DNA from: an uncultured Gammaproteobacteria bacterium
Lineage (GTDB): Bacteria; Patescibacteriota; Patescibacteriia; Patescibacteriales; UBA12465
NCBI GenBank assembly: GCA_964406935.1
Contig: CAYOTM010000003.1
Location: forward strand, 1 to 61,943
Direction: 5' to 3'
Length of the DNA: 61,943 nt
The first letter of the stretch is position 1. Every line of letters starts with the position of its first letter. Positions 1 through 61,943 of the stretch are shown here, one piece after another. Both the position numbers and the translations under genes were made by a program. The notes beneath the pieces were generated by a model. The model did not search any database. It saw only the letters and a list, made by a program, of their open reading frames with translations, and was not told the DNA's origin.

Positions 1-85
1 TTTAGGTTTCTAGTAAGGCTATTTTATATTAATTAAAAAAATATGTCAAGAGTATTTTATCAGTTAATAATCTTAAATATTAACC

Positions 86-114
86 TTGACATAAAAAAAT
101 AATCATGATAATTT
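86..114 (+). promoter_or_regulatory. candidate sigma70-type promoter upstream of ORF 194
   Basis: TTGACA at 86-91. A/T-rich -10 candidates (GATAAT 107-112, TAATTT 109-114) lie 15-17 nt downstream. Confidence 0.3.
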
Positions 115-193
115 AAGAAGAATCTTTTTTGGTTGTTCTTTGAAAAAAAATCTACAAAATTTAGGATAAAATTCACTCAAAAACCCTATTATC

Positions 194-1120
194 ATGAAAA
201 AAATCAATCAAGCTGCCCCAATTTTCGGAGGAGTTGTTTTTCTTATTTTTGGGTTGATTATTACTCAACCAGCTTTTTCCCAGGCTGATGTTGTCAGTCA
301 AGTCAATCACAGTTTAGCTTTTTCCGCAGATGGACGGAGCTTCATTCTTTTGCCGGGGGCAACCGTTAGAACCAATCTGTTGCCAGCTAATGGCGATAAA
401 GAAATTACGATGAGTTGGACCGAGGGTGGCCGAAATCATCGATCAAGACAAACCGTCAATATTAAAGATGGTACATTATTAATCACCGAAGCTTTGCTTG
501 CTAATCAAAATCGGCGGACCGAAACCCCACCACCTCCACCACCAGTCACTAACTCTTTTGTCAGTGCCCGTACTCCAGCTAATAGCTACTCAACTAGGTT
601 GGCGATCGTCAACCAATCATCTCACCGTTGGCTCATTAGAGAGGGTAATTTTACTGGCCTAGCTTTAAAGCCAGGCCAATCCTCAGACAGCTTGAATGTT
701 CCCTTAGGCTTAATGCAGCTTATTTTATTAGTTGATTTGGATCGTGACTCTTTATCCAGTGGTCGTAACTACATTCAACAGGTAGTTACGGGGATCGTTG
801 TTAAAGAACAGTCCAAGTTTGTTGTCGCCGACACTCATCTACACATTCCTTTAACGGGAGGCAGAGCAACCTTTATTTTTTTCAACGAAACTCGTTATGA
901 GTTAGTCGGCGTCGGAAGCGCTGCCTTGGGAAACGTAATTGGGGCTAAAAAAAGAATGAGAAAAAAAATTCTTGTAAACGAGGGTTTTATCAATACTGCC
1001 TGGCAGTATATTGATGAGCAGGGCAATAAACGCCAAGCTCACTCCGAGTTTGTCATTTATAAGGGGAAAGTTCGTGTCTATATTAGAGACTCAGATCTGA
1101 GCTTATATAAAGCTCAATAA
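194..1120 (+). CDS. hypothetical secreted protein (signal peptide, poly-Pro linker)
   Basis: 308-aa ORF. N-terminal hydrophobic signal ends in AFSQA, and there is an internal PPPPPPP stretch. I recognise no family. A hairpin terminator follows. Confidence 0.6.
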   Translation: MKKINQAAPIFGGVVFLIFGLIITQPAFSQADVVSQVNHSLAFSADGRSFILLPGATVRTNLLPANGDKEITMSWTEGGRNHRSRQTVNIKDGTLLITEALLANQNRRTETPPPPPPVTNSFVSARTPANSYSTRLAIVNQSSHRWLIREGNFTGLALKPGQSSDSLNVPLGLMQLILLVDLDRDSLSSGRNYIQQVVTGIVVKEQSKFVVADTHLHIPLTGGRATFIFFNETRYELVGVGSAALGNVIGAKKRMRKKILVNEGFINTAWQYIDEQGNKRQAHSEFVIYKGKVRVYIRDSDLSLYKAQ

Positions 1121-1135
1121 TGAGTTAAAATCTAG

Positions 1136-1166
1136 CCCTTTGCTTCATACAAGCAAGGGGTTTTTT
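1136..1166 (+). terminator. rho-independent terminator
   Basis: Stem CCCTTTGCTT / AAGCAAGGGG (one G-U pair), 5-nt loop, then TTTTTT. Confidence 0.7.
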
Positions 1167-1244
1167 ATTATTCATAAATTAATTTTAAGCTCTAAAAATC
1201 TTTAAAAAATAAAAAATTTATTAAACTTAAGAGCATTTTTATCA

Positions 1245-1273
1245 TTGACCCGGGCACTTTATTTTGTTATAAT
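1245..1273 (+). promoter_or_regulatory. sigma70-type promoter (TTGACC-17-TATAAT, TG-extended)
   Basis: TTGACC at 1245-1250, a 17-nt spacer containing TGT, and TATAAT at 1268-1273, upstream of ORF 1348. Confidence 0.6.
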
Positions 1274-1347
1274 ATAGATAGGTTTTTCAACTGCTGGTGA
1301 CCCCAGTCGCCAATTTTTAGCTTGGAAAACATTTTATTTATTGATTT

Positions 1348-1995
1348 ATGATTATTACTTGGCAAGGACATTCTTGTTTTAAAATTCAAGACAAAATTAG
1401 CCCCGACGGGGTAACTGTAGTGACTGATCCCTTTGATAAAAAAATTGGCCTTAAGCCACCTTCTTTCGAGGCGAATATTGTGACAATTTCTCATGATCAT
1501 TTTGATCACAACAACGTTGCCGCTCTGCGAGGCAATCCTTTTATAATTGATCGAGCGGGCGAATATGATGTTAAGGGTGTGCTAGTAGAGGGAATTGAAT
1601 CTTATCACGATGAAAAGCAAGGATCGGAACGTGGTCCCAATATTATTTATCGACTTGTTTTAGATGATATTAGTGTTGTTCATTTAGGAGATTTAGGACA
1701 AGCCCTGGATAATGGTCAATTAGAAAAATTAGCTGGCACTGACATTCTGCTTATTCCAGTCGGTGGTAAATATACTTTAGATGCCAAACAAGCAGTGGCC
1801 GTGATTTCCCAAATTGAACCTCGAATTATTATTCCGATGCACTACAAGTTAGATAACGGAGGTTTAAAAGATATCGATGGCGTTGATAAATTTATTCGTG
1901 AGTTAGGATTGGAACCAACTAAAGAAGAAAAATTAAAAATTAATAAAAAAGATCTTCCTCAGGAAGATATGGAATTAATTATTTTAAGTTGTTAA
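1348..1995 (+). CDS. MBL-fold metal-dependent hydrolase (UPF0173-like)
   Basis: N-terminus MIITWQGHSCFKIQ, the SHDHFDH metal motif and the ~215-aa size are typical of the UPF0173 beta-lactamase-fold family. Confidence 0.8.
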   Translation: MIITWQGHSCFKIQDKISPDGVTVVTDPFDKKIGLKPPSFEANIVTISHDHFDHNNVAALRGNPFIIDRAGEYDVKGVLVEGIESYHDEKQGSERGPNIIYRLVLDDISVVHLGDLGQALDNGQLEKLAGTDILLIPVGGKYTLDAKQAVAVISQIEPRIIIPMHYKLDNGGLKDIDGVDKFIRELGLEPTKEEKLKINKKDLPQEDMELIILSC

Positions 1996-2052
1996 TCTCG
2001 CTTTTATTAGTTAAGCAGTTTTGTTGATTAATTTAAAGCAGATATAATTTTT

Positions 2053-2655
2053 ATGAATCATCCAAAAAAAGAAAGAACTTTGGTAATTTTAAAACCTGAT
2101 GCTGTTCAGCGAGGTTTAGTGGGCGAACTAATTAAACGCTTTGAAAATACTGGTCTTAAAATGATAGCCCTAAAAATGGTGTCAGCGACTGAAGATTTAT
2201 GTTGGCAACATTATAATAAAGATGAGGACTGGTTTTTAAAAAAGGGCGAATTGGTTATTAAAAATCGTCAGGATAGTAAATTATCAGTAGACAAAGCAGC
2301 GATTGATTATGGCCGCGACATTATTTCTGCTCTAGTAAAATTTATGACTGCCGGGCCGGTAGTGGCGATGATATTTTCTGGCAATCAGGCAGTTGGGATT
2401 GTTAAAAAATTAGTAGGCGGAACTGAACCATTAACTTCTGACGTGGGTACTATTCGTGGCGACCTAACTCTTGATTCTTATGAACTAGCTAACTACGATG
2501 GTCGGGCAGTCAGAAACTTAATTCATTGTTCTGACCAATCCTCGGAAGCCGAAAGAGAAATTGCTTTATGGTTTAGCGAGGAAGAGATTTTGCACTATCG
2601 CTTAATTGCTGAACAGATTTTATATGATGTCGATTTAGATGGTATTAAAGAATAA
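2053..2655 (+). CDS. ndk: nucleoside diphosphate kinase with internal insertion
   Basis: ERTLVILKPDAVQRGLVGELIKRFE and an active-site His in NLIHCSD. At 200 aa it carries roughly 50 extra residues compared with canonical NDK. Confidence 0.85.
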   Translation: MNHPKKERTLVILKPDAVQRGLVGELIKRFENTGLKMIALKMVSATEDLCWQHYNKDEDWFLKKGELVIKNRQDSKLSVDKAAIDYGRDIISALVKFMTAGPVVAMIFSGNQAVGIVKKLVGGTEPLTSDVGTIRGDLTLDSYELANYDGRAVRNLIHCSDQSSEAEREIALWFSEEEILHYRLIAEQILYDVDLDGIKE

Positions 2656-2672
2656 AATTATTAAAATTATTT

Positions 2673-3206
2673 ATGTCGGATAAAAAAAATGAAGTTTACC
2701 GACAAAAAAATAATAAAAACTTGTCTTTAATTATTGGCGTTAGCTTAATTACGTTTATGGTAGCCGTTTTATGGATTTTAAATTTTCGCCAAATAATTTT
2801 TCAGCCGCCGGCCAGCAGTGAAGTTGATCGTCAGTATTGGCAACAATTACAGGCGGAACTAGATGAAGACTTACAGGAGTTTACTTCTGCTTGGGAAGAT
2901 GTTCAAACTAGTGAGGAGTTGGCGCAGGGAGAGGAGTTAATTGATCAGATAAAAGAGCGCATCGAAAGCGATTTAGCTAATGAACTAGCTACCAGCACTT
3001 TAGAGTTTGCCGATGAACAGTTTAACAGCGAAGAAGATTTATTAGATGTTGATCAGCCAATAGAAAATATTGGCAAACTTCCGGTAGTTGAATCTGATAA
3101 AATTACTAATTGCCCAGAATTTATTAATTGTATGCCAGGGCCTGATAGAGTAGGCCCTTGTGTAGTACCTCCGGGCTGTGAGGAGATAACTTTAATTGCT
3201 TATTAA
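2673..3206 (+). CDS. hypothetical membrane-anchored acidic protein
   Basis: One N-terminal TM helix (LSLIIGVSLITFMVAVLWIL), an acidic coiled region and a C-terminal Cys/Pro-rich tail. It is tightly packed between ndk and gyrA. Confidence 0.55.
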   Translation: MSDKKNEVYRQKNNKNLSLIIGVSLITFMVAVLWILNFRQIIFQPPASSEVDRQYWQQLQAELDEDLQEFTSAWEDVQTSEELAQGEELIDQIKERIESDLANELATSTLEFADEQFNSEEDLLDVDQPIENIGKLPVVESDKITNCPEFINCMPGPDRVGPCVVPPGCEEITLIAY

Positions 3207-3215
3207 TTTATTTTT

Positions 3216-5723
3216 ATGGTGAAAAAAAATACTGACAACCAACCAGAAAGAATTTTGGCTAGCGATGAAGAACAAACTGAATTTGGAATAGTTAAAGGCC
3301 AACAGATTGTTGATGAAATGAGTCGTTCCTATTTAGATTATGCGATGAGCGTCATCGTTTCTCGCGCCCTACCTGATGTTCGTGATGGTTTAAAGCCAGT
3401 TCATCGCCGGATTTTATATGCCATGGGCAGCTTGGGATTGAGGTCAAATGCTAAATTTAGAAAATCAGCAACGGTGGTTGGTGAAGTTTTAGGTAAATAT
3501 CATCCTCATGGTGACTCGGCTGTTTATGAATCAATGGTGAGAATGGCTCAAGATTTTTCTATGCGCTATCCGCTCGTTAGAGGTCAGGGTAACTTTGGTT
3601 CAATGGATGGTGATGGGGCGGCGGCGATGCGTTATACTGAAGCGAAATTAGCTGCTATTTCTGAAGAAATGTTGCTTGATTTAGAAAAAGATACGGTTGA
3701 TTTTATTCCCAATTTTGATGGCTCTCAAAAGGAACCTCGAGTCCTCCCAGCTAAATTGCCCAACTTACTGCTTAATGGCACGATGGGGATTGCGGTTGGC
3801 ATGGCCACTAATATCCCTCCCCATAATTTACAAGAATTGGTAGCGGCAATTTCTCATTTAATTGATAATCCTGATGCCAGTGTTGAAGATTTAATGGCCT
3901 TTGTTAAAGGCCCAGATTTTCCAACCGGAGGAATAATTTATAATCAAAAAGATATTTTAAGCGCTTATGCCACTGGTAAAGGGGGAATTGTGCTACGAGG
4001 AGTGGCGGAGATTGAAGAACAAAAAGGAGGTAATTTTCAAATTATTGTCTCTGAAATTCCTTATCAAGTGAATAAAGCTGATTTAGTCGCTAAAATTGCT
4101 GATCTAGTAAAAGATAAAAAATTAGAGGGGATTAGAGGTTTGCGTGATGAATCTGATCGCGATGGAGTAAGAATTGTAGTGGAGTTAAAAAAGGATACCT
4201 ATCCTAAAAAAATTCTTAATTCTTTATATAAACACACTTCTTTGCAAACCACTTTTCATGTAAATGCCCTAGCTTTAATTGATGGCCTACAACCAAGAGT
4301 GATGACTTTAAAAATGATTTTAGAGGAATATATTAAACATCGCCAAGAAGTTGTTCGTCGTCGTACTCAATTTGATTTAAATAAAGCTAAAGATCGCGCT
4401 CATATTTTAGAAGGATTAATGATTGCTTTAAAAAATATTGATGCGGTTATTAAAACCATTAAAGCTTCTAAAGACAAAGAAGAGGCGAGAAAAAATTTAA
4501 TTAAAAAATTTAAACTATCAGAAAAGCAGGCGGTAGCTATCTTGGAAATGAGATTGCAGAACTTGGCTAACTTAGAGCAATTAAAAATCGAAAATGAGTT
4601 AAAGGAAAAAGAGCGCTTGATTAAAGAATTGGAAGCCATTTTAAAGTCAGCTGTGAAAATTAAAAATATTATTAAACAAGAAATTTTAGAATTAGGGGAA
4701 AAATTTGGAGATAAACGACGCACTAAAGTAGTTGCTCATGGGGTTAAGGAATTTAGTATGGAAGATTTAGTTCCCAATGAAGGCACAGTAGTAATGATGA
4801 CCCGTGATGGCTATATTAAACGTTTAGAACCAGATACTTTTAAGGTTCAAGCGCGGGGCGGCAAAGGAGTCATGGGTTTAAGCACTAAAGAAGAGGATAC
4901 GGTTGAATTTATGTTTACCACCTTTACTCATAGTGATATTTTATTTTTTACTACTCGGGGCCGCGTTTTTCAATTAAAAGCCTATGAAATTCCTCAAGCC
5001 TCTCGCACAGCCAAAGGCACGCCAATTGTTAATTTCTTACAATTAATTGGCGGTGAACAAGTAACTTCAGTTTTACCTCTCGATAAAATTGGTGGTAGTA
5101 AATATTTATTTTTTGCCACCGAAAAAGGTTTAGTTAAAAAAGTAAAACTAGAGGCCTTTGATAATGTCAGACGAAGTGGCTTATTAGCGATTAAAATTAA
5201 AGAAGATGATCGTTTAATCTGGGCTAAACCGACCTCTGGCTCTGATCATGTCCAATTAGTTAGCTCTAAAGGGCAGGCCATTCGTTTTAAGGAATCTGAT
5301 GTTCGGGATATGGGTCGTTCGGCGGCCGGTGTTCACGGTATTCGCCTGCGAAGTGGCGACACTTTAATTGGCATGGGGATTGCTAAAACTGATAAAGATA
5401 AAATGAAGGCTTATCAAATTTTAACGATTATGTCTAAGGGCTTTGGTAAATGCACTAATTTTAATTTATATAAAATTCAGGGACGGGGCGGTAGTGGCAT
5501 TAAAACTTCTAAGGTAACCGATAAAACTGGTCCCTTAACTAATGCCTTTTTAATTAATGCTGAAAGCATGGAAAGTCGCGATCTAGTTATTATTTCTGAA
5601 AAGGGCCAAGTTATCAGGTTACCTTTTAAATCAATTAATGTTTTAGGCCGCGATACTCAAGGGGTAAGAATTATGAGATTTAAAGATCCAAGTGATCAAG
5701 TGGCCAGCGTTACTTGGATTTAA
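3216..5723 (+). CDS. gyrA: DNA gyrase subunit A
   Basis: 835 aa. Contains GKYHPHGD, the catalytic-Tyr region [11 protein letters not shown], and C-terminal beta-pinwheel repeats. Confidence 0.97.
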
Positions 5724-5746
5724 AATAAACAATTATTTTTCAACCT

Positions 5747-5769
5747 AAAACCGCTAACAGCGGTTTTTT
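5747..5769 (+). terminator. rho-independent terminator after gyrA
   Basis: AAAACCGCT-AAC-AGCGGTTTTTT hairpin plus T-run. Confidence 0.8.
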
Positions 5770-5975
5770 GTTTTTAGACTGTCAGTAGATTTCGCCCAAA
5801 GGTCAGGGTTATAGGGTTGGCAAATAAAATGGAGTTTAGGTTTTTATTAGAGCCCGAATAAGCAGTTATTAGAAGTTAGTAGTCTATTAAATAAAAATAA
5901 TCACTTAAAAAACAGTTAATCTTTAGTTAACTCAGAGTTTTTATGGTTTTTTTAAGTTAAGATGATAAGCTAAGT

Positions 5976-6003
5976 TTGCCTTTTGTAAGTTTAGCTCTAT
6001 AAT
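5976..6003 (+). promoter_or_regulatory. candidate promoter for rmuC
   Basis: TTGCCT at 5976-5981, a 16-nt spacer, and TATAAT at 5998-6003. Confidence 0.4.
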
Positions 6004-6046
6004 AAAATTGGAAACTATTCTATAATTAAAGTATAAAATAAACTAT

Positions 6047-7171
6047 ATGACTGACACTCTTTTAATTTTGTTAATTATTTTAATTTTAGGCGGTATTACG
6101 GCGGTTATTTTCCTATTATTAAAGAAAAAACCTGGTGGAAATGAAGATAAGTTGTTGCCTTTTATGGAGCGTTTAGCCCAGCAATCTGAACAGTTAAATC
6201 AGCTTAGTCGGCAAAATAATGAGTTGCGCCAGGAATTAGACCGTAAATTAAGCGAAACTCATCGGGCTAATCAAGGGCAGTTTGCCCAAACCACTAAAGT
6301 TATTCAAAATATTACCGGCCAATCAGCCAAGCTAATTGCTGAGGTTACGGAAAAGTTAGCTAAGTTAGATGAAACTAATAAACAAGTTATTAATTTTTCT
6401 TCTCAGCTCCAAAATCTTCAAGATATTTTAAAAAATCCTAAACAGCGAGGAGTTTTGGGAGAATATTATTTAGAGGAAACCTTAAAAAATGTTTTGCCGC
6501 CCAAATCTTTTCAAATGCAATATAAATTAGGTAAAGATGAAAAAACCAATAAAGAATTAATTGTTGATGCCGTGGTCTTTGTTAAAGATAAAGTGATCCC
6601 CATTGATGCTAAATTTTCTTTAGAAAATTATGAGCGCCTTCTTAATGCTAGTGATCCAGAAGTTCGCAAAAAATTAGAAAGTCAATTTAAACAAGATTTA
6701 AAAAATCGGATTGATGAAACCGCTAAATATGTTTTGCCAGAAAAAGGGACAATGGAGTTTGCTTTCATGTTTATTCCCTCGGAAGCAATTTATTATGATT
6801 TGTTAGTGAATTCAGTGGGAACAGTGAAAGTTAACACCCGAGATTTAGTAGAGTATGCTTTTCGTGACAAAAAAGTAATTATCGTTTCACCGACTTCCTT
6901 TTTGGCTTATTTGCAAACAGTTTTACAGGGTTTAAAGGCAATGCAAATTGAAGAAAAAGCTAAGGAAATAAAAATTAATATTGAGAAATTAAATAAACAT
7001 TTGTTGAGCTATGATGAGTTTTTAAAGAAATTAGGGATTAGTTTAACCACTAGCGTTAATCATTATAATCAGGCTTATGTTGAATTTAAAAAAATCGATA
7101 AAGACGTTGTCAAAATTACGGGCGTTGAACCCGCGGTGGAGCCAATGAAAATTGAGCCCCCTAAAAAATAA
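6047..7171 (+). CDS. rmuC: DNA recombination protein RmuC
   Basis: N-terminal TM, a long coiled coil, then an RmuC-type nuclease-like region (RGVLGEYYLEETLKNVLP, FMFIPSEAIYYDL). Confidence 0.8.
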   Translation: MTDTLLILLIILILGGITAVIFLLLKKKPGGNEDKLLPFMERLAQQSEQLNQLSRQNNELRQELDRKLSETHRANQGQFAQTTKVIQNITGQSAKLIAEVTEKLAKLDETNKQVINFSSQLQNLQDILKNPKQRGVLGEYYLEETLKNVLPPKSFQMQYKLGKDEKTNKELIVDAVVFVKDKVIPIDAKFSLENYERLLNASDPEVRKKLESQFKQDLKNRIDETAKYVLPEKGTMEFAFMFIPSEAIYYDLLVNSVGTVKVNTRDLVEYAFRDKKVIIVSPTSFLAYLQTVLQGLKAMQIEEKAKEIKINIEKLNKHLLSYDEFLKKLGISLTTSVNHYNQAYVEFKKIDKDVVKITGVEPAVEPMKIEPPKK

Positions 7172-7173
7172 TT

Positions 7174-8127
7174 ATGAAGCAGTCAGTAATTGATAGTGAT
7201 AATCAAAATATTGGTTTAGCTTTGCTTAAAAATTTAGTTTTTTTTGATTTATTTTATTATCCTCTGACTGCTTATGAAGCTTGGCGTTATTTGCCGCTAG
7301 AAGCTTCTTTTTTTCAAGTTAGACAAGCTTTAAAACTATTAGTCAGTCAGCAAACAATTGCCACTAAAAATGGCTTCTATTATTTAATCGGTCGTGAGAA
7401 AACCTTAATTTATCGACAACAGCGCTACCATTTTGCTAATCGTAAATTAAAAATTGCCCGACAGGCGGCTACTTTATTTAGTTATTTGCCATGGGTAAAA
7501 TTTGTCGCTCTTAGCAATTTAATTGGTCGTCACAATATGCGTGATGGTAGTGATATTGATTTATTTATTATTGCTGGGCATGGTCGTTTGTGGTTGAGTC
7601 GTTTATTTTGCGCTGGTTTAATGAAGATTTTAGGACAACGTCCCACTAAGGAAAATAAGCGGGATAAAATTTGTTTAAGCTTTTATGTCGATAGTGCCCA
7701 TTTAAATATTTCTGAGCTAGCTTTAAAGAGTAAAGATGACTGGTATTTTTATTATTGGTTAGCTGGCCTTTATCCTTTATATGATGAGGGTGGTTATCAC
7801 TTTCGTTTAATGAAAAACAATCAATGGTTAAAAGATTATTTACCCAATATTGATTTTTTATTAAGTAATCAGGCTTATACTCCCTCTTTAAAATTTCGAC
7901 CCAAATCCCACATAACCTCTCGCTTTATTAAAAATATTTTAGACAAATTAGAGGCCTGGTCGCAGGCTTGGCAGTGGAAAATTATGCCATCCGCCCTTAA
8001 GGACCTGGCTAATTTAGACTCTCAAGTAGTGGTGCAGCCAGGAATAATTAAATTATATTTAATTGATCGTCGTCAAGAATTTAGACAACGATACCATAAA
8101 CATTTAGCTGAAGTTTTAGAATCATGA
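7174..8127 (+). CDS. hypothetical protein, possible Pol-beta-type nucleotidyltransferase motif
   Basis: 317-aa ORF. GSDIDLFII resembles the nucleotidyltransferase G-S-x-D-x-D motif. Its stop overlaps the start of the next gene (ATGA). Confidence 0.55.
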   Translation: MKQSVIDSDNQNIGLALLKNLVFFDLFYYPLTAYEAWRYLPLEASFFQVRQALKLLVSQQTIATKNGFYYLIGREKTLIYRQQRYHFANRKLKIARQAATLFSYLPWVKFVALSNLIGRHNMRDGSDIDLFIIAGHGRLWLSRLFCAGLMKILGQRPTKENKRDKICLSFYVDSAHLNISELALKSKDDWYFYYWLAGLYPLYDEGGYHFRLMKNNQWLKDYLPNIDFLLSNQAYTPSLKFRPKSHITSRFIKNILDKLEAWSQAWQWKIMPSALKDLANLDSQVVVQPGIIKLYLIDRRQEFRQRYHKHLAEVLES

Positions 8128-9437
8128 AATCTTTTACTTATCCAAGTTTTAACCCTCCCTTTAAAATTTTATTAATTTTAACTATTTTTAGTTTACCCTG
8201 GCAGACTAAATTAATTTTAAGACCAGCCCCAATTAATTATTGGGAGATTAGTTTGTTTTTGCCGATGATTTTATTGCTAATTATCACTTTATTTAATTGG
8301 CGTTTATTATTAAAAAACTTTCAGTCAAAAAAAATTTTTTCAGCAGCAATTGTTTCTTTAGTTGTATTAGAATTTTTTATTATTATTTCTTTGTTTTTTT
8401 CGCCAGACGTGTATTTATCGTTGTGGCGCTATTTAGTATTTTTATTGGCCGCTATTTTGTTTTTATTAGTTAGACAATTATCAAAAAGAGAGAAAAAATG
8501 GGCGCTATTTTCATGGTTAGTGGCAATATCCGGGCACGCCTTAGTCGGTATTTGGCAATTTTTAAGTCAAGATTCGGTTGCTTGTAAATATTTAGGTCTA
8601 GTTAATCATCAAGCGGCGCGCTTGGGGACTTCAGTGGTTGAAAGTTCAAGTGGCCGCTGGTTAAGGTCTTACGGCGGTTTTGATCACCCCAATGTTTTGG
8701 GCGGTCTAACTGCCTTATCGTCTTTACTGATAGTTGATTATTTATTAACCGAAAAAATTAAACAAAGTAGAGAGAAAATTTTTTTGTTAGTAGTTTATTT
8801 TATTTTAGTAGCTGCTTTGTTTTTTTCATTTTCTCGGAGCGCTTGGTTGGTTTTTATTTTTGGCCATTTATTTTTATTAGGTAAAACTTATTATTATAAA
8901 TTAGATAAACAAAGAATAGCGTTTTTATTAGGGGCTACCATTGTTTTGCTTAGTTTTTTAATAATTCCTTTTCAAGATTTAGTAAGCACGAGATTATTAA
9001 TGAAAGGACGTTTAGAGAATATTTCAATTACTGAGAGACAAGACAGTTTAAAGCAATTAAGTTTTGGTTCTGGGTCGCAGTTTTTATTCGGTCGAGGCCT
9101 GGGAGCGTCTACTTTCTGGCGAGCTCAAGTTGATGAGCAGGCAGGTTTAGTTAAACCCAGCTTTTTATATCAACCAATTCATAATGTTTGGTTATTATTA
9201 TGGTTAGAGATTGGTTTTTTTGGAGTTTTAGCTTTTTTCTTATTCTTGCTTAGCTTAGTAATTAAATTAATCAAAACCAAACAATTATTTAATTCGGCAG
9301 CTATCTTAGTTTTGTTAACCTGGCTAGTGCTATTTATGTTTGATCATTGGATAGTTTCTTCACCGCTTGGTTGGTGGTCGCTATTTTTTAGCTTGGCCCT
9401 GATAGACGCGGGTGACGATAAAATAATTATTTTGTAA
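8124..9437 (+). CDS. O-antigen ligase (Wzy_C) family polytopic membrane protein
   Basis: At least 10 hydrophobic helices. Wzy_C-like SFSRSAWL and periplasmic-loop IHNVWLLLWLEIGFFG motifs. Confidence 0.7.
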   Translation: MKSFTYPSFNPPFKILLILTIFSLPWQTKLILRPAPINYWEISLFLPMILLLIITLFNWRLLLKNFQSKKIFSAAIVSLVVLEFFIIISLFFSPDVYLSLWRYLVFLLAAILFLLVRQLSKREKKWALFSWLVAISGHALVGIWQFLSQDSVACKYLGLVNHQAARLGTSVVESSSGRWLRSYGGFDHPNVLGGLTALSSLLIVDYLLTEKIKQSREKIFLLVVYFILVAALFFSFSRSAWLVFIFGHLFLLGKTYYYKLDKQRIAFLLGATIVLLSFLIIPFQDLVSTRLLMKGRLENISITERQDSLKQLSFGSGSQFLFGRGLGASTFWRAQVDEQAGLVKPSFLYQPIHNVWLLLWLEIGFFGVLAFFLFLLSLVIKLIKTKQLFNSAAILVLLTWLVLFMFDHWIVSSPLGWWSLFFSLALIDAGDDKIIIL

Positions 9438-9638
9438 AAATAATAAATCAGTAATTAAATTTTCTAAACTAACAATAATTATCTGACTATCAATTATTTT
9501 TTGGTCAGATATTTTTTCTTTAATCACCTTTAAAATAGCTGCTAGGGTAGCAAAATAATCATCACTATAAACATGAAAGTTAACACTCTTTTCATCTTGA
9601 AGTAGTTGCCAACTAGGCATTAAATAATATTTTTTCAT
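9381..9638 (-). CDS. hypothetical small protein translationally coupled to radC
   Basis: 85-aa ORF. Its start overlaps the radC stop by 4 nt. Its 3' end overlaps the convergent Wzy_C ORF by 57 nt. Confidence 0.4.
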   Translation of the reverse strand: MKKYYLMPSWQLLQDEKSVNFHVYSDDYFATLAAILKVIKEKISDQKIIDSQIIIVSLENLITDLLFLQNNYFIVTRVYQGQAKK

Positions 9639-10318
9639 ATTAAACTAATAAATTTATTGTCAGCAATAATTAAATGATCAAGTAAACTGATGCCTAAAAT
9701 ATCGCCCGCTTTTTTTAAATTTTTAGTAATCACTAAATCCTCTGGGCTCGGCTTAAGATTGCCTGAAGGATGATTATGAGCAATAATAACGGCGGCCGCT
9801 AGCTGCAAAATAGCTGGCTGAAAAACTTCTCGGGGGTGGATTAAGCTGGCATTAATCAGGCCACTAGAAATAATTTCCTCGTGAATTAATTGATAGTGAT
9901 TATTTAAATATAAACCCCTCACTTGTTCTTTAATTAAGCCGCGCATATCAACTAAATAATTAAAAACATCTCGTGAGTCTCTAATAATTAATTTTCCTTG
10001 GTTTTCTTTTTGGAAAAAACGTCTTCCCAACTCGAAGCAGGCGACTATCTGGCAAGCTTTATTTAAGGGGATATCAAATTCTTTAGCTAGAGTTTTGGCC
10101 TGCACTTCTTTAATAATATTTTTCTCTCCATAATCTTTAAGGAGGCGAGTAGTCATTGTTAAGAGATCTTCTTTTTTAGTGCCTGCTCCTAAAATTAAGG
10201 CCAATAATTCGCTAGTTTTTAGTCGACCCGGTCCCTGAGCGATTAATTTTTCTCGAGGACGATTTTCGGGGGCCAGCTCTTTAATTTTGAAGCAATATTT
10301 TTGACTAGAGTCAGGCAT
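9635..10318 (-). CDS. radC: RadC-family JAB/MPN domain protein
   Basis: N-terminal helix-hairpin-helix region and the C-terminal JAMM motif HNHPSG. Confidence 0.9.
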   Translation of the reverse strand: MPDSSQKYCFKIKELAPENRPREKLIAQGPGRLKTSELLALILGAGTKKEDLLTMTTRLLKDYGEKNIIKEVQAKTLAKEFDIPLNKACQIVACFELGRRFFQKENQGKLIIRDSRDVFNYLVDMRGLIKEQVRGLYLNNHYQLIHEEIISSGLINASLIHPREVFQPAILQLAAAVIIAHNHPSGNLKPSPEDLVITKNLKKAGDILGISLLDHLIIADNKFISLI

Positions 10319-10471
10319 TTGATAATTGATTAATTTTTAACAGTAAAATTAAAGGATTAAATTCACCTTTTAATTATAAGTTAGATGTGATAAATTAAAG
10401 TTAAAGATAGAAAATATTATTATTTTTTATTAATTTTTATTAATTATTTTATATTATATTAAATAAAATTT

Positions 10472-11755
10472 ATGTTAGTGATGAATACTAAGCTACAGGC
10501 TAAAAAATTAAAAAATGGCTTCCAGTTAATTAATCTAAACTCGCCAACTGCCTTAACTGCTACTGCGCTGGTAATGGTTAAAACTGGTTCTAAATATGAA
10601 TCAGCTGCCGAAAATGGCTTGTCTCATTTTCTTGAACACCTCTTTTTTAAAGGGACCAAAAAACGACCCAACGCTTTAGTATTATCTAGCGATCTTGATT
10701 CCTTGGGTAGCGAGTATAACGCCTTTACAAGCAAAGAATATACGGGCTACTGGATTAAAACGGCCGCTGGCCGTCTTGGGCCGGCTCTAGATATTTTAGC
10801 CGATATGTTGTCGGCCCCCTTATTTCCTGCCGAAGAAGTAGAGCGAGAAAAAGGAGTAATTATTGAAGAAGTCAAAATGTATGAAGATAATCCTTTAATG
10901 CACATTGAAGATGTTTTTGAAACTTGTTTATATGGTGATACACCAGCGGGCTGGGAAGTAATTGGCACCCGAGAAAATATTAAATCATTTTCAAGGTCAC
11001 TATTAGTTGATTATTATCAACGGCAATATGGGGCTAACAGTCAGACTCTAATTTTAAGTGGGGCTATTTCTAAACAAGAAGTTTCCCTGGCTAGTCGTTT
11101 GTTTTCCCAGTTTCCTAAAAATAACTGGCAAGACAAATTAGCTGTTAAAGACACCCAAGTTAAACCGACTCTTAAAATTGTCCAAAAAAAAATTGATCAA
11201 GTTAACTTGTCTTTAGGGGTGCGGGCTTTTCCGGTTGGTCATCCTCAAGAAATTCCTCTTAAATTGTTAAGTTTAATTTTGGGGGGTTCAATGAGTTCCC
11301 GATTATTTGTTAATTTACGTGAACGACGTGGCCTCGCTTATTATGTTAAAACAGTAGCTGAACAATATTCGGATTCTGGTTATTTAACCACCCAGGCTGG
11401 CGTTCCCTTGGATAAATTAACTGAAGCAATTCAAGTAATTATTAATGAATATCAGCAAATTGCTGATCATAAAATTGACTTGGCTGAATTAAAACGAGTT
11501 AAGGAAATGGCCATTGGTCGTCTTCAATTACATTTAGAATCTAGCGATGACTTAGCTAATTGGTATGGAAGACAAGTAGTGACTCGTTCTAAATTTATTT
11601 CGCCGGCTCAATATATTAAAGCCTTAGAGCAAGTAAGTGCTGATCAACTTCAAGAAGTAGCCCAAACAATTTTTTCTCAGCCCCTTAATCTAGCGGTGAT
11701 TGGGAATATATCAACTAAAAAAACTGATAAATTACTTAATTGTTTAGTAAAATAA
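10472..11755 (+). CDS. M16 family (pitrilysin-like) zinc peptidase
   Basis: Inverted zinc motif HFLEHLFFKGT with downstream E residues, ~420 aa. An alternative ATG lies at 10481. Confidence 0.85.
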   Translation: MLVMNTKLQAKKLKNGFQLINLNSPTALTATALVMVKTGSKYESAAENGLSHFLEHLFFKGTKKRPNALVLSSDLDSLGSEYNAFTSKEYTGYWIKTAAGRLGPALDILADMLSAPLFPAEEVEREKGVIIEEVKMYEDNPLMHIEDVFETCLYGDTPAGWEVIGTRENIKSFSRSLLVDYYQRQYGANSQTLILSGAISKQEVSLASRLFSQFPKNNWQDKLAVKDTQVKPTLKIVQKKIDQVNLSLGVRAFPVGHPQEIPLKLLSLILGGSMSSRLFVNLRERRGLAYYVKTVAEQYSDSGYLTTQAGVPLDKLTEAIQVIINEYQQIADHKIDLAELKRVKEMAIGRLQLHLESSDDLANWYGRQVVTRSKFISPAQYIKALEQVSADQLQEVAQTIFSQPLNLAVIGNISTKKTDKLLNCLVK

Positions 11756-11761
11756 TTTCTT

Positions 11762-14734
11762 ATGTCGGAAGCGGCCATTAAATTTAATCACGCTCAACAG
11801 TCGGCTGTTTTGCATCAAGCCGGGCCAATGTTGGTAGTAGCTGGCGCCGGCACTGGTAAAACCAGTGTTTTAATTGGTCGCTTAATTAATTTATTATTAA
11901 AACATCAAGTGCCATCGGAGGCGGTCTTATTATTAACTTTTACCGAAAAAGCAGCTAGCGAAATTGAAGAGCGGGCTGATCGTTTATTGCCTTATGGTTA
12001 TTTTGATGCCCAAATTAGTACTTTTCATAGTTTTGCCGAAAAAATCTTACGAGAATATGGTTTAGAAATTGGTTTACCAATTGATTTTAAATTATTAACT
12101 ACCGTTGATCAGTGGGTTTTTTTAAAACAGAATCTTGATCTTTTATCTTTAGATTATTATCGCCCACTAGGCAATCCGAATAAATTTATTAGTGAGCTAT
12201 TAAAGCACTTTTCTCGATTAAAGGATGAGAATATTTCCTCACGTGATTATTGGGATTTTGTTGAATCTTTAGATTTGGATCAAGATGATATTTTCGGTAG
12301 TGCTCCTATTAAGCGTCGTTCAAAAAAAGAAAAAAACGAAGAGGCCTCTTTGGATGCTGAGCGTTTAAAAGAATTGGCTAATGCCTATCAAGTTTATAAT
12401 CAATTATTATTAGATAATAGTTATTTAGATTTTGGTGATTTAATTATTTACTGCCTTCGCTTATTTAAACAGCGACCTAATTTATTACAACAACTGCGGC
12501 AACGTTATCGCCATATTATGGTTGATGAATTTCAAGATACTAATTGGGCGCAATATGAATTAGTTAAACAGTTAGCGGCTCCTGACAATAATTTATTAGT
12601 AGTAGGCGACGACGATCAGGCAATTTATAAATTTCGAGGAGCTTCTTTAGCTAATATTATGCAGTTTAAGGAAGATTTTCCTCAGGCTAAAGAAGTTTTG
12701 TTAACAGAAAACTATCGTTCACAACAAGAGATTTTAGATCGCGCCTATCAGTGCGTTAGCCATAATAATCCTCATCGTTTAGAAATTAAATTAGGAATTG
12801 ATAAAAAATTAATTTCTCGAGTTCCAGCCGTTAAGGAACCAGCCGTTACTTTCTCTAATTTTCCTCAGGCGACCAATGAATTATTTTTTGTGGCTAAAAC
12901 CATTCAAGACATTTATCAAACAGCTAAAAAGAATTCTTTAGATATTAGTTGGTCAGATTTTGCCATTTTAGCGCGCTCCAATGAGACCGCCGAAACTTTT
13001 TCGCGAGAATTAAGTCGTCGACAAATACCCAATCAATTCGTTTCTTTACGAGGGCTTTATCGTAAATCTATTATTTTGGACTGCCTAGCTTATTTGCGAG
13101 TTTTAAATGATTTTAAGTCAGCCGCCTCTTTATTTCGTTTATTTAATTTACCGGCCTTTAGTCTGCCGTATCCAGAAATCATTAAGCTCAATAATTTTGC
13201 TCAAAAAAAACACTGGTCTTTGTTGGATGCTTTAGAGCAAATGCGGGTAGTTCCTAATATTAGCCAGGAAGCCGTTTCTAAGGGGGACGCTTTATTAAAA
13301 TTACTAAACCAGCACTATCAGTTAGCCAAAAGTGGCAAAGCTAGTCAGATATTTTTATCCTTTGTTAGAGACTCAGGCTTAATTACTCACTTAGATTATG
13401 ATCGCGATCAAGAACAATTTTCTTATTTAAATCAGTTTTATAAAAAAATTAAAAATTTTGAAGAATCATTGCCCCTGGCTAAATTATCTGATTTTTTAGA
13501 AATTTTAGATTGGGAAATGGAGGCGGGCGATAGCGGCTCCTTAACTCTAGATTTTGTTGACAATGACACTGTTCGGGTAATGACGGTTCATGCCGCCAAG
13601 GGGCTAGAATTTAAATATGTTTTTTTAGTCGGTCTATCAGAAAGAAAATTTCCGACCACTAATCGTCAGGACCGAATTGCGATGGCCGACCAATTAATTA
13701 AAGAAAAAATTAATAGTTCGGCTGATAGTCACTTAGAAGAAGAGCGTCGGCTCTTTTATGTAGCAATGACGCGGGCAAAAAATAAATTATTTTTAAGTGC
13801 TTGGAGAAATGCTGGAGCAACTCGAGAAAAGAAAATTTCTCGTTTTGTATCTGAGACTGGTTTGATTGATGTAAATATTGAAACTCCTGTCGACTTAAAA
13901 CCACAACCTTTAAATGATGACTTACAGGAAAATCAGGATGTTTTATTGACCAGCAATCAAGATTTAGTTTTACCTACTAAATTTTCTTTTTCCCAATTAG
14001 CGGCCTTTGATAATTGTCCTTTACAGTATAAATTTGCTTTTGTTTTAAAAATTCCTGCGCCGACTGATAAGGCTAGTTTAATTTTTGGTCGGGTAATGCA
14101 TACCGTGTTATATGAATTTTTAAAACCCCTTGCGATTGGTGGGCAGGCTGATTTATTTGCGAAGCAAAATACCTCGTTACTGGAATTAAATTGGGAGCGA
14201 TTAGAAAAAATTTTTAAAGAACGCTGGGTAGAAGATGGTTATCAAAGCAAAGAGGAACGAAATAAATATTATCAGCAAGGACGGCAAGCTTTAAAAAAAT
14301 TTCTTCAGCAAATTAATCAACAAGTGCCGACAATTTTATTTTTAGAAAAAAGTTTTAGCTTTCACTTAGACCAAGACACTATTAAAGGAACGATTGATCG
14401 TGTAGATAAACTAGCCGATGGCTCGCTCTCAGTAATTGATTATAAAACCGGGGAAGCTAAAGAAGAATTAAATTACAAAAATAAACGTCAACTAATTTTA
14501 TATCAAATATTTTTGGAAAAAATCCTTGGCTTAAAAGTTAGCTCGCTAAGTTATTATTATTTAAATAGCGGGGAAATTTTAAGCTTTGTTGCCTCTGATA
14601 AGGAAAAAAGTAAACTCGAAGTAGAGATTAAACAACAAATCGCTGAAATTAAAGAGAAAAAGTTTTTGCCGAAGCCGTCGCTGATGTGTCATTATTGTGA
14701 CTTCAAGGATATCTGTCCCTGGCGACAACTTTAA
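11762..14734 (+). CDS. UvrD/PcrA/AddA-type helicase fused to a PD-(D/E)XK nuclease with Cys cluster
   Basis: Walker A GAGTGKT, DEFQDTN, VVGDDDQAIYKFRGA and VHAAKGLEF. The C-terminus carries IDRVD...VIDYKTG plus Cys residues in FDNCP and CHYCDFKDIC. Confidence 0.85.
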   Translation: MSEAAIKFNHAQQSAVLHQAGPMLVVAGAGTGKTSVLIGRLINLLLKHQVPSEAVLLLTFTEKAASEIEERADRLLPYGYFDAQISTFHSFAEKILREYGLEIGLPIDFKLLTTVDQWVFLKQNLDLLSLDYYRPLGNPNKFISELLKHFSRLKDENISSRDYWDFVESLDLDQDDIFGSAPIKRRSKKEKNEEASLDAERLKELANAYQVYNQLLLDNSYLDFGDLIIYCLRLFKQRPNLLQQLRQRYRHIMVDEFQDTNWAQYELVKQLAAPDNNLLVVGDDDQAIYKFRGASLANIMQFKEDFPQAKEVLLTENYRSQQEILDRAYQCVSHNNPHRLEIKLGIDKKLISRVPAVKEPAVTFSNFPQATNELFFVAKTIQDIYQTAKKNSLDISWSDFAILARSNETAETFSRELSRRQIPNQFVSLRGLYRKSIILDCLAYLRVLNDFKSAASLFRLFNLPAFSLPYPEIIKLNNFAQKKHWSLLDALEQMRVVPNISQEAVSKGDALLKLLNQHYQLAKSGKASQIFLSFVRDSGLITHLDYDRDQEQFSYLNQFYKKIKNFEESLPLAKLSDFLEILDWEMEAGDSGSLTLDFVDNDTVRVMTVHAAKGLEFKYVFLVGLSERKFPTTNRQDRIAMADQLIKEKINSSADSHLEEERRLFYVAMTRAKNKLFLSAWRNAGATREKKISRFVSETGLIDVNIETPVDLKPQPLNDDLQENQDVLLTSNQDLVLPTKFSFSQLAAFDNCPLQYKFAFVLKIPAPTDKASLIFGRVMHTVLYEFLKPLAIGGQADLFAKQNTSLLELNWERLEKIFKERWVEDGYQSKEERNKYYQQGRQALKKFLQQINQQVPTILFLEKSFSFHLDQDTIKGTIDRVDKLADGSLSVIDYKTGEAKEELNYKNKRQLILYQIFLEKILGLKVSSLSYYYLNSGEILSFVASDKEKSKLEVEIKQQIAEIKEKKFLPKPSLMCHYCDFKDICPWRQL

Positions 14735-14759
14735 TTAAATTTGTTAAACTTAATTTATT

Positions 14760-15440
14760 ATGTTACCTGAATCTTTTTTCTCCCAATTTAAGTTACGTTG
14801 GTTTTTATATTTTTTTATTATTCTTTTTTGGTCTCTATGGTTAGTTAATCAACAAGTCTTAAGTCATAAGCGTTTAATCGTTGATGATTGTTTGCGAGAT
14901 ATTCCTGATTATCCGGTGGTCATTGTTTTGGGAGCGGGAGTTGATAGCAATAGTCAGCCTGGTCCTTTATTTAGAGATCGATTACAGGCGGCTAGCATTT
15001 TATATAAAACCAATAAAGCCTCTAAAATTTTAGTTAGTGGTTATAGTAGTCGCTATGGTTATAATGAATTAAATCCTGCTCGCAATTATTTATTAAATCA
15101 AGAAATTGAGCCAGAAAATATTTTTTTAGATTATCAAGGCTCTAATACTTTTGCTTCCTTTTATCGAGCTAAGAATCTTTTTGGAATCGATCAAGCTTTA
15201 ATAGTTACCCAAAGCTTTCATTTACCCCGAGCCCTTTACTTGGCTAATAAATTAGGAATTGAAGCTTTAGGTTGTATTGCTGATAATCAACAATATGATA
15301 TTAACCAATCAACTAAACAGCGAGAAATTTTAGCTCGGGTTAAGGCCTGGTTAGATATTAATTTAGGAGTTTCTTTAAATTTAGCCGAACCGCCAGTTGA
15401 TTTATCAGCTAGTGGTCAAAAAACTTGGCATGATAATTAA
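14760..15440 (+). CDS. DUF218 (SanA/ElyC/YdcF-like) membrane-anchored protein
   Basis: N-terminal TM followed by VIVLGAGV...RL..A..LY...ILVSG, the characteristic DUF218 core. Confidence 0.7.
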
Positions 15441-15451
15441 TCCAAAAAACT

Positions 15452-16474
15452 ATGATTATTAATGACGATCGTTTCTTGGCCGCTGATGTTCAAGCCGAAG
15501 ATGACAAACTAGAACAAACCTTACGACCTCGGACTTTAGACGAATATGTTGGTCAAGAAATAATTAAACAAAATTTAAGTATTACTATTGCGGCGGCCAA
15601 GCAACGACAGGAAACAATTGAGCATGTTTTATTATATGGTGCTCCTGGTTTAGGGAAAACCACTCTAGCACATGTAATCGCTAATGAAATTGGCGCGAAA
15701 ATTCGAGTTACCTCTGGCCCAGCAATTGAAAAAAGTGGTGATTTGGCAGCTATTTTGAGCAATTTAGAGGAGGGCGACATTTTATTTATTGATGAAATTC
15801 ATCGTCTCCCGAAAACAGTGGAAGAAGTTTTATATCCAGCGATGGAGGATTACGCTCTTGATATTATTATGGGTAAAGGACCTAGTGCTCGCACCCTCCG
15901 TTTAGATTTACCAAAGTTTTCTGTCATTGGAGCAACCACTCTAGCTAGTTTATTATCAGCCCCCTTGCGTGATCGTTTTGGGATTGTTCATCATTTAAAT
16001 TTTTATGAAACAGGAGAGATAGAAAGAATTATTATTCGCAGTGCTAATATTTTACAAATTGATTTAGCTTCGGGAGCAGCTACTGAAATTGCTAAAAGAT
16101 CGCGCAAAACCCCCCGGATTGCTAATCGCTTACTTAAACGAGTTCGTGATTATTGTCAAGTAAAACATCAAGGAATTATTAATCCGGAAAATTGTTTATC
16201 ATCTTTTCAATTATTAGGGATTGATGATTTAGGATTAGATGCGGTTGATCGTCGACTCCTGTCCTTAATTGCTGAAAAATTTAACGGTGGTCCGGTTGGT
16301 TTAAACACTTTAGCTGCAGCTACTGGCGAAGATAGTGATACGATTGAAAATATTTATGAGCCTTATTTAATGCAACTCGGCTTTCTTGATCGTTCTCCTC
16401 GAGGGAGAGTATTAACAGCAGCCGCCTATAAACATTTAGGCTTGGAAATACCCGTTTCTAATAAATTATTTTAA
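15452..16474 (+). CDS. ruvB: Holliday junction branch migration helicase RuvB
   Basis: [23 protein letters not shown]-type Walker A ([11 protein letters not shown]) and [10 protein letters not shown]. Confidence 0.97.
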
Positions 16475-16495
16475 GTAGTTAGGTTTTTAATTTTT

Positions 16496-17563
16496 ATGTG
16501 GCGTAAACAGGATTTTGATTATCGTTTACCAACTGAATTAATTGCTCAAACACCAGTTAAACCGCGCGATTTTGCGCGGCTTTTATTAGTAAATAAACAT
16601 CAAAAGAAAATTCAGCATGATATTTTTTATCATTTAGATAAGTATTTAAAACCTGGCGATTTGTTAGTGGTTAATGATTCTAAGGTTATCCCTGCGAGAT
16701 TATTTGGTAAAAAAAAGAGCGGCGGGCAGCTAGAAGTTTTTTTGTTAAAACAATTAAATTCTAATCATTGGCAATGCCTGCTTAAAGGAAAAATTAAATT
16801 AGAATCCGAAATTATTTTGAGTAAAAATTTACAAGCCGTCGCTGTTAAACAAGAGGGGGCGGGGGTATGGCAATTAAAATTTAATCAAAAAAATCCCCAG
16901 CTAAACAATAGTTTATTTAAATTAGGTCAAACCCCCTTACCTCCTTATATTAGACGAGGCTTAGCTACTCAGGCTGATTATCGTCATTATCAAACTGTTT
17001 ATGCTAACGAGCAACAAGCCGGTTCAGTGGCTGCTCCAACCGCTGGCTTACATTTTACTAATCGTTTACTTAAAAAAATATCTCAGGTTGGTGTTGAATT
17101 AGCTACCGTTACTTTACATGTTGGTTTAGGAACTTTTCAGCCAGTTAAAGTAGAGGATATTAGACAGCATCAAATGCATCAAGAGTCTTTAATTATTTCG
17201 CCAATTAATCTTCAAAAAATTATTCAAGCTCGTCAGCGGGGAAGGCGGATCATTGCCGTTGGTACTACCAGTTGTCGCTCATTGGAAACTTTAGCTCAGC
17301 ACTTACAGAATAATTTATTTTCGGTTGATAATAAATTAAGCAGACAATCTTATTTTCAGGCTAATACAGATATTTTTATTTATCCTGGTTACCAATTTTT
17401 ATTGACTGATGCTTTAATTACTAACTTTCATTTACCGCAATCCACCTTATTAATGCTGGTATTTGCTTTAGCTGGTAAAAAATTAATTGATCAAGCTTAT
17501 CATCAAGCAATTCAACAAAAATATCGATTTTTTAGTTATGGGGATGCGATGTTTATTTATTAA
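16496..17563 (+). CDS. queA: S-adenosylmethionine:tRNA ribosyltransferase-isomerase
   Basis: FDYRLPTELIAQTP, AAPTAGLHFT and VGTTSCRSLE motifs. Confidence 0.95.
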   Translation: MWRKQDFDYRLPTELIAQTPVKPRDFARLLLVNKHQKKIQHDIFYHLDKYLKPGDLLVVNDSKVIPARLFGKKKSGGQLEVFLLKQLNSNHWQCLLKGKIKLESEIILSKNLQAVAVKQEGAGVWQLKFNQKNPQLNNSLFKLGQTPLPPYIRRGLATQADYRHYQTVYANEQQAGSVAAPTAGLHFTNRLLKKISQVGVELATVTLHVGLGTFQPVKVEDIRQHQMHQESLIISPINLQKIIQARQRGRRIIAVGTTSCRSLETLAQHLQNNLFSVDNKLSRQSYFQANTDIFIYPGYQFLLTDALITNFHLPQSTLLMLVFALAGKKLIDQAYHQAIQQKYRFFSYGDAMFIY

Positions 17564-17693
17564 AAAGAATTAGTTTTTGATTGTTTTTTAAATAACTTTA
17601 GATAAAATATTGGCTTTTAAGCTCCAGTTGCTTTTTTTGTTTTTTCATGTTAAGCTATTAACAATCTTTTATTTTTTTATTTTTCATTATTTT

Positions 17694-18284
17694 ATGTGGA
17701 AAAAGTTTTTTCTGTTTACCTGGGAGTTAGCCAAAGTAACGGTTATTTCTTTAGCAATTATTATTCCGGTTCGTTATTATTTAATCCAGCCATTTTACGT
17801 TAAAGGAGCTTCCATGGAACCCAATTTTCATGATCATGAATATTTAATTATTGATGAATTAAGTTATCGTTTTCGAGACCCTCAAAGAGGTGAAGTGGTA
17901 GTTTTTCGCTATCCTCGCAATCCTCAAGAATATTTTATTAAACGAATTATTGGCTTGCCAGGAGAAGAGATTCAGATTCGTGATGGGCAAGTAGTTATTT
18001 ATAATGAACAAAATCAAAATGGTGTATTTATTAATGAAGCTTTTTTAGAAGAAGGAACGTTTACTTATTCAGCCAATCAAGACCGAATTTCTTTAGCAGT
18101 TGACGAATATTATGTTTTAGGCGATAATCGAAGCGCTTCACTTGATTCTCGCAGCTTTGGTTCTCTTAAAAAACAATTTATTACGGGCCGAGTTTTTTTC
18201 CGTGGTTGGCCCTTTGATCGAGTTCAAGTTTTTAAACAATTACCAGACTTTGGCTTAATGCCTGAGGTAACTTCCATTGATTAA
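17694..18284 (+). CDS. lepB: signal peptidase I
   Basis: GASMEPNF (catalytic Ser), KRIIGLPGE (Lys) and GDNRSASLDSR. I prefer the ATG at 17694 over the TTG at 17610 given in the ORF track. Confidence 0.85.
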   Translation: MWKKFFLFTWELAKVTVISLAIIIPVRYYLIQPFYVKGASMEPNFHDHEYLIIDELSYRFRDPQRGEVVVFRYPRNPQEYFIKRIIGLPGEEIQIRDGQVVIYNEQNQNGVFINEAFLEEGTFTYSANQDRISLAVDEYYVLGDNRSASLDSRSFGSLKKQFITGRVFFRGWPFDRVQVFKQLPDFGLMPEVTSID

Positions 18285-18285
18285 T

Positions 18286-19641
18286 ATGCCGAAAAAAAAA
18301 TTAATAACTAAAAAAACAACTTTTCATAAATCTACCCCTAAAAAATCTCATCGACGCTTTAGCCGATTGTTAGGGATGAAAGACATTGCTCCGGCTGAGC
18401 ATTTTTATTTTTCCTTAATTACTGAAAAAGCTCGTCAATTAGCTGAGCTTTATAGTTTTTCTCCAATTAAAACTCCAATTTTAGAAAGTATTGATTTATA
18501 TAGAAAATCTACCAGAGGTGGATCAGATAAAGATTTTTATCCAGTTGATTGTGAAAAAGGGGAGGCTGTTGTTTTACGTCCAGAAATTACTCAAGGAATA
18601 ATTCGTTCTTACTTCGAAAATAATTTAGACCAAGTTGAACAACCAGTGCGTTTATTTTCTTTGGGCCCAGTTTTTCGTCGGGAAAAATTACAATCTGGTC
18701 GTTATCGTGAATCAACTCAGTTAAATTTAGAAATTATTGGTGAGAAAAAACCGATGGCTGAAGCTTTAGTTATTTCTGCCGCCAATAGTTTTTTTAAAGA
18801 ATTTAATTTAGATGTTCAAGTTCAAATTAATAGTTTGGGCGGACCCGAATGTCGCAAAGAATATAGCTCTAAGTTAATGAGCTTTTACAAAGAAAGGGGT
18901 CGACGTTCAAAGCTGTGCAATAATTGTCGTAAAAATTTAGGAAAAAACATGTTCGCTTTGCTTGATTGTCAAGAAGAGGAATGTGTTAAAATGCACAGTG
19001 AAGCTCCGCAAATTGCTGATTGTTTAAGTGAAGAAAGTCAAAATCATTTTAAAAAAGTTTTGGAATATTTAGATGAGTTAAATATCAACTATAATTTTAA
19101 TCCTTATTTAGTTCGGGGTTTAAGTTATTATAATGATATTGTTTTTGAGTTTTGGCCCGTTAGCGAAACGGGCGAAGCTCAGGGTAAATTAGCCCTGGCT
19201 GGTGGTGGTCGCTACGATGAGTTTATTAGTCATATTGGCAATATAGAAACTTCTGCCGTTGGCTTAGCGATTGGTCTAGAAAGAGTGATGACTAAAATTA
19301 AAGACAAAATTACTAAGCAGCCTGTTGGCGAAGATTTAATTTTTATTGCTCAATTAGGTGAGCAAGCAAAAATTAAAGCAATGTTGTTGTTTGAAGACTT
19401 AAGACAGGTTGGCTACTCTGTTCGTCAATCATTTTCTTCCGATAGTTTAAAAAATCAAATTGAAGAAGCTACCCGCTTAAAATCAAAAATTAGTTTAATT
19501 TTAGGTAAAAAAGAAGTAATGGACGAAACAATTATTTTACGAGACATGGAATCAGGATCCCAGGAAATTATTGCTTATAAAAAAATTAAAGATAAATTAA
19601 GTAAAAAATTTAATAGAAAGGAAGGTGTTTATTATGGCTGA
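18286..19641 (+). CDS. hisS: histidine--tRNA ligase
   Basis: Class II motifs (LRPEITQG, VFRREKLQSGRYRESTQ, GGGRYD) and a C-terminal anticodon-binding domain. The ATG at 18286 directly follows the lepB stop. Confidence 0.9.
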   Translation: MPKKKLITKKTTFHKSTPKKSHRRFSRLLGMKDIAPAEHFYFSLITEKARQLAELYSFSPIKTPILESIDLYRKSTRGGSDKDFYPVDCEKGEAVVLRPEITQGIIRSYFENNLDQVEQPVRLFSLGPVFRREKLQSGRYRESTQLNLEIIGEKKPMAEALVISAANSFFKEFNLDVQVQINSLGGPECRKEYSSKLMSFYKERGRRSKLCNNCRKNLGKNMFALLDCQEEECVKMHSEAPQIADCLSEESQNHFKKVLEYLDELNINYNFNPYLVRGLSYYNDIVFEFWPVSETGEAQGKLALAGGGRYDEFISHIGNIETSAVGLAIGLERVMTKIKDKITKQPVGEDLIFIAQLGEQAKIKAMLLFEDLRQVGYSVRQSFSSDSLKNQIEEATRLKSKISLILGKKEVMDETIILRDMESGSQEIIAYKKIKDKLSKKFNRKEGVYYG

Positions 19642-19864
19642 TATTAAAAGAAAGCCCGGTGAAAGTTTTGAAGGATTTTTACGTAAATTCAAAAAAGCCT
19701 TAAAAAATAGTAAGCGATTAGAAGTTGCTCGTTCTAAGCAACACGTTGAACCACGAGTCACTAAGAATAAACAACGTAAACAGACTTTAACTGGTTTGAA
19801 AATTCGAGCTGAAAAAGAATATTTACGAAAAATTGGTAAACTTCCCGAAAATGATTATAAATAA
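19634..19864 (+). CDS. rpsU: 30S ribosomal protein S21
   Basis: 76-aa basic protein, ESFEGFLRKFKKALKNS. AAGGAAGG Shine-Dalgarno lies 7-8 nt upstream of the ATG at 19634. Overlaps the hisS stop by 8 nt. Confidence 0.75.
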   Translation: MADIKRKPGESFEGFLRKFKKALKNSKRLEVARSKQHVEPRVTKNKQRKQTLTGLKIRAEKEYLRKIGKLPENDYK

Positions 19865-19923
19865 AAAAATTCCCGCAAGGGATTTTTTTATTTTTATTGC
19901 CTTGCCAAAAAATTTTATATTAT

Positions 19924-19948
19924 AAAAGCGCCCTTTAGGGCGCTTTTT
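19924..19948. terminator. bidirectional rho-independent terminator (rpsU / rel convergent)
   Basis: Perfect 10-bp stem AAAAGCGCCC-TTTA-GGGCGCTTTT with A/T runs on both sides. A weaker TCCC-GCAA-GGGA hairpin lies at 19863-19889. Confidence 0.8.
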
Positions 19949-19982
19949 AAGATTGAGAAGAGTTTATTTTCAAAATTTTTAA

Positions 19983-21449
19983 TTAATATTTTTTTCCTGG
20001 TAAAAATCGACGAATATTTTCGAGGGCTGATTTTTTGGCATATTGTTTAATTCTTTCTTTAGCTCGCTTAGTTTTAACAAATTTTAGCCAGTCTTTGTTT
20101 GGGTGCTGGCGATTTTTTTCAGTAATAATTTCAATCATGTCGCCATTTTTTAATATTTGATCGAGTTTAGAGATTTTTTCGTTAATTAATACACCCGCTG
20201 CTCGGTTACCAACATTAGTATGTATAGCATAGGCAAAGTCGATGGGGGTGGCCCCCTCAGACAGCTCAAAAACATCTCCCTTGGGAGAAAAAACAAAAAT
20301 TCGATCGTGAAAGACATCAAGTTTAATTTTTTGCACAAACTCACTAGTATTGGAAACTTCTTTTTGCGCATCTAAAATCTCTTTTACCCAATTGGGTTGA
20401 GCATCAGTCTTCTTAGAAGATTTAGATTTATAGTACCAATGGGCGGCTAAACCATACAAAGACTCCTCATGCATTTCTTTGGTCCTAATTTGAAATTCCA
20501 CCGCTTTACCCTCGGGCCCAAAAATAGTGGTGTGTAAAGAACGATAACCATTAGGCTTAGGGACGGCAATATAATCCTTAAAACGATTAGGTTTGGGGCG
20601 CCATAAAGTATGAATAATTCCTAAGCTTTTATAACAATTATCAATATTATCCACAATAATTCTTAAGGCAAAAACATCATAAATTTCATTAAATTTTCTA
20701 TCTTTTTTTTGCATTTTTTGATAAATGCTGTATAAGTGCTTGAATCTAACTTCAATTTGATAATCAATGTCGGCTTCTTCCATTTTAGGAGAAATAATAT
20801 TTTTTATTTTTTGAAAATATTGATTTCTCTCAGCTCGTTTTTCTACTTCATATTCCTGTTCTAATTCATGAAATTTATCGGGAAATAAATATTTAAAACA
20901 AATATCTTCCATTTGCCATTTTAAGCGCCAAATCCCCAGCATGCCAGCAATCGGCGCATATATTTCTAAAGTTTCCTGAGCGATTCTTTTTTGTTTATTT
21001 TCTGGTAAAGAATCTAGGGTACGCAAATTATGTAAGCGATCACAAAATTTAATAAAAATTACTCGCGTATCATTCGCCATCGCTAAAAACATTTTTTTTA
21101 AATTTTCTCGATAACGCTCAATTCCTCGATATTTAATTTTTCCCAATTTAGTGATGCCTTTAACTAAATAATAAATTTCGGAACCAAATTTTTTGCGAAT
21201 TTCCTTTAAAGTAACCTGAGTATCTTCAGGAACATCATGTAACAGGCCGGCCGCAATTGTTGGTAAATCTGCCTTGATCTCGGCTAATAAATAAGCCGTA
21301 TGTAGGGAATGCTGAATATAAGGCTCGCCACCTTTTCTTAGTTGTTTTTGATGAGCTTTATCGGCAAAATCATAAGCCCGCCTCAGGAGATTAGAATTTT
21401 CTTGAGGGTGATTTTCTTGAAATTTTTTTATTACTCTTTCAATCGTCAT
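19983..21449 (-). CDS. rel: short bifunctional (p)ppGpp synthetase/hydrolase (HD + RelA/SpoT + TGS)
   Basis: HD motif LLHDVPEDT, synthetase motifs YRSLHTTI and EFQIRT, and a TGS-like C-terminus. At 488 aa the usual C-terminal regulatory domains are absent. Confidence 0.9.
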   Translation of the reverse strand: MTIERVIKKFQENHPQENSNLLRRAYDFADKAHQKQLRKGGEPYIQHSLHTAYLLAEIKADLPTIAAGLLHDVPEDTQVTLKEIRKKFGSEIYYLVKGITKLGKIKYRGIERYRENLKKMFLAMANDTRVIFIKFCDRLHNLRTLDSLPENKQKRIAQETLEIYAPIAGMLGIWRLKWQMEDICFKYLFPDKFHELEQEYEVEKRAERNQYFQKIKNIISPKMEEADIDYQIEVRFKHLYSIYQKMQKKDRKFNEIYDVFALRIIVDNIDNCYKSLGIIHTLWRPKPNRFKDYIAVPKPNGYRSLHTTIFGPEGKAVEFQIRTKEMHEESLYGLAAHWYYKSKSSKKTDAQPNWVKEILDAQKEVSNTSEFVQKIKLDVFHDRIFVFSPKGDVFELSEGATPIDFAYAIHTNVGNRAAGVLINEKISKLDQILKNGDMIEIITEKNRQHPNKDWLKFVKTKRAKERIKQYAKKSALENIRRFLPGKKY

Positions 21450-21486
21450 TTATTAGTTTTTTTATATTTTCTAAATTTTATTTATA

Positions 21487-21495
21487 TGGTATAAT
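21487..21495 (+). promoter_or_regulatory. extended -10 promoter element upstream of the giant-protein operon
   Basis: TGGTATAAT (TG-n-TATAAT) lies 78 nt upstream of the ATG at 21573. The -35 is weak. Confidence 0.4.
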
Positions 21496-21572
21496 ATTAA
21501 ATATTAAAAGGCTTAAATTGTTTAGCCTATTTAATAAAATTATAACATAATTATTTAGTAAATTAAATTAAC

Positions 21573-24221
21573 ATGAGCTGTAAAATTATCAAAGTTTTTT
21601 TACTAGTTATTTTTTCTTTTTTTGTAATTCAGACAATACCGGCTTTAGCCCAAGTGAATGAAGTTTATGGGCTTGATGGCCCACCAGTAGCTGGCATGGA
21701 AACCGCCGATGATCTTGACATTAAACAGGTGATTTCTAATATTATCTCCTGGGTTTTAGGATTTTTGGGTTTAATTGCTGTTTCAGTAGTAATGTATGCT
21801 GGTTTTTTATGGATGACATCGGGCGGAGTGGCTGATAAAATAAGTAGGGCCAAGAAAATGTTGATTAATGGTTTAATTGGTTTATTGATAATTATTTTTT
21901 CTTGGGTGATTGTTACCTTAGTTTTTAAAACAGTTTCGGACGCAATATTTGGCGGTGACTTTACCGATAAAATCCCTAGCCAATATTTTAGCCCCGGCTT
22001 TGGCGCTTTAGGAGTTTGTACTTTAAGTTATGTTTATCCTGAGCCGTGGCAAAAGGAAGTGCCCCGCAATACCACAATCATGGTAACCTTTAAGGAAAAG
22101 TTAAACCCTTTATCGGTTTGTATTGCTGACGATGGTAGTCCTTGTGATTGCAATCAAGCAGGGTGTAGTTTAATTAATTATAACAATCTCACTATTTATC
22201 CAAAAAATTTAGGGAACAGTGAAGAAAATTATTTAAAAAATGCGATTGCGCAACTAACTGAAGATCAAAAAACAATTATTATAATTCCTCAAGAATATTT
22301 AGGATCTTCTAGCGGTAATATAAGTTATGTAGTGAGATTATCAGGCTTAGAAAAAGAAAACAATGATTTAATTTTTAGTACCTGTGCCTCTGACTGGTTT
22401 GAGTGGGAGTTTGAAGTAAGTGATAAAATTGACCTTATCCCCCCCCAAATTTTATCAGGCGGTATTTTTCCGTTACCGGATGATGAAAAAGATAATAAAA
22501 TAGAAACTGTTGCGGTTAAAGCTCAAGGCAGTATTAGTGTTCAAGCTTGCCCAGGAATTTATCAAGCAGCTACTAATGAAAACCCAGTTCCTATTGGCAG
22601 CTCTGGCCCTGCTACGGCGACCGTTTATTCTGATTATAGTAAGCCTTATAATACACTAGAGCTTGTTGTTTTATCTAATAATAGCGTCCAACTAAAAAGT
22701 GGAGTCAATTTATTAGGAACAGCTAATTGGGTTAATAATTCTGTCACCTTTCCTGAATATATAACTTTAAATGTTGACAACTGGGAGGCAGGTAACTCTT
22801 GGACGGTGCAAGTTAATCAGAGACAATTAGCCGATACTTTGACTATTGGTAATCAGGTATATACTTTTGCGGAGGAGGCATCTAATATTAGTCAAATAAC
22901 TGTTCCTAGCCCTTGTAATTTAGGGGGCCAAGCTCAAAACATTGCTAATCAATTAAATAATCATCCTAACATCGCACCAACATTGAGTGGCACAACTGTA
23001 AATTTAGAAGCAAGATTAGCTGGTGTAGCTAGTAATTCAATTATTTTAGCCACCACCAATGAAACTGCTTTATTATTAGCGCCAATGAGCGGCGGGCTTA
23101 ATGGGGGCACTAGTTATATTATTAATGATAGTGCTGATGGGCCAATGAATTCTATTATTCAAATTAACTTTAACGAAGCGATTAATCCGTTTAATGTTTC
23201 TGGCCCAGCGACTTTAGTGCAGGATTATATTCGAGTAATAAACAACCAAGCTGGCGCTTTAGCGGCTGGTCAAGCTTGCGGCCAAAACAGTAATTGTTTG
23301 TCTTATAACTGTCAATCTGGCCAATGTATCGGCAATATTTTAGCTGGTGAATTTAGAATTAGCAATCGTTATCGGACAGTAGAGTTTATTAGTGATAATG
23401 AATGTGGCACCAATAGTTGTGGGGAAAAATTTTATTGCCTACCGGCTGATAGTAATCTTCGAGTAGAACTTAGGGCCGCTGATTTACGTTCTTGTGCCTC
23501 TGATAATGACTGTTTGATGTATCAACCATTTGGGCAGTGCCTAAATAGTGACTTAGGCTATCAGACTTGTCAAAACACTGATGGCAGATATTTTCCAACA
23601 TCTGATGTTAATAATTTAAATGGTGTTGTTGATGCCGCCTTTAATTCGCTTGATGGTAATCGTAATTCTTTTGCTGATGGGCCTGCTAGTTATTATAATG
23701 AAAATAATCCCAACCCTGACTCGGGCGATAATTATCGTTGGAGTTTTTTTATTAATGATGTGATTAATACTAATCCTCCAAATATTAATTTTGTTAGTCC
23801 ATTACAGGGATCTCCAGAGGTTTCCAGTATAGATCCAATAAAAATTTATTTTGACTCTTTAATGTTAAATAGTAGTTTACGATCCGGTTCGATTATTTTA
23901 ACTGGCCCCAGCGGAACGACTGAACATAAATTAATTAATTTAAGTACTGATGCGGGGGCCGTGGGCTATTGGATTGGTTCAGAAAATGTTGACTTAAATT
24001 TAGATGGTAAGGCTGATGTTACTTACGCCACCATTTTAAATACAGGATTACCGCCTTTAGTTACTTGGCGAGCCCAAGTTGGCTCAGGAGTGAGAAATAT
24101 TTATCAAAATTGTTTTAAGCCTAGCTCGGGTCCTGATTGTAGCGCTAGCGAAGAAAATCCTTCATGTTGTTTTGGTGCCCCAACCTCTATCTTAGATGCT
24201 CAGGGCAATTGCTTGCCATAA
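21573..24221 (+). CDS. giant surface protein A: VirB2/TrbC-like pilin module fused to an Ig-like/Cys-rich ectodomain
   Basis: 882 aa. Signal peptide (ALA|QV), then two hydrophobic helices flanking a TSGG..R.KK loop. Three SbsA/Big_5-like segments follow (VPRNTTIMVTFKEKLNP, MNSIIQINFNEAINP, IDPIKIYFDSLMLNS), plus Cys clusters. Confidence 0.75.
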   Translation: MSCKIIKVFLLVIFSFFVIQTIPALAQVNEVYGLDGPPVAGMETADDLDIKQVISNIISWVLGFLGLIAVSVVMYAGFLWMTSGGVADKISRAKKMLINGLIGLLIIIFSWVIVTLVFKTVSDAIFGGDFTDKIPSQYFSPGFGALGVCTLSYVYPEPWQKEVPRNTTIMVTFKEKLNPLSVCIADDGSPCDCNQAGCSLINYNNLTIYPKNLGNSEENYLKNAIAQLTEDQKTIIIIPQEYLGSSSGNISYVVRLSGLEKENNDLIFSTCASDWFEWEFEVSDKIDLIPPQILSGGIFPLPDDEKDNKIETVAVKAQGSISVQACPGIYQAATNENPVPIGSSGPATATVYSDYSKPYNTLELVVLSNNSVQLKSGVNLLGTANWVNNSVTFPEYITLNVDNWEAGNSWTVQVNQRQLADTLTIGNQVYTFAEEASNISQITVPSPCNLGGQAQNIANQLNNHPNIAPTLSGTTVNLEARLAGVASNSIILATTNETALLLAPMSGGLNGGTSYIINDSADGPMNSIIQINFNEAINPFNVSGPATLVQDYIRVINNQAGALAAGQACGQNSNCLSYNCQSGQCIGNILAGEFRISNRYRTVEFISDNECGTNSCGEKFYCLPADSNLRVELRAADLRSCASDNDCLMYQPFGQCLNSDLGYQTCQNTDGRYFPTSDVNNLNGVVDAAFNSLDGNRNSFADGPASYYNENNPNPDSGDNYRWSFFINDVINTNPPNINFVSPLQGSPEVSSIDPIKIYFDSLMLNSSLRSGSIILTGPSGTTEHKLINLSTDAGAVGYWIGSENVDLNLDGKADVTYATILNTGLPPLVTWRAQVGSGVRNIYQNCFKPSSGPDCSASEENPSCCFGAPTSILDAQGNCLP
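21651..21920 (+). repeat. copy 1 of the duplicated pilin-module coding repeat
   Basis: About 270 nt, collinear with 24343-24614. Long identical runs include ATGTATGCTGGTTTTTTATGGATGAC and TTTTTGGGTTTAATTGCTGTT. Confidence 0.85.
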
Positions 24222-24252
24222 TTATAGCCATAATAATTTTTAATATATTATC

Positions 24253-27200
24253 ATGAAACGCCCAAATTATTTTTATTTAATTTTTTTCAGCTTGTTGTTG
24301 GGAGCCCTTACTTTATTTCTTGTTAATACTTCAGCCTTGGCTCAAGTAAGTGATGTTTATGGGCTTGATAGCCCGCCAGTAACTGGCATGGAAACAGCTG
24401 ACGACTTAGATTTAAAAGATGCTATTTCTAGGGCCATCTCTTTTGTTTTAGGTTTTTTGGGTTTAATTGCTGTTGTTGTTGTGATGTATGCTGGTTTTTT
24501 ATGGATGACCTCAGGTGGAGCAGTGGAACGAATTGATAGGGCGAAAAGAATGTTAAAAAATGGCTTGATTGGTTTATTAATAATTATTTTTTCTTGGGCC
24601 ATCGTCACTTTAGTAATTAATACAGCGATTAATTTTCCTGGTATTGGCTCGGGAGTGGTTTGTCAAGACGGTGACACTAAGCCCTGTGGTTGCGGTGGCG
24701 TTAGATATTGTTTTGATGGTGCCTGGGGTGTTTGTGAGGGCTCTGATTGTAGTACCCTTCCACCAGGAACCGGGGGTAGTAGTTGTGATGCCAATCCATT
24801 AACACCAGAGTGTGACATTGACAATGATGCTTGCGATCCTAGTTGGTATTGTGATGGCGCTTCTTGTACCTGCAAAGCGCTTGGTAGTATTGGTTCGCCC
24901 TGTAGTAGTGATCCTCTAGGGTCTTGTGTCCCGGATAATAATTTATGTGGTCAGTATTTAACTTGTTCTGATGCTTGTGTCTGTGAAGGGGGTCCGGTGA
25001 TTTTAGATATTATACCAGTTGGCGGATTTTGTTCTAACAATATTAATACCCCTTGTCTCAGTAATGATGATTGTGGGGCGGGTACTTGTGACACCACTAC
25101 TCCCAATGGAGCGATAGATAATTTTATTACTATTTTTGGTTTAAATTTTGGTGATTATCAATCTGGGGTTAGTCAAGTCCTATTTTTTAACAATAGTTTG
25201 CCTGGCGGTGTTCCGGGAAACTTGCCTAGTGACATTAATCCTACTTGCAGTAATCATTGGACCGATACTCAAATCATCATTGCTATCCCAGCTGGAGTTG
25301 ATCTTGGTCCAATTGTAGTGAAAACAGCTGATGGTCAAGAAGATTCTAGTAATGCTGGCCCCGGTCCAGTTTTAGTTGACTTTCAACCTAATAACATTGC
25401 TCGTCCTGGTTTATGTGAAATTGATCCTCAATCAGGGGTAGCTGATGATTTAATTAATTATCAAGGAATCAATTTATTTAATGGTGAAGCTTATTTTGGT
25501 AGCTATACTCAAAACATTAAAGCGGCTGATTCTAATTTTAATGATTCTCAGGGAATAACTGGTAGTGCCTCGGTCCCTTATATTGGGGCTGGCCAAGCTA
25601 GCACTTTTGTAGCTGGCACCATTGCTGGTTTTTTACAAAAAAGCAATTATTTATATTTTACTAAAAATCAAGAACCTCAGGCGACGCCTTTTATTTCTAG
25701 TTTTGAGCCCAGCCAAGGAACGATTGGCCAATATATTACTATTTATGGTAGTGGTTTCGGCGATTTTAAGGGTAATAGTAGTGTTTATTTAGGTGGCAAT
25801 GAGGTTAATTATACTTTTCCAGAGGTTTGCGCTAATTCAGTTTGGGATAATAATAAAATTATCGTTAAGGTTCCCGAAGGAATTGCTAATGGTGATTATA
25901 CAATTAATTTAAATATTGGTTCCTTAACGATTAGCTCTGAACAATTAAATCCAGATAAGTTCACGGTTAATACTAGCTTGCCTCTGCCTCCAAGCTTATG
26001 TCGCGTTTCTCCTATTAGAGGACAAGCTGATTATTCAGTAAAACTATGGGGAGAATATTTTGGGCAAACAAATTCTAGTGCTCAAGCAGTTTTTCATGTT
26101 AATAAATTATTTCTTGGGCTTATTCAAAAAGATGGTACAGCTGATTTATTAGAAGCTAAGGTTCCAGTGGGGGCAATTACTGGCCCACTTAAAGTAGTTA
26201 ATACTAGTAATTTATTAGCTAGCAATAATTTTAATTTTGAAATTGGTCCTTGTCAAACCGATGCTGATTGCGGTCTAGATATTTGTTGTCCAGCTGGAAC
26301 CTTTAAGGCTAATCGTTGTGAAACAACTTTAAATGATTGTTCTTTAGATATTCCCAGTTCCGTTTTTGAATGGAGTTTTAGTACTGGTTTTTCAGGTGAT
26401 GGTGGAAATGGTGTAGGTACTGATAGTTGTGAGGGCTTAGCTCATTTATTGGGTGCTTGTCAGGTTGATGAATTCTGTCCTAATTCGCCCGGTTTATGTT
26501 CAATTTCTCCTTTTGGACAAGCCATTAGTTCTTGTGATAGTTCTTGTAATAGCATTAGTGATTGTGTGGGCAATCAATGTACTTTTGTTTCCTCCTTAGA
26601 TAAATGTAATTTAAACGGCTCTACTTGTTCGGCTGATCAGCCCTTTACTTATGAGTTGGGCGGAGGGACCTATGAAACTACTCGTTCTTGTCAGTTGTTT
26701 AGCGGTCAAGGTCATTGGTATATTCCTATTAAAACTTCTTGCCCTAGTGGTTGGATTAATATTGGTTATGGTTGCAGGTCAATAGAAAATTGTAATGCTT
26801 GCATCGCTGGTTTTAGTTGTGCTGATTTGGGTAGCGGCGGAACCTGTGTTTCAAGTAAGTTGTGTTCGGCTAGCGCCACTTGCGTTAATGATGAATGTTT
26901 ACGCAATCAATCATTTTGTGAATGTTGTTGTGAAATTGGTCAGAGCGAAAGCGATTGTTGTTATCCTTTACAATGTGAAGGAACTTGCGGCTCTGATTTA
27001 GCTGATGATGGCGTCGGACTAGGACGTTGTTCTGGTTGCACAACTTATGTTGGGGGAGTGATTGATCAAGCATTGTCTAACTCGGCTTGTAACTGCCCTG
27101 GTTTTTCTGGTAAATATTGTGACACTAATATTGGTTCGGGCGTTTGTGTCGACTGTTCTAATCTCGGAGAAGATGACTGTCGAGCTAATAGTGATCAATG

Positions 27201-30126
27201 TTGTTTTGATGCCAAAACTAGTGCTTGTCGCGGAGGTAGCGGTCAAATAATTAGCAGTGATCCGAGTGATCCTAATTTTGGTTCTTGTGCTTATTATGAT
27301 TGCGATGCAGCTGATCCTGGAACTTGCGCGATTGATGCGCCGACCCCAACTGGTGATTATTTTAGTCAAGCAGCTTGTGAATCAGGTTGTCCTAGTAATT
27401 ATAGTGAAGCTTTTTGTAATCAATTTTCTTATGATAAAATTTCTTGTGATAATTATAGCTTCTGTTGTTATAATTTTGCCACGGAAGTTTGTAGTAAAAA
27501 TGATCCAATAGTGGGTGGTGATGATAATGGTTATTGTCCTTTTTATAACTGTCAAACAGCTGAACCAACTTTATGTGATGCTAACCCACTTTTAGAAGGG
27601 ACTTATAATAGTCTTTCAGCTTGTGATCTTGGTTGTGCTAGTTCTAGCGGTTTAGGATTAAGTTGTTTTAATCGCAAAAGTTTAACTTGCCAGGCCAGTT
27701 TATGTGGTTTTCCTTTTTCTTGCTTACAAGAAGATGGTTCGACTATTACTAGCTTAGATACACCACCAGATTGTGGAACTTGTTGTTGTAGTATGGCTGA
27801 TCCAATTGCTTCTTGTAATTTAGGAATTCCAAATACCTCTTTAGTTTGTCAGCCTAATCAATCTCCTTGTACTGGTGATAATCGAGGTCTGTGTTGTGGC
27901 TGCACCCAGGACGCGGATTGTGGAGACGAGGCATTCTTAGGTTGTGGTTATGACACATGTTGTCGAGCTCGACCATCTGTTTTATCTGATCAGGTGCTTC
28001 CACCTACTGGGGCGGTTAATGTTTGTCGTAATGCGATGTTAACTATTCCTTTTGATCAGAGAATGGACGCCGGTTCTTTTGGCGGTAATGTAATGTTATT
28101 AGAAGAACACGATAGTGGTCCTTGTCCAACTGGCACTTTTATTTTTACAGAAAATTTACCTCAAAAATCTAATTTCTTAACTCGCTTCTTGGTCCAAGTT
28201 AAATCTTTATGGAATCGTTATTTTTATAGCCCCGCTTTAGATACTGCTTTAGCTTTAACACCTGATAGTAGCAAATTATATTGTTTAGTCCCTGGAGTAG
28301 CTCAGTATGAAAATTTAGTTGACTCCAGTATTTTATATTATTATCCTCGTCGTTTATTTAAAGATAATACTAATTATTTCTTTATTGTTAAGGGCTATGA
28401 GTCGGCTGAAAATCAATCTTTAGGCGTACTTAGTTATTGGGGAATAGCGATGAATGGACCAGGGCTATTAGTTAATGGTTCATTTGTTCCTAGTGATAGT
28501 TATCAATTTAATCAAGTTACTTATTCTAAAGCTTATATTACTTCTTTTAAGACGATGTCTGATCAAGCAACTAACTCTGGTGTTTGTACGGTTGATTATG
28601 CCTCGGTTACGCCCCCTTCCTATTTATTTAATACTTCAGAAAATGATTTAAACGAAAATGATGCCAATCCTGGTGATTCTACTTTTGATACGGTGCGAAA
28701 TAAAGATAAATTATTTACAGCTAAGGCTTATAGTTTTGATGGGCAAGCAATTACTCCAACTACGGGTTATTATTGGGAGTGGGATTTTGAATTAGAAAAA
28801 ACTGGTGTGGCCGATATTGATCCAGTGGTTGGCTTAAAAAATAATCAAGCGTTTCTTTCCGTGATTGACGGCGTTCAAGATGATAGCACTTTTTTACGGG
28901 CGACTGTTAAGATGGATCGTTTCAGCGTTGGTTCCGCTTGTAATTCTGCCAGCAGTTGTGTTTGTGATAGTTTAAATAACTGTTCTAGTAATTGTTGTAA
29001 CTTTGACTTTACTGGTGATGGTACAATTGCCCGCTCTAATATTAATGTTTTTATTTGTCGTAATCCCTGGCCAGCGGTTAATCCTGATTATTCCTGGAGC
29101 CCTTGGGTGGATCTTTATAATTATAAATTTTATTATTGTCGAGATGATGGTGGGCCAACCTTAGCTGATGATTTGCCAGCCATTATTGATCCGGCTGTTA
29201 TTCAAGGAGCTAGTAATTCAATTTGTAGTGTCAGCGGGGCTAGTTGTAGTAATTTAGGAGGGCCTTGTGGTCCTGATAATTCAGGGATATGTATTTGGAA
29301 CGTTTTGAGAGAATCATATTTTTTCCGGCAAACAACGCCGAGCGCTGGTCAAATTACTGAGGCTATTAATCAGGCGGTCGGTAATACAATTTTATTAAAG
29401 TGGGAAGGGAATTCTGATTTAATTTATAATTCTAACCCAGCTTTTATGGGAACCTATCGGATTTACTATTCTCAAGCTAATGCTGGAAGTTTTTCTTATA
29501 TTGAAATTAAACCAAGTGATCCAGTTGATCCTGACAGCGGCTTAAGCACTCAAGCTTGCACCCCAGTTAATCCTAGCGCTGGTCAAAACTATACTTGTCA
29601 GAGAATAGTTAGAGACTTAGAGAATAATAAAAGCTATATTTTTAGAGTATCAGCAGTTTCTCGAACTAAAACTGAAACTTTTTTTCGTAATCAAAAAACT
29701 GTGACTCCAACTGATCAAGTGCCCCCAAGCGTGCCTAGCGGTTGTAGCTTTTCATTAATAACTAATGATAATACTATTAAATTTACCTGCTCTATCGTTT
29801 CTGCTGATACTAAAACTTTACGCTTATACCATGGAGTATCACCAAATTTATACGGGCAATCGTTTGATTTCGCGGTTGATGAAGTGCCGTTTTCAGTATC
29901 AGTAGATGCATTCTTATTTAAAGAAGGAACTAATTATTTTACAGTTTCAGCTTTAGATGGGGCAGGCAATGAAAGTGCTAAGTCAAATATGATGAATGCC
30001 ACCATTCAATTTTTTCAATGTTATTGTGAAGGGGGCGAGGAATGTCAAACTTGTGGTCAATTTAATAATATATCAACTTGTGAAAATAATGACGATTCTT
30101 ACAGCTGTGTTTGGTCGACCCAGTAA
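24253..30126 (+). CDS. giant surface protein B: pilin module + IPT/TIG repeats + large Cys-rich region + FN3 domains
   Basis: 1957 aa. Same N-terminal module as protein A. At least four IPT/TIG-like units (ITIFGLNFGD, ITIYGSGFGD, VKLWGEYFGQ). A Cys-rich block spans about 650 aa, and I hand-count roughly 100 or more Cys overall. C-terminal FN3-like units (YRIYYSQ...YIFRVSAVS). Confidence 0.75.
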   Translation: MKRPNYFYLIFFSLLLGALTLFLVNTSALAQVSDVYGLDSPPVTGMETADDLDLKDAISRAISFVLGFLGLIAVVVVMYAGFLWMTSGGAVERIDRAKRMLKNGLIGLLIIIFSWAIVTLVINTAINFPGIGSGVVCQDGDTKPCGCGGVRYCFDGAWGVCEGSDCSTLPPGTGGSSCDANPLTPECDIDNDACDPSWYCDGASCTCKALGSIGSPCSSDPLGSCVPDNNLCGQYLTCSDACVCEGGPVILDIIPVGGFCSNNINTPCLSNDDCGAGTCDTTTPNGAIDNFITIFGLNFGDYQSGVSQVLFFNNSLPGGVPGNLPSDINPTCSNHWTDTQIIIAIPAGVDLGPIVVKTADGQEDSSNAGPGPVLVDFQPNNIARPGLCEIDPQSGVADDLINYQGINLFNGEAYFGSYTQNIKAADSNFNDSQGITGSASVPYIGAGQASTFVAGTIAGFLQKSNYLYFTKNQEPQATPFISSFEPSQGTIGQYITIYGSGFGDFKGNSSVYLGGNEVNYTFPEVCANSVWDNNKIIVKVPEGIANGDYTINLNIGSLTISSEQLNPDKFTVNTSLPLPPSLCRVSPIRGQADYSVKLWGEYFGQTNSSAQAVFHVNKLFLGLIQKDGTADLLEAKVPVGAITGPLKVVNTSNLLASNNFNFEIGPCQTDADCGLDICCPAGTFKANRCETTLNDCSLDIPSSVFEWSFSTGFSGDGGNGVGTDSCEGLAHLLGACQVDEFCPNSPGLCSISPFGQAISSCDSSCNSISDCVGNQCTFVSSLDKCNLNGSTCSADQPFTYELGGGTYETTRSCQLFSGQGHWYIPIKTSCPSGWINIGYGCRSIENCNACIAGFSCADLGSGGTCVSSKLCSASATCVNDECLRNQSFCECCCEIGQSESDCCYPLQCEGTCGSDLADDGVGLGRCSGCTTYVGGVIDQALSNSACNCPGFSGKYCDTNIGSGVCVDCSNLGEDDCRANSDQCCFDAKTSACRGGSGQIISSDPSDPNFGSCAYYDCDAADPGTCAIDAPTPTGDYFSQAACESGCPSNYSEAFCNQFSYDKISCDNYSFCCYNFATEVCSKNDPIVGGDDNGYCPFYNCQTAEPTLCDANPLLEGTYNSLSACDLGCASSSGLGLSCFNRKSLTCQASLCGFPFSCLQEDGSTITSLDTPPDCGTCCCSMADPIASCNLGIPNTSLVCQPNQSPCTGDNRGLCCGCTQDADCGDEAFLGCGYDTCCRARPSVLSDQVLPPTGAVNVCRNAMLTIPFDQRMDAGSFGGNVMLLEEHDSGPCPTGTFIFTENLPQKSNFLTRFLVQVKSLWNRYFYSPALDTALALTPDSSKLYCLVPGVAQYENLVDSSILYYYPRRLFKDNTNYFFIVKGYESAENQSLGVLSYWGIAMNGPGLLVNGSFVPSDSYQFNQVTYSKAYITSFKTMSDQATNSGVCTVDYASVTPPSYLFNTSENDLNENDANPGDSTFDTVRNKDKLFTAKAYSFDGQAITPTTGYYWEWDFELEKTGVADIDPVVGLKNNQAFLSVIDGVQDDSTFLRATVKMDRFSVGSACNSASSCVCDSLNNCSSNCCNFDFTGDGTIARSNINVFICRNPWPAVNPDYSWSPWVDLYNYKFYYCRDDGGPTLADDLPAIIDPAVIQGASNSICSVSGASCSNLGGPCGPDNSGICIWNVLRESYFFRQTTPSAGQITEAINQAVGNTILLKWEGNSDLIYNSNPAFMGTYRIYYSQANAGSFSYIEIKPSDPVDPDSGLSTQACTPVNPSAGQNYTCQRIVRDLENNKSYIFRVSAVSRTKTETFFRNQKTVTPTDQVPPSVPSGCSFSLITNDNTIKFTCSIVSADTKTLRLYHGVSPNLYGQSFDFAVDEVPFSVSVDAFLFKEGTNYFTVSALDGAGNESAKSNMMNATIQFFQCYCEGGEECQTCGQFNNISTCENNDDSYSCVWSTQ
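24343..24614 (+). repeat. copy 2 of the duplicated pilin-module coding repeat
   Basis: See 21651-21920. My hand alignment of the encoded peptides gives about 74 identical residues out of 96. Similarity stops abruptly after the second helix. Confidence 0.85.
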
Positions 30127-30187
30127 TAAACTAGTCGCTTGTTAATTGTTTCTAGTGAATCAACCTTAAATAATTTATTATATTTGT

Positions 30188-33100
30188 ATGTTTAAAAAAC
30201 TATCATTTAGACTAGCTACTTATTTAGCAGCTTTTGTTATTATTAGTCTAATTGTTTTTTTAGAATTTAAAAGCATTGAAGCTCAAACCCCTCCAGCAAT
30301 TCCTATGGCGACTGATGAGCGAGACGCCATCGCGGTGCGTGTATTGCCTAATCCAAACAATTATAGCGTTACTTACTGGTATAATAGTCAAGGATTTTCT
30401 GGCTCTCCCCAGTCTTTAGTGGTTGATGGCTATCAGGCTATTCGTGATGGTCGCACTATTTATGTTAATGCCGCTAACATCGCTGGCAATAATTTATATA
30501 CTAATATTTATTTAATTTCTCACAATCAAGATCCTGATACAAAAACCATTGATATTTTAGGAAGAATTATTAATCATTGGAAATTCAACAGCAATTTAAC
30601 TGACGCTGGAAAATGTTCAATCGCTACTAAATATTGTCAATCTAATAATGATTGTGACGACGGAACGGTTTGTCAAGAAATTGGTGATTCACTTTCAATG
30701 TGTCGAGATGCCAAGCAAATTAGTTGTTTAACTGATGCTGAGTGTCCCGGTGGTTTATTTTGTGATAGTGTTAAAGCTAAAGTTACTCGTGATGTTCAAC
30801 GTTTAGGTGCTTTAAGCGATATTAGGGCGTCCCTTACTAGATATCAATCAGCTAACGGTACTTATCCAATTTTAGGAGCGGGCACTTATATTAGTCATAA
30901 TTCTGTTTCTACTTGGCCGAGTTGGCGCAATGTTTTTCTTTCACAGTTAGGATTAAATCCTAATTTAATTGATCCAATTAATATTTTAGGACCCTGTCCT
31001 GATCATGACTTAACTACTTGTTGGAATGAAACAACCGGCACCTTTGCTGATCCGATTAATAATAATCAATTAAATATGCCGGGCGGCAGCTACGCCATCG
31101 CTTATTCTAGTGATCCTAACGGTTCTAATTATTTTCTCTGTTCAGTTTTAGAAAGTCATATGTTAGGTTATAATACTCCCGAGGGTGCCATGTCGAACCA
31201 AGCCTGTGTAACCGGTGGCACTGGTTATACCGGTATTGCTACTGGCAATCAACCACCCCAATTAGTTTCTTATTATCTTCAGGGAGAGTCGGGTCAAGAA
31301 TTTAGTGGATTTTTTCGAGTAATGGATCCTGAAAATAATCCTTTAAGCTGGGTCCTAGATACTGATGCCACTTCTTGGCCCGGTTGGAGTTTAGCCCCAA
31401 CTTTACAAGACACAGGCAATCCCAACCAGAAAAGAGTTTACGCCTCTAGAGCGGGGAATGCTGGTAGTTATCTCGTAACCTTAAAAGTGAGTGATTCTTT
31501 GGGGGCTAACATATCAACCACCGTTCCTATAATTATTGGTAATCCAGCTCCGTTTATTGAAATGAGTGATATTGACTATTATCTAAATCCCATAAATCCT
31601 TTAGAATTTTCTTTTAATATTACTGATAATAATTTAAGTAATACCCCAACCAACGTTTATACCTTATCATCAATTAGTTCGCCTAACATTTTAGTCGATA
31701 GCCTTAAAACTCACAGTTATCTTGGTAATACCCTGACTGTTAATGTCAGCAAGCTAATACCCACTAGTTTAAAATTCTATCAAGATACTGTTTCTAGAGT
31801 AAATATTTTGGCCAGAGACACTATGTTAGCGCAATCTACTTTAGATTTTAAGATTAATTTAAAAATTACTCCGCCTCGCTTAGATTTTGTCTGTCCGCGG
31901 CAAATTAGAGCCGGATCTCAATATTTTTGTTTAATTGGGTCTGATCAGCAAGGTGATTTTAATATTCAATATTCTTCCAATACCCTGCCTAGTAACATTG
32001 CTCTTCATAAATTGCTCGAGACCGAAGAATTAATTGATTATTATAATTATGATTCTTCCAATATTTTTGTTGCTAATAAGAGTGGTTCTTATGTTTCCGA
32101 TTGGATTTTAACTGGTCAAGGCGCTGATAATAAAATTGGCGCTCATAATATTATTATTAAAGCTACTAATAATTATGGAGCGTCGACTACGCGTCAGTTT
32201 GTTTTAAATATTAATAATTATTGTGGCGACGGTGTAAAGCAAACCCCTAATACTGAGGGTCGTGGTGGTTTTTATAATGACGGCAATGAAGATTGTGATG
32301 GTAATTATGGAATCACCACTAATCCAGAAAGTAGTAGTATTAATCAACAATATGCTTGTAGTACCCCGGTTAATTCTAAAGTTATTTTTCCTATTTTAAC
32401 CGGTGATCATTGTATTTTTAAATCACCTTATAATGGGGGCGGCTACTGTGGTGATGGTTTATGTCAAGCAACTTTTGAAAATTCTCTTACGTGTCCTGTA
32501 GATTGTGGTGGCATAGGAATAAATCCACCTGTCTGCGGTAATGGGATAGTAGATGCTAATGAGCAAGATACTAATGAGCAATGCGAAATAATTAATAATC
32601 AAATTAACCCCACCCCCAACTGTGTTGATGTTCCTGGCGCTAATTATAATAGTGGTAGTTTGTTGTGTCAAAATTGTCAATATAATTATAGTGCCTGTAC
32701 CTGTCAACTTGGTTATTATGATTGCGATTATTCTATCGGTTGTGAATCAACTACAGCGTGTCCCACCTGTGTTACTTCTTGTGATGATAAGGCTGGTTTA
32801 GCTGCGGTTAATGATGGCTTGAATTGTGGTTATGATTTAAGTCGAGGGACAAACTGTGGCACTATTGATTGTCCATCTTGTAATCCCAGTCAAGTTTGCG
32901 CTAAAGGTTATCCAGACACTGATTGTTCTATAATTAATTCTACTGACTGTCCCACGCCTGATAATAATAAGGGTTTTTGTACTTTTGATAATGGGTGTAG
33001 CATGGTGGTTGATGCTCCAAATATTTTTGAAAGGGGCAGAATGTTTTGTATGTCTACCCATGACGCAATTACTATTTGTCCTAATACATCAGAAAAACAA

Positions 33101-33439
33101 GTTTATGAGAAGGTTTATAATATTAATAATGTTTGCTATGTTAGTAATAGCGACTGTTCAAATTTTGCTTCTCCCGGTATCCACTACAAAGTTTCTATTA
33201 ATGAGAATAATGGCAATCTTATAAATTATTGGGCGACTTATATGGGCAGCAACTTTGCTGTCAGTAGTTGTTCGGGGGGCTCTGGTGATGTGCCACCACC
33301 ATCAGATTACGAGTGTTGTTGTAAGACCCAGCCTTGTGATCCGAAATGTAACTCATATTTAGATCAACCTACTTGTACGGCCAATAAAGATGAAAACTGC
33401 TCTTGGATTATTTCTGGTAGCGCCCCATGTTATCAATAG
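30188..33439 (+). CDS. giant surface protein C: signal-anchored, Ig/cadherin-like and CGDG/CGNG cysteine-repeat protein
   Basis: 1083 aa with an N-terminal hydrophobic anchor. An Ig-like segment (NQPPQLVSYY...YLVTLKVSDSLGAN). Cys repeats of the YCGDG.. / VCGNG..D..E.CE type. The C-terminal Cys module is shared with protein B. Confidence 0.7.
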   Translation: MFKKLSFRLATYLAAFVIISLIVFLEFKSIEAQTPPAIPMATDERDAIAVRVLPNPNNYSVTYWYNSQGFSGSPQSLVVDGYQAIRDGRTIYVNAANIAGNNLYTNIYLISHNQDPDTKTIDILGRIINHWKFNSNLTDAGKCSIATKYCQSNNDCDDGTVCQEIGDSLSMCRDAKQISCLTDAECPGGLFCDSVKAKVTRDVQRLGALSDIRASLTRYQSANGTYPILGAGTYISHNSVSTWPSWRNVFLSQLGLNPNLIDPINILGPCPDHDLTTCWNETTGTFADPINNNQLNMPGGSYAIAYSSDPNGSNYFLCSVLESHMLGYNTPEGAMSNQACVTGGTGYTGIATGNQPPQLVSYYLQGESGQEFSGFFRVMDPENNPLSWVLDTDATSWPGWSLAPTLQDTGNPNQKRVYASRAGNAGSYLVTLKVSDSLGANISTTVPIIIGNPAPFIEMSDIDYYLNPINPLEFSFNITDNNLSNTPTNVYTLSSISSPNILVDSLKTHSYLGNTLTVNVSKLIPTSLKFYQDTVSRVNILARDTMLAQSTLDFKINLKITPPRLDFVCPRQIRAGSQYFCLIGSDQQGDFNIQYSSNTLPSNIALHKLLETEELIDYYNYDSSNIFVANKSGSYVSDWILTGQGADNKIGAHNIIIKATNNYGASTTRQFVLNINNYCGDGVKQTPNTEGRGGFYNDGNEDCDGNYGITTNPESSSINQQYACSTPVNSKVIFPILTGDHCIFKSPYNGGGYCGDGLCQATFENSLTCPVDCGGIGINPPVCGNGIVDANEQDTNEQCEIINNQINPTPNCVDVPGANYNSGSLLCQNCQYNYSACTCQLGYYDCDYSIGCESTTACPTCVTSCDDKAGLAAVNDGLNCGYDLSRGTNCGTIDCPSCNPSQVCAKGYPDTDCSIINSTDCPTPDNNKGFCTFDNGCSMVVDAPNIFERGRMFCMSTHDAITICPNTSEKQVYEKVYNINNVCYVSNSDCSNFASPGIHYKVSINENNGNLINYWATYMGSNFAVSSCSGGSGDVPPPSDYECCCKTQPCDPKCNSYLDQPTCTANKDENCSWIISGSAPCYQ

Positions 33440-33460
33440 TCAATAAACTAACATAACTCT

Positions 33461-33787
33461 ATGAAATCATTAAATGATCCTCAAACTAAAAAAGTATTTA
33501 TAATTGTTTTAAGTATTGTTTTATTAATCAGTTTAATTTTAATTGTTGTTTTTTTCATCCCTAAAAAATCTTTCGCCCCCCAAATTCCTAGTTCATCGCC
33601 TGGCAGTGAAGAACCAATTATTATCCCCCTAGAATATCTTAGCCCAGAGGAGCTCGATCAATTAGGAGTTGATTCTACTATTCAAGCTCAAATAATCAGT
33701 CGTGATCCACTAATCTATAAGATTATTAATTCCGAAGAAGATATTGTGACCGATATTCGTCCTTTAATGCAGCCCCTTCGGGAATAA
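33461..33787 (+). CDS. small single-pass membrane protein
   Basis: 108 aa, one TM (VFIIVLSIVLLISLILIVVFFI). Starts 21 nt after protein C, on the same strand. Confidence 0.5.
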   Translation: MKSLNDPQTKKVFIIVLSIVLLISLILIVVFFIPKKSFAPQIPSSSPGSEEPIIIPLEYLSPEELDQLGVDSTIQAQIISRDPLIYKIINSEEDIVTDIRPLMQPLRE

Positions 33788-33864
33788 TTTTAATAAATAT
33801 TTAATAAATTTACTTTTAATTTATAAATAATCGTCCCTTTGTTGGCCGAATAATTAAAAAATAT

Positions 33865-34977
33865 ATGTTTGATAATTTATCTAAATCAGAGCAGACTAAA
33901 AAAAATGAAACAGTTGATGATATTTTTGCTGATACCGATCAAGGAGATTTGCCAAATGATGCCACTAAGATGGTCACTCAGCAACCTAATTCTTCAGCTC
34001 CCACTATGAAATCTATGCCTACTATGAAATTATCTTCAGAGGCTGAAAAATTAGATCCGCAAATTGCTAACGACCCCCTAATGGCTGATGAAGAGGAGGT
34101 TAGAGCTGGTGGTTCTAATAAAATAATGAAACCTCTAATTATCGTGTTAATAGTAGTTTTGCTGGCCGGTGGTGCTTATTTTGCTTTAAGATTTTTTGGC
34201 GTCCTTGATCAATTTTCAGAATCAACGCCCGCTACGCCCATCGTGACCGATAGTAATCAAAATTTAGATGATTTTGATGACATATTAGATTCCCCTGAAT
34301 TTATTGACCCCTTTTTATTACTTGACGATGAAGAAGATCTGGAGGATGTGGTTATCTTGCCAGATATTATTGATGAGGATGAATATATTGAACCCTTAGA
34401 TCCAGCCGAAATTAAAATTTCTTGGCGGGATGTTCCCTTGTTAGATAGTGATAACGATGGTTTAAGTGATATTACTGAGGAGTTGATTGGGGCTGATCCT
34501 TTTAGCGCTGATACTGATGGCGATGGCTATAGTGATTATCAAGAGCTAATGAATGGTTATAATCCTTTAGATGAGGGGACTTTGCCCCCTAATTTTTCTG
34601 TGCTAAACTTTACTGACAGTGGTTTATCATTTTTTTATTCACCTACTTGGTCAGTTAATCGTCTAAATGACAATACTTGGCAACTAAAATCACCAATTGA
34701 TCAAACTAGTGTAAAAATTACTCGTGAGCAAAACCAATTGCCAGATATTTTCACTTGGTATGCCTCCACTTTTTCTGACCTTAATCCAGTGACCAGTGAT
34801 CGTTTAGTTTATAATTCGCAATTAGGAGCGGGAATTGTGACAGTTGATGGTTTTAATTTAATGTTTGCCTCAGCTGATAATAACTATATTTTAAGATTAT
34901 TTTTAGAAATTGATAATAATGATATAAACCACAGCGGACCGCTGGCTTTATTTATCAATACATTATCTCAACAATAA
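33865..34977 (+). CDS. single-pass membrane protein with thrombospondin-type-3-like Ca-binding repeats (paralog 1)
   Basis: 370 aa with a TM at IIVLIVVLLAGGAYFAL and an acidic linker. DSDNDGLSDITEE...DTDGDGYSDYQE repeats. The C-terminal ~140-aa domain is shared with the next ORF. Confidence 0.65.
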   Translation: MFDNLSKSEQTKKNETVDDIFADTDQGDLPNDATKMVTQQPNSSAPTMKSMPTMKLSSEAEKLDPQIANDPLMADEEEVRAGGSNKIMKPLIIVLIVVLLAGGAYFALRFFGVLDQFSESTPATPIVTDSNQNLDDFDDILDSPEFIDPFLLLDDEEDLEDVVILPDIIDEDEYIEPLDPAEIKISWRDVPLLDSDNDGLSDITEELIGADPFSADTDGDGYSDYQELMNGYNPLDEGTLPPNFSVLNFTDSGLSFFYSPTWSVNRLNDNTWQLKSPIDQTSVKITREQNQLPDIFTWYASTFSDLNPVTSDRLVYNSQLGAGIVTVDGFNLMFASADNNYILRLFLEIDNNDINHSGPLALFINTLSQQ

Positions 34978-34983
34978 ATTATT

Positions 34984-36009
34984 ATGAAAATAATCAATAG
35001 GAACAAAGAAGAAGCGGAAATAACCAATCAACCACCGATTGAGCCCCAGCCTAATTTAGATCAAGAAATAATTATTCATGTTATGCCCAGTCAATCATCT
35101 TTGAGTGGGGTAACTTATGATAATGAAAGCGTTAAACAGGGAGGCGGACAAACTAGCACCAAAAAAATTGGTTTAGTCATTTTTATTTCCGGAGGATTGA
35201 TTATTATCGCTTTGTTATATTTTGGTTATCGTTACTTAATTGCTCCCTCTTTAGAAATTCCTGATCAGCCGACCTCTCCAATTACTGCCGTTACTCCCCA
35301 GCCAACTCAACCAGTTACCCCCGCTCCTTCTGAAGATCCTATTATTATTGATATTCCTGAAGATCCTATTATTATTGATATTCCTGAAGATTCTGAAGTT
35401 CCGATTATTGAGGAAGACCCCTTTATTAATCCCCCTGAAGAAGATCCCGGAGTTTCTTTGTTGACGGTTTCTTTTGTTGATCGTGATAATGACGGCCTCA
35501 GTGATTTAGCTGAAGAATTTCTTGGGGCCGACCCCCTTAATGCAGATACCGATGGTGACGGCTACCCTGATTTAGAAGAAATTAACAATGATTATAATCC
35601 TTTGGGTGAGGGTCGACTGTCTGAAGATTTTCCAGCTATTAAGTATCAATCTACTAATTTAAGCTTTTTATATCCGCTTGACTGGGAAATTCAAACAATT
35701 GATGATAATGTTTGGTTAATGTCATCACCCGATGGTTCAATGATTCAATTATCTCGTCGTGAAAATGAAAATCAGTTAAATGTCTTTTCTTGGTACGCTA
35801 ATGAGTTTGGCACTTCAGCGCCAATTCCCAGTAATCGAATTTTACAAGCAGGTCTAGGTGTCGGCGTTTTGAGTGAGGACGGCAAAATTGTTTACTTTAC
35901 CTCCCCTGACCTTAATTATATTTTAGTAATTTCTTATTTTGCTACTGATATCGACTTTAATCATTTTGGAGCCTTAGCTTTATTTTTAGACACTTTAAAT
36001 TATCAATAA
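34984..36009 (+). CDS. single-pass membrane protein with thrombospondin-type-3-like Ca-binding repeats (paralog 2)
   Basis: 341 aa with the same architecture: DRDNDGLSDLAEE...DTDGDGYPDLEE, and a C-terminal domain alignable to paralog 1 (LSF.Y...W......DN.W...SP... FSWYA). Confidence 0.65.
   Translation: MKIINRNKEEAEITNQPPIEPQPNLDQEIIIHVMPSQSSLSGVTYDNESVKQGGGQTSTKKIGLVIFISGGLIIIALLYFGYRYLIAPSLEIPDQPTSPITAVTPQPTQPVTPAPSEDPIIIDIPEDPIIIDIPEDSEVPIIEEDPFINPPEEDPGVSLLTVSFVDRDNDGLSDLAEEFLGADPLNADTDGDGYPDLEEINNDYNPLGEGRLSEDFPAIKYQSTNLSFLYPLDWEIQTIDDNVWLMSSPDGSMIQLSRRENENQLNVFSWYANEFGTSAPIPSNRILQAGLGVGVLSEDGKIVYFTSPDLNYILVISYFATDIDFNHFGALALFLDTLNYQ
35332..35391 (+). repeat. perfect 27-bp tandem repeat (2 copies + 6 nt) inside paralog 2
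   Basis: GAAGATCCTATTATTATTGATATTCCT occurs at 35332-35358 and again at 35359-35385, followed by GAAGAT. It encodes EDPIIIDIP twice. Confidence 0.95.
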
Positions 36010-36051
36010 ATATAATTTAAAGAGTTGACGATAAATTAGAGTAATTGATAA

Positions 36052-36084
36052 AAAAATCACCTTCTGAATGTAGAGGTGATTTTT
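36052..36084. terminator. bidirectional terminator between the giant-protein operon and clpP
   Basis: AAAAATCACCT - 11-nt loop - AGGTGATTTTT. Confidence 0.75.
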
Positions 36085-36109
36085 ATTTAATATTAGATAA
36101 AATTTTTAT

Positions 36110-36688
36110 TTATTCTTTACTAATAATTTTATCAATTAAGCCATAAGATTTAGCTTCTTGGGCGGTCATAAAATAATCACGATCACTGTCTTTTTCAATG
36201 GTAGTAATTTTTTGGCCAGTATGGAGAGATAATAAGTTATTCATTTTATCTTTAATTTTTAAAATATGTTCAGCTCTAATTTTAATATCTGAAGCTTGCC
36301 CTTCAGCCCCGCCCATCACTTGATGAATCATAATCTCGCTATTTGGGAGAGCTAATCGTTTGCCTTTAGCCCCGGCTGCTAATAATAAAGAGCCCATTGA
36401 GGCGGCTAGGCCAACACAAATTGTTGAGACATCACATTTAACATATTGCATGGTGTCATAAATCGCTAAACCAGCGCTAACTGAGCCACCAGGCGAGTTA
36501 ATATAAAATTTAATATCACGATCTTTATCCTCAGCGGCTAAAAATAAGAATTGAGCAATAATAATATTAGCTACGCGATCATCAATTGCTTCACCTAAAA
36601 AAATAATCCGGTCTTTTAAGAGTCGAGAATAAATATCATAAGCTCGCTCGACTTGCCCATCCTTTTCAATTACTGTAGGAATTAACAT
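36110..36688 (-). CDS. clpP: ATP-dependent Clp protease proteolytic subunit
   Basis: 192 aa. Contains [18 protein letters not shown] (Ser) and MIHQ (His). Confidence 0.95.
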
Positions 36689-36740
36689 ATAATTATTAGT
36701 TAATTAATTTATTATTTATTATAAACCATTGCTTATAGAT

Positions 36741-36758
36741 TAGCAAAAATAGCAAAAA
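36741..36758. repeat. 9-bp direct tandem repeat in the clpP/secD divergent region
   Basis: TAGCAAAAA occurs twice (36741-36749, 36750-36758). A small ATCAAG-CCAT-CTTGAT hairpin plus T-run follows at 36760-36780. Confidence 0.8.
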
Positions 36759-36838
36759 TATCAAGCCATCTTGATTTTTTAACAACTTTGTTTTAAGATG
36801 GAAAAAGTTTAGTAGCCTTTTTATTATTGGTTAATTTT

Positions 36839-38740
36839 ATGTCTAAAAAAGTTTCACAATCTTGGCTTAATGCCAAAAGTCGTCGTTGGTTAATTTTATT
36901 ATCGGTAATTATTTTTGCCGGGATTGCTTTTGTTACAGCTGCCGATGGTGTCTATAATCAGACAGTTAGTAAAATTGCTAAGTCAACCAACAATTTAATT
37001 GTTTTACCTCAAGCTCCGGAACGTTCTTTTATTTTAGGTTTAGATCTCCAGGGTGGCACCCAGTTAATTTATGAAGCTAATGTCGAAAACATTCCGGAAG
37101 AAGATCGAATGAGTGCTCTTGAAGGAGTTCGCGACATTATTGAACGTCGCGTAAATGTGACTGGTGTTAGTGAGCCGGTAGTTCAAGTTAATCGGACGAT
37201 TGTTGGTGATTACCGAATTATTGCGGAGTTAGCGGGGATTAAAGATGTCAACGAAGCCATTCGAATTATTGGAGAAACCCCTATTTTAGAATTTAAAGAA
37301 CAAGACGAAGAGGCTCTCTCTTTAGAATTTGATCAAATTTCTGCAGAAGCTGATGCTAAGGCCTTAAATACTTCCAAAGAAGCTCTATCCTTAGCTCTTG
37401 GTGGAACAGCCCTAGAAGACTTAGCTAACAATAATTACTCTGAAGCAGTTTTTAATTCTGGCACCTGGTTAAAAGAAGCGGATGATGGCGAATTGTTTGC
37501 TGTTTTATCGGAATTAAATTCAGGCGATTTATTACCTGAATTATGGTTTGATTCTAATAGTTATCAAATTTTACAATTATTAGATAGTCGAGTTTCTAGT
37601 AACCCCTTTTTAGAAGACGATGCAACCAACAATGAAGCTAGCCCTGAAGAAACAGAATATTTAGTAGCTAGTCTGAGTTTTTCTCCTAACTTAGAGTTAC
37701 CAGCGATTGATTCCGAAATTGGTTGGAAGAATACTGAGTTGACTGGTAAAAATTTAAAACGAGCTAGCTTACAGTTTAATCCTAATGATGGCTCTCCAGA
37801 GGTATCTCTGGAATTTGATAGCGAAGGCAGTAGTCTATTTGCTGATATCACTGGTCGTAATATTGGTCAACCAGTAGCGATTTTCTTAGATGGTTATCCA
37901 ATTAGTGTCCCAACTGTTAATGAGTCAATTCCTGATGGTCAAGCAATCATCTCGGGACAATTTAATGTTGAAGAAGCTAGATTGCTAGTTCAGCGCTTAA
38001 ATACCGGAGCTTTACCAGTTCCGATTACCTTAGTTGGTCAACAAACAGTAGGTGCTAGCTTGGGTCAAAAATCAATTAATAGTAGTTTAATTGCTGGTTT
38101 ATTTGGTTTTTTATTGGTTTCTTTGTTTATGTTATTTTATTATCGCTTGCCTGGATTATTAGCGGTAGTTTCATTAGCTACCTATGTTTTGGCGGTGATG
38201 ACTATTTTTAAAGTCATGCCCCTTGCTTTAGCTTTAGTTTTTATTATTTTATTAATCTCCTTATTTACTTTGGTTTTTAATGAATTAAAAATATTTGATG
38301 GTTTAATATCAATTGCTTTATTTTTTGTAGTGATTGTTTTTTTAGTTTATTATGCCATTAATCCGGTTACCTTAACATTGGCTGGCATTACCGGATTCAT
38401 TTTATCAATTGGAATGGCCGTTGATGCTAATATTTTAATTTTTGAACGAATGCGGGAAGAATTGAAGAGTGGTAAACCCTTAGGAGCAGCTATTGATGAG
38501 GGTTTCCGTCGTGCTTGGCCATCAATTAGAGACGGGAACATCACTACCATTTTAGTTTGTTTTGTCCTAATGACTTTTGGTACTGGATTAGTTAAAGGAT
38601 TTGGAGCGACTTTATTTATTGGAGTGTCTATTTCTATGTTTAGTAGTATTGTGATTACTCGAATTTTGCTCCGTTTTAGCAAGGGAGCTTGGCTAGAAAA
38701 GTATCCTTGGCTTTTAGGTTTGTCTCGTAAAAATAGTTAA
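36839..38740 (+). CDS. secD: protein translocase subunit SecD
   Basis: N-terminal TM, a large periplasmic domain (GLDLQGG, VSEPVVQ) and a C-terminal 6-TM SecD/F core. I prefer the ATG at 36839 over the TTG at 36827. Confidence 0.9.
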   Translation: MSKKVSQSWLNAKSRRWLILLSVIIFAGIAFVTAADGVYNQTVSKIAKSTNNLIVLPQAPERSFILGLDLQGGTQLIYEANVENIPEEDRMSALEGVRDIIERRVNVTGVSEPVVQVNRTIVGDYRIIAELAGIKDVNEAIRIIGETPILEFKEQDEEALSLEFDQISAEADAKALNTSKEALSLALGGTALEDLANNNYSEAVFNSGTWLKEADDGELFAVLSELNSGDLLPELWFDSNSYQILQLLDSRVSSNPFLEDDATNNEASPEETEYLVASLSFSPNLELPAIDSEIGWKNTELTGKNLKRASLQFNPNDGSPEVSLEFDSEGSSLFADITGRNIGQPVAIFLDGYPISVPTVNESIPDGQAIISGQFNVEEARLLVQRLNTGALPVPITLVGQQTVGASLGQKSINSSLIAGLFGFLLVSLFMLFYYRLPGLLAVVSLATYVLAVMTIFKVMPLALALVFIILLISLFTLVFNELKIFDGLISIALFFVVIVFLVYYAINPVTLTLAGITGFILSIGMAVDANILIFERMREELKSGKPLGAAIDEGFRRAWPSIRDGNITTILVCFVLMTFGTGLVKGFGATLFIGVSISMFSSIVITRILLRFSKGAWLEKYPWLLGLSRKNS

Positions 38741-38759
38741 ATTATTAACCCTGATATTT

Positions 38760-39659
38760 ATGACTAAACTTAATGTTACTAAACATCGCCGTTTATGGCT
38801 TGGTTTATCAGCGGCCCTAGTTATTGCCTCCGTTATTTTATTAGCTACTTTAGGTTTAAAATTAGGCCTTGATTTTGTTGGTGGCAGTTTATTGGAGGTT
38901 AGGTTTGCTAATGAGCAACCAACCGTTACTAAGGTTTACGAAGTACTTGGTGATTTAAATTTAGGCAGCCTGGTGGTTCAACCGACCGATGAATCTTTAA
39001 TTATTCGTTTTAAAGAAATTGAAGAAACGACTCACCAAGAAGTGCTTACTAATTTAGCGGTTTTGTCTGAGGATCTAGGCGCTCTAGAGGAAATTCGTTT
39101 TGAATCCATTGGTCCCTCGGTTGGCCAAGAATTAAAAAGTAAATCTTTTTGGATATTTATTTTTGTTATTTTTATTATTATTATTTATATTGCCTTGGCC
39201 TTTCAAAAAGTATCCAAACCAATTGCTTCCTGGAAATATGGCCTAGTGGCTGTTTTTGCTTTATTTTATGATTTACTAATTACCCTAGGAGTGTTTGCTT
39301 TATTAGGCCATTTTTACGGAATTGAGGTAAACACTTCATTTATTGTCGCCCTTTTAATGGTTTTGGGATATAGCGTTAATGACACAATTGTAGTGTTTGA
39401 TCGTATTCGAGAAAATTTGCCTAAATCTGATACTACCTTTGAAGAAACGGTGGATGACAGCGTTAACCAAACTTTAGCCCGCTCAATTAACACTACTTTA
39501 ACAACCCTACTTGTTTTATTGGCCGTCTTCTTTTTTGGCGGAGAGACAATTCGGGATTTTGTGCTTGCCTTAATGATTGGTATTTTTTGCGGGGCTTATA
39601 GTTCTATTTTCCTCAGTAGCCTCTTGCTAACTGTTTTAAATCGCCGCTTATCTCGTTAA
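38760..39659 (+). CDS. secF: protein translocase subunit SecF
   Basis: GLDFVGGS, the C-terminal SecD/F TM core and YSVNDTIVVFDRIREN. Confidence 0.9.
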   Translation: MTKLNVTKHRRLWLGLSAALVIASVILLATLGLKLGLDFVGGSLLEVRFANEQPTVTKVYEVLGDLNLGSLVVQPTDESLIIRFKEIEETTHQEVLTNLAVLSEDLGALEEIRFESIGPSVGQELKSKSFWIFIFVIFIIIIYIALAFQKVSKPIASWKYGLVAVFALFYDLLITLGVFALLGHFYGIEVNTSFIVALLMVLGYSVNDTIVVFDRIRENLPKSDTTFEETVDDSVNQTLARSINTTLTTLLVLLAVFFFGGETIRDFVLALMIGIFCGAYSSIFLSSLLLTVLNRRLSR

Positions 39660-39677
39660 ATTATTCAAATTATTAAT

Positions 39678-39705
39678 AAAAGAGAGCTAATCAGAGCTCT
39701 CTTTT
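39678..39705 (+). terminator. rho-independent terminator after secF
   Basis: AAAAGAGAGCT-AATCAG-AGCTCTCTTTT. Confidence 0.8.
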
Positions 39706-39722
39706 TATGTTATAATTAGTGT

Positions 39723-42038
39723 ATGTTTAAGCGATTAATTAATTTTATTGACTACTTGCCCCTGGCTTTTATAGCGATTATGATCGTTGTTTTGCCGTTA
39801 ATTTTTTCCAGTAGCGCCCCAGCAGCTAATGTTTTTGAACTCTTTAAGGCCTTGTATTTTTATTTGTTTTTATTTGTTTTAATTTTATTTAGCTTAATAA
39901 AATACTTAGCCTTAGGGCCAGACAGGTATTTTCTCCCCCAATTATCTGCTGATAAAAAAACCTTATTACAAGTATTGATATACTTGATAATTGCGTTTTT
40001 TTTACTCCTGGGTTTTAATAGCTTGGTTTTAAGCGGAGATTTTATTCAGTCAATTTTTGGAAGTTATGCCCGTCAACAGGGTTTAACAATTTACTTAGCT
40101 TATTTTATCACCTTTTTTTTAGTCGCTTATCAATTAGCAATTACTGGTCGTCAATTTAATTATCAACAAAGATTTGCGACTAATTTTAGGATTTTAATAG
40201 TAGCAGCTAGTTTGGCGGGCTTACTGGTTAGCCTATATGGATTTTTACAATATTTTGGTTTTGATAGCTACCATTGGCAAGAGCCAGTGATGGCTGATCG
40301 AATTATTTCTAGCTTAGGACAGCCTAATCTTTTAGCCTCTTTTCTTTTACTGACAATAGGAGCTAGCTTGGCTGCCTATTTTTTTAGCCGTCAGGTTTAT
40401 TGGCGCTTATTTTTTCTTGTTAATATTCTTAGTCAGACTCTCGCTATTTATTTTAGTGCTTCTCGGGCTGCTTGGTTGGCCGGCGTCTTAGTTTTAATTG
40501 TTTTTATTTTCTTAGCGATTAAGCGACGTTTTAAAAAATATTTCTTATTGTTAATTTTTGGCTTATTTATTGCCGGTTTATTTTTAATTAGGTCCCCTAT
40601 TTTACCTGACAATCGCTTAACTAGTTCACTGGACATTAGTCGCGGCAGTTCAGCTGCTCGTTTATATTTTTATCAAGCTGCTTGGCAGTCTGTGCGCGAG
40701 CGCCCTCTTCTCGGCTACGGCCTAGAACAAGGGGGAAATGTGTTTGTTAAATTTTATCAGCCAGACTGGGCTTTGTTTATTCAAGTTAACGACTATCCTG
40801 ATCGAGCTCATAATTTATTACTCGATATTTTATTAAATTTTGGTTTATTGGGCCTGTTATTTCATGCTAGTTTATGGCTATTTATTATTATTTTATTTTT
40901 TGAAGCGATTCGTGATCCTAATTTTTATTGGCAGTTTTTAAGTTTATGGTTATTTTTAGTAAGTTATTTAATCTCCCTGGCCTTTGGTTTTTCTTCAGTA
41001 GCCAGTAATTTTTATTTAATAATTTTACTGGCAATATTTTTTGCTCATTTCTTATCTTCTGGTCGAAAAACTAATAATCGTTTACAATTATTATTATTGA
41101 ATTTACGACAGAAGATTTTTGCTAGTCGTCAAAATTTGTTTTTAAAAAATCAATCAACCTTATTAAAACGAATAATTCTTAGCCTGTTAATTATTTTAAA
41201 TATTGTTTTAATTATTAATTTCTGGTTATTTATTAAGACTAATATTCAGGCTGACCATTTATTTTTTCACTGCCAGCAACAAGCCCAATTAAAAATTGAA
41301 GATAATTTACGGTTTTGCTTTCAAGCGCTAGAAAAAGTTAGGAGCCCTATTCAAAAAAAACATTATCAAAATTTTACAATTCGTTATTTAATTGACCACC
41401 AACATTTGCTTGACCCTTCATTCCAGAAAATTAGTCTTAATTATTTACAACAAGTTTATCCGCAGTTAAATACTAAGGATTATAATTCTTTATTAATTAA
41501 GGCGAAAATTGCTTGTAGTTTGTTAGCTCCTGAAACTTGGTTATATTATGATCAGTTAATTTATTTCAGTCCCGCCCGTCCAATGGTTTATCAAGAAAGA
41601 GCGACTTGCTATTTAAGTCAAGCTAATTATTCAGAGGCGATTACTGATTATCGTCAAGCCCTTAGTTTATTGCCAGATGTTAACGATTCTCGTTTGAGTG
41701 AGCGTCATCAGAAAGAGTTACAATTTTATTATTATTTATTATTTTTTGGCCTTGGTCAGGCCCAGGCTGGCAATCAAGAATATGCCGCTGCAATTAATTC
41801 CTATCAATTAGCCTATCAGTATCATCCTGATAATTTTTATTTATTAGAAAACATAGGAAATATTTATTATTTATCTGGGGATTTATTATCAGCTCTTAAT
41901 TATTATCAAGAATTATTTGAACAGGAGCCCAATAATTCTCGCTGGCCACAAACTATTTCTTGGCTTTATCAAGAACTAGACAAGCCAGAGGAAGCTAATT
42001 TTTATCAAACAATCGTTGACAATTTATTAAATCCTTAA
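39723..42038 (+). CDS. Wzy_C (O-antigen ligase / O-oligosaccharyltransferase-like) membrane protein with C-terminal TPR repeats
   Basis: 771 aa. Polytopic N-terminal half with SASRAAWLAG and DRAHNLLLDILLNFGLLGL. The C-terminal ~200 aa has TPR-like repeats (YSEAITDYRQAL, YAAAINSYQLAY, LLSALNYYQELF). Confidence 0.7.
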   Translation: MFKRLINFIDYLPLAFIAIMIVVLPLIFSSSAPAANVFELFKALYFYLFLFVLILFSLIKYLALGPDRYFLPQLSADKKTLLQVLIYLIIAFFLLLGFNSLVLSGDFIQSIFGSYARQQGLTIYLAYFITFFLVAYQLAITGRQFNYQQRFATNFRILIVAASLAGLLVSLYGFLQYFGFDSYHWQEPVMADRIISSLGQPNLLASFLLLTIGASLAAYFFSRQVYWRLFFLVNILSQTLAIYFSASRAAWLAGVLVLIVFIFLAIKRRFKKYFLLLIFGLFIAGLFLIRSPILPDNRLTSSLDISRGSSAARLYFYQAAWQSVRERPLLGYGLEQGGNVFVKFYQPDWALFIQVNDYPDRAHNLLLDILLNFGLLGLLFHASLWLFIIILFFEAIRDPNFYWQFLSLWLFLVSYLISLAFGFSSVASNFYLIILLAIFFAHFLSSGRKTNNRLQLLLLNLRQKIFASRQNLFLKNQSTLLKRIILSLLIILNIVLIINFWLFIKTNIQADHLFFHCQQQAQLKIEDNLRFCFQALEKVRSPIQKKHYQNFTIRYLIDHQHLLDPSFQKISLNYLQQVYPQLNTKDYNSLLIKAKIACSLLAPETWLYYDQLIYFSPARPMVYQERATCYLSQANYSEAITDYRQALSLLPDVNDSRLSERHQKELQFYYYLLFFGLGQAQAGNQEYAAAINSYQLAYQYHPDNFYLLENIGNIYYLSGDLLSALNYYQELFEQEPNNSRWPQTISWLYQELDKPEEANFYQTIVDNLLNP

Positions 42039-42044
42039 ATTTTT

Positions 42045-42860
42045 ATGTTAATCTTTGGTCTGGTTATTTTTTTAATTGGTCTGTCACTGGGTAGTTTTGC
42101 TAATGTTTTAGTGTGGCGTTTAGCGACTAAGCGTTCAATTTTAGGACGTTCAATTTGCCCCCAGTGTAACAAGCAAATCGCTTGGTATGATAATTTACCA
42201 ATTATTTCCTTTATTTTTTTAGGCGGTCATTGTCGATTTTGTCGGCAAAAAATTTCTTGGCAATATCCTCTAGTTGAACTATCAATCGCTATTTTATGGC
42301 TAATTGCTTGGTTTAAGGCCTTTGATTATCAATTAGTCTCTTTGGTTGATTTATGGCCCACCCTGGTTAACAGTGGGGTTATTTGGATGTTATTAAGAGA
42401 TTGGTTGGCCGGCTTTTTATTAGTTTTTATTTTAGTGTTTGATTGGCGATTTTTATTAATCCCGATTAATTTACTAGTTATTTTTGCCCCAATCTTTTGG
42501 TTATTCAATGTTTTAATTGGTCAAATTTGGTGGCAACCATTGCTTAGCGCTGGAATATTAGCGATTTTTTTTGGTTTACAGTTTGTAATTACTAAAGGCA
42601 AGGGCTTGGGAGAGGGTGATATTTGGTTAGGTGCTTTTTTGGGGTTTTTACTGTCTAGTTGGCCGGCAGTTTTAGCGGCAGTTTTTGTTGCTTATCTACT
42701 AGGATCATTAGTTGGTCTTATTTTAATGTTAATCAAGAAAAAACATTGGCATTCTCGTTTACCTTTAGGTACTTTTTTAGCTTTTGGGGCAATTTTAGCC
42801 ATTTTTTGGGCGGAAATAATTTGGTCTGCCTACTTTAATTTATTTGATTTTTTGGTTTAA
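42045..42860 (+). CDS. pilD: prepilin (type IV leader) peptidase, A24 family
   Basis: N-terminal CPQC...CRFC zinc motif, WYDNLPIISF, and the catalytic-Asp region GLGEGDIWLGAFLG. Confidence 0.85.
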   Translation: MLIFGLVIFLIGLSLGSFANVLVWRLATKRSILGRSICPQCNKQIAWYDNLPIISFIFLGGHCRFCRQKISWQYPLVELSIAILWLIAWFKAFDYQLVSLVDLWPTLVNSGVIWMLLRDWLAGFLLVFILVFDWRFLLIPINLLVIFAPIFWLFNVLIGQIWWQPLLSAGILAIFFGLQFVITKGKGLGEGDIWLGAFLGFLLSSWPAVLAAVFVAYLLGSLVGLILMLIKKKHWHSRLPLGTFLAFGAILAIFWAEIIWSAYFNLFDFLV

Positions 42861-42890
42861 TTTGAGAAATTTATCTTTTTGTTCTTGATA

Positions 42891-42919
42891 TTGTTAATAT
42901 CTGAAAAATTTACTATAAT
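42891..42919 (+). promoter_or_regulatory. candidate promoter for ftsA-ftsZ
   Basis: TTGTTA at 42891-42896, 17-nt spacer, TATAAT at 42914-42919. The palindrome GATATT-GTT-AATATC (42887-42901) overlaps the -35. Confidence 0.4.
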
Positions 42920-42997
42920 ATAATAAGAATTATAAAATCATCTTTAATTTTTTGTTTTTTGATTTTTTGATAAAAACAATATTTTTAATAATCGCTT

Positions 42998-44266
42998 ATG
43001 AAGGAAGATATTATTGCTGGGCTAGACATTGGTTCCACCTCAGTTAGGTTGGTTGTTGGGCAGATTAATTCTGAAATGCCTGGCACGTCATTACAAATTA
43101 TTGGGGCGGTATCTTCGCCAACGGCTGGCGTTAGTCGGGGCATGGTTAATAGCATCGAAGAAACTACTTCCTCAATTTCAGCTTGTTTGGAAAAAGCGGA
43201 AAGAATTATTGGTGTCCCAATTTCTAAGGTCTTTGTCAGTATTAATGACCCTAATGTTAAATGTGAACGCAGCAAAGGAGTGGTCGCGGTTAGTAAAAGC
43301 AATGGAGAAATTAGTGATGATGATGTGGCCAGGGCTATTGAAGCGGCTAAAGCGTTAGCAGTTCCAGTTAATTATGAAATTCTTCACATTATTCCTATTC
43401 GTTTTGGAGTTGATAATCAATTTGACGTTAAAGACCCAATTGGAATGAGCGGCATCCGCTTAGAAGTTGAAACTTTAATTGTTCACTGTTTAAGTACCCA
43501 AAAAAATAATTTAACTAAAGCAATTTATCGAACTGGTTTAGAGATTGATGACTTAATGTTGGCTCCTTTAGCGGCGGCTGAAGCGGTTTTGAGTCCTAAA
43601 CAAAAAGAATTAGGAGTTGTCTTGATTAATATGGGGTCTAACACCACTTCTTTAGCGGTTTATGAAGAACGCAACTTAATTCACGCCGCTGTTTTGCCAC
43701 TAGGATCAGAGTACATCACTAACGATATTGCCCTCGGTTTACGTTGTCCAATTAATTTAGCGGAAAGAATTAAACTGGAATATGGAAGCACCTTGCCAGA
43801 AAGTTTTCATAAAGATGATGAGGTTGATATTAGCCAATTAGCCGAAGAAGAAGAAATTAATGATGACATTAATGTTATTTCTCGTCGTTATGTAGCTGAA
43901 ATTATTGAGGCTCGCGTTGAAGAAATTTTAGAAAAAATTGATAATGAATTAAAAAAAATAGATCGCTCAGGGATGTTGCCTGCTGGCGCCGTGTTTACTG
44001 GAGCAGGGGCTCAGCTAACTGGCTTAATCGATACCGCTAAAAATAAACTACGGTTGCCTGCTTCAGTTGGAAGTGCTAAAAATGTCAGTGCGGTAATTGA
44101 TAAGGTTCGTCATCCTGAGTTTTTAACTGCTCTTGGTTTAGTGGTGGCGGGGATGAATCAAGATTTTGCTAATTCATCTAGTACAATGAAATTTAATTTG
44201 AATAATGCTTGGGGTAAAACTAAAAATTTTGTTGGCAAAGCATTAAAAAAAATTATTCCTAATTAA
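42998..44266 (+). CDS. ftsA: cell division protein FtsA
   Basis: Actin-fold motifs (GLDIGSTSVRLVVG, GVVLINMGSNTTSLAVY) directly upstream of ftsZ. Confidence 0.9.
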   Translation: MKEDIIAGLDIGSTSVRLVVGQINSEMPGTSLQIIGAVSSPTAGVSRGMVNSIEETTSSISACLEKAERIIGVPISKVFVSINDPNVKCERSKGVVAVSKSNGEISDDDVARAIEAAKALAVPVNYEILHIIPIRFGVDNQFDVKDPIGMSGIRLEVETLIVHCLSTQKNNLTKAIYRTGLEIDDLMLAPLAAAEAVLSPKQKELGVVLINMGSNTTSLAVYEERNLIHAAVLPLGSEYITNDIALGLRCPINLAERIKLEYGSTLPESFHKDDEVDISQLAEEEEINDDINVISRRYVAEIIEARVEEILEKIDNELKKIDRSGMLPAGAVFTGAGAQLTGLIDTAKNKLRLPASVGSAKNVSAVIDKVRHPEFLTALGLVVAGMNQDFANSSSTMKFNLNNAWGKTKNFVGKALKKIIPN

Positions 44267-44310
44267 AAACTGTCAATTATTTAAAATTGGCTTTATTTAT
44301 TTTATCTTTT

Positions 44311-45513
44311 ATGGCAGAAATAAAACCAGATATCGAAACTTTTGCCCGAATTAAAGTAGTTGGCGTTGGTGGTGGCGGTGGTAGTGCGATTAATCGAATG
44401 GTCGAACGGGGAATTAAGGGTGTAGAGTTTGTCGCTATCAATACAGATATTCAAGCTTTACACTATAGTTTAGCTAACGAAAAAATTCATATCGGGAAAA
44501 CCGCTACTAAGGGCTTAGGGGCGGGAATGAATCCTGATTTGGGCAAGGCAGCTGCCGAAGAATCACGTAATGAGATTAAAGAAGCTCTTCAGGGCTGCGA
44601 TATGGTTTTTGTAACTTGTGGTTTGGGTGGTGGCACCGGCTCAGGTGCTTCACCAATTGTTGCTCAGATTGCCCATGATTTGGGAGCTTTAACGGTGGCG
44701 GTGGTTACTAAGCCTTTCATGTTTGAGGGTGGTCAAAGAAAAAATATTGCCGACCGTTCTTTTGCTGAGCTCGCTGATAAAGTTGATACCATTATTACTA
44801 TCTCCAATGATAAATTATTGCAAGTAATTGATAAGCGGACTTCTTTATTAGAAGCTTTTAATATTGCTGATGATATTTTACGTCAAGGTGTTCAAGGAAT
44901 TGCTGAAATTATTACTGTTCCGGGAATTATTAACGCTGACTTCGCTGATGTTAAAGCTGTGATGTCGAATGCGGGTTCGGCTTTAATGGGCATTGGTCAG
45001 GCTAACGGTGAAAATAAGGCGGTGGAAGCTGCTAAGGCCGCTATCAACTCTAATTTACTTGATATGTCCATTGATGGTGCTCAGGGAATTGTGTTTACTA
45101 TTTCTGGTGGCCCAGACTTAAGTATGAGTGAAGTTAGTGAAGCCGCTAAAGTCATTACTGCCGCCGCCGATGAGGATGCTAAAATTATTTTTGGGGCAGT
45201 CATTGATGAACAAATGAAAGACCAGATTAAAATTACGGTTGTTGCCACCGGCTTTGATGGTAAAGGCAAGCCAAATTTAGATAATAATAAAACCTATACC
45301 CCCAATCCTTTTATTGAAAATGAAGTTAATAAAGAAAAAACTAGCGCTCCAACCTCTTTTTGGGGAGAAAAAAAATCAAAACTTTCTACTATTAAACAAA
45401 TTCCCTTAAAACCTTTAATTGAAAAAAAGACTAAACCCGAAGTAGCCGACAAAAAGGAAGAGGAGGAAGATGATTTAAGTGTTCCCGCCTTTATCCGGAA
45501 AAAAATGGGTTAA
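44311..45513 (+). CDS. ftsZ: cell division GTPase FtsZ
   Basis: GGGTGSGASP tubulin signature, NTD...AL, and the C-terminal DDLSVPAFIRKK peptide. I prefer the ATG at 44311 over the TTG at 44287. Confidence 0.97.
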   Translation: MAEIKPDIETFARIKVVGVGGGGGSAINRMVERGIKGVEFVAINTDIQALHYSLANEKIHIGKTATKGLGAGMNPDLGKAAAEESRNEIKEALQGCDMVFVTCGLGGGTGSGASPIVAQIAHDLGALTVAVVTKPFMFEGGQRKNIADRSFAELADKVDTIITISNDKLLQVIDKRTSLLEAFNIADDILRQGVQGIAEIITVPGIINADFADVKAVMSNAGSALMGIGQANGENKAVEAAKAAINSNLLDMSIDGAQGIVFTISGGPDLSMSEVSEAAKVITAAADEDAKIIFGAVIDEQMKDQIKITVVATGFDGKGKPNLDNNKTYTPNPFIENEVNKEKTSAPTSFWGEKKSKLSTIKQIPLKPLIEKKTKPEVADKKEEEEDDLSVPAFIRKKMG

Positions 45514-45533
45514 ATTATAAAATAGTTTGATTT

Positions 45534-45562
45534 AAAACCGTAACCGAGGGTTACGGTTTTTT
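45534..45562 (+). terminator. rho-independent terminator after ftsZ
   Basis: CCGTAACC-GAG-GGTTACGG flanked by AAAA and TTTTTT. Confidence 0.85.
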
Positions 45563-45616
45563 AATTACCTGTGGATAAGTTTTAAAAGTTAATATTTTAT
45601 TGTAAAATTAGCTTAA

Positions 45617-45645
45617 TTGACCCTAGGGTAAAAATTTGCTAAAAT
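45617..45645 (+). promoter_or_regulatory. sigma70-type promoter of the nrdR-nrdD-nrdG cluster
   Basis: TTGACC at 45617-45622, a 17-nt spacer ending in TGC, and TAAAAT at 45640-45645. Confidence 0.55.
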
Positions 45646-45652
45646 TAAATAT

Positions 45653-45701
45653 ATACAACATTTAGTGGTTAATCTAAAAAATAGGCCACTAAATATAGGA
45701 T
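45653..45701 (+). promoter_or_regulatory. two candidate NrdR boxes
   Basis: ATACAACATTTAGTGG (45653-45668) and CCACTAAATATAGGAT (45686-45701). Each matches about 12-13 of 16 positions of the acaCwAtATaTwGtgt consensus. Spacing is 33 bp, just downstream of the -10. Confidence 0.45.
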
Positions 45702-45704
45702 TTT

Positions 45705-46169
45705 ATGAAATGTCCTGTTTGCTATTTTATTGATACTAAGGTTGTTGACTCGCGAGTCGCTTCTGACGGCTTGTCGATTCGTCGTCGTCGCGAATGTCTC
45801 AAGTGTGGTTTAAGATTTTCCACCTATGAAGAGATGGAATTACTTGAATTAATGATTGTTAAGCGCGATGGTCGTAGGGAGTCTTATAACCGTGATAAAT
45901 TAGTTAGTGGTTTACGTAAAGCTTTTGAAAAAAGACCAATTACTGATGATCGTTTTAAAAAAATTATTCACTGTATTGAGCGTGATTTACAAAAACTACG
46001 TCAAACCGAAATTACCTCTCGTCAAATTGGAGTGGCCGTGATGAAACAACTAAAAAAAGCTGATCAGGTTGCTTATATTCGTTACGCCTCAGTTTATGAA
46101 TCCTTTAAAGACGCTAGCGAATTTAGACAAGAGTTAAATAAATTATTAAAAAATAAAAAAGATAAATAA
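45705..46169 (+). CDS. nrdR: transcriptional repressor NrdR
   Basis: MKCPVCYFIDTKVVDSR zinc ribbon plus an ATP-cone, 154 aa. Confidence 0.95.
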   Translation: MKCPVCYFIDTKVVDSRVASDGLSIRRRRECLKCGLRFSTYEEMELLELMIVKRDGRRESYNRDKLVSGLRKAFEKRPITDDRFKKIIHCIERDLQKLRQTEITSRQIGVAVMKQLKKADQVAYIRYASVYESFKDASEFRQELNKLLKNKKDK

Positions 46170-46243
46170 TCTTGTTTTAATTAGAAAAGATTTAAATTCC
46201 TTAATTAATTTTTAAATTTTTTCTTATTAAATCTTTACTTCCC

Positions 46244-48310
46244 ATGTCAGCTAAGATTACAAAAATTAGAAAACGAACGGGTGATATCGTTGATTTTGAG
46301 GATAAGAAAATTACTGAAGCTATTTATAAAGCTTTGTTGGCAGTGGAAGTCGATGACCATGGGTTGGCTGAAAAGCTGAATCAGGAAGCTATCGATCAGC
46401 TTAATAAAAAATTTCATAGTAACAGTATTCCAGCAGTTGAAGAAATTCAAGATGTAGTAGAGGAAACTTTAATTAAGAATCAACAGGTTAAGGCGGCTAA
46501 AGCTTATATTATTTATCGAGAACAACATCGTCAACTTCGAGATTTAAGCAAGAACACTTCTGAAGAAAAATTAATGGAAGATTATTTGGGGCGAGCTGAT
46601 TGGCGTTTAAAAGAAAATAGCAATATGAGCTTTTCAGTTCAAGGGCTTAATAACTACATTGCTTCTGCTATCTCTGCTCGTTATTGGTTAAATAAACTAT
46701 ACCCTGAATCAATTCGTGATGCCCATGTTAAGGGCGATTTTCATATTCACGATTTGGGATTGTTAGCCCCTTATTGCTGTGGTTGGGATTTAAAAGACTT
46801 ATTAATTCGGGGATTTGGAGGAGTCTCGGAAAAAATTCAAAGTAAGCCGGCTAAACATTTTCGGAGTGCTTTGGGTCAGATTATTAACTTTTTTTATACT
46901 ATGCAAGGTGAAGCAGCTGGAGCTCAGGCTTTTGCTAATTTTGACACTTACTTAGCACCTTTTATTCGTTATGACAACTTATCTTTTAAAGAGGTAAAAC
47001 AAGGTTTACAGGAGTTCATGTTTAATATTAATGTGCCTACTCGGGTAGGGTTTCAAACCCCTTTCACTAACATTACCCTCGATGTTACCCCCTCACCTTT
47101 AATTGGTGAAGAAAATGTAATTATTGGTGGCCAAGTAATGCCGGAAAAATATAAAGATTTTCAGGCAGAAATGGATATGTTTAATCAAGCTTTTGCCGAA
47201 GTAATGTTGGCGGGTGATGCTACGGGTCGAGTATTTGGCTTTCCAATCCCTACTTATAATATTGATAAAGACTTTGATTGGGATCGTCCATCCTTGGAGC
47301 CAGTTTGGGAAATGACGGCTAAATATGGAATTCCTTATTTTTCTAATTTTGTAAATTCTGACATGAATCGTGATGATGCGCGCTCAATGTGTTGTCGCTT
47401 GCGTTTAGATAATCGCGAATTACGTAAACGAGGGGGCGGCTTGTTTGGCGCCAATCCTCTTACCGGCAGCCTAGGAGTAGTTACTATTAATCTAGCTCGT
47501 CTTGGTTTTATTTCTCAAAGTAAAGAAGAGCTTCTAGACCGGCTAACCCGCTTAATGGATTTAGCTAAAGAAAGTTTAGAAATTAAACGTAAAGTAGTGG
47601 AAAAATTTACCGAAGATGGTCTTTATCCTTATTCTCGTCATTTTTTAGCTGACATTAAGGAACGGTTTGGTAATTATTGGCAAAATCATTTTAGTACCAT
47701 TGGAATTAATGGAATGAATGAAGCCCTGGTTAATTTAATGGGTAAAAACATTAGTACCAAAGAAGGTTTGGCAGTGGCTGGGGAAATTTTAGACTTTATG
47801 CGAGAAAAATTAATGGACTATCAGAATGAAACTAATAATTTATATAATTTAGAAGCCACTCCTGGCGAAGGTTGTACTTATCGTTTTGCTAAAAAAGATC
47901 AAGAGTTATTTCCTCAAATTACTTGTGCTAACCCAGAGGCCGTTAAAGAAGGAATGGCTCCTTATTATACCAACTCTACTCATTTACCAGTTGGCTTTAC
48001 TGAGGATATTTTTTCCGCCCTTGATTTACAAGATAGTCTACAAACAAAATATACCGGAGGAACGGTTTTGCATGGTTATTTAGGAGAGCGTTTAGAAAAT
48101 GGTAAAACTGCTAAAAAATTAGTGAAAAAAATTGTTTATAATTATCACCTCCCTTACTTCACCATTACCCCTACTTTTTCTATTTGCCCTAAACATGGTT
48201 ATTTAGCTGGTGAACACCAGTATTGTCCTAAATGTGATGAAGAAAATGGTTATTCTGAAGAGGTGATGATGGATACAAATATTGAAAATTTAAGACAATC
48301 GCAGGGCTAA
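46244..48310 (+). CDS. nrdD: anaerobic ribonucleoside-triphosphate reductase (class III), body without the glycyl-radical segment
   Basis: N-terminal ATP-cone, the active-site SMCCRLRLD, and the C-terminal zinc site ICPKHGYLAGEHQYCPKCD. The ORF stops 22 codons after CPKC, before any RVxG[YW] glycyl-radical motif. Confidence 0.9.
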   Translation: MSAKITKIRKRTGDIVDFEDKKITEAIYKALLAVEVDDHGLAEKLNQEAIDQLNKKFHSNSIPAVEEIQDVVEETLIKNQQVKAAKAYIIYREQHRQLRDLSKNTSEEKLMEDYLGRADWRLKENSNMSFSVQGLNNYIASAISARYWLNKLYPESIRDAHVKGDFHIHDLGLLAPYCCGWDLKDLLIRGFGGVSEKIQSKPAKHFRSALGQIINFFYTMQGEAAGAQAFANFDTYLAPFIRYDNLSFKEVKQGLQEFMFNINVPTRVGFQTPFTNITLDVTPSPLIGEENVIIGGQVMPEKYKDFQAEMDMFNQAFAEVMLAGDATGRVFGFPIPTYNIDKDFDWDRPSLEPVWEMTAKYGIPYFSNFVNSDMNRDDARSMCCRLRLDNRELRKRGGGLFGANPLTGSLGVVTINLARLGFISQSKEELLDRLTRLMDLAKESLEIKRKVVEKFTEDGLYPYSRHFLADIKERFGNYWQNHFSTIGINGMNEALVNLMGKNISTKEGLAVAGEILDFMREKLMDYQNETNNLYNLEATPGEGCTYRFAKKDQELFPQITCANPEAVKEGMAPYYTNSTHLPVGFTEDIFSALDLQDSLQTKYTGGTVLHGYLGERLENGKTAKKLVKKIVYNYHLPYFTITPTFSICPKHGYLAGEHQYCPKCDEENGYSEEVMMDTNIENLRQSQG

Positions 48311-48373
48311 ACTGCTAACTTGCTAGATTGAAAAATTTATTTTATAATTTATATATAGGCTAATCTGGAAATA

Positions 48374-48562
48374 GTGGAGAATTCTCTCTATTTGCTGATT
48401 ACCATGCTTGTCACTATGAGCCCAATTCAAAAACCAAGACAAGAGTGCATTGTTTACAGCCGCGTAGTTGGTTGGTTAACGCCAGTTCGAAATTATAATC
48501 CAGGAAAAGCCTCTGAATATAAAGATCGCAAGACTTTTAAAGTTAATGTTGAGGCTAACTAA
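48374..48562 (+). CDS. NrdD C-terminal glycyl-radical domain fragment (in frame with nrdD)
   Basis: CIVYSRVVGWLTPVRNYNPGKASEYKDRKTF matches the class III RNR glycyl-radical tail. It is in the same frame as nrdD, separated by in-frame TAA, TGA and TAG. The start codon is uncertain: GTG 48374 or ATG 48404, neither with a clear RBS. Confidence 0.6.
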   Translation: MENSLYLLITMLVTMSPIQKPRQECIVYSRVVGWLTPVRNYNPGKASEYKDRKTFKVNVEAN

Positions 48563-48658
48563 TTATTTACTGGAAGTTTCGGGTGGTCGGGCTGGAACAA
48601 CATAAAGATCAAGCAGGGCATTTTTCCGCCGTGCCCGCCCAAGATTTCTTTTTATTTT

Positions 48659-49393
48659 ATGCAAATTGGCGGATTAGAAAAATTAAGCTTATTGGATTAT
48701 CCGGATAACGTGGCGGCGATTATTTTTACTCAAGGATGTAATTTTCGATGCCATTTCTGTTATAACCCTATGCTTGTCTGGCCCCAGATTAAGGAGTCGG
48801 ACAAAAGACATACAGAAAAAGATCCCCCTTTAATTAAGGAGAAAGATCTTTTTCTTTTTTTAAAGTCAAGAATTAAAAAATTGGATGGGGTGGTCATTTC
48901 TGGGGGTGAACCGACCCTTCATCCTGATTTACCTGAGTTTATTGCTAAAATAAAAAAATTGGGCCTATTGGTTAAATTAGACACCAATGGCACTAATCCT
49001 AAAATGTTAGCCGATTTATGGAAGGATAAATTAATTGATTATGTTGCTATGGATATTAAGGCTCCTTGGGAGAAATATCAGTTGGTAGTTGGGGTCCCTG
49101 TTGATTATCATCTTTTAAAAAAAAGTGTTAAAATGTTAATTAGTAAAGACATTCCGCATGAATTTAGAACTACCTTGGTGCCCGGGTTGCACACCAAAAA
49201 AGATGTTGCTATTATGGCTAAGAATTTAGTGGGAGCTCAACGTTGGTATTTACAAAAATTTAAATCTAACACCACTTTAGTTAATCCTAAATTTGCTGGA
49301 AAAAAATCGTTCACTAATCAAGATATGAAAAAAATGGCTAATTTAGGCCAAAAATATGTTAAGGACTGTCAAGCTCGTGGCCTTGATAGTTAA
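48659..49393 (+). CDS. nrdG: anaerobic ribonucleotide reductase activating protein (radical SAM)
   Basis: GCNFRCHFCYNP (CxxxCxxC) and GGEPTL, 244 aa, directly downstream of nrdD. Confidence 0.9.
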   Translation: MQIGGLEKLSLLDYPDNVAAIIFTQGCNFRCHFCYNPMLVWPQIKESDKRHTEKDPPLIKEKDLFLFLKSRIKKLDGVVISGGEPTLHPDLPEFIAKIKKLGLLVKLDTNGTNPKMLADLWKDKLIDYVAMDIKAPWEKYQLVVGVPVDYHLLKKSVKMLISKDIPHEFRTTLVPGLHTKKDVAIMAKNLVGAQRWYLQKFKSNTTLVNPKFAGKKSFTNQDMKKMANLGQKYVKDCQARGLDS

Positions 49394-49403
49394 TAATAAA
49401 TAT

Positions 49404-49730
49404 ATGAATCACCACCAGTCAAATGCTGACAATAATAATTATTCGGCTAATAATCAAGAGAATCAAGAAGATAGCCAAGTTGATTTAAGGGAAATAAAAG
49501 ATTTATTACAAAAAAATCTAGTTATTAGTCAGGAGTTAAAAAACATGACTAATTCTGTTTATAAATATGTAGTATGGCAAAGAATGATTGGGGCCGCTAA
49601 AATTGCTTTAATCATTTTAGTGATTGCTGCCGCCTTTGTTTATCTCCCGCCATTATTACAAGATTTAATTGCTCAATTAGGGGCTATTTATAATCAATTA
49701 TTAAACTTAGCTAATAATACTCCCAGGTAA
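49404..49730 (+). CDS. small tail-anchored membrane protein
   Basis: N/Q-rich N-terminus and one C-terminal TM (IGAAKIALIILVIAAAFVYL). I prefer the ATG at 49404, which avoids overlap with nrdG. Confidence 0.5.
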   Translation: MNHHQSNADNNNYSANNQENQEDSQVDLREIKDLLQKNLVISQELKNMTNSVYKYVVWQRMIGAAKIALIILVIAAAFVYLPPLLQDLIAQLGAIYNQLLNLANNTPR

Positions 49731-49744
49731 ATTAATTTATTTTT

Positions 49745-51544
49745 ATGAGTCAAGATATTTCAGTTTTTGCCCAAACAACTTTCCGTAATCAATTTAAAAA
49801 ATTTGGTATCAAGCAAGATGATAGGCGTCGTCACATGTATTTAATTGGAAAAACCGGTATGGGCAAATCGACAATTTTAGAAAACATGATTGTTGGCGAT
49901 ATTCATGCTGGCCATGGTTTAGCGATAGTTGATCCGCATGGTGATTTGGCAGAAAAAGTTATTCAATATATTCCCAATAATCGCATTAATGATGTTGTTT
50001 TCTTTAATCCGTCTGATATTGAATATCCAATTGCCTTTAATGTCGTTGAGCAAGTTGAACCTCATTTGCGTCATTTAGTTGCTTCGGGCCTGATCGGAGT
50101 ATTTCAAAAATTATGGGCTGATTCTTGGGGGCCACGCTTGGAATATATTTTACGTAATGCCATTTTAGCAATTTTAGATTTTCCGGGATCAACTTTATTG
50201 GGGGTAGTTCGGATGTTGTCAGACAAAGCTTATCGTAAACGAGTGGTCGCTAATATTAAAGATCCAGTAGTTAAGGCCTTTTGGGAAAGAGAATTTTCCT
50301 CCTATGCTGATAAATTTGCCTCGGAAGCGGTTTCGCCAATTCAAAACAAGGTCGGACAATTTTTATCTAGTTCATTAATGAGAAATATTGTTGGCCAAGT
50401 AAAATCCTCTATTAACTTGCGGCAGGTAATGGATGAAGGTAAAATTTTAATTATGAATTTAAGTAAGGGTCGGATTGGTGAAGACAACTCTGCTTTATTG
50501 GGAGCAATGATGATTACCAAAATTCAATTAGCGGCTATGAGTCGAGTTGATACTCCAGAAAAGGATCGTAAAGATTTTTATTTATATATTGATGAATTTC
50601 AAAATTTTTCTACGGAAAGCTTTGCTAATATTTTATCCGAAGCTCGGAAATATCGTCTTAATTTAATCTTAGCCCATCAATACATTGAACAGCTGAGCGA
50701 TAGTGTTAAGGCGGCTGTTTTTGGCAATGTAGGAACTATGATTACTTTTCGCGTTGGGGCAACTGATGCTGAAGAATTAGCCAAAGAATTTGCTCCCGTA
50801 TTTAATGAAGAAGATTTGGTAAATTTACCAAAATATGAAATGTATTTAAAGTTAATGATTGATGGCCTAGCTTCTTCGCCATTTTCTGGTCGTGGGCTTC
50901 CTCCGCTTAGAGATGAAGAACAAACTGATAATTTTGATAAAGTGATTCATTATTCTCGTGAAAAATATGCTAATCAGCGATCCTTGGTTGAAGATAAAAT
51001 TTTACGTTGGCATGAAAATTATATTGATGAAAAAGTAGCTAAAAAGGGAGCTAATAATATTATAACCAAAGCCCCAAGTAATTTAATTAAACCAAGCCTT
51101 GGGCCAATTAATCAAATTCCAGTTAATAATCGTCAAGAAGCTGAATCTAGGGTAAATAATGATCAGCCAACTTTTTCAGGCGATAATCAAATAAAAGGAG
51201 AACATCAGTCTGTTTGTTCGCTTTGTCAAAAAACCACCTACACTGCCTTTGTGCCTGATGGTATTCGTCCGGTTTTTTGTCAGGATTGTTTAAAAATTAA
51301 AAAAGAAGAAAAGCGCTTAGCCCTAGAAAATCGTAAACAAGCTAAGTCTCAAGAATTATCTCAAGTTGAAGATATCCCAGAAACTCCTAGTCCAATTTCT
51401 TTAAATAGTCTGAATTCCTTGCAGCCAGTTGATTTTAAGGGTCGACCAGAAAAAGTAGTCCCTAATAAGATTGTAAAAAATCAAGTATTTTCTAATGATG
51501 AAGAGCAAGTTCTAGAACCCGATCAAGAAATTGACTTAGCTTAA
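49745..51544 (+). CDS. VirD4/TraD/TrwB-like type IV secretion coupling-type ATPase with C-terminal zinc ribbon
   Basis: Walker A GKTGMGKST, VDPHGDL, Walker B YLYIDEFQNF, RKYRLNLILAHQYIEQL. The C-terminal tail is CSLCQKTTYTAFVPDGIRPVFCQDC. Confidence 0.6.
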   Translation: MSQDISVFAQTTFRNQFKKFGIKQDDRRRHMYLIGKTGMGKSTILENMIVGDIHAGHGLAIVDPHGDLAEKVIQYIPNNRINDVVFFNPSDIEYPIAFNVVEQVEPHLRHLVASGLIGVFQKLWADSWGPRLEYILRNAILAILDFPGSTLLGVVRMLSDKAYRKRVVANIKDPVVKAFWEREFSSYADKFASEAVSPIQNKVGQFLSSSLMRNIVGQVKSSINLRQVMDEGKILIMNLSKGRIGEDNSALLGAMMITKIQLAAMSRVDTPEKDRKDFYLYIDEFQNFSTESFANILSEARKYRLNLILAHQYIEQLSDSVKAAVFGNVGTMITFRVGATDAEELAKEFAPVFNEEDLVNLPKYEMYLKLMIDGLASSPFSGRGLPPLRDEEQTDNFDKVIHYSREKYANQRSLVEDKILRWHENYIDEKVAKKGANNIITKAPSNLIKPSLGPINQIPVNNRQEAESRVNNDQPTFSGDNQIKGEHQSVCSLCQKTTYTAFVPDGIRPVFCQDCLKIKKEEKRLALENRKQAKSQELSQVEDIPETPSPISLNSLNSLQPVDFKGRPEKVVPNKIVKNQVFSNDEEQVLEPDQEIDLA

Positions 51545-51580
51545 TAACATTGTTTAATTTTTTTAGTGTTTAAATAAATT

Positions 51581-51612
51581 AAACACAATAATTAGGCGGT
51601 GTTTATTTTTTT
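51581..51612 (+). terminator. candidate terminator with a competing upstream hairpin
   Basis: AAACAC (51581-86), 12-nt loop, GTGTTT (51599-604), then ATTTTTTT. The same AAACAC can instead pair with GTGTTTAA at 51566-51573. Confidence 0.4.
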
Positions 51613-51621
51613 ATTTAATTT

Positions 51622-52197
51622 ATGTATTTATTTTTTGATACTGAAACTACTGGTTTACCTAAAAATTGGCAAGCACCAATCACTGATAGCGATAATTGGC
51701 CACGCTTAGTCCAATTATCTTGGGCTTGGTATGATAAAGAAGGCAACCCTTGGGATAGTAACGACTTTATTATTCGTCCCGAAGGTTTTGTTATTCCTGA
51801 AGAAGCGACAAAAATCCATCGCATTTCCCAGGCTCAAGCTGAAGCCGAGGGCCAAGAATTATCTTTAATAATTGATTTATTTATGGCTGATATTAATTTA
51901 GCCGAAGCAATTATTGCTCATAATTTAGATTTTGATGAAAAAATTATTGGGGCTGAACTATTTCGTTTAAATAAGCCCAATACTTTTTCCCAAGTTAAGA
52001 AAATTTGTACAATGAAAACGACTTCTAATGTTTGTCGAATTCCTGACGGTCGAGGATCTTATAAGTGGCCTAATTTAAATGAATTACATCAGTTTTTATT
52101 TAGCGAAGGATTTACTGATGCTCACAACGCCTTAGTTGATGTTCAGGCCTGTGCTCGTTGTTTTTTTGCTCTTAAAAATAGGGGAATATTTTTATAA
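51622..52197 (+). CDS. DnaQ-like DEDDh 3'-5' exonuclease
   Basis: Exo I FFDTETTGL, Exo II AHNLDFD and Exo III HNALVDV. Confidence 0.8.
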   Translation: MYLFFDTETTGLPKNWQAPITDSDNWPRLVQLSWAWYDKEGNPWDSNDFIIRPEGFVIPEEATKIHRISQAQAEAEGQELSLIIDLFMADINLAEAIIAHNLDFDEKIIGAELFRLNKPNTFSQVKKICTMKTTSNVCRIPDGRGSYKWPNLNELHQFLFSEGFTDAHNALVDVQACARCFFALKNRGIFL

Positions 52198-52198
52198 T

Positions 52199-53776
52199 AT
52201 GAATTATTTAAAAACTGGTAAAGCTACTGAACTCCAAGGTAAAGATCGACGATTATATCGTTATTTTGAAATTTTGCCAGGCTTATTATCGGTTGGCACT
52301 TTAGTAATTTTATTATTTTTTTCTTACTTAAAACCAGTTTGGGTGGCCTTTTTTATTATTGCCTTTAATGTTTATTGGTTGTTGCTGGTGGTTTATTTAG
52401 GAATTCATTTAGTGGTTGCTTATCGAAAATTAAAAATTAATCGGGCAATTGACTGGCGAGCTAAGTGTCAAAAATTATCTGAAAATAAAATAACTGATAA
52501 TACAGTTGCTGCTGATAGTTTAAGTCAGCAAGGTTGGCGTTGGAAAGATTTATGGCAATTAGTAATTTTACCAACTTACAATGAAGATATAAATATTATT
52601 CGTGGAGCCCTTGACTCTTTGCTGGCTGATAATTGGCCAAAGGATCGTTTTATTGTTGTTTTAGCTATGGAAGAGCGAGCTGGCCAGGCGGCTAAAGATA
52701 GAGCCGCGATTATTCAACAAGAATATGGCGATCTCTTTGGCCGTTTTTTAATAACCTTTCACCCCGATCATTTAGTTGGTGAACTGAAAGGGAAGGGCTC
52801 AAATCAAACTTGGGGAATGAAGGAGGCTAAGCGAGAAATTATTGATCGCGAAAATTTAGCTTATGATAAAATTCTAATTAGTGTTTTTGATATTGATACG
52901 GTGGTTATTCCTGGCTATTTCTTTGCTTTTAGTTACCGCTTTCTCACCGTTTCTGAGCCTTTTTTAGCTAGTTATCAACCAATACCGGTTTACCATAATA
53001 ACTTATGGGGAGCGCCATTTTTTTCCCGAGTAGCCGCTGCTTCTAATACTTTTTGGCAAATGATGATGCAGATTAGACCAGAAATGTTGGTTACTTATTC
53101 CTCTCATTCGATGACTATGCCAGCTCTATTAGATATTGATTTTTGGTCAACTAAAATGGTTAGCGAAGACTCCCGAATTTTTTGGCATTGTTTGCTGCAT
53201 TATAATGGCAATTATCGAGTAGAGCCTCTTTATTTTCCAGTATCGATGGACGTTACTTTAGATCAAAACTTTTGGCAAACAGCTAAAAGTTTATATAAGC
53301 AGCAAAGACGCTGGGCTTGGGGATCAGAAAATATTCCTTATTTAATGTTTAATACAATTAAGCGTTGGCACCAAATTGATAAAAAAAAGTTAATTAGCCA
53401 TATTATTATTCAAATTTACGGTTTTCATTCTTGGGCAACCAACGCCTTGATTATTGGTGTTTTTGGTTGGATGCCTATTTTATTAGGAGGCGATCGTTTT
53501 AAATCTACAGTTTTATCTGGTAACCTACCAACGGTTACTAGCACTTTAATGACAGTAGCTTTAGTTGGTTTAGTTTTTTCGGCGATAATTTCGGCCCTAC
53601 TTTTACCCAAAAGACCAGCTAATTATGCTTGGTGGCGGAAGATTTTGGTAGTTATTGAATGGATGTTTGTTCCGGTAACTATTATTGTTTTTGGAGCAAT
53701 TCCTTGCTTAGATGCTCAAATTAGACTCCTCCGTGGAAAATATATGGGCTTTTGGGTAACCCCTAAAAATCGTTAA
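52199..53776 (+). CDS. membrane-embedded family 2 glycosyltransferase (processive synthase-like)
   Basis: N- and C-terminal TM bundles, FDIDT, and the QQRRWAWG (QxxRW) motif. The ATG at 52199 abuts the exonuclease stop; the track start at 52136 would overlap it. Confidence 0.75.
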   Translation: MNYLKTGKATELQGKDRRLYRYFEILPGLLSVGTLVILLFFSYLKPVWVAFFIIAFNVYWLLLVVYLGIHLVVAYRKLKINRAIDWRAKCQKLSENKITDNTVAADSLSQQGWRWKDLWQLVILPTYNEDINIIRGALDSLLADNWPKDRFIVVLAMEERAGQAAKDRAAIIQQEYGDLFGRFLITFHPDHLVGELKGKGSNQTWGMKEAKREIIDRENLAYDKILISVFDIDTVVIPGYFFAFSYRFLTVSEPFLASYQPIPVYHNNLWGAPFFSRVAAASNTFWQMMMQIRPEMLVTYSSHSMTMPALLDIDFWSTKMVSEDSRIFWHCLLHYNGNYRVEPLYFPVSMDVTLDQNFWQTAKSLYKQQRRWAWGSENIPYLMFNTIKRWHQIDKKKLISHIIIQIYGFHSWATNALIIGVFGWMPILLGGDRFKSTVLSGNLPTVTSTLMTVALVGLVFSAIISALLLPKRPANYAWWRKILVVIEWMFVPVTIIVFGAIPCLDAQIRLLRGKYMGFWVTPKNR

Positions 53777-53867
53777 TTAAATCTAATGTTTTCTTGCTTG
53801 GTTATTATTGTTAATAATGTTAAAATAAAGCCAGATAATTTAAAGTTAGTGATTAATTTTTATTAAA

Positions 53868-54287
53868 ATGCCTGCTCAGGATTTTCAGGCGGCTACTCGT
53901 CGTCGTCAACAACAAATTAATAAAAAAAGGCGTAATTTTTTTGGGCCGCAAATTTTGGCCTTACTTTGTTTATTATTTTTATTTTTTACCTTATTTCCTT
54001 TAGCTAAAAATTATAATCGTAAACGAGTTATTGATCAAGAAATTGAAGATCTTAAAAAAGAAATTTCCGAATTTGATCGTCAAAATGATGACCTTAAGGA
54101 ATTATTAAATTATTTACAATCAGATAATTATGTTGAAGAACAAGCCCGTTTAAGTTTTGGCCAAAAAAAGGATGGTGAAGAAGTGATTGTGATTGATAAT
54201 TTAATCTCTGATAAAGTTAGCCAACCAGAAATAGTAGATCCAGCGCCTAATTGGCAAAAATGGTTAAATTATTTTTTAAAACCTTAA
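53868..54287 (+). CDS. FtsB/DivIC-like septum formation initiator
   Basis: Short basic N-terminus, one TM, then a coiled coil (EIEDLKKEISEFDRQNDDLKELLNYLQSDNYVEEQAR). Confidence 0.6.
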   Translation: MPAQDFQAATRRRQQQINKKRRNFFGPQILALLCLLFLFFTLFPLAKNYNRKRVIDQEIEDLKKEISEFDRQNDDLKELLNYLQSDNYVEEQARLSFGQKKDGEEVIVIDNLISDKVSQPEIVDPAPNWQKWLNYFLKP

Positions 54288-54348
54288 AATTTACTAATTA
54301 ATAAAAAAACCAAGCATAACTTGCTCGGGTTTTAATTTATTATTAATG

Positions 54349-54421
54349 AGCCGAGAATGGGACTTGAACCCACAACCTACGGTTTACGATACCGTTGCTC
54401 TACCAGTTGAGCTATCTCGGC
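54349..54421 (-). tRNA. tRNA-Thr (anticodon CGU)
   Basis: Hand-folded cloverleaf: acceptor GCCGAGA/TCTCGGC, D-arm GCTC..GAGC, anticodon stem ACGGT/ACCGT with loop AUCGUAA, T-arm GTGGG-TTCAAGT-CCCAT. No encoded CCA. Confidence 0.85.
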
Positions 54422-54431
54422 TAATTATAAG

Positions 54432-54503
54432 AGCGGGTGAGCGGAATCGAACCGCCGTCTCAAGCTTGGGAAGCTTACATAATAACCATTATACGACACC
54501 CGC
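54432..54503 (-). tRNA. tRNA-Gly (anticodon CCC)
   Basis: Acceptor GCGGGTG/CACCCGC, anticodon stem TAAGC/GCTTG with loop UUCCCAA, T-arm GGCGG-TTCGATT-CCGCT. The D-stem is weak (3 bp). Confidence 0.8.
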
Positions 54504-54556
54504 GATAATTACAATTTTATTATAAACGGCTAGTCTAAAAAGTCAATTTTATCCCT

Positions 54557-56140
54557 ATGAAAAATTATAACTTAAAAACTAATTTATTTTCTTTAGTAAT
54601 TTTATTATTAATTCTATTTTTATCACCAGTTATAGTATTGGCGAATGATAGTCCTCTAAATGATTCAATCGTTGTATCTCAGGCTGCTTTTCGGTCCGAT
54701 GTTGCTAGTGCTGGTCAAGCTCTTAATTTTTTTGATCAAGAGTTTAGATTAACCGCTGGGGCTGGCGTGCTTAAATCTTCATTGGTAGTAACTGCTAAAA
54801 AATTAACGGCTCCTTTTAATTGGCCCTGGAATTTTAAACCGCTTACCCCAGTCTATGAATTTGATCTTGATAATTGGCAAGCAGCTTATGATCGCAGCCG
54901 TCCTTTAGTGGTGGAAATTACTTATCCAGAAACTAATGATTATTATAAACAGATTTTTTTCTTAGATGGCACCACTGGTCGTTGGCGTCCATTGCCGTCA
55001 ACTGATGATCCAGTTAAAAAAGTGGTCAGAGCAAATATTCATTTGCCTTTTTCTCGATTAGCAGTTTTAGCTTCTCCTCAAGTAATGACTGTTGGCCAGG
55101 CTAGCTGGTATCGCTTTAAGAATGGTTTATTTGCTGCCTCCCCTGATTTTCCTCGGGGTTCAGTTGTCCGGGTTCATAACCTAGCTAATGGTAAATTTGT
55201 TGATGTCACCATCAATGATTATGGTCCTGACAGGGCCATTCATCCCGATAGAGCAATCGATTTAGATCTAGTTGCCTTTGAAAGGATCGCCTCTGCTGCT
55301 GATGGGATTATTAAAGTAAAAGTTGAACCTCGTCATATTGCTTTAGCTGCTAATGATTATATTTTTACCGCTGGTGGTTCGTTGCCAGAAATTAATTCTA
55401 AGTCAGCTATTATTATTGCTGAGGATGATGGTCAAATTTTGTTTAATAAAAACAGTGATCAAGCGGCTCCGCTAGCTAGCTTAACTAAAATTTTAGCAGC
55501 TCGAGTTTTTTTAGATACGGGGACTGATTTGAATAAAGTGGTTACCTATTCGGTTAAAGATGAAGAATATAATCATCAATATGTAGCTGCTTGGGAATCA
55601 GCCCGATTGCGCCTGAATGATGGCGAAACTCTAAGAGTAAAAGATTTATTAAATGTTACTTTAATTGGTTCTACTAACAATACTACAGAAACTTTAATTC
55701 GCGCTAGTGGTTTGTCGCGAGAGGAATTTATTGCTCGAATGAATGTTTATGCCGAAGTTTGGGGAGCTAGTCAAACAAAATTTGTTGAGCCGACTGGTTT
55801 ATCAAAAGATAATATTAGTTCTCCTTATGATTATGCTATAATAATGAGAGAGGCTTTCCGTCACCCCTTATTAGCATCAATTAGTAATACTTCTAGTTAT
55901 TCTTTTTCAACGATAAATACTAAGCGCGCTTTTCGAGTAAGTAATACTAGTTCGCTTGTGCGTAGCGGCAAGTGGTCACTTTTAGGCTCAAAAACGGGCT
56001 TTATTGATGCTTCCGGTTATTGTTTAATGAGTCGTCTGCAAACCCCTCAGGGTAATTTAATTATTGTAAGTTTTAATGCTAGTAATCGTGATATAAGCTT
56101 TAATGATCATGAACGGTTAATTATTTATGGCCAGCAATAA
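54557..56140 (+). CDS. secreted fusion of an RlpA-like DPBB domain and an S11 D-alanyl-D-alanine carboxypeptidase
   Basis: Signal peptide. RlpA-like GQASWYRF...VRVHNLANGKFVDVTINDYGP...AIDLD. S11 motifs SLTK (SxxK), STN (SxN) and KTG. Confidence 0.75.
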   Translation: MKNYNLKTNLFSLVILLLILFLSPVIVLANDSPLNDSIVVSQAAFRSDVASAGQALNFFDQEFRLTAGAGVLKSSLVVTAKKLTAPFNWPWNFKPLTPVYEFDLDNWQAAYDRSRPLVVEITYPETNDYYKQIFFLDGTTGRWRPLPSTDDPVKKVVRANIHLPFSRLAVLASPQVMTVGQASWYRFKNGLFAASPDFPRGSVVRVHNLANGKFVDVTINDYGPDRAIHPDRAIDLDLVAFERIASAADGIIKVKVEPRHIALAANDYIFTAGGSLPEINSKSAIIIAEDDGQILFNKNSDQAAPLASLTKILAARVFLDTGTDLNKVVTYSVKDEEYNHQYVAAWESARLRLNDGETLRVKDLLNVTLIGSTNNTTETLIRASGLSREEFIARMNVYAEVWGASQTKFVEPTGLSKDNISSPYDYAIIMREAFRHPLLASISNTSSYSFSTINTKRAFRVSNTSSLVRSGKWSLLGSKTGFIDASGYCLMSRLQTPQGNLIIVSFNASNRDISFNDHERLIIYGQQ

Positions 56141-56163
56141 CTTGATTAGATTTAATTATTTTT

Positions 56164-56844
56164 ATGATAAAAATCACAAATATTTCCAAGCGTTATGTCG
56201 GAAAAAATAAAATTTTAGATAGCGTCAATCTGCATATTAATCCGGGCGAGTTTGTGTCGATTGTTGGCCAATCAGGCGCTGGAAAAACTACTCTCGTTAG
56301 AATTTTGATTGGCGAAGAACGAGCCGATCAGGGACAAGTAGTAGTTGGTGATTGGGATATTACTAAAATTAGCAAACGAGAAGTACCTCATTTACGTCGG
56401 CAAATTGGCGTGATTTTTCAAGACTTTAAATTATTACCAAAAAAGACTTTAGAAGAAAACGTCGCTTTTGCCCTAGAGGTTTGTGGATCAACTCCTGGTA
56501 AAATTAAAAAAGTGGTAGCTAGTGTTTTAAAGATTGTTGGTTTAGAGGATAAGAAAAATCGTTATCCCCATGAAGTTTCGGGTGGAGAAAAACAACGAGC
56601 AGCGATTGCTCGTGCCTTAGTTCATCAACCCCGAATTTTATTAGCTGATGAGCCCACTGGTAATTTAGATACGATTAATGCTGGTGAAATTGTTGATTTA
56701 TTATTACGGATTAATAATTTTGGGACCACTGTTATTTTAGTGACTCACAATAAAGACATTGTTAATCGCTTACAAAAACGGGTGATTACTATGGATAAAG
56801 GATTGATCGTTAGCGATCAACAAAAGGGTAAATATTTACTTTAA
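56164..56844 (+). CDS. ftsE: cell division ATP-binding protein FtsE
   Basis: Walker A GQSGAGKTT, ABC signature VSGGEKQR, Walker B LLADEPTGNLD. Directly upstream of ftsX. Confidence 0.92.
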   Translation: MIKITNISKRYVGKNKILDSVNLHINPGEFVSIVGQSGAGKTTLVRILIGEERADQGQVVVGDWDITKISKREVPHLRRQIGVIFQDFKLLPKKTLEENVAFALEVCGSTPGKIKKVVASVLKIVGLEDKKNRYPHEVSGGEKQRAAIARALVHQPRILLADEPTGNLDTINAGEIVDLLLRINNFGTTVILVTHNKDIVNRLQKRVITMDKGLIVSDQQKGKYLL

Positions 56845-56849
56845 TTTTT

Positions 56850-57758
56850 ATGTTATCATTTTTACGAATTATTAAATTTGGCATTCAAGATATTGCTCGT
56901 AATGTTTGGTTATCGGTGGCCACCATCACAATTTTATTACTAGCTATGTTGTCAATTAATATGCTCATTACTGTCCGGGTAATTAGCGATAATGCGGTGA
57001 GCGCTGTTAAAGAAAAGATGGATATTAGTTTATATTTAACCGCTGATGCCTCTGAGGAGCAAATTAGTAAATTACGCCAAGATTTAGCGGCTATTCCGGA
57101 AATAAAATCAATTGTTTATACCTCAAAAGAGGCTGCATTAGAAAATTTTCGAACAAAAAATCAAAACAATGAAGATATTATGCAAGCCTTAAGAGAGCTT
57201 GATCGTAACCCCTTATTGCCTAGCTTAACTATTTTACCTCATAACTTAGATGATAGCCCTTGGTTGATCGAACAACTTAAACGGCTTGATTCAGCTATTA
57301 TTGAGTCTCGCGACTTTAATGATAATTCAATTATTGTAGCTAAAATTAATAACATTACTAAAAGAATTAATGAGGTTGGGTTGGCAATTATTACTATTTT
57401 TATTTTAATTAGCTTGCTCGTAGTTTATAATGCAATTCGCGTGTCAGTATATACGCATCGTCAAGAAATTGAGATTATGCGTTTAGTGGGCGCTTCCAAT
57501 TCTTTTATTTATATGCCCTTTGCTTTAGCTGCTTTATTTTATACTTTGATTAGCACTTTTGTGGTGGTGATTTTATTTTATCCATTTTTAACTTTACTCC
57601 AACCTTATTTAGAAGTATTTTTTAGTGGTTATAATGTGAATATTTTAAGTTATTTTGTAAATAATTTTTTCTTAATTTTTGGTGGTCAGTTTTTAGCAAT
57701 TTTATTGATTAATATTGGGGCTAGTTTGATTGCAGTCAGACGTTACGCTCGGGTTTAA
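56850..57758 (+). CDS. ftsX: cell division permease FtsX
   Basis: TM1, a periplasmic domain and three C-terminal TMs, with EIEIMRLVGAS. Starts 5 nt after ftsE. Confidence 0.85.
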   Translation: MLSFLRIIKFGIQDIARNVWLSVATITILLLAMLSINMLITVRVISDNAVSAVKEKMDISLYLTADASEEQISKLRQDLAAIPEIKSIVYTSKEAALENFRTKNQNNEDIMQALRELDRNPLLPSLTILPHNLDDSPWLIEQLKRLDSAIIESRDFNDNSIIVAKINNITKRINEVGLAIITIFILISLLVVYNAIRVSVYTHRQEIEIMRLVGASNSFIYMPFALAALFYTLISTFVVVILFYPFLTLLQPYLEVFFSGYNVNILSYFVNNFFLIFGGQFLAILLINIGASLIAVRRYARV

Positions 57759-57799
57759 TGGGAGATATTGACCTAAATTAATAAATTTATTAAGATAAG

Positions 57800-57829
57800 A
57801 AATAGATTCGTTGGAAAACGAATTTATTT
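57800..57829 (+). terminator. hairpin terminator after ftsX
   Basis: 13-bp stem AAATAGATTCGTT-GGAA-AACGAATTTATTT (one G-U pair). Confidence 0.7.
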
Positions 57830-57839
57830 ATTAAAGATT

Positions 57840-57913
57840 TCGGGGGTCGTCTAACGGTAGGACTCCAGGTTTTGGTCCTGGCTATCGGGGTTCGAATCCC
57901 TGCCCCCGAGCCA
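57840..57913 (+). tRNA. tRNA-Gln (anticodon UUG), CCA encoded
   Basis: U1-A72 acceptor TCGGGGG/CCCCCGA, D-arm GTCT..GGAC, anticodon stem CCAGG/CCTGG with loop UUUUGGU, T-arm CGGGG-TTCGAAT-CCCTG, discriminator G, CCA. Confidence 0.9.
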
Positions 57914-57918
57914 ATCCC

Positions 57919-57945
57919 AAAAACACCCATCAATAGGGTGTTTTT
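57919..57945 (+). terminator. rho-independent terminator after tRNA-Gln
   Basis: AAAAACACCC-ATCAATA-GGGTGTTTTT. Confidence 0.8.
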
Positions 57946-57951
57946 GTGTAT

Positions 57952-57978
57952 ATTTTAATTCGAATCCTTGTTGGGTTG
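57952..57978 (+). repeat. tRNA-Gln T-loop-like repeat R1
   Basis: ATTTTAATTCGAATCCTTG. TTCGAATCC(T)TG copies the tRNA T-loop/T-stem TTCGAATCCCTG. The 13-mer ATTTTAATTCGAA recurs at 58988. Confidence 0.6.
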
Positions 57979-58008
57979 TAATTTAAATTTATGTTATAAT
58001 ATAAAAAT

Positions 58009-58983
58009 ATGCTAAGAATAAATAAAAAATTAAAAATAACCGTTTTAATTATAATAGCCATTATTGTTATATCTTTTTCTTTTTATTCAAAAGTTATTTT
58101 TCAAGAAGGAAATCCCATTCCATTATTTAAAGCCATAATCAAATTAAATATTACTTCACAAGATATTATTAAGCTAGATTTAAATGAAAAAAAGTATTTA
58201 ACTAAAAGTAAAAATGATCAAGAAGTTTTAAAAAATAATTTAGAACATGATAATTATCGCTTTATTGAACAACTTGGTTCGGGTTATTTATTTAGAAATA
58301 ATAATTTTGATATATTAATTGTCACAAGAAAACAGTATTCTCGCTTTTATTCTATTTGGTCTATAGGTGAATCAAAAAATGTTAGAGAATTTATAGAATG
58401 GGCGGAGTATAAAAATGAGGAATATGGCTTCAGTTTTAATTATCCACTTTCGTCTATTAATAATAAATGGTGGGGAAATTTAGCTGAAGAAAAGCCATAT
58501 CTTGATTTATTATTGCCTAACCAAGTTTTAAGTAAAAATAATAATTTTTATTTAACGCAAAAATATGATGTGGAGCTTGATTGGAAAACTGGGGAATTAA
58601 TAAAAACAGAAAATAATTTTATTCCTGAATATAAAGAAGGCGATCGTTCGTATCCCTTGCCTTGGCACATTATTATTTTTGATGTGGAAAATGAAAGAGA
58701 TTTAGATTTAATAATTAAGAAAAAGCTTGGTTCCGGTTGTAGTTATAAAACAAAAATAGCTACCAATTTTACCGATAATTTCCGAGTTGAAATAGACGGC
58801 GACGGCAAAGATTTAGGTGAAACTCTTTGTCCAGTTAATTATGCTAATTATATAATTTACAGTTCACAGGCAAAAAAAGTTGCTTTTTGGAGCGTCGGTC
58901 AGGAGTGTAATATCGGCCTGGGTTTCACTTTTAATAATTGTTTCGATAAAGTAATATCCGAGTCTTTTCATTTTTTAAATTAA
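58009..58983 (+). CDS. hypothetical membrane-anchored protein (AT-rich island)
   Basis: 324 aa with an N-terminal TM. K/N/I-rich with frequent ATA codons. I recognise no family. Confidence 0.5.
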   Translation: MLRINKKLKITVLIIIAIIVISFSFYSKVIFQEGNPIPLFKAIIKLNITSQDIIKLDLNEKKYLTKSKNDQEVLKNNLEHDNYRFIEQLGSGYLFRNNNFDILIVTRKQYSRFYSIWSIGESKNVREFIEWAEYKNEEYGFSFNYPLSSINNKWWGNLAEEKPYLDLLLPNQVLSKNNNFYLTQKYDVELDWKTGELIKTENNFIPEYKEGDRSYPLPWHIIIFDVENERDLDLIIKKKLGSGCSYKTKIATNFTDNFRVEIDGDGKDLGETLCPVNYANYIIYSSQAKKVAFWSVGQECNIGLGFTFNNCFDKVISESFHFLN

Positions 58984-58987
58984 ATAA

Positions 58988-59021
58988 ATTTTAATTCGAA
59001 CATCGTCCACGACCCCGAGCA
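58988..59021. repeat. tRNA-Gln-derived remnant R2
   Basis: Plus strand reads ATTTTAATTCGAA-CATCGTCCACGA-CCCCGAGCA, i.e. T-loop and acceptor 3' end. Minus strand reads TCGGGGTCGT-GGAC-GAT-GTTCGAAT, a collapsed acceptor/D-stem/T-loop of tRNA-Gln. Confidence 0.55.
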
Positions 59022-59101
59022 TAATAAAATTATAGGTTATCTAGGTATAAACATGAATATGTTTTTCTTGGACGATAAAAATATAATTTATTGATAAATA
59101 T

Positions 59102-59428
59102 ATGAAAACTACTAAATGGTTGGCCAGAATCTTGTCTCTGTGCATTCTAATCTTTGCTCTGCCGTTTTATTTTGGTTATGGCAATCCCTTGCCGTTTGTT
59201 AATCCAAGCTATTCATTGTGGGAAAATGTAGCGTTAATAGCGATGCCTTTAATTTTTCTTGGCCTTGCCTTGGGCTGGAAATATGAGAAGATTGGGGGTT
59301 TTTTAATAGTAGTTCCGATAATAATAGGCTTCTCGGTAGGTTTGATAACAGAAGCTAATTTTAGTATTAATTTACTCATTCCGCTACTTCCGGGACTTTT
59401 ATATTTAATAGTTGCTTATAAGAAGTAA
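59102..59428 (+). CDS. small polytopic membrane protein
   Basis: 108 aa with 3-4 hydrophobic helices. Confidence 0.5.
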   Translation: MKTTKWLARILSLCILIFALPFYFGYGNPLPFVNPSYSLWENVALIAMPLIFLGLALGWKYEKIGGFLIVVPIIIGFSVGLITEANFSINLLIPLLPGLLYLIVAYKK

Positions 59429-59534
59429 TCTTTTTGTTTTCGAGTAAACATAGATTAAGCAAGATTAATTTCTCGTTTTTTGATTTTTTTAAGGTTTTGT
59501 GGTACTTTTATAGCATAAAAGTTAATTTGACTAT

Positions 59535-61346
59535 ATGAAAAATATTAAATTTATTGAAAAATTGTTGACGCCAAAAAAAGAATTAATTTTAAAATTATCA
59601 TTAAGTGCTGTTTTAGCTGTTTTTTGGGTAATTTTTTTATGGAATATTTGGAATAAAGGGGTATATTCCCTGGGTCTTAACGTCACTATTTTTTGGTTTC
59701 TTTTGTTTGGTTTATTTATTTTTGTTTTGTATAGAAGAGGCTCTTCTTTACGTCAGAACTTATATTGGATAATTCCGATATTACTGATAATGTTTAGTTA
59801 TGCGTTATATGATAATCCATTTTTAAAACTTATCAGTTTATTAGTTATACCGCTAACTGCTGGTGTTTTTTATATTCAAGCCTTTTTACCATATAATAAA
59901 AATAGGTTATGGCATTTTGATTTTATTTCAAAAATAGTAGATCGACTTTTTTCTTTCTTTAGAGAAATTCCTCAAACAGCTAAACTTTATGTTAGTTTAG
60001 TTATACCAGCTGATAGAAGCAAGGAGCGCGTTGTCTTAAGGACGATATTTGGTTTAATTCTGTTTTTAATTATAGCTTTTACAATATTCATTCCTCTTTT
60101 ATCGTCCGCTGATCCCATCTTTGCCCTTAAAGTACATGGTCTTTACGATTGGTTTATAAAATTGGTTGACTCATCTTTCGTTTATAGATTGCTTGTATTT
60201 ATTTTTTTATCTTTATTATTCTTTTCTGTTTTAGCGGCTTGGAGTAAAAAATTTGATTATGAAGAAAAGGGGAGGACTGAGAAGAATATTGATTCAATCG
60301 TTTCGGGAATTGTTTTGGGGGGAATTTTTGTTTTATATTTATTGTTCTTATGGGTACAAATAAATCATCTATGGGTTGGTGCCTTGCCTTTTGATTTTAA
60401 GGAAACAGAAAGTTTGGTAAAAAGTGGTTTTTGGCAATTATTTTTTCTGACGACGATAAATATTTTAATTTATTTTTTTACTTATAAAAAAACCTCAGCA
60501 CTAGTCCAGCGAATATTAATGGCGTTTTCCATCACTTCTTTATTTTTACTTGTTTCGGCAGGGTATCGTATGGGGCTTTATGTTACTTATTATGGGCTTA
60601 GTTATGAAAAATTCTTCGCTTCATATACCGTTATATATTGCGCTATTCTTTTTATTTGGCTAATTTCAAAACTTTTCATTGCTAAAAGAGCTAATATTGT
60701 TAAGTTTTTACTTGTTTTGTTTCTTTGGATGTATGCATTTGTGTCGGTTTTTCCGGTTGAACAATTTATCTGGCGCAGCAACCTTGCCCTTTCTGATCTT
60801 AAAGAGTCGAGAATAAATTTATTAGAATTAACAATGCTTTCTCCTGATGTGCTTAATTTAGTAAAAGAATATCAAAAAAAAGGAGGACTGGTTAGTGAGG
60901 AATCCGTTTGGAATCACTGGATTGAACGTCAGGAAAAAATAATATTAAATAAGCTTTGGTATGAAAAAAACTTATTCAATTTTTTGTCTAAAAAAATAGA
61001 GATTGAAAATCATCGTGAAGAGATAACTCTCTCTGAAATTCAAAAACAGTATGATGAAATTCACAAAGACTCATTTAAAGTTACGGGAGAATTTGTTTGT
61101 TTGCCTGTAAAAAATCAAGATGAGCCTCATAATGATTTATGTGTATTTGGCATTAAGAATAGCGATGGTGATTATTATCGCCTGCAAGCACCTAGTGATG
61201 ATAAAAATAATGTAGTTAATAAGATAAGAAAGGGGCAAAAAATAGAAATTAGCGGAGAGTTGATTAACGAAGAAAGTGAGATTTATAAAACTTTAGGAAC
61301 AATCAAGGTAGAAGGAGTGAAATATTTAAGTAGAGAAGATAAATAA
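59535..61346 (+). CDS. large polytopic membrane protein with C-terminal soluble domain
   Basis: 603 aa, roughly 10 or more TM helices over the first ~430 aa, then a charged soluble tail. I do not confidently recognise the family. Confidence 0.6.
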   Translation: MKNIKFIEKLLTPKKELILKLSLSAVLAVFWVIFLWNIWNKGVYSLGLNVTIFWFLLFGLFIFVLYRRGSSLRQNLYWIIPILLIMFSYALYDNPFLKLISLLVIPLTAGVFYIQAFLPYNKNRLWHFDFISKIVDRLFSFFREIPQTAKLYVSLVIPADRSKERVVLRTIFGLILFLIIAFTIFIPLLSSADPIFALKVHGLYDWFIKLVDSSFVYRLLVFIFLSLLFFSVLAAWSKKFDYEEKGRTEKNIDSIVSGIVLGGIFVLYLLFLWVQINHLWVGALPFDFKETESLVKSGFWQLFFLTTINILIYFFTYKKTSALVQRILMAFSITSLFLLVSAGYRMGLYVTYYGLSYEKFFASYTVIYCAILFIWLISKLFIAKRANIVKFLLVLFLWMYAFVSVFPVEQFIWRSNLALSDLKESRINLLELTMLSPDVLNLVKEYQKKGGLVSEESVWNHWIERQEKIILNKLWYEKNLFNFLSKKIEIENHREEITLSEIQKQYDEIHKDSFKVTGEFVCLPVKNQDEPHNDLCVFGIKNSDGDYYRLQAPSDDKNNVVNKIRKGQKIEISGELINEESEIYKTLGTIKVEGVKYLSREDK

Positions 61347-61348
61347 AA

Positions 61349-61450
61349 ATGAAAAACAAAATTAAAGAAAAAAGAAATAGTTTAGGCTTAACCCAAGAAG
61401 AGCTGGCTGATAAAGTTGGGGTAAGAAGGGAAACTATTATTTTTAAATAA
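61349..61450 (+). pseudogene. truncated XRE/Cro-C1-type helix-turn-helix gene remnant
   Basis: Encodes MKNKIKEKRNSLGLTQEELADKVGVRRETIIFK followed by a stop. This is a canonical XRE N-terminus that ends inside the recognition helix after 33 codons. Not in the ORF track. Confidence 0.5.
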
Positions 61451-61455
61451 ATAAC

Positions 61456-61464
61456 TTTAATTCG
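61456..61464 (+). repeat. third copy (R3) of the TTTAATTCG core
   Basis: CTTTAATTCGTAA lies immediately after the truncated XRE stop. It shares TTTAATTCG with R1 and R2. Confidence 0.35.
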
Positions 61465-61535
61465 TAAATTATTTGATAAAAAGGAGAAAATCGGGGTATA
61501 ATTAATTTATTAAAAATAATTATTAAAATTAAATT

Positions 61536-61943
61536 ATGACAATACAGATTTTAATTCTAATTGCCTCATTAATCACCTTAGGATTTTCAGCAAACTATCT
61601 AGTCAATTCTAGTATAAAAATTGCTAGAAAGTGGAAAGTTTCTGAGATGTTTATTGGTCTAACTATTGTATCTTTAGGAACTTCGGCTCCAGAAATTGCC
61701 GTTTCTGCTTTTGCCGCCCTAAATGGTCAAGGAGATTTATCGGTCGGCAATGTTATTGGCTCTAATATTTTTAATTTAGGTTTTATTCTGGGCTTAGTGG
61801 CTATTATCGCTCCCCAGATTATTCCTAAAAAAATGGTAAAACGAGATGGTTTAGTTCTTCTTTTATCGACTTTGATGGTTTTGCTTTTTATGTGGGACCT
61901 TAAAATAGTTTTATGGGAAGGGTTAATTTTATTAGCTAGTCTA
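61536..61943 (+). CDS. Ca2+/cation antiporter (CaCA, YrbG-like), 5' partial
   Basis: Open from the ATG at 61536 to the window edge. Alpha-1 repeat signature GLTIVSLGTSAPE plus GNVIGSNIFNLG. Confidence 0.8.
   Translation, partial: MTIQILILIASLITLGFSANYLVNSSIKIARKWKVSEMFIGLTIVSLGTSAPEIAVSAFAALNGQGDLSVGNVIGSNIFNLGFILGLVAIIAPQIIPKKMVKRDGLVLLLSTLMVLLFMWDLKIVLWEGLILLASL

Follow-up and report, generated by a model that had tools for sequence, protein, structure and literature searches.

The question raised by this locus is whether six adjacent genes, three of which encode large cysteine-rich proteins, form one cell-surface system, and what such a system may do for the cell. The genes lie on a 61,943-nt stretch of DNA (the window) from an ultra-small member of the Patescibacteria (CPR), whose relatives are mostly labelled Falkowbacteria. 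An initial annotation had proposed a cell-surface or host-attachment system; the observation itself was confirmed here, and the interpretation was partly supported. On balance, we regard it as probable that the locus is a lineage-conserved operon building a membrane-anchored, disulfide-stabilised surface assembly, with a likely role in cell or surface contact in an episymbiotic lifestyle. All six products are predicted to be exported or membrane-anchored with their bulk outside, and the operon is a promising candidate for the means by which such CPR cells touch their hosts.

Six ORFs on the same strand (+) span positions 21573-36009 and are separated by gaps of 31, 61, 21, 77, and 6 nt, exactly as first described (genes A to F in what follows). 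Gene A is preceded by an extended -10 promoter element, TGGTATAAT (21488-21496, +). Of 55 related loci, 52 have the pattern TGnTAnAAT ahead of their gene A orthologue, compared with 2.5% of random 140-nt windows, and the columns of the element are invariant in an alignment of 29 sequences. Downstream of gene F, folding and conservation point to a bidirectional intrinsic terminator composed of an A-run, a hairpin, and a T-run (36052-36084; dG -13.7 kcal/mol, z = -4.2), which was overlooked by a simple consensus terminator scan and which is also used by clpP, convergent with gene F. In 55 of 62 relatives, a comparable hairpin with A- and T-runs is located 3' of gene F, with its position kept and its sequence not. 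Both end signals had been recognised in the initial annotation, together with the lack of an internal terminator, and the latter agrees with the number of terminator-like sites within the cluster, which shows no excess (12 versus 11.7 expected from shuffles). In the loci of relatives, the promoter is conserved solely before A and the terminator solely after F. These conserved end signals and the short gaps support the view that the six genes act as a single unit, which would be transcribed as one RNA that starts at the extended -10 promoter and ends at the shared terminator. The cluster is ~14.4-14.5 kb long, and two complete genomes of relatives measure 0.90 and 0.98 Mb; a span of 14.4 kb thus amounts to ~1.5% of such a genome, which is a heavy investment.

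The order relA(-)/A/B/C/D/E/F/clpP(-) was observed in about 55-60 of 79 species-level loci, many of them in genomes labelled Falkowbacteria. In close relatives, the flanking genes relA, clpP, secD, secF, Wzy_C/TPR, and pilD are also in conserved order, and since these flanks are syntenic too, the order within the cluster is weak evidence when taken alone. The linkage argument leans on a few distant contigs with other flanks, in which a TSP3 protein still comes after C and B-like C-termini precede C, so that the B-C adjacency and the C-plus-TSP3 pair are retained despite the changed surroundings. Because the gene order and both adjacencies are kept, the homologues cannot be described as scattered and never syntenic. 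Insertions in close relatives were found outside the cluster only, in the F/clpP gap (L035 and L064) and in the clpP/secD gap (L017 and L027).

Gene A (21573-24221, +; 882 aa) and gene B (24253-30126, +; 1957 aa) both encode a signal peptide followed by a VirB2/TrbC-like hairpin, according to Pfam in both cases, to AlphaFold2 for A, and to alignment for B. Signal peptide cleavage of A is predicted at ALA|Q, and its two-helix hairpin occupies aa ~50-125 (nt 21720-21947); that of B occupies aa ~56-128 (nt 24418-24636). The Pfam family PF18895 (T4SS_pilin) matches A with 30.0 bits and B with 28.4 bits, both above the gathering score of 26.6. The two N-terminal modules are 78% identical over 98 aa, and within each of 30 genomes they are 59-79% identical. 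Thus, the proposal that A and B share a pilin-like module holds, and judging by the profile match this module is of the conjugative (VirB2/TrbC) pilin type, as opposed to that of type IV pili. The hairpin is also 31-55% identical to stand-alone Patescibacteria pilins of ~130 aa.

Beyond the hairpin, the mature A protein, with 24 Cys, continues as a chain of Ig-like domains; its AlphaFold2 model (mean pLDDT 81.7) contains helices 50-82 and 87-125 followed by beta-sandwich domains. In B, Cys-knot regions (aa 130-280 and 660-1240) are combined with a TIG/IPT region and with Big_5-like and FN3/Big_13-like domains, and the last ~130 aa are variable. Of the adhesin-like domain grammar suggested previously, Big_5 in A and TIG in B (E = 4e-11) gave significant Pfam matches, whereas fn3 and Big_13 in B and PKD in C gave weak matches only; the Cys-rich segments of B had no Pfam match. 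Homologues of A fall into 162 clusters, and all 120 listed have lengths of 816-1002 aa. Orthologue identity of A and B is about 42-47%, compared with about 60% for secD. A and B are therefore unusually conserved for adhesins, as would be expected of a structural scaffold more than of a host-specific ligand.

Gene C (30188-33439, +; 1083 aa) was delineated by homology and folds. Its product starts with an N-terminal signal anchor and a highly conserved N-domain (aa 40-140). After these come a Cys knot and a module (aa ~193-345) that resembles the head of a type IV pilin. The stalk consists of 3-4 Ig/cadherin-like domains (aa ~355-680); beyond it lie a Cys module of the CGDG type and, at aa ~780-1083 (nt 32525-33436), a Cys-rich tip that is hypervariable. 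C had been described as full of CGDG/CGNG repeats; the protein is indeed Cys-rich (56 Cys), but it has just three CG[DN]G motifs. In a comparison with a true type IV pilin by hhalign (probability 88%, E = 3e-6), the alignment covers only 47 columns. The stalk has matches at E ~1e-11 to titin, protocadherins, SbsB, and an RTX-adhesin extender; outside the stalk, the structure model is poor (mean pLDDT 51). More than 454 homologues were retrieved at E ~1e-200, with 40-49% identity across the first ~770 aa, and 890 cluster representatives at E < 1e-30; one homologue bears the name 'dickkopf-related'. Past aa ~775, identity drops from about 0.45 to about 0.1, and the C-termini of the homologues differ, with Fib_succ_major, He_PIG, Beta_helix, Laminin_G_3, and VWA among their domains, which are of types associated with binding. 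The domain grammar and this variable tip of C suggest adhesion or host attachment, and the domain types behind such a reading are also found in non-adhesive coats.

The remaining products, D, E, and F, contain no Cys. Gene D (33461-33787, +) encodes the 108-aa membrane protein noted before, with a single hydrophobic segment (aa 8-40). An ORF of ~90-125 aa with one TM is present at the D position in most relatives; sequence similarity to D is detectable in few of them (nine loci by tblastn, 11 ORFs by BLASTP). Genes E (33865-34977, +; 370 aa) and F (34984-36009, +; 341 aa) proved to be tandem paralogues with TSP3-type repeats, as initially proposed: they are 36% identical (E = 1e-49), and PF18884 (TSP3_bac) matches E at E = 3.5e-10 and F at E = 1e-7. 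The N-terminus of E is cytoplasmic and bears the conserved motif MFDNL...VDDIFA; a single TM (aa 83-114) and an acidic linker follow, then the TSP3 Ca-binding repeats and, at the C-terminus, a domain like that of F. The gene at its position in relatives typically encodes ~250 aa, and the one counterpart examined (L005, 247 aa) stops just past its TSP3 repeats. F begins on the cytoplasmic side, where it carries an invariant 'MP' motif, and crosses the membrane once; its Pro/acidic linker, which contains a 27-nt tandem duplication (repeat at 35330-35391), leads to TSP3 repeats and to a C-terminal domain of ~130 aa that is weakly PsbP-like (4 of 21 family members match, best E = 1.6e-4).

A, B, and C contain 25, 130, and 56 Cys, respectively, in line with the earlier estimate of roughly 100 or more in B. 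Their Cys shares of 2.8%, 6.6%, and 5.2% are 4-10 times the mean of the other 38 ORFs in the window (0.68%). At least 90% conservation was observed for 22 of 25 Cys in A and 115 of 130 in B (51 orthologues), and identity at Cys is 0.92-0.94 versus 0.37-0.41 at other residues of the two proteins (0.92 versus 0.37 in B). Even Cys numbers predominate (A, 51 of 56 proteins; B, 51 of 61; C, 51 of 66), and those of C, which span 20-132, give p = 5e-6 for even parity. Since even parity and near-invariant positions favour disulfides over metal binding, the Cys residues of A, B, and C point to structural disulfides. That they instead serve metal binding or redox chemistry, for example to sequester metals outside the cell or to handle electrons in an anaerobe, seems highly improbable to us. 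In favour of such a role, the window encodes NrdD, NrdG, and NrdR, so that its sole RNR is the oxygen-sensitive class III enzyme, and a search of all window ORFs found no Dsb/thioredoxin-like Pfam match at E <= 1e-3, both as reported in the initial annotation; B also has seven CxxC, ten CxC, and nine CC motifs. However, parity is even across proteins of very different Cys number, His is scarce (six in the 1957 aa of B and two in A), the location is predicted to be extracellular, and the Cys are spaced much as in small Cys-knot modules, Dickkopf_N and carboxypeptidase inhibitor being matched weakly. The puzzle of how these residues are oxidised has a plausible answer from the literature in MdbA/VKOR-type enzymes, none of which is encoded in the window: an MdbA-like thiol-disulfide oxidoreductase, often adjoining VKOR, is reported to be enriched in CPR, and systems of this type to be widespread there (preprint 10.1101/335083).

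Three other explanations concern the system as a whole. We consider it decidedly unlikely that A and B are true T4SS pilins, whose hairpins would be extracted and polymerised, alone or with small pilins, by a VirB4/VirB6 machine encoded elsewhere, with the giant ectodomains displayed on the pilus surface or tip and C to F as accessory or tip factors. Both modules do exceed the PF18895 gathering score, and in VirB2 pili both subunit termini face outward. Their closest relatives are the stand-alone ~130-aa pilins, which form tandem arrays with members of 250-500 aa that grade continuously in C-terminal extension. Moreover, the module is conserved beyond the need of a plain anchor (59-79% versus an array mean of 25%; PMC12102498), and VirB2-like pilins are essential in Southlakia (PMC10633639). 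On the other hand, VirB4, VirB6, VirB3, and VirB8 are absent from the 62-kb window, whose sole T4SS-related gene encodes a lone T4CP-like ATPase 13.7 kb downstream; two pilin arrays inspected likewise had no VirB4 within 8 kb. An ectodomain of 800-1800 aa per subunit would fit the VirB2 helical lattice poorly, and no pilus with such subunits is known to have been observed. An S-layer-like or fibrous coat for protection or envelope organisation, with no partner recognition, is a possibility that we regard as unlikely. SbsC and Sap are the best-probability Foldseek matches of the A model, SbsB is among those of C, A carries a Big_5 (SbsA-type) domain, the conservation of A and B is strong and uniform and their Cys framework is fixed, and the locus sits among housekeeping genes, adjoining clpP and secDF. 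A patterned surface layer was reportedly seen on groundwater CPR cells by cryo-EM in the 2015 work of Luef et al. However, the matches of A are weak (E about 5e-4, TM <= 0.24) and comprise generic multi-Ig chains only (e.g., SbsC/Sap S-layer proteins, CopC-like proteins, and cadherins), profile searches of A, B, and C found no SLH or other known wall-binding module, and with its tip, which is hypervariable and swaps domains, C looks more like a recognition protein. As for the six genes being functionally unlinked neighbours in a generally syntenic region, the conserved flanks of close relatives would allow it, but we give it a very small chance: the end signals bracket exactly these genes, the B-C and C-plus-TSP3 adjacencies outlive flank changes, close relatives' insertions all lie outside, and A and B have a common anchor module just as E and F have common domains.

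We therefore return to a membrane-anchored, disulfide-stabilised surface assembly. All six products would enter the Sec pathway, as their signal peptides and anchors suggest. A and B would be cleaved after ALA|Q and each be kept in the membrane by the VirB2-type helical hairpin, whose short basic loop probably faces the cytoplasm (positive-inside rule and VirB2 precedent), so that the 750-aa and 1800-aa C-terminal parts would lie outside. There, chains of Ig-like, TIG, and FN3 domains with Cys-knot modules between them may be stabilised by disulfides, about 12 of them in A and about 65 in B, judging from Cys conservation and parity, with oxidation presumably via the MdbA/VKOR-type enzymes common in CPR. 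C would be a third subunit with its own anchor, in which a conserved base and an Ig-like stalk carry the fast-changing tip as the likely ligand- or host-recognition end. The small proteins D, E, and F would be bitopic partners that combine conserved motifs on the cytoplasmic side, acidic linkers that cross the wall, and TSP3 repeats for Ca binding. Their most likely task is to tether or organise C, given that a TSP3 protein remains next to C even in distant genomes.

Profile, PDB-sequence, and fold searches placed the set in no characterised system. In this respect the claim of an undescribed system stands, and it is qualified by two described kinds of loci that come closest, namely Patescibacteria VirB2-like pilin arrays and Peribacteria large Cys-rich extracellular proteins. 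The former are known from Patescibacteria T4SS (Southlakia epibionticum SEML1_0006-0019; Quinonero-Coronel et al. 2025, PMC12102498), where the pilins are essential (Wang et al. 2023, PMC10633639). As in those arrays, A and B are adjacent genes of a monoderm CPR bacterium with a PF18895 hairpin behind a Sec signal peptide, and the nearest sequence relatives of their module are such small array pilins. Unlike array members, which share on average 25% and at most 54% identity (PMC12102498), the A and B modules are 78% identical, are confined to the initial ~125 aa of Cys-rich proteins of 882 and 1957 aa, have no VirB4 or VirB6 nearby, and are locked in a six-gene unit with C and TSP3 proteins. 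The Peribacteria clusters likewise encode very large, signal-peptide-bearing Cys-rich CPR proteins (mean 1655 aa, about 7% Cys), for which attachment was proposed (Anantharaman et al. 2016, PMC4736985); the likeness is drawn from the published description. They belong to a different CPR lineage and show strain variation, and a VirB2-type anchor, TSP3 partners, or a conserved six-gene order is not described for them (PMC4736985).

The S-layer proteins SbsC, SbsB, and Sap, which are among the best, albeit for A weak, fold matches of A and C, likewise have ectodomains built as series of Ig-like (Big_5-type) beta-sandwiches. Cys is typically rare in S-layer proteins. A, B, and C differ from them in being TM-anchored, with no SLH or wall-binding domain, and in their extreme Cys content. 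RTX adhesins and cadherins also have a long tandem Ig/cadherin-like stalk, a distinct distal end, and Ca-binding elements, but here the Ca-binding repeats are on separate small subunits (E and F), and RTX repeats, T1SS genes, and a sortase LPXTG signal are lacking. Self-BLAST detected no internal repeats, so the stalk domains are not near-identical repeats, unlike those of giant repetitive adhesins. Finally, the Myxococcus surface proteins CglD and MtsD have the bacterial thrombospondin type 3 Ca-binding repeat in common with E and F; the match is confined to this ~50-aa repeat, size and architecture are unrelated, and the scores fall well short of the family cut-offs (23-25 bits for a cut-off of 400 and 13-16 for one of 800).

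The six co-directional genes A-F lie at 21573-36009 on the forward strand, separated by 31, 61, 21, 77 and 6 nt exactly as the initial annotation had placed them, and both neighbours, relA upstream and clpP downstream, are on the opposite strand. The extended -10 element read in front of A (TGGTATAAT, 21488-21496, + strand) is kept in relatives: the pattern TGnTAnAAT, which occurs in 2.5% of random 140-nt windows, precedes the A orthologue at 52 of 55 related loci, and its columns are invariant in an alignment of 29 sequences. At the other end, the hairpin proposed as a strong bidirectional terminator (36052-36084, both strands; dG -13.7 kcal/mol, z = -4.2), flanked by an A-run and a T-run, has an equivalent in 55 of 62 relatives, where its position is kept and its sequence is not. 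Terminator-like sites within the cluster number 12 vs 11.7 in shuffled sequence, in agreement with the earlier reading that there is no internal terminator. Given the kept promoter, the kept terminator and no excess of internal terminator-like sites, a single transcript covering A-F is well supported on comparative grounds. In the leaders of the six genes (21537-21572, 24222-24252, 30127-30187, 33440-33460, 33788-33864 and 34978-34983), which are simply AT-rich, no Shine-Dalgarno sequence is recognisable, and an Rfam search of the operon leader and relA-A intergenic region gave no match.

In the same intergenic region (21450-21572), a second invariant box, AATTATAnCA (21538-21547), lies 3' of the operon -10 element. 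On the minus strand it reads TGnTATAATT, i.e. a putative extended -10 element aimed at relA, and the two predicted promoters face each other. The 5' leaders of relA and of the operon would overlap by ~25-35 nt, the palindrome AGGCTTAAATTGTTTAGCCT (21509-21528) included. This arrangement is kept in 29 aligned loci, and it could couple a stringent-response gene to the surface operon via transcriptional interference or a common operator.

To follow the cluster across genomes, 79 loci around C homologues were taken from species-representative genomes and searched with the six proteins and the flanking genes, and their ORFs were mapped. The order relA(-)/A/B/C/small TM protein/E-like/F/clpP(-)/secD/secF was observed in approximately 55-60 of the 79. 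In close relatives, order alone is weak evidence, as synteny extends to the flanks, and the distant C homologues therefore weigh more. On one distant contig, C follows clpB and ribosomal-protein genes and still has a gene for a protein with thrombospondin type 3 (TSP3) repeats directly 3' of it. Three further distant contigs also have a TSP3 protein 3' of C, either directly (L086, one of the loci fetched from related genomes) or past a small ORF (L084 and L085), and in the latter two an F-like protein of ~350 aa is encoded 3' of the TSP3 gene. In three distant contigs, the ORF upstream of C is the C-terminus of a B-like protein. Insertions in close relatives separate clpP from F or from secD, and none was found inside the cluster. 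Most of the nearest relatives in public databases carry the label Falkowbacteria or 'Patescibacteria group', and the closest is Parcubacteria ADurb.Bin115 (relA 79% and clpP 90% identical); relatives with complete genomes include CP066698.1 and OW818634.1.

A and B share an N-terminal module that is 78% identical over 98 aa and consists of a signal peptide and a pair of long hydrophobic helices with a short basic loop, TSGGVADKISRAKKML, between them, as expected of a VirB2/TrbC pilin. Both modules (A, 21720-21947; B, 24418-24636; + strand) passed the gathering score of PF18895 (30.0 and 28.4 bits; cut-off 26.6), and they scored below the cut-offs of PF04956 TrbC (21.6 against 27.9) and NCBIfam NF045849 (25-31 against 40). 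The hydrophobic segments are aa 1-28, 52-82 and 95-125 in A and aa 5-30, 57-87 and 100-128 in B, and the AF2 model of A has helices at 50-82 and 87-125. The sequence suggests cleavage of the signal peptide between ALA and Q and, by the positive-inside rule and the known VirB2 topology, the large C-terminal parts of both proteins would be outside the cell. In length, A and B (882 and 1957 aa; orthologues ~890 and ~1940 aa) are far from a small hairpin-only protein of ~70-130 aa (mature). In sequence, the module comes closest to stand-alone pilins (113-192 aa) of other Patescibacteria, with 31-55% identity; the two that were looked up both lie within tandem arrays of 7-9 pilin genes, some members of which carry extensions of 250-500 aa. 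A search for T4SS machinery near the two closest stand-alone pilins found only pilin arrays.

A pilin array has been defined as at least two PF18895 genes in tandem or one gene apart (PMC12102498), and A and B are such an adjacent pair, with a gap of 31 nt. Members of published Patescibacteria arrays share on average 25% and at most 54% identity (PMC12102498), whereas the A and B modules share 78% in the window and 59-79% within each of 30 related genomes; orthologues between species have a median of 64%. Compared with the 25% array average, the within-genome values indicate that the module is more constrained than a plain membrane anchor needs. The own B module is the best match to the own A module in nine of the 30 genomes (~1 expected by chance), a modest signal that hints at co-evolution or gene conversion.

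Beyond the module, A was modelled as a chain of Ig-like beta-sandwich domains (mean pLDDT 81.7, pTM 0.64), for which Foldseek returned generic matches only (SbsC, Sap S-layer, CopC-like single domains and cadherins; best E ~5e-4). B contains a TIG domain (E = 4e-11 with the whole protein, 9e-14 with the segment) and weak Big_5, fn3 and Big_13 matches; ~800 aa of its Cys-rich sequence have no Pfam match, and Pfam/NCBIfam scans of aa 130-300 and 660-1250 gave no useful match. Self-BLAST detected no internal repeats in A, B or C, and its sole match between proteins was one weak B-C match. Both A and B are conserved over nearly their whole length, save the last ~130 aa of B. The A family comprises 162 clusters; all 120 listed have 816-1002 aa and PF13205, and nearly all of these also have PF18895. 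Reading by eye, we noted short Cys-rich tails with a Cys...Cys-x-Trp motif at the ends of B (STCENNDDSYSCVWSTQ, 30040-30126) and C (PTCTANKDENCSWIISGSAPCYQ, 33310-33439), which could be a common terminal module or a sorting signal.

Cysteine content separates the three large proteins from the rest of the window: A has 25 (2.8%), B 130 (6.6%) and C 56 (5.2%), D, E and F have none, and the mean of the other 38 ORFs is 0.68%. Across ~50-60 orthologues, Cys positions are conserved with an identity of 0.94 for A and 0.92 for B, compared with 0.41 and 0.37 for the remaining positions. Exactly 26 Cys are present in 40 of 56 A orthologues, and B orthologues have ~124. Of 56 A proteins, 51 have an even Cys number, as do 51 of 61 B and 51 of 66 C proteins; with C, p = 5e-6 in a binomial test that treats homologues as independent, and the range of 20-132 Cys brings the C proteins nearer to independent samples, though they are still homologues. 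This conservation and parity, together with scarce histidine and the predicted outside location, favours a fully paired disulfide framework, and we consider it very improbable that the cysteines of A, B and C instead bind metal. As had been reported for this contig, there is no Dsb-like gene in the window. An MdbA-like oxidoreductase that is enriched in CPR, often next to VKOR, has been described in a preprint (10.1101/335083).

C (1083 aa) begins with a signal anchor. The domain that follows (residues ~35-140; 30290-30610, + strand) has the cluster's highest identity across species, ~60-70%, with the consensus DAIAVRVLPNPNHYS...NIYLISYNQDP; neither Pfam nor PDB gave a match for it, and its model reaches a pLDDT of only ~27 (mean of the whole C model, 51). 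It is a strongly constrained, predicted extracellular domain. Next comes a Cys knot, and residues ~193-245 then align to a true type IV pilin encoded at L084, over its alpha1-C helix and the first part of its head. In hhalign, the C-family region matched this pilin with a probability of 88% and E = 3e-6 over only 47 columns, a comparison against the single pilin present in the fetched loci. BLASTP gave E = 7e-4 for the region, Pfam and PDB profiles gave no match, and the AF2 model has a helix at 195-223 followed by strands, at pLDDT ~55-60 only. The prepilin leader and alpha1-N helix (G/A-F-T-L-I-E) are absent from C, in which the similarity begins at aa ~193, after the Cys knot.

Residues 355-680 of C form three or four Ig/cadherin-like domains that are confident in the model. 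This stalk matches titin, protocadherins, SbsB and an RTX-adhesin extender at E ~1e-11; the Foldseek matches of C are generic Ig chains. The C-terminal end consists of a CGDG-type Cys module and a Cys-rich last 300 aa, with three CG[DN]G motifs in the protein; C had no Pfam/NCBIfam match to the Myxococcus cysteine-rich repeats (DUF4215/TIGR02232) at E <= 0.1-1, and a distant C homologue has a weak PF13948 match on record. Past residue ~775, identity falls from ~0.45 to ~0.1, and the C-terminal domains of homologues differ, including Fib_succ_major, He_PIG, beta-helix, CarboxypepD_reg, Laminin_G_3, VWA and NHL/SGL. By sequence, C thus has the pattern of a protein whose base and stalk are conserved and whose distal end is exchangeable. 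At E ~1e-200, C is matched by more than 454 clusters, which share 40-49% identity with its first ~770 aa, and 890 representatives of 50%-identity clusters were retrieved at E < 1e-30; Pfam has no model for the C family or for the Cys-rich regions of B, which points to a large unnamed protein family.

The remaining three proteins are small. D has 108 aa and one TM segment, and the paralogues E (370 aa) and F (341 aa) share 36% identity. Both E and F have a predicted cytoplasmic N-terminus, one TM segment, an acidic/proline-rich linker, two TSP3 repeats and a C-terminal domain of ~130 aa. Two DxDxDG-type repeats in each passed the PF18884 threshold (40.0 bits in E, 32.0 in F; cut-off 25), 19 of 21 family members match as well, and the TSP3-family profile aligns to the Ca-binding repeats of the biofilm-associated surface protein 7c7r (E = 1e-4). 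The C-terminal domain of the F family has a weak PsbP-like signal in four of 21 members (best E = 1.6e-4).

Two sequence features of these paralogues were also observed. F contains a perfect 27-nt tandem repeat (2.3 copies, 35330-35391) that encodes DPIIIDIPE twice in the predicted extracellular linker. The same population is represented in other sequencing runs by contigs that are 99.9% identical (SRR8925735, SRR8925737 and SRR11702756), and contigs from other runs break off exactly at the repeat, which may vary in copy number. E (33865-34977) has an F-like C-terminal domain of ~130 aa, the gene at this position in relatives is typically ~250 aa long, and its counterpart at L005, a related locus, stops right after the TSP3 repeats (13232-13975, 247 aa). 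This suggests that E gained the domain recently, by recombination with F.

Most Patescibacteria have VirB2-like pilins, which are frequently arranged in arrays and are essential in Southlakia epibionticum (PMC12102498, PMC10633639; reviewed in PMC12857230). A word search of PMC12102498 brought up no fusion of a pilin to a giant ectodomain, and the passages of PMC10633639 and PMC12857230 on pilins, T4SS or Patescibacteria deal with small pilins only. In Peribacteria, a 14-gene cluster encodes large extracellular proteins with ~7% Cys and of unknown function (PMC4736985), and giant membrane proteins of Vampirococcus have been proposed as host-binding (PMC8080830). A and B differ from VirB2 pilins in size and in T4SS gene context, since no ORF of the 62-kb window has a Pfam match to VirB4, VirB6 or VirB3, and they differ from a published array in the divergence of its members; the operon was therefore filed as a member of neither family. 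It joins the themes of pilin arrays and Peribacteria Cys-rich clusters in a fixed six-gene unit with extra unnamed partners. Resemblance to S-layer proteins (SbsA, SbsC and Sap) is limited to a weak Ig-chain fold likeness of A and C, and Pfam/NCBIfam detected no SLH or other wall-binding module in A-F. Sortase-anchored Gram-positive adhesins were excluded: there is no LPXTG, and A, B and C end in ...GNCLP, ...CVWSTQ and ...APCYQ without a C-terminal hydrophobic segment. Pfam/NCBIfam scans of the six proteins and ten sub-segments at relaxed thresholds returned generic domains only, and in PDB sequence searches with profiles of A, C, the F family and the C pilin-like region, only the Ca-binding repeats were informative.

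The initial annotation had proposed an undescribed operon for a cell-surface or host-attachment system. Its surface location agrees with the signal peptides, anchors and predicted topology, and its operon structure with the conserved promoter and terminator. The word 'undescribed' holds in part: profile, PDB and fold searches give generic matches, but pilin arrays and Peribacteria clusters have been published, and the operon is not categorically new. Host attachment by A-F remains a hypothesis.

On balance, we favour, by a little more than an even judgement, the reading that the operon makes a Sec-exported, disulfide-stabilised surface assembly for which contact with other cells is a likely role. 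In such a scheme, A-F would be co-transcribed and their products exported by Sec and assembled at the membrane into one disulfide-stabilised structure. VirB2-type hairpins would root A and B, whose ectodomains would be long and rigid; C would be a stalk with an anchor of its own and a variable tip for recognition; and the bitopic partners D, E and F would bind Ca and serve to tether C, or to organise it, across the wall. A protective coat resembling an S-layer would account for the uniform conservation of A and B and for the weak S-layer fold matches, but it sits poorly with the variable tip of C and with six proteins in which no wall-binding module was detected, and we regard it as unlikely. 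Somewhat less probable still are true T4SS pili displaying the giant A/B ectodomains; the absence of VirB4 and VirB6 within 62 kb and steric considerations speak against them, whereas the pilin homology of A and B and the constraint on their module are what such pili would predict. That A-F are merely unlinked neighbours is very hard to credit. The initial annotation had named homologues that are scattered and never syntenic as a refuting outcome, and the homologues instead keep their order in ~55-60 of 79 loci and the C-TSP3 adjacency on distant contigs.

A bolder extension of the surface-assembly reading, which we hold to be rather doubtful, is that the A/B hairpins form a fibre or membrane array (with T4SS optional) bearing megadalton, disulfide-knotted ectodomains, and that this array would act with C and the TSP3 partners as an episymbiont-host contact organelle. 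If true, it would be a CPR-lineage-specific organelle in which a conjugative-pilin scaffold has been turned into an adhesion machine. For host recognition and holding by Patescibacteria, there are almost no candidate molecules beyond a few cultivated Saccharibacteria, and the operon is a concrete candidate set, conserved across dozens of species. It would occupy ~1.5% of a genome of ~1 Mb (the size of two complete relatives) and has a fixed framework of roughly 200 cysteines in A, B and C. The species-variable tip of C is a specific, testable candidate for host specificity, and the finding that the VirB2-like pilin domain, which recent work showed to be essential in Saccharibacteria, can be fused to giant ectodomains bears on the role of 'pilins' in single-membrane bacteria. 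Giant Cys-rich surface proteins in CPR are not themselves astonishing to a specialist; what turns a vague notion into testable molecules is how deeply the operon is conserved, together with its VirB2-type anchors, the large unnamed C family and a clearly delimited variable tip.

The other genes of the window (GyrA, RuvB, HisS, RelA/SpoT, ClpP, SecD, SecF, FtsA, FtsZ, NrdR, NrdD, NrdG, a prepilin peptidase and two Wzy_C proteins) are typical of Patescibacteria (CPR). A mobile element or conjugative island was considered unlikely in view of the housekeeping flanks, the lack of an integrase or relaxase and the low, uniform GC content (0.33-0.39). The sole T4SS-related gene in the window encodes a lone TrwB/VirD4-like coupling-protein ATPase with a treble-clef zinc finger (49745-51544), which adjoins nrdG and a 124-aa ORF with one TM segment. 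One Wzy_C gene lies at 8124-9437. The other encodes a Wzy_C protein with TPR repeats (39723-42038) directly upstream of the prepilin peptidase gene pilD (42045-42860), and the order secD-secF-Wzy_C/TPR-pilD is kept in relatives. PglL/PilO-type Wzy_C enzymes glycosylate pilins in other bacteria, and by this precedent the Wzy_C/TPR protein may be a protein O-glycosyltransferase for pilins or surface proteins.

What the first reader, a model, noticed from the sequence alone, without database searches (positions are those of the whole stretch)
21651..24614. VirB2/TrbC-like pilin module duplicated and fused to two different giant ectodomains
Proteins A and B begin with the same ~96-aa unit. It has a signal peptide cleaved at ALA|QV, a short acidic segment (GMETADDLD), helix 1 (VLGFLGLIAV.VVMYAGFLWM), a loop TSGG....R.K(K/R), and helix 2 (LIGLLIIIFSW.IVTLV).

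This two-helix hairpin with a basic loop is the topology of conjugative VirB2/TrbC pilins. It also fits the small T4SS-pilin-like proteins common in CPR genomes, which are normally ~100 aa and stand-alone. Here the module carries 750-1800 aa of adhesin-like sequence.

The coding DNA (21651-21920 versus 24343-24614) keeps long identical runs. By hand alignment about 74 of 96 residues are identical. Similarity ends sharply after helix 2. That pattern suggests recent duplication or gene conversion of an anchor cassette with swapped payloads. The ~270-bp direct repeats, 2.7 kb apart, could also mediate deletion or shuffling.
Basis: partly seen in the sequence, partly recalled or inferred. Interest (0 to 1): 0.8.

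Follow-up and report, generated by a model that had tools for sequence, protein, structure and literature searches.

The report
Pilin-anchored giant surface proteins, paired
Two neighbouring genes of an ultra-small (Patescibacteria/CPR) bacterium encode giant adhesin-like surface proteins that each start with a copy of the organism's conjugation-type (VirB2-like) pilin; the pair is old and conserved in many related species, and the two pilin copies are kept alike by repeated gene conversion.

Summary
ORF A (21573-24221, 882 aa) and ORF B (24253-30126, 1957 aa) share a ~98-aa N-terminal module. It is 78% identical in protein (E 7e-43) and 77% in DNA over 292 nt, and similarity stops after helix 2.

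Both modules pass Pfam's own threshold for PF18895 T4SS_pilin, the VirB2-like pilins of Patescibacteria. Each has a signal peptide, two hydrophobic helices and a basic loop.

"Recent duplication with swapped payloads" is wrong.
- Synonymous sites are well diverged (pS 0.55, dS ~1), and the longest identical run is 26 nt.
- The A-B pair, usually followed by C, sits beside relA/hisS in at least 68 species-level genomes, mostly Ca. Falkowbacteria/ABY1, with orthologous ectodomains.

Gene conversion is supported. Within-genome A-B module identity (mean 66%; window 78%) exceeds ortholog identity (~52%) in 89% of comparisons. Some relatives show 84-89% nt tracts with the same boundaries.

The closest stand-alone relative is the first gene of a separate 6-7-gene pilin array, which shares lineage-specific residues with A and B.

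The ectodomains are strings of Ig-like domains resembling S-layer proteins and adhesins. Best reading: pilin-hairpin-anchored surface proteins. Incorporation into a T4SS pilus is open (~0.3). I found no paper describing this architecture.

The parts
21573..24221 (+). Gene A: 882-aa pilin-module-anchored surface protein (signal peptide, VirB2-like hairpin, Gly-rich linker, string of Ig-like beta domains, conserved Cys-rich C-terminus)
   Evidence: ORF and translation. Pfam T4SS_pilin at 50-117 and Big_5 at 733-784. AF2 mean pLDDT 81.8. Foldseek hits to S-layer, alpha-2-macroglobulin MG-domain and adhesin folds. About 25 full-length homolog clusters and 80 genome loci.
21573..21650 (+). A signal peptide (aa 1-26), predicted signal peptidase I site ALA|QV
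   Evidence: Hydrophobic segment 8-26. An A-x-A|Q position is conserved across 136 modules. SignalP was not run.
21651..21935 (+). A pilin module (aa 27-121): acidic exposed N-segment, TM1 (~58-81), basic loop TSGGVADKISRAKK, TM2 (~100-118)
22008..24218 (+). A ectodomain (aa ~146-882), all-beta, Ig-like repeats
   Evidence: AF2 pLDDT 85-95. Foldseek hits include SbsC, Sap, ECAM and FMG1B.
24253..30126 (+). Gene B: 1957-aa pilin-module-anchored, Cys-rich (6.6% Cys) surface protein with IPT/TIG and Ig/FN3-like domains
   Evidence: About 10-15 homolog clusters of 1558-3821 aa. P0003 is 99.8% identical to B, from Logan SRR8925735.
24253..24342 (+). B signal peptide (aa 1-30), predicted site ALA|QV
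24343..24627 (+). B pilin module (aa 31-125)
   Evidence: Pfam T4SS_pilin 33.2 bits and TrbC 25.7 bits. NCBIfam NF045849, a Mycoplasma ICE pilin-like protein, scores 31.3 bits, below its cut-off of 40.
21642..21933 (+). Direct DNA repeat, copy 1 (gene-conversion tract, equal to the module)
24334..24625 (+). Direct DNA repeat, copy 2 (77% identical to copy 1)
30188..33439 (+). Gene C: 1083-aa Cys-rich secreted or anchored protein without a pilin module. It follows B in at least 39 related loci and is probably part of the same operon.
   Evidence: B and C are both missing from the 8 A-only loci.

Best explanation
A, B and C form an old, conserved cell-surface operon of an ABY1/Falkowbacteria-like Patescibacterium.

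How A and B are placed (inferred from sequence and model). They are exported by Sec and cut by signal peptidase I at ALA|Q. They are then held in the cytoplasmic membrane by a VirB2-type pilin hairpin, with the N-terminus out, a basic loop in the cytoplasm and the C-terminus out. A flexible Gly-rich linker of ~25 aa then projects a 740- or 1830-aa chain of Ig-like, Cys-rich domains outside the cell. These ectodomains most likely act as adhesins or surface-layer proteins that contact the host or neighbouring cells.

Origin of the hairpin (shown). It is not a generic anchor. It is a close paralogue of the first ('leader') gene of the lineage's stand-alone pilin array, and it keeps all the signature residues of that family.

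Why the two modules look alike (shown by comparison, mechanism inferred). The cause is episodic gene conversion between the tandem copies, probably also involving the leader pilin gene, and not recent duplication. The conversion tract always runs from the signal-peptidase site to the end of helix 2, while the ectodomains evolve as separate orthologous families.

Still open. It is not known whether the hairpin stays in the membrane, as I assume by default, or is pulled into a T4SS pilus.
For: Family membership: PF18895 above threshold for A and B. 31/31 related modules hit PF18895 and 12/31 hit TrbC. A sub-threshold NCBIfam hit to a pilin-like conjugal transfer protein.

Topology and fold.

Ectodomain nature: Big_5 and TIG domains. 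Foldseek hits to S-layer proteins SbsC/Sap/SbsB, alpha-2-macroglobulin MG domains, cadherins and SdrE.

Conservation:
- 570 relatives in species-representative genomes.
- A is followed by B in 68 of 80 loci.
- C follows B in at least 39 loci.
- The relA/hisS/signal-peptidase neighbourhood is the same.

Old age of the copies: pS 0.55, dS ~0.99, dN/dS 0.15.

Concerted evolution:
- Within-genome A-B identity averages 0.656, against 0.515 for shuffled pairings (0 of 10,000 shuffles reach it).
- The within-genome paralogue beats the ortholog in 88.9% of 9112 comparisons.
- In the window, A-B identity is 0.776 against at most 0.52-0.54 to any ortholog module.
- A and B of the window share 21 derived residues that are rare elsewhere.
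- Identical amino acids use the same codon 57% of the time, against 32% expected (p = 1.3e-5).
- Within-genome pS ranges from 0.27 to 0.91, against ~0.75 between genomes.
- Relatives L038, L045 and L017 have 84-89% nt tracts with exact runs of 44-68 nt and the same boundaries.
- In two MAGs where A and B lie on different contigs, modules group by type (A-A 66%, B-B 71%, within-genome 54% and 60%).

Link to stand-alone pilins:
- P0031, the first gene of a 7-gene array, is 57-60% identical to the window's modules and shares 13 of the 21 window-specific states.
- In complete genome CP066698.1 the first gene of a 6-gene array, 76 kb away from the cassette, is 58% and 65% identical to that genome's own A and B modules. 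In the exposed N-segment the figure is 72%, against 35% to other genomes.
Against: - No experiment exists. Localisation, signal-peptide cleavage and adhesin function are all inferred.
- Pfam's name 'pilin' is itself an inference. Patescibacterial T4SS pili have not been demonstrated biochemically (PMC12857230, PMC10633639).
- The module profile finds no solved VirB2/TraA structure by sequence, and the hairpin fold search is non-specific.
- Neither the A-B-C cassette nor, in CP066698.1, the pilin array lies next to virB4.
- The strong conservation of pilin signature residues is more than a passive membrane anchor would need. This pulls towards the pilus rival.
- The unlinked-pair control rests on two related MAGs only.
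- P0031 cannot be assigned to the window's genome.
Confidence: 0.6

Rival explanations
1. A and B are pilus subunits. Their pilin module co-polymerises with the stand-alone leader pilin, at the tip, at the base or sparsely along the shaft. A T4SS-type pilus would then display 80-200-kDa adhesin domains. This would be the VirB2-class counterpart of the tip-located pilin-adhesin fusions of type IV pili such as CofB and TcpB.
For: - The module keeps the residues that are invariant in the family and shared with stand-alone pilins.
- It is under purifying selection, dN/dS 0.15.
- It tracks the lineage's own leader pilin.
- The C-terminus exits on the outer face and is followed by a ~25-aa disordered linker.
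- In solved F- and T-type pili both pilin termini lie on the pilus exterior (my own knowledge, not tested here).
- Relatives with the cassette have VirB4.
- The pilin array is essential in a cultured Saccharibacterium (PMC10633639).
Against: - There is no T4SS gene next to the cassette or next to the array.
- Every-subunit decoration by such large domains looks sterically implausible, so only minor incorporation is possible.
- The co-variation can be explained by gene conversion alone. It is strongest in the disordered N-segment, not in the helices.
- Where A and B are unlinked they drift apart, which argues against a strict need to match.
Confidence: 0.28
2. A and B are precursors. The ectodomain is cleaved from the hairpin after export, in the way TrbC and VirB2 lose C-terminal residues. 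This would release a normal small pilin plus a secreted or S-layer protein.
For: There is a disordered Gly-rich linker directly after helix 2. C-terminal processing is known for IncP TrbC (my own knowledge).
Against: No conserved cleavage motif was seen in the linker of 25 A orthologs. No dedicated protease gene lies in the operon. The genome lineage already has 6-7 stand-alone pilin genes.
Confidence: 0.07
3. One reading: a recent duplication of an anchor cassette that is being shuffled onto different payloads, with the 270-bp repeats driving deletions.
For: The module is repeated 2.7 kb apart, and similarity stops sharply at its end.
Against: - dS is ~1 and the longest identical run is 26 nt.
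- Both fusions and their tandem order are conserved across at least 68 species-level genomes.
- The long-tailed relatives fall into just two payload families, 40 A-like and 15 B-like, plus three singletons.
- No chimeric or deleted locus was found.
Confidence: 0.03

Closest known systems
Stand-alone VirB2-like pilins and pilin arrays of Patescibacteria (Pfam PF18895; Quinonero-Coronel et al. 2025, PMC12102498; essential pilin array of Southlakia epibionticum, Wang et al. 2023, PMC10633639)
   Same: Same Pfam family, above threshold. Same signal peptide, two-helix hairpin and basic loop. A and B are closest to the first gene of such arrays, at 57-65% identity.
   Different: The known proteins are ~115-150 aa and stand alone, in arrays whose members share ~25% identity. 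Here the hairpin carries 740-1830 aa of ectodomain, sits in a housekeeping neighbourhood, and its two copies are 78% identical.
TrbC/VirB2/TraA conjugative pilins of diderm T4SS (Pfam PF04956)
   Same: Hairpin topology with a basic loop and an AXA|Q signal-peptidase site. There are cross-hits to PF04956 (B 25.7 bits; 12 of 31 relatives, best E 2.4e-8).
   Different: The hits are below Pfam's threshold for A and B. The module profile detects no solved pilin. A giant C-terminal domain rules out head-to-tail cyclisation unless it is cleaved off. The host is a monoderm.
Tip-located minor pilins of type IV pili that carry large C-terminal domains (CofB, TcpB); an analogy recalled from memory
   Same: The design principle is the same: a pilin-type N-terminal module fused to a large beta-rich adhesive domain.
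   Different: The fold and machinery are unrelated. A and B have no class III (prepilin peptidase) leader and use a signal peptidase I type site.
Gram-positive S-layer proteins and Ig-repeat adhesins (SbsC/SbsA Ig-like, Sap, SdrE)
   Same: Big_5/SbsA-Ig and TIG domains. Foldseek hits to 2ra1, 8rw9, 4aq1 and 5wtb. UniRef names one ortholog 'SbsA Ig-like domain-containing protein'.
   Different: Those proteins attach through SLH domains or LPXTG/sortase, not through an N-terminal pilin hairpin.

Membership tests
Pfam PF18895 T4SS_pilin (Patescibacterial VirB2-like pilins) | HMM score above the curated gathering threshold (26.6 bits) | tested here: met
   Whole proteins score A 30.0 and B 28.4 bits. 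Isolated modules score 34.8 and 33.2 bits. 31 of 31 related modules match.
Pfam PF18895 T4SS_pilin (Patescibacterial VirB2-like pilins) | Sec signal peptide followed by two TM helices joined by a short basic loop | tested here: met
   Hydropathy and AF2 hairpins. The AXA|Q site is conserved. SignalP and TMHMM were not available.
Pfam PF18895 T4SS_pilin (Patescibacterial VirB2-like pilins) | Small stand-alone protein of ~110-150 aa | tested here: not met
   A is 882 aa and B is 1957 aa. Typical members are 115-295 aa.
Pfam PF18895 T4SS_pilin (Patescibacterial VirB2-like pilins) | Encoded in a pilin array or next to virB4/T4SS genes | tested here: not met
   Neighbours are relA, hisS, lepB, queA, ruvB, clpP and secDF. 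There is no VirB4 in the window. A VirD4-like gene lies 25 kb away.
Pfam PF18895 T4SS_pilin (Patescibacterial VirB2-like pilins) | Polymerises into a T4SS-dependent pilus | not testable with these tools
   This needs microscopy or proteomics. It has not been shown for any member, according to PMC12857230.
TrbC/VirB2 conjugative pilins (PF04956) | HMM score above the gathering threshold (27.9 bits) | tested here: not met
   B scores 25.7 bits (E 1.3e-5). A has no hit. 12 of 31 relatives hit at E below 0.01.
TrbC/VirB2 conjugative pilins (PF04956) | Sequence or fold similarity to solved pilin structures | tested here: inconclusive
   The module profile against PDB sequences gives no hit. Foldseek with the hairpin model gives only generic helical hairpins, none at E 1e-3 or better.
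Type IV pilus pilins (class III signal peptide) | Short basic leader, G|F(M)xxxE motif, cleavage by prepilin peptidase | tested here: not met
   The N-termini of A, B and C lack the motif, although a prepilin peptidase gene is present at 42045-42860.
Ig-repeat surface proteins (Big_5/SbsA-Ig, IPT/TIG) | Pfam domain hits above threshold and a beta-sandwich fold | tested here: met
   Big_5 scores 37.5 bits against a cut-off of 23.6 in A. TIG scores 43.1 against 20.9 in B. The AF2 model is all-beta with pLDDT 85-95, and Foldseek matches S-layer and adhesin folds.

The most novel reading that the evidence does not exclude
The T4SS-type pilus of ABY1 Patescibacteria is a composite filament. Giant Ig-repeat adhesins (A and B) would enter it through an N-terminal copy of the leader pilin, which gene conversion keeps matched to that pilin. 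This would be the first conjugative-class (VirB2) pilin-adhesin fusion. It would also explain how these epibionts grip their hosts and why their pilin arrays matter.
Probability: 0.28. Interest if true: 0.85.

Novelty: new variant of a known kind. Interest (0 to 1): 0.62.

Why it matters
T4SS genes and VirB2-like pilin arrays are near-universal in Patescibacteria. They are essential in the one species tested genetically, yet nobody knows what the pilins do.

This locus gives that question a handle:
- The same pilin module is also the N-terminus of two conserved families of giant adhesin-like proteins, found in hundreds of species.
- The fused copies track the sequence of the lineage's own leader pilin.

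That leads to concrete, testable predictions. Are A and B in the pilus or in the membrane? Do they bind host surfaces? It also gives clear protein targets for antibodies, proteomics and cryo-ET.

The locus is also a clean natural example of domain-limited concerted evolution. A 290-nt tract is homogenised, while the remaining 2.3-5.5 kb of each gene diverges.

I found no description of this architecture in four full-text literature searches. It is visible in precomputed Pfam annotations, so the novelty lies in recognising and interpreting it, not in discovering the sequences.

Tried and rejected
- **Single-sequence word-index search with the module.** It returned one hit only. I replaced it with the exhaustive profile search.
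- **Module profile against PDB sequences.** No hit.
- **Foldseek with the hairpin model.** Only generic helical hairpins, so uninformative.
- **Foldseek with the whole A model.** Only generic multi-Ig proteins; no enzyme or specific ligand-binding fold.
- **phmmer of A, B and C against the PDB.** Nothing significant.
- **NCBIfam on A, B and C.** Only a sub-threshold pilin-like hit.
- **Promoter and terminator scan of 21300-36200.** Counts were close to the shuffle expectation, so it says nothing about operon structure. The A-B gap is 31 nt and has no terminator-like site.
- **Recent duplication.** Rejected on dS and conserved synteny.
- **Repeat-mediated deletion.** Of the A-seeded loci, 8 have A without B or C. 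Of the B-seeded loci, 4 have B without A upstream. In two MAGs the partner is intact on another contig, so this is relocation, not deletion.
- **Generic anchor on many unrelated payloads.** Among the profile hits, the tails fall into only two families plus three singletons. That sample is biased towards relatives of A and B.
- **T4SS genes beside the stand-alone array in CP066698.1.** None within 10 kb on either side.
- **A shared Cys-rich C-terminal motif in B and C.** The protein similarity is weak (shuffle p ~0.017), there is no DNA similarity, and it is not conserved in orthologs.
- **Assigning P0031 to the window's genome.** Not possible. The exact A and B proteins occur only in SRR8925735, while P0031 occurs in SRR8925737 and SRR11702756.
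Full report
**1. The observation**

The window carries three co-directional large ORFs:
- A: 21573-24221, 882 aa
- B: 24253-30126, 1957 aa
- C: 30188-33439, 1083 aa

BLASTP of A against B gives one significant segment, A24-121 versus B28-125. It has 76 of 98 residues identical (78%), E 7e-43, and nothing else is significant.

At the DNA level the repeat is 21642-21933 versus 24334-24625. It is 292 nt long and 77% identical, with 2692 nt between starts. Similarity begins at the predicted signal-peptidase site ALA|QV, so the signal-peptide cores differ. It stops just after the second hydrophobic helix.

A local HMM built from the module finds only these two copies in the 62-kb window. One phrase is overstated: 'long identical runs', since the longest exact run is 26 nt.

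**2. What the module is**

Both proteins pass Pfam's own threshold for PF18895 (T4SS_pilin). The scores are 30.0 and 28.4 bits for the whole proteins, and 34.8 and 33.2 for the isolated modules, against a cut-off of 26.6. B also hits TrbC/VirB2 (PF04956) at 25.7 bits, just under that family's 27.9 cut-off.

Of 31 related modules and stand-alone relatives, all 31 hit PF18895 and 12 hit TrbC, with a best E of 2.4e-8. NCBIfam gives sub-threshold hits to a Mycoplasma ICE 'pilin-like conjugal transfer protein'.

Hydropathy shows a signal peptide plus two hydrophobic segments and no further strong TM segment. AlphaFold2 models a helical hairpin, both in full-length A (H50-82/H87-125) and in the isolated module.

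Two tests gave no information. A profile of the module finds no solved pilin by sequence. A fold search with the hairpin returns only generic hairpins. Membership of the Patescibacterial pilin family is therefore solid. The link to classical VirB2 rests on HMM cross-hits.

**3. How unusual the fusion is**

An exhaustive profile search of 1.84 billion cluster representatives finds 57,315 clusters at E up to 1e-3 and 12,819 at E up to 1e-10. I examined 151 proteins, namely the 150 best hits plus P0001:

| Architecture | Number |
|---|---|
| One N-terminal module plus a tail of more than 300 aa (up to 3821 aa in total) | 55 |
| Several tandem hairpins | 76 |
| One N-terminal module plus a 60-300 aa tail | 9 |
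| Stand-alone | 11 |

This ranking favours relatives of A and B and multi-copy proteins. A word-index search with a broader profile is dominated by 115-150-aa proteins that NCBI calls 'pilin'.

The long tails fall into an A-like family (40), a B-like family (15) and three singletons.

**4. Age and conservation**

The A ectodomain has about 25 full-length homolog clusters at 30-52% identity. B has about 10.

Scanning one genome per GTDB species with an A-family alignment finds 570 relatives. The 80 best loci are mostly Ca. Falkowbacteria or 'Patescibacteria group' MAGs. In 68 of them an 830-1010-aa A ortholog is immediately followed by a 1500-2640-aa B ortholog, and both carry an N-terminal module. 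C follows B in at least 39 loci. The upstream relA/hisS/signal-peptidase neighbourhood is also shared.

A scan seeded with B gives 60 loci with A upstream and 4 without.

Between the window's two modules, pS is 0.55 (dS ~0.99), pN is 0.136 and dN/dS is ~0.15. The duplication is therefore ancient, both fusions are stable orthologous families, and 'recent duplication with swapped payloads' is refuted.

**5. Concerted evolution**

If the duplication predates these species, the A and B modules of one genome should be no more alike than orthologs in different genomes. The opposite is seen.

Amino-acid level:
- Mean within-genome A-B identity is 0.656, against 0.515 for shuffled genome pairings (0 of 10,000 permutations reach it).
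- Median A-A and B-B identity between genomes is 0.52.
- The within-genome paralogue beats the ortholog in 88.9% of 9112 comparisons.
- In the window the figure is 0.776, against at most 0.52-0.54 to any of 67 ortholog modules.
- A and B of the window share 21 residues found in 10% or fewer of the other 134 modules.

DNA level:
- At identical amino acids the same codon is used 57% of the time, against 32% expected from the codon usage of the same genes (binomial p = 1.3e-5).
- Within-genome pS ranges from 0.27 to 0.91 (median 0.67), against ~0.75 between genomes.
- Relatives L038, L045 and L017 have tracts that are 84-89% identical over 268-292 nt, with exact runs of 44-68 nt. The boundaries are the same: signal-peptidase site to the end of helix 2.

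There is also a control. In two related MAGs where A and B lie on different contigs, the modules group by type. A-A identity is 66% and B-B is 71%, against 54% and 60% within the genome.

Together this points to episodic gene conversion between tandem copies.

**6. Link to stand-alone pilins**

The closest stand-alone relative of the window's modules is P0031 (129 aa). It is 57-60% identical and shares 13 of the 21 window-specific residues. It is the first gene of a 7-gene array of ~130-aa pilins. It comes from SRR8925737, a run whose accession is close to that of SRR8925735, which holds the window's organism. I could not prove that it belongs to the same genome.

The pattern repeats in the complete genome CP066698.1:
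- The A-B cassette lies at ~837 kb.
- A 6-gene array lies at ~761 kb.
- The array's first gene is 58% and 65% identical to that genome's own A and B modules (ranks 14 and 1 of 136).
- In the exposed N-terminal segment the identity is 72%, against 35% to other genomes.

In six further MAGs it is likewise the first gene of a six-gene array that scores best against the A/B model, at 88-102 bits against 41-73 for the other members. The fused modules are therefore copies of the lineage's 'leader' pilin. The cause could be conversion, co-selection or both.

No VirB4 lies within 10 kb of that array. None lies in the window either, which holds only a VirD4-like ATPase at 49745-51544. Three cassette-bearing relatives are listed as ABY1 and VirB4-positive in Table S1 of PMC12102498.

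**7. The payloads**

The AlphaFold2 model of A has mean pLDDT 81.8. It shows a disordered acidic N-segment, the hairpin, a disordered linker (121-145) and then beta domains at pLDDT 85-95.

Foldseek matches multi-Ig proteins:
- S-layer proteins SbsC, Sap and SbsB
- alpha-2-macroglobulin MG domains
- cadherins
- SdrE
- an algal flagellar membrane glycoprotein

Pfam sees Big_5 in A and IPT/TIG in B. B is 6.6% Cys and C is 5.2% Cys. No enzymatic domain was detected. The payloads look like adhesins or surface-layer proteins.

**8. Mechanism**

*Shown:* family membership, topology features, conserved operon, domain-limited concerted evolution and kinship with the leader pilin.

*Inferred:* Sec export, signal peptidase I cleavage, an N-out/C-out hairpin in the membrane, the ectodomain displayed outside, and an adhesive role.

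I commit to membrane-anchored display as the default state (confidence 0.6). The main rival is that the hairpin lets A and B enter the T4SS-type pilus as minor or tip subunits (0.28). Cleavage of the ectodomain from the pilin is a minor rival (0.07).

**9. Literature and novelty**

Known so far (PMC12102498, PMC10633639, PMC12857230):
- VirB2-like pilins occur in 1948 Patescibacterial assemblies.
- They form arrays of 2-11 small genes averaging 25% identity.
- The array is essential in Southlakia epibionticum.

Four full-text searches found no description of pilin modules fused to giant ectodomains, or of their concerted evolution. Databases annotate orthologs as 'hypothetical' or 'SbsA Ig-like domain-containing protein'.

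I rate this a new variant of a known kind, with interest 0.62. It is not a one-off oddity. It is a widespread, undescribed architecture that makes the function of Patescibacterial pilins more testable.

Noticed in passing
Proteins P0002 (1775 aa), P0006 (1147 aa), P0004 (552 aa) and ~70 others among the 151 proteins examined: These are 'poly-pilin' proteins. A single polypeptide holds 2-17 tandem VirB2-like hairpins behind one N-terminal signal peptide. The linkers are 10-45 aa, often contain Cys, and there are no internal signal peptides. They look like genuine polytopic or polyprotein versions of pilin arrays rather than read-through artefacts, but this was not verified.
   Followed up: partly
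window 49745-51544 (+): A 599-aa VirD4/TrwB-like coupling ATPase (TrwB_AAD_bind, TraG-D_C) with a treble-clef zinc finger, encoded among housekeeping genes. According to PMC12102498, T4CP homologs far from virB4 are typical of Patescibacteria.
   Followed up: partly
L229 (CP066698.1:751420-771800), L083, L085, L183-L193, L227: Stand-alone arrays of 6-7 pilin genes recur in these relatives. They are preceded by a UPF0102/YraN-like gene where the upstream region was annotated (L084, L183/L229). Only the first array gene resembles the A/B modules. No VirB4 lies within 10 kb in CP066698.1.
   Followed up: partly
window 33865-34977 and 34984-36009 (+); DNA repeat 34418-34577 / 35453-35612: Two tandem paralogous proteins with bacterial TSP3 (calcium-binding) repeats lie just downstream of C. 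They share a 160-nt direct repeat at 70% identity. Homologs are present in 24-28 related loci.
   Followed up: no
window 39723-42860 (+): A Wzy_C/O-antigen-ligase-like protein with TPR repeats (771 aa) is followed by a prepilin peptidase (A24). This indicates type IV pilus biogenesis and possibly pilin glycosylation in the same organism.
   Followed up: no
L034, L044, L047, L054-L056, L058, L059 (A only); L105, L122, L131, L157 (B without A): In one sub-clade A and B are unlinked, and the A-only loci also lack C. In two MAGs the partner gene sits intact on another contig, and there the modules cluster by type rather than by genome.
   Followed up: yes
window 30010-30126 and 33320-33439 (C-termini of B and C): B and C both end in a ~35-aa Cys-rich tail with similar Cys spacing (C..C........TC..N.D...C.W). 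The similarity is weak (shuffle p ~0.017), has no DNA counterpart and is not seen in orthologs, so it may be chance.
   Followed up: yes
Record titles of L003, L004, L011 and many others: Dozens of MAG records that carry this Patescibacterial cassette are titled 'uncultured Gammaproteobacteria bacterium' (TPA assemblies). One is labelled Balneolaceae and one Candidatus Saccharimonadales. These look like mislabelled or default taxonomy.
   Followed up: no

Follow-up and report, generated by a model that had tools for sequence, protein, structure and literature searches.

The question raised by this locus is how a class III (anaerobic) ribonucleotide reductase is encoded when the gene for its main chain stops before the glycyl-radical loop. 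In the window, i.e., the whole stretch of 61,943 nt of DNA that was analyzed, the nrdD body gene (46244..48310, + strand) ends at a TAA stop (48308-48310), and the glycyl-radical motif is encoded further downstream. The initial annotation of this DNA offered four readings, namely a split enzyme with a separately produced radical piece (a), an intron (b), an insertion scar (c), and a pseudogene or assembly error (d). The comparative evidence supports the first of these, and we consider it probable (about 0.85) that the locus encodes a naturally split class III ribonucleotide reductase, formed by two separately translated genes together with an activase.

The body is 688 aa long and contains an ATP-cone, a catalytic barrel with the finger-loop cysteines, and a zinc site (CPKH...CPKC). 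In Pfam it matches the ATP-cone and positions 1-531 of the 562 positions in the NRDD profile, with a score of 603 bits for PF13597. The NCBIfam models give 1028.8 bits for NF006126 (cut-off 548; profile positions 2-666 of 684) and 520.6 bits for TIGR02487 (cut-off 326). Within a 71-row alignment, C383 and C384 of the finger loop SMCCRLRLD are invariant, as are C648 and C661 of the CPKH-x9-CPKC zinc site, while C664 is nearly so; the zinc site of Thermotoga maritima NrdD has the same C/H/C/C pattern. Past the zinc site the C-terminus reads ...CPKCDEENGYSEEVMMDTNIENLRQSQG and then stops, without a glycyl-radical loop, and the chain is closed by a non-conserved tail of 20 residues which is variable among relatives. 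The ORF and the Pfam and NCBIfam profile matches thereby confirm that the gene at 46244-48310 lacks the glycyl-radical motif, as first annotated.

The motif RVxG[YFW] is thus not on the barrel polypeptide, and SRVVGW is found on a separate 48-aa ORF three stops beyond. This location of the glycyl-radical motif off the barrel chain is the departure from the canonical class III family. The small glycyl-radical subunit gene (48416..48562, + strand; MSPIQKPRQECIVYSRVVGWLTPVRNYNPGKASEYKDRKTFKVNVEAN) starts 105 nt downstream of the body stop, and its product opens MSPIQKPRQECIVYSRVVGW..., with the N-terminus MSPIQKPR. It encodes ECIVYSRVVGW, in which the radical glycine is Gly19 (GGT, 48470-48472). 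The motif had been correctly placed downstream of the body in the initial annotation, but the gene does not start at about 48446; its start is the conserved ATG at 48416, and not the GTG at 48374 either. The three in-frame stops reported between the two parts are also present, with the third, TAG, at 48356-48358 rather than at 48353. No Shine-Dalgarno sequence is found at the small gene, which is normal here since only 1 of 42 genes has one.

The small protein matches positions 531-562 of the Pfam NRDD profile (E 4.1e-6) and positions 648-683 of NF006126. The NRDD profile is therefore covered from 1 to 531 by the body and from 531 to 562 by the small ORF, which is an exact abutment. Against TIGR02487 the small protein scores 25.5 bits, compared to a cut-off of 326, and no Pfam, NCBIfam or PHROGs model was found for the small protein itself. 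Homology to PF01228, the C-terminal glycine-radical domain of pyruvate formate-lyase, is absent, and the protein matches only NrdD models (PF13597). Stand-alone homologues of the small protein number 93 and are all 40-65 aa long (E <= 5e-5, with 92 at <= 6e-11), and they carry either PF13597 or no domain. Close relatives have small proteins of 43-54 aa, and those of distant relatives reach 64 aa.

Alignment to an intact NrdD, as suggested in the initial annotation, showed that the joined parts are colinear with the T. maritima protein, with an exact split point, no overlap and nothing missing. The position of the break is fixed, within the short linker that connects zinc ribbon and glycine loop. 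A structure model of the joined sequence (pLDDT 90.7, pTM 0.83) matches the solved NrdD structures 8P23, 9DCA, 4U3E and 1H79, with a local minimum of 77 at the junction, a value of 88 for the glycine-loop block and locally lower confidence for residues 661-670; as the chain was joined artificially and the alignment contained fused homologues, the model says nothing on non-covalent docking. When the natural concatenation was modelled from the single sequence, without an alignment, the pLDDT was 35.6.

To follow the split in close relatives, we compared 79 genomes of related Patescibacteria (Falkowbacteria-type) in which both parts are present. The same split was found in 79/79, i.e., the body stops at the equivalent place, after CPKCDEE, and the glycine domain is absent from the body in the window and in all relatives. 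The small gene in these 79 genomes opens with its own conserved ATG (MSPIxTxR), where the serine codon of MSPI can be of both the AGY and the TCN type. At locus L104, the small gene was overlooked by the gene caller. The core of the small gene has a pS of 0.80 and a pN of 0.15, with a dN/dS of 0.105 in unsaturated pairs, and this ratio of about 0.1 indicates that the gene is under purifying selection.

The surrounding gene order is conserved as well, with nrdR first, followed by the nrdD body, the small gene and nrdG. Pfam matches to Zn_ribbon_NrdR and the ATP-cone identified nrdR (45705..46169, + strand), whose product represses transcription of nrd genes. This gene is found upstream of the body in 78/79 relatives, and in the remaining one the contig ends first. 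The radical-SAM activase gene nrdG (48659..49393, + strand) encodes 244 aa with the cluster motif CNFRCHFC and matches Pfam Radical_SAM and TIGR02495 (NrdG2; 198.9 bits, cut-off 131). It lies downstream of the small gene in 79/79 relatives, and the initial description of nrdG as intact was borne out both here and in all of these genomes.

The simplest way to dismiss the split would be to regard the locus as a decaying pseudogene, or the stops as sequencing or assembly errors (reading d), and viewed alone it does resemble a gene broken by stops. However, 79 independent assemblies, drawn from many studies, show the identical architecture. Purifying selection on the small ORF is strong (dN/dS about 0.1), the match of the body to its NCBIfam model reaches 1028.8 bits, and nrdG and nrdR are intact at all loci. 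Decay of relatives together with nrdG, which the initial annotation named as the sign of a plain pseudogene, was not seen. Reading (d) was therefore rejected, and we give it next to no probability. The insertion scar (reading c) had been based on 10-mer direct repeats, and these are located where they were reported. They are, however, only identical at 9 of 10 positions and not conserved in the nearest relatives, and a repeat finder reported neither these 10-mers nor any other convincing direct repeat. An insertion scar is thus unsupported as a present-day explanation.

An intron (reading b) would instead mean that an intervening RNA, of group I or another type, is removed to give one continuous NrdD chain. 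Phage T4 nrdD (sunY) is interrupted by a group I intron, and the present locus is similar in that an nrdD reading frame is broken by non-coding DNA. The intervening segment, leader included, is furthermore unconserved across relatives (63-379 nt) between highly conserved flanks, and one relative, L098, has an apparent group-I-like insert of 209 nt, though inside the small gene. In T4, a self-splicing ribozyme forms the interruption and a single chain results, whereas the window shows an independent start codon and no sign of a ribozyme. The covariance-model search proposed in the initial annotation found no intron or ribozyme in 47900-48900, with only chance-level Rfam matches at E <= 10, and an Rfam scan of the whole window at gathering scores gave three tRNAs only. 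Folding of 48240-48460 was likewise without signal (z -0.48). In relatives the segment shrinks to 63 nt and the non-coding spacer to 11 nt, and the last 8-9 codons of the supposed intron (before QEC) encode a conserved peptide beginning ATG-Ser-Pro-Ile, in which codons change synonymously and serine switches between AGY and TCN. In addition, the small gene is found upstream of the body in L094, and other genes intervene in L082, L088, L093 and L097. Due to the lack of an Rfam match and a fold signal, the conserved ATG leader, and the relocated small gene elsewhere, an intron was rejected here and is highly improbable.

A fused chain could also arise by recoding, if ribosomes passed the three stops by readthrough or hopping. 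The two ORFs in the window do share a frame, and translational bypassing exists in T4 gene 60. On the other hand, TAA, TGA and TAG would all need to be passed, the gaps reach 379 nt, which is far above known hops, and the start codon of the small gene is conserved. Frame offsets of 0, 1 and 2 relative to the body occur in 34, 20 and 26 of the 80 loci, respectively, and because all three occur, the shared frame in the window is a coincidence. The initial claim of an in-frame ORF is thus correct for the window, but its emphasis is misleading as the frame relation varies freely among relatives. Recoding has very little probability in our view. The small protein might also be a GrcA-like spare part for another full-length NrdD, with the truncated body being inactive or otherwise employed. 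Free-standing glycyl-radical modules have a precedent in GrcA, and the genome is covered here by only 62 kb, i.e., another ribonucleotide reductase could be encoded elsewhere. This explanation is nevertheless unlikely, given the tight linkage of the small gene to the truncated body in 79/79 relatives, the conserved catalytic residues of the body, and the exact split point with neither overlap nor loss. The best 120 of 8000 scored body homologues are moreover all of the truncated length (673-703 aa).

With the split enzyme as the preferred reading, the region between its two genes might have a role in expression. The spacer (48311..48415, + strand) is 105 nt long and non-coding, and varies in both length (11-249 nt) and sequence among relatives. 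Just past the body stop there is a sigma-70-type promoter-like site, TTGCTA - 17 nt - TATAAT (48320..48348, + strand), with 10 of 12 consensus positions. The pattern TTGnnA-17-TATAAT is retained in the three nearest relatives (the four closest loci) despite a differing 17-nt spacer, and TATAAT occurs in 44/80 spacers, compared to 20.8 +/- 3.6 in shuffles. This site is a candidate internal promoter of the small gene and nrdG, and its position suggests that these two genes could be transcribed apart from the body. An imperfect hairpin (48355..48411, + strand) follows, at a distance of 4 nt from the start codon of the small gene and presumably within its 5' leader. The MFE is -17.6 kcal/mol (z -2.44; 5 of 200 shuffles fold equally well), and covariation among four relatives is weak. 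The promoter is a consensus match and the hairpin a folding match, both in DNA that is rich in A+T.

Between the small gene and nrdG lies a 96-nt intergenic region (48563..48658, + strand), in which a G+C-rich stem and then a T-run directly precede nrdG. In most relatives the two genes are only 9-15 nt apart. The z-score on folding 48555-48670 was only -0.21, and the stem was absent from the terminator-scan output; the stem may conceivably act as an attenuating terminator or leader structure. For the NrdR-box consensus ACACWATATATWGTGT, no matches were found in the whole window at <=3 mismatches.

Beyond the close relatives, the gene order becomes more variable. The small gene is placed after nrdG in L097 and after a DNA methylase gene in L093, while it precedes the body in L094 and is 1.4-2.8 kb from the body in the viral contigs L082 and L088. 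For one distant split-type body (L095), the small gene was not found within 3 kb. In L098, the apparent intron within the small gene lies directly after the glycine codon and not at the split site. Among the nearest representatives of NrdD clusters at 50% identity, 68/135 end 0-60 aa past the zinc site without the glycine motif. As the split comprises about half of the nearest NrdD clusters, including phage-like contigs with variable gene order, the arrangement is widespread and seemingly successful. When 122 representatives were placed in a neighbour-joining tree, the split state came out clustered (19 changes vs about 41 with permuted labels) and not cleanly monophyletic; the tree is crude and some split calls are possibly contig-end fragments, so it gives no count of fission events. 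A metagenome scan with the distant split-type body gave only two fused relatives (49% identity), and a scan of one viral collection with the same body gave no matches. In a limited test of GenBank phages against a viral small subunit, there were 4 matches, of which the 2 examined are fused NrdD, with no example from a cultured phage.

Judging from the sequences, the small subunit would assemble with the body and be activated in trans. Glycyl-radical enzymes are normally single chains, in which the buried glycine loop must swing out to meet the activase. High mobility has been described for the glycyl-radical domain of NrdD (PMC11226230). In the split enzyme, the small subunit would insert non-covalently into the barrel and place Gly19 beside the finger-loop cysteines. 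NrdG with S-adenosylmethionine would abstract the glycine hydrogen, either from the free peptide or from the docked subunit once its loop swings out, and catalysis would proceed as in ordinary NrdD, from Gly radical to Cys radical to substrate. No obvious tethering motif was seen in the 20-aa body tail or in the 8-aa leader of the small gene in the window. A plausible benefit is that oxygen cleavage at the glycyl radical would cost only a replaceable 5-kDa subunit, and the spare part principle of GrcA would then be built into the enzyme.

The canonical NrdD/NrdG systems (T4, E. coli, T. maritima 4U3E/4COI and P. copri 8P23) share with this locus the domain order of ATP-cone, finger-loop-Cys barrel, zinc ribbon, glycine loop RVxG[YFW] and C-terminal segment, as well as the radical-SAM activase and the linkage to nrdR. 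However, canonical NrdD is a single chain, while the chain here is interrupted after the zinc ribbon, ahead of the glycine loop. GrcA (YfiD) in E. coli and Y06I in phage T4 are described as autonomous glycyl-radical cofactors for pyruvate formate-lyase (PMC12288474), and GrcA repairs, in trans, pyruvate formate-lyase that oxygen has cleaved (cited in PMC12288474). GrcA is likewise a small free-standing protein with the glycyl-radical loop, which is a substrate of the cognate activase and supplies the radical site in trans, as the small protein here would do. However, GrcA is homologous to the C-terminus of pyruvate formate-lyase and the small protein to NrdD. GrcA is also a stress-induced repair part for an enzyme with its own glycine domain, and since the body here has none, the small protein would be an obligatory subunit, unlike GrcA. 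The class II NrdJa/NrdJb split in Pseudomonas aeruginosa (Crona et al., 2015, cited in PMC9669993) resembles the present one, with a reductase chain divided over two adjacent genes and a C-terminal module on the second chain. That enzyme is, however, B12-dependent and without a glycyl radical, and NrdJb is a large domain (IscU-like and zinc finger) and not a 5-kDa radical-bearing peptide. Our search of open-access papers and bioRxiv found no description of an NrdD that is split or encoded by two genes, in candidate phyla radiation bacteria or elsewhere, and we know of no earlier obligate two-chain class III ribonucleotide reductase.

The split NrdD is found in the source bacterium, in many relatives and in some phage-like contigs. 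As the small gene scores far below model cut-offs and is sometimes missed by gene callers, genomes with this arrangement could be mis-scored as having a truncated, inactive enzyme, a risk which concerns genomes of a large uncultured group. A loop located on a separate 5-kDa protein would also provide a minimal and tractable substrate for studies of activation and docking. If the split enzyme is real, it would extend the spare part idea of GrcA from repair to normal design. A more tentative thought, which we hold to be somewhat doubtful, is that the 48-aa protein is a diffusible and exchangeable radical carrier, activated by NrdG off the enzyme and then loaded or replaced in the body, with the new helical or cysteine-rich tails at the free ends serving as tether or redox shuttle in some lineages. 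Class III would then functionally resemble class I, with separate radical-storing and catalytic subunits, and oxygen-exposed, genome-reduced bacteria and their phages would have in the small protein a radical cartridge that is cheap and renewable.

The nrdD body (46244-48310, 688 aa), which lies downstream of nrdR (45705-46169), has a Pfam ATP-cone match, covers positions 1-531 of 562 in the NRDD profile (PF13597) and scores 1028.8 bits against the NCBIfam model NF006126, 'ribonucleoside triphosphate reductase' (positions 2-666 of 684). The C-terminus of the body reads ...CPKCDEENGYSEEVMMDTNIENLRQSQG. The ORF that follows in the body's own frame encodes ECIVYSRVVGWLTPVRNYNPGKASEYKDRKTF. This downstream ORF covers the remainder of both profiles (NRDD 531-562, NF006126 648-683). 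Since two ORFs share these profiles, the results confirm the initial annotation that the body stops before the glycyl-radical motif, which is encoded downstream. Two of the stops it placed in the body frame, TAA at 48308 and TGA at 48329, are right, and the third, TAG, is found at 48356 and not at 48353. The small gene (48416-48562) starts with ATG at 48416 and encodes 48 aa, with the radical glycine as residue 19 (GGT, 48470-48472). The downstream nrdG (48659-49393) is intact as proposed, matching the NrdG2 model TIGR02495 at 198.9 bits (cut-off 131).

Scanning one genome from each species gave 80 homologous loci, all in Patescibacteria and mostly labelled Falkowbacteria, with protein identities of 72-82%. 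One of them is truncated at a contig end, and shared features are described for the other 79. All of these carry the same split: the body stops 6-52 codons past CPKCDEE, and the glycine piece follows 63-379 nt downstream, counted from the conserved flank. Its frame relative to the body is offset by 0 in 34 loci, 1 in 20 and 2 in 26, with the window counted. Every glycine piece has an ATG 8-9 codons ahead of the conserved core, and the leader is MSPI in 65 of 80 loci, the remainder being MSPV/T/K, MAP- or MTP-. The leader serine is encoded by AGC, AGT, TCA, TCT or TCC, and this use of both kinds of serine codon shows that selection acts on the amino acid and not on an RNA. The non-coding spacer from body stop to small-gene ATG is 11-249 nt (median 74.5). 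The 32 core codons of the small gene have a synonymous difference of 0.80 and a non-synonymous one of 0.15 (dN/dS = 0.105 in the 776 unsaturated pairs), which shows strong purifying selection on the core. In all loci nrdR is followed by the body, the small gene and nrdG, in this order, and the gap before nrdG is 0-157 nt (typically 9-15 nt). Searching protein databases with the small ORF returned 93 proteins, every one of 40-65 aa, some of them named 'anaerobic ribonucleoside-triphosphate reductase' by JGI/NCBI, and the best 120 of 8000 scored body homologues are all 673-703 aa.

Several other explanations for this arrangement were considered. The initial annotation suggested that the segment between the two parts might be an intron, but a covariance-model search for ribozymes gave no Rfam match at E <= 10, there was no folding signal, and the 3' end of the segment is a conserved coding start. 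In addition, the segment is too short for a ribozyme in some relatives, and in other lineages the small gene is sometimes found upstream of the body. Ribosomal read-through or hopping would have to pass three different stops, and the frame differs among relatives. The suggestion of a pseudogene or assembly error is excluded by the same architecture in 79 independent assemblies, the purifying selection and the intact partner genes. The near-identical 10-mers put forward as direct repeats of an insertion scar match at 9/10 positions, are not kept in the closest loci and are absent from the repeat-finder output.

The small protein might also be a spare part for another enzyme of the genome, of which only 62 kb is in view; this is unlikely, as the small gene is strictly linked to a truncated body. 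A split enzyme, also among the original proposals, is the reading favored by the separate, ATG-started glycine piece in 79/79 loci, the purifying selection and the free gene position elsewhere.

When the body through CPKCDEEN is joined to QECIVYSRVVGW..., no residues are lost at the junction in an alignment with intact Thermotoga maritima NrdD (CPVCGKAK--VDEYMRIVGY; 4COI/4U3E). Fused homologues place the VYSR motif only 4-8 residues past their last zinc cysteine. As read from these alignments, the extra DNA is an insertion-like break in the very short linker between zinc ribbon and glycine loop. We modelled a chain of body residues 1-668 artificially joined to small-protein residues 9-48, using a 71-row alignment (mean pLDDT 90.7, pTM 0.83). 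In structure, the model is most like the class III reductases of P. copri, S. thermophilus, T. maritima and T4. The predicted structure shows a complete NrdD as the sum of both gene products, and as a single-chain model it has no bearing on non-covalent assembly. Block-mean pLDDT is 93 for residues 651-660, 77 for 661-670 (the split site), 88 for 671-680 (the glycine loop) and 91-94 beyond residue 680; the model thus places the cut where local confidence dips, at residues 661-670.

The free ends that the split creates are often cysteine-rich (e.g., in L003, L039, L046 and L061). Among the 80 loci, the final 8 residues include at least two Cys in 23 body tails (CSTC, CC, CQC, CVEC) and a Cys in 39 small proteins. 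The small protein of the distant locus L094 ends in GHCCSCSK, and the free ends of the window's own two proteins carry no Cys. Such Cys-rich ends may act as a redox shuttle or metal tether. In three other distant loci (L093, L096, L100) the body has a long C-terminal tail that is charged and looks helical, e.g., EEQLKKYKETLDKIDQTIKELTDEI, and the small protein opens with a similar 25-35-residue leader; the two may tether the chains to each other as a coiled coil.

We searched 1.84 billion cluster representatives with the body, and the C-terminal zinc anchor could be located in 135 of the best 150 matches. Among these, 68/135 end 0-60 residues past the zinc site and lack the glycine motif. The motif is present in 67/135, directly after the zinc site in 66 (CPxCGxxxEVYSRVVGY); in the remaining one the anchor search misfired. 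For nine distant representatives of the split type, and for viral contigs, the surrounding DNA was checked for a separate small NrdD-type ORF. It lies directly 3' of the body in L096, L099 and L100, downstream after nrdG in L097, after a DNA methylase gene in L093, after thyX in L098 and upstream of the body in L094; none was found within 3 kb of the body in L095. On IMG/VR contigs, the glycine-coding core lies 63-134 nt past the body stop (L081, L083, L085, L086) or the small gene 1.4-2.8 kb downstream (L082, L088). The distant small proteins have unrelated leaders, e.g., MSKKVVVVPCEVYSRVVGYF and MNKKEKLIKLQESKECVIKAMEDPSLCEGTASVYSRVSGYY. A crude tree groups the split types into clusters that are not monophyletic, with 19 state changes against about 41 when permuted. 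By gene content and position, the split occurs widely, and the small gene has moved about with respect to the body.

Other features were seen in these relatives. In L098 (GCA_015485995.1, WFSP01000073.1, 6348-6700) the small gene is broken directly after the glycine codon by a 209-nt insert (6454-6662), and joining T6453 to A6663 restores ...RVVGYLRPVSQWNNGKKQEFKKRKTFKEK and its stop. The insert is preceded by a U that could make a U.G pair as part of a 7-bp helix formed with the insert's own GCUCAAC, and has a final G and G+C-rich hairpins (MFE -65.4 kcal/mol). It gave no Rfam match at E <= 1 and looks like a putative compact group I intron. Many close NrdD relatives (among representatives P0214-P0363 and in L088, L093, L095, L097 and L098) are 800-1879 aa long, match the query in 2-4 separate stretches and have Pfam Intein_splicing or LAGLIDADG matches, which indicates one to three predicted inteins in each. 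The breaks recur near query residues of about 270, 384 (adjoining the catalytic CC) and 545. On a human faecal phage scaffold (L102, MT835493.1, 2030-4438), an 802-aa fused NrdD has an additional thioredoxin/glutaredoxin-like segment (CPNC motif) C-terminal to the glycine domain, and P0256, P0258, P0271 and P0273 are similar.

A Shine-Dalgarno-like motif precedes only 1/42 ORFs of at least 120 aa in the window (G+C 34.8%), where regions 5' of start codons are A+T-rich; its absence before ATG 48416 is therefore uninformative. Just past the body stop lies a promoter-like TTGCTA-17-TATAAT (48320-48348). TTGnnA, a 17-nt spacer of other sequence and TATAAT are kept in the three closest loci (L103, L104, L002), and TATAAT occurs in 44/80 spacers against 20.8 +/- 3.6 in shuffles, which suggests a candidate promoter inside the cluster that would serve the small gene and nrdG. 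A leader hairpin (48355-48411) has a folding z of -2.44 and weak covariation in four loci. The interval between small gene and nrdG (48563-48658) is 96 nt long and G+C-rich (45%), compared with 9-15 nt in most relatives. It has a predicted long stem followed by a T-run abutting the nrdG start codon; its folding z is only -0.21, it was not called in the terminator scan, and it may be an attenuator. Eight relatives (L003 at 6291-6365, L004, L006, L007, L008, L012, L013 and L014) have a conserved hairpin of about 45 nt in this position, GGAGCGCGGGGA...UCCCGGC.CUCC, in which 4/11 pairs keep pairing despite two-sided changes. This hairpin is absent from the window and has no Rfam match at E <= 1.

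We found no description of a split NrdD in the full text of open-access papers and bioRxiv, including papers on ribonucleotide reductases and glycyl-radical enzymes, and no model for the small protein in Pfam, NCBIfam or PHROGs. Databases already hold the small ORFs, which are thus 'seen' by pipelines, and we found no interpretation of them. In L104 (GCA_036681025.1, 3570-3869; body 85% identical) the small gene is present in the DNA and uncalled, so annotation pipelines can miss the small subunit. Related arrangements are known: GrcA is a free glycyl-radical module that works in trans with a large body (PMC12288474 and references therein), and NrdJa/NrdJb is a split class II enzyme (PMC9669993). 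The glycyl-radical domain of P. copri NrdD is highly mobile and can disorder fully by cryo-EM and HDX (PMC11226230), which makes a detachable glycine loop mechanistically plausible. We are less confident about how activation and docking work in detail, and about any advantage as a 'renewable cartridge', than about the two-chain architecture itself: very probably (about 0.85) this class III ribonucleotide reductase is genuinely encoded by two genes, and conserved as such.
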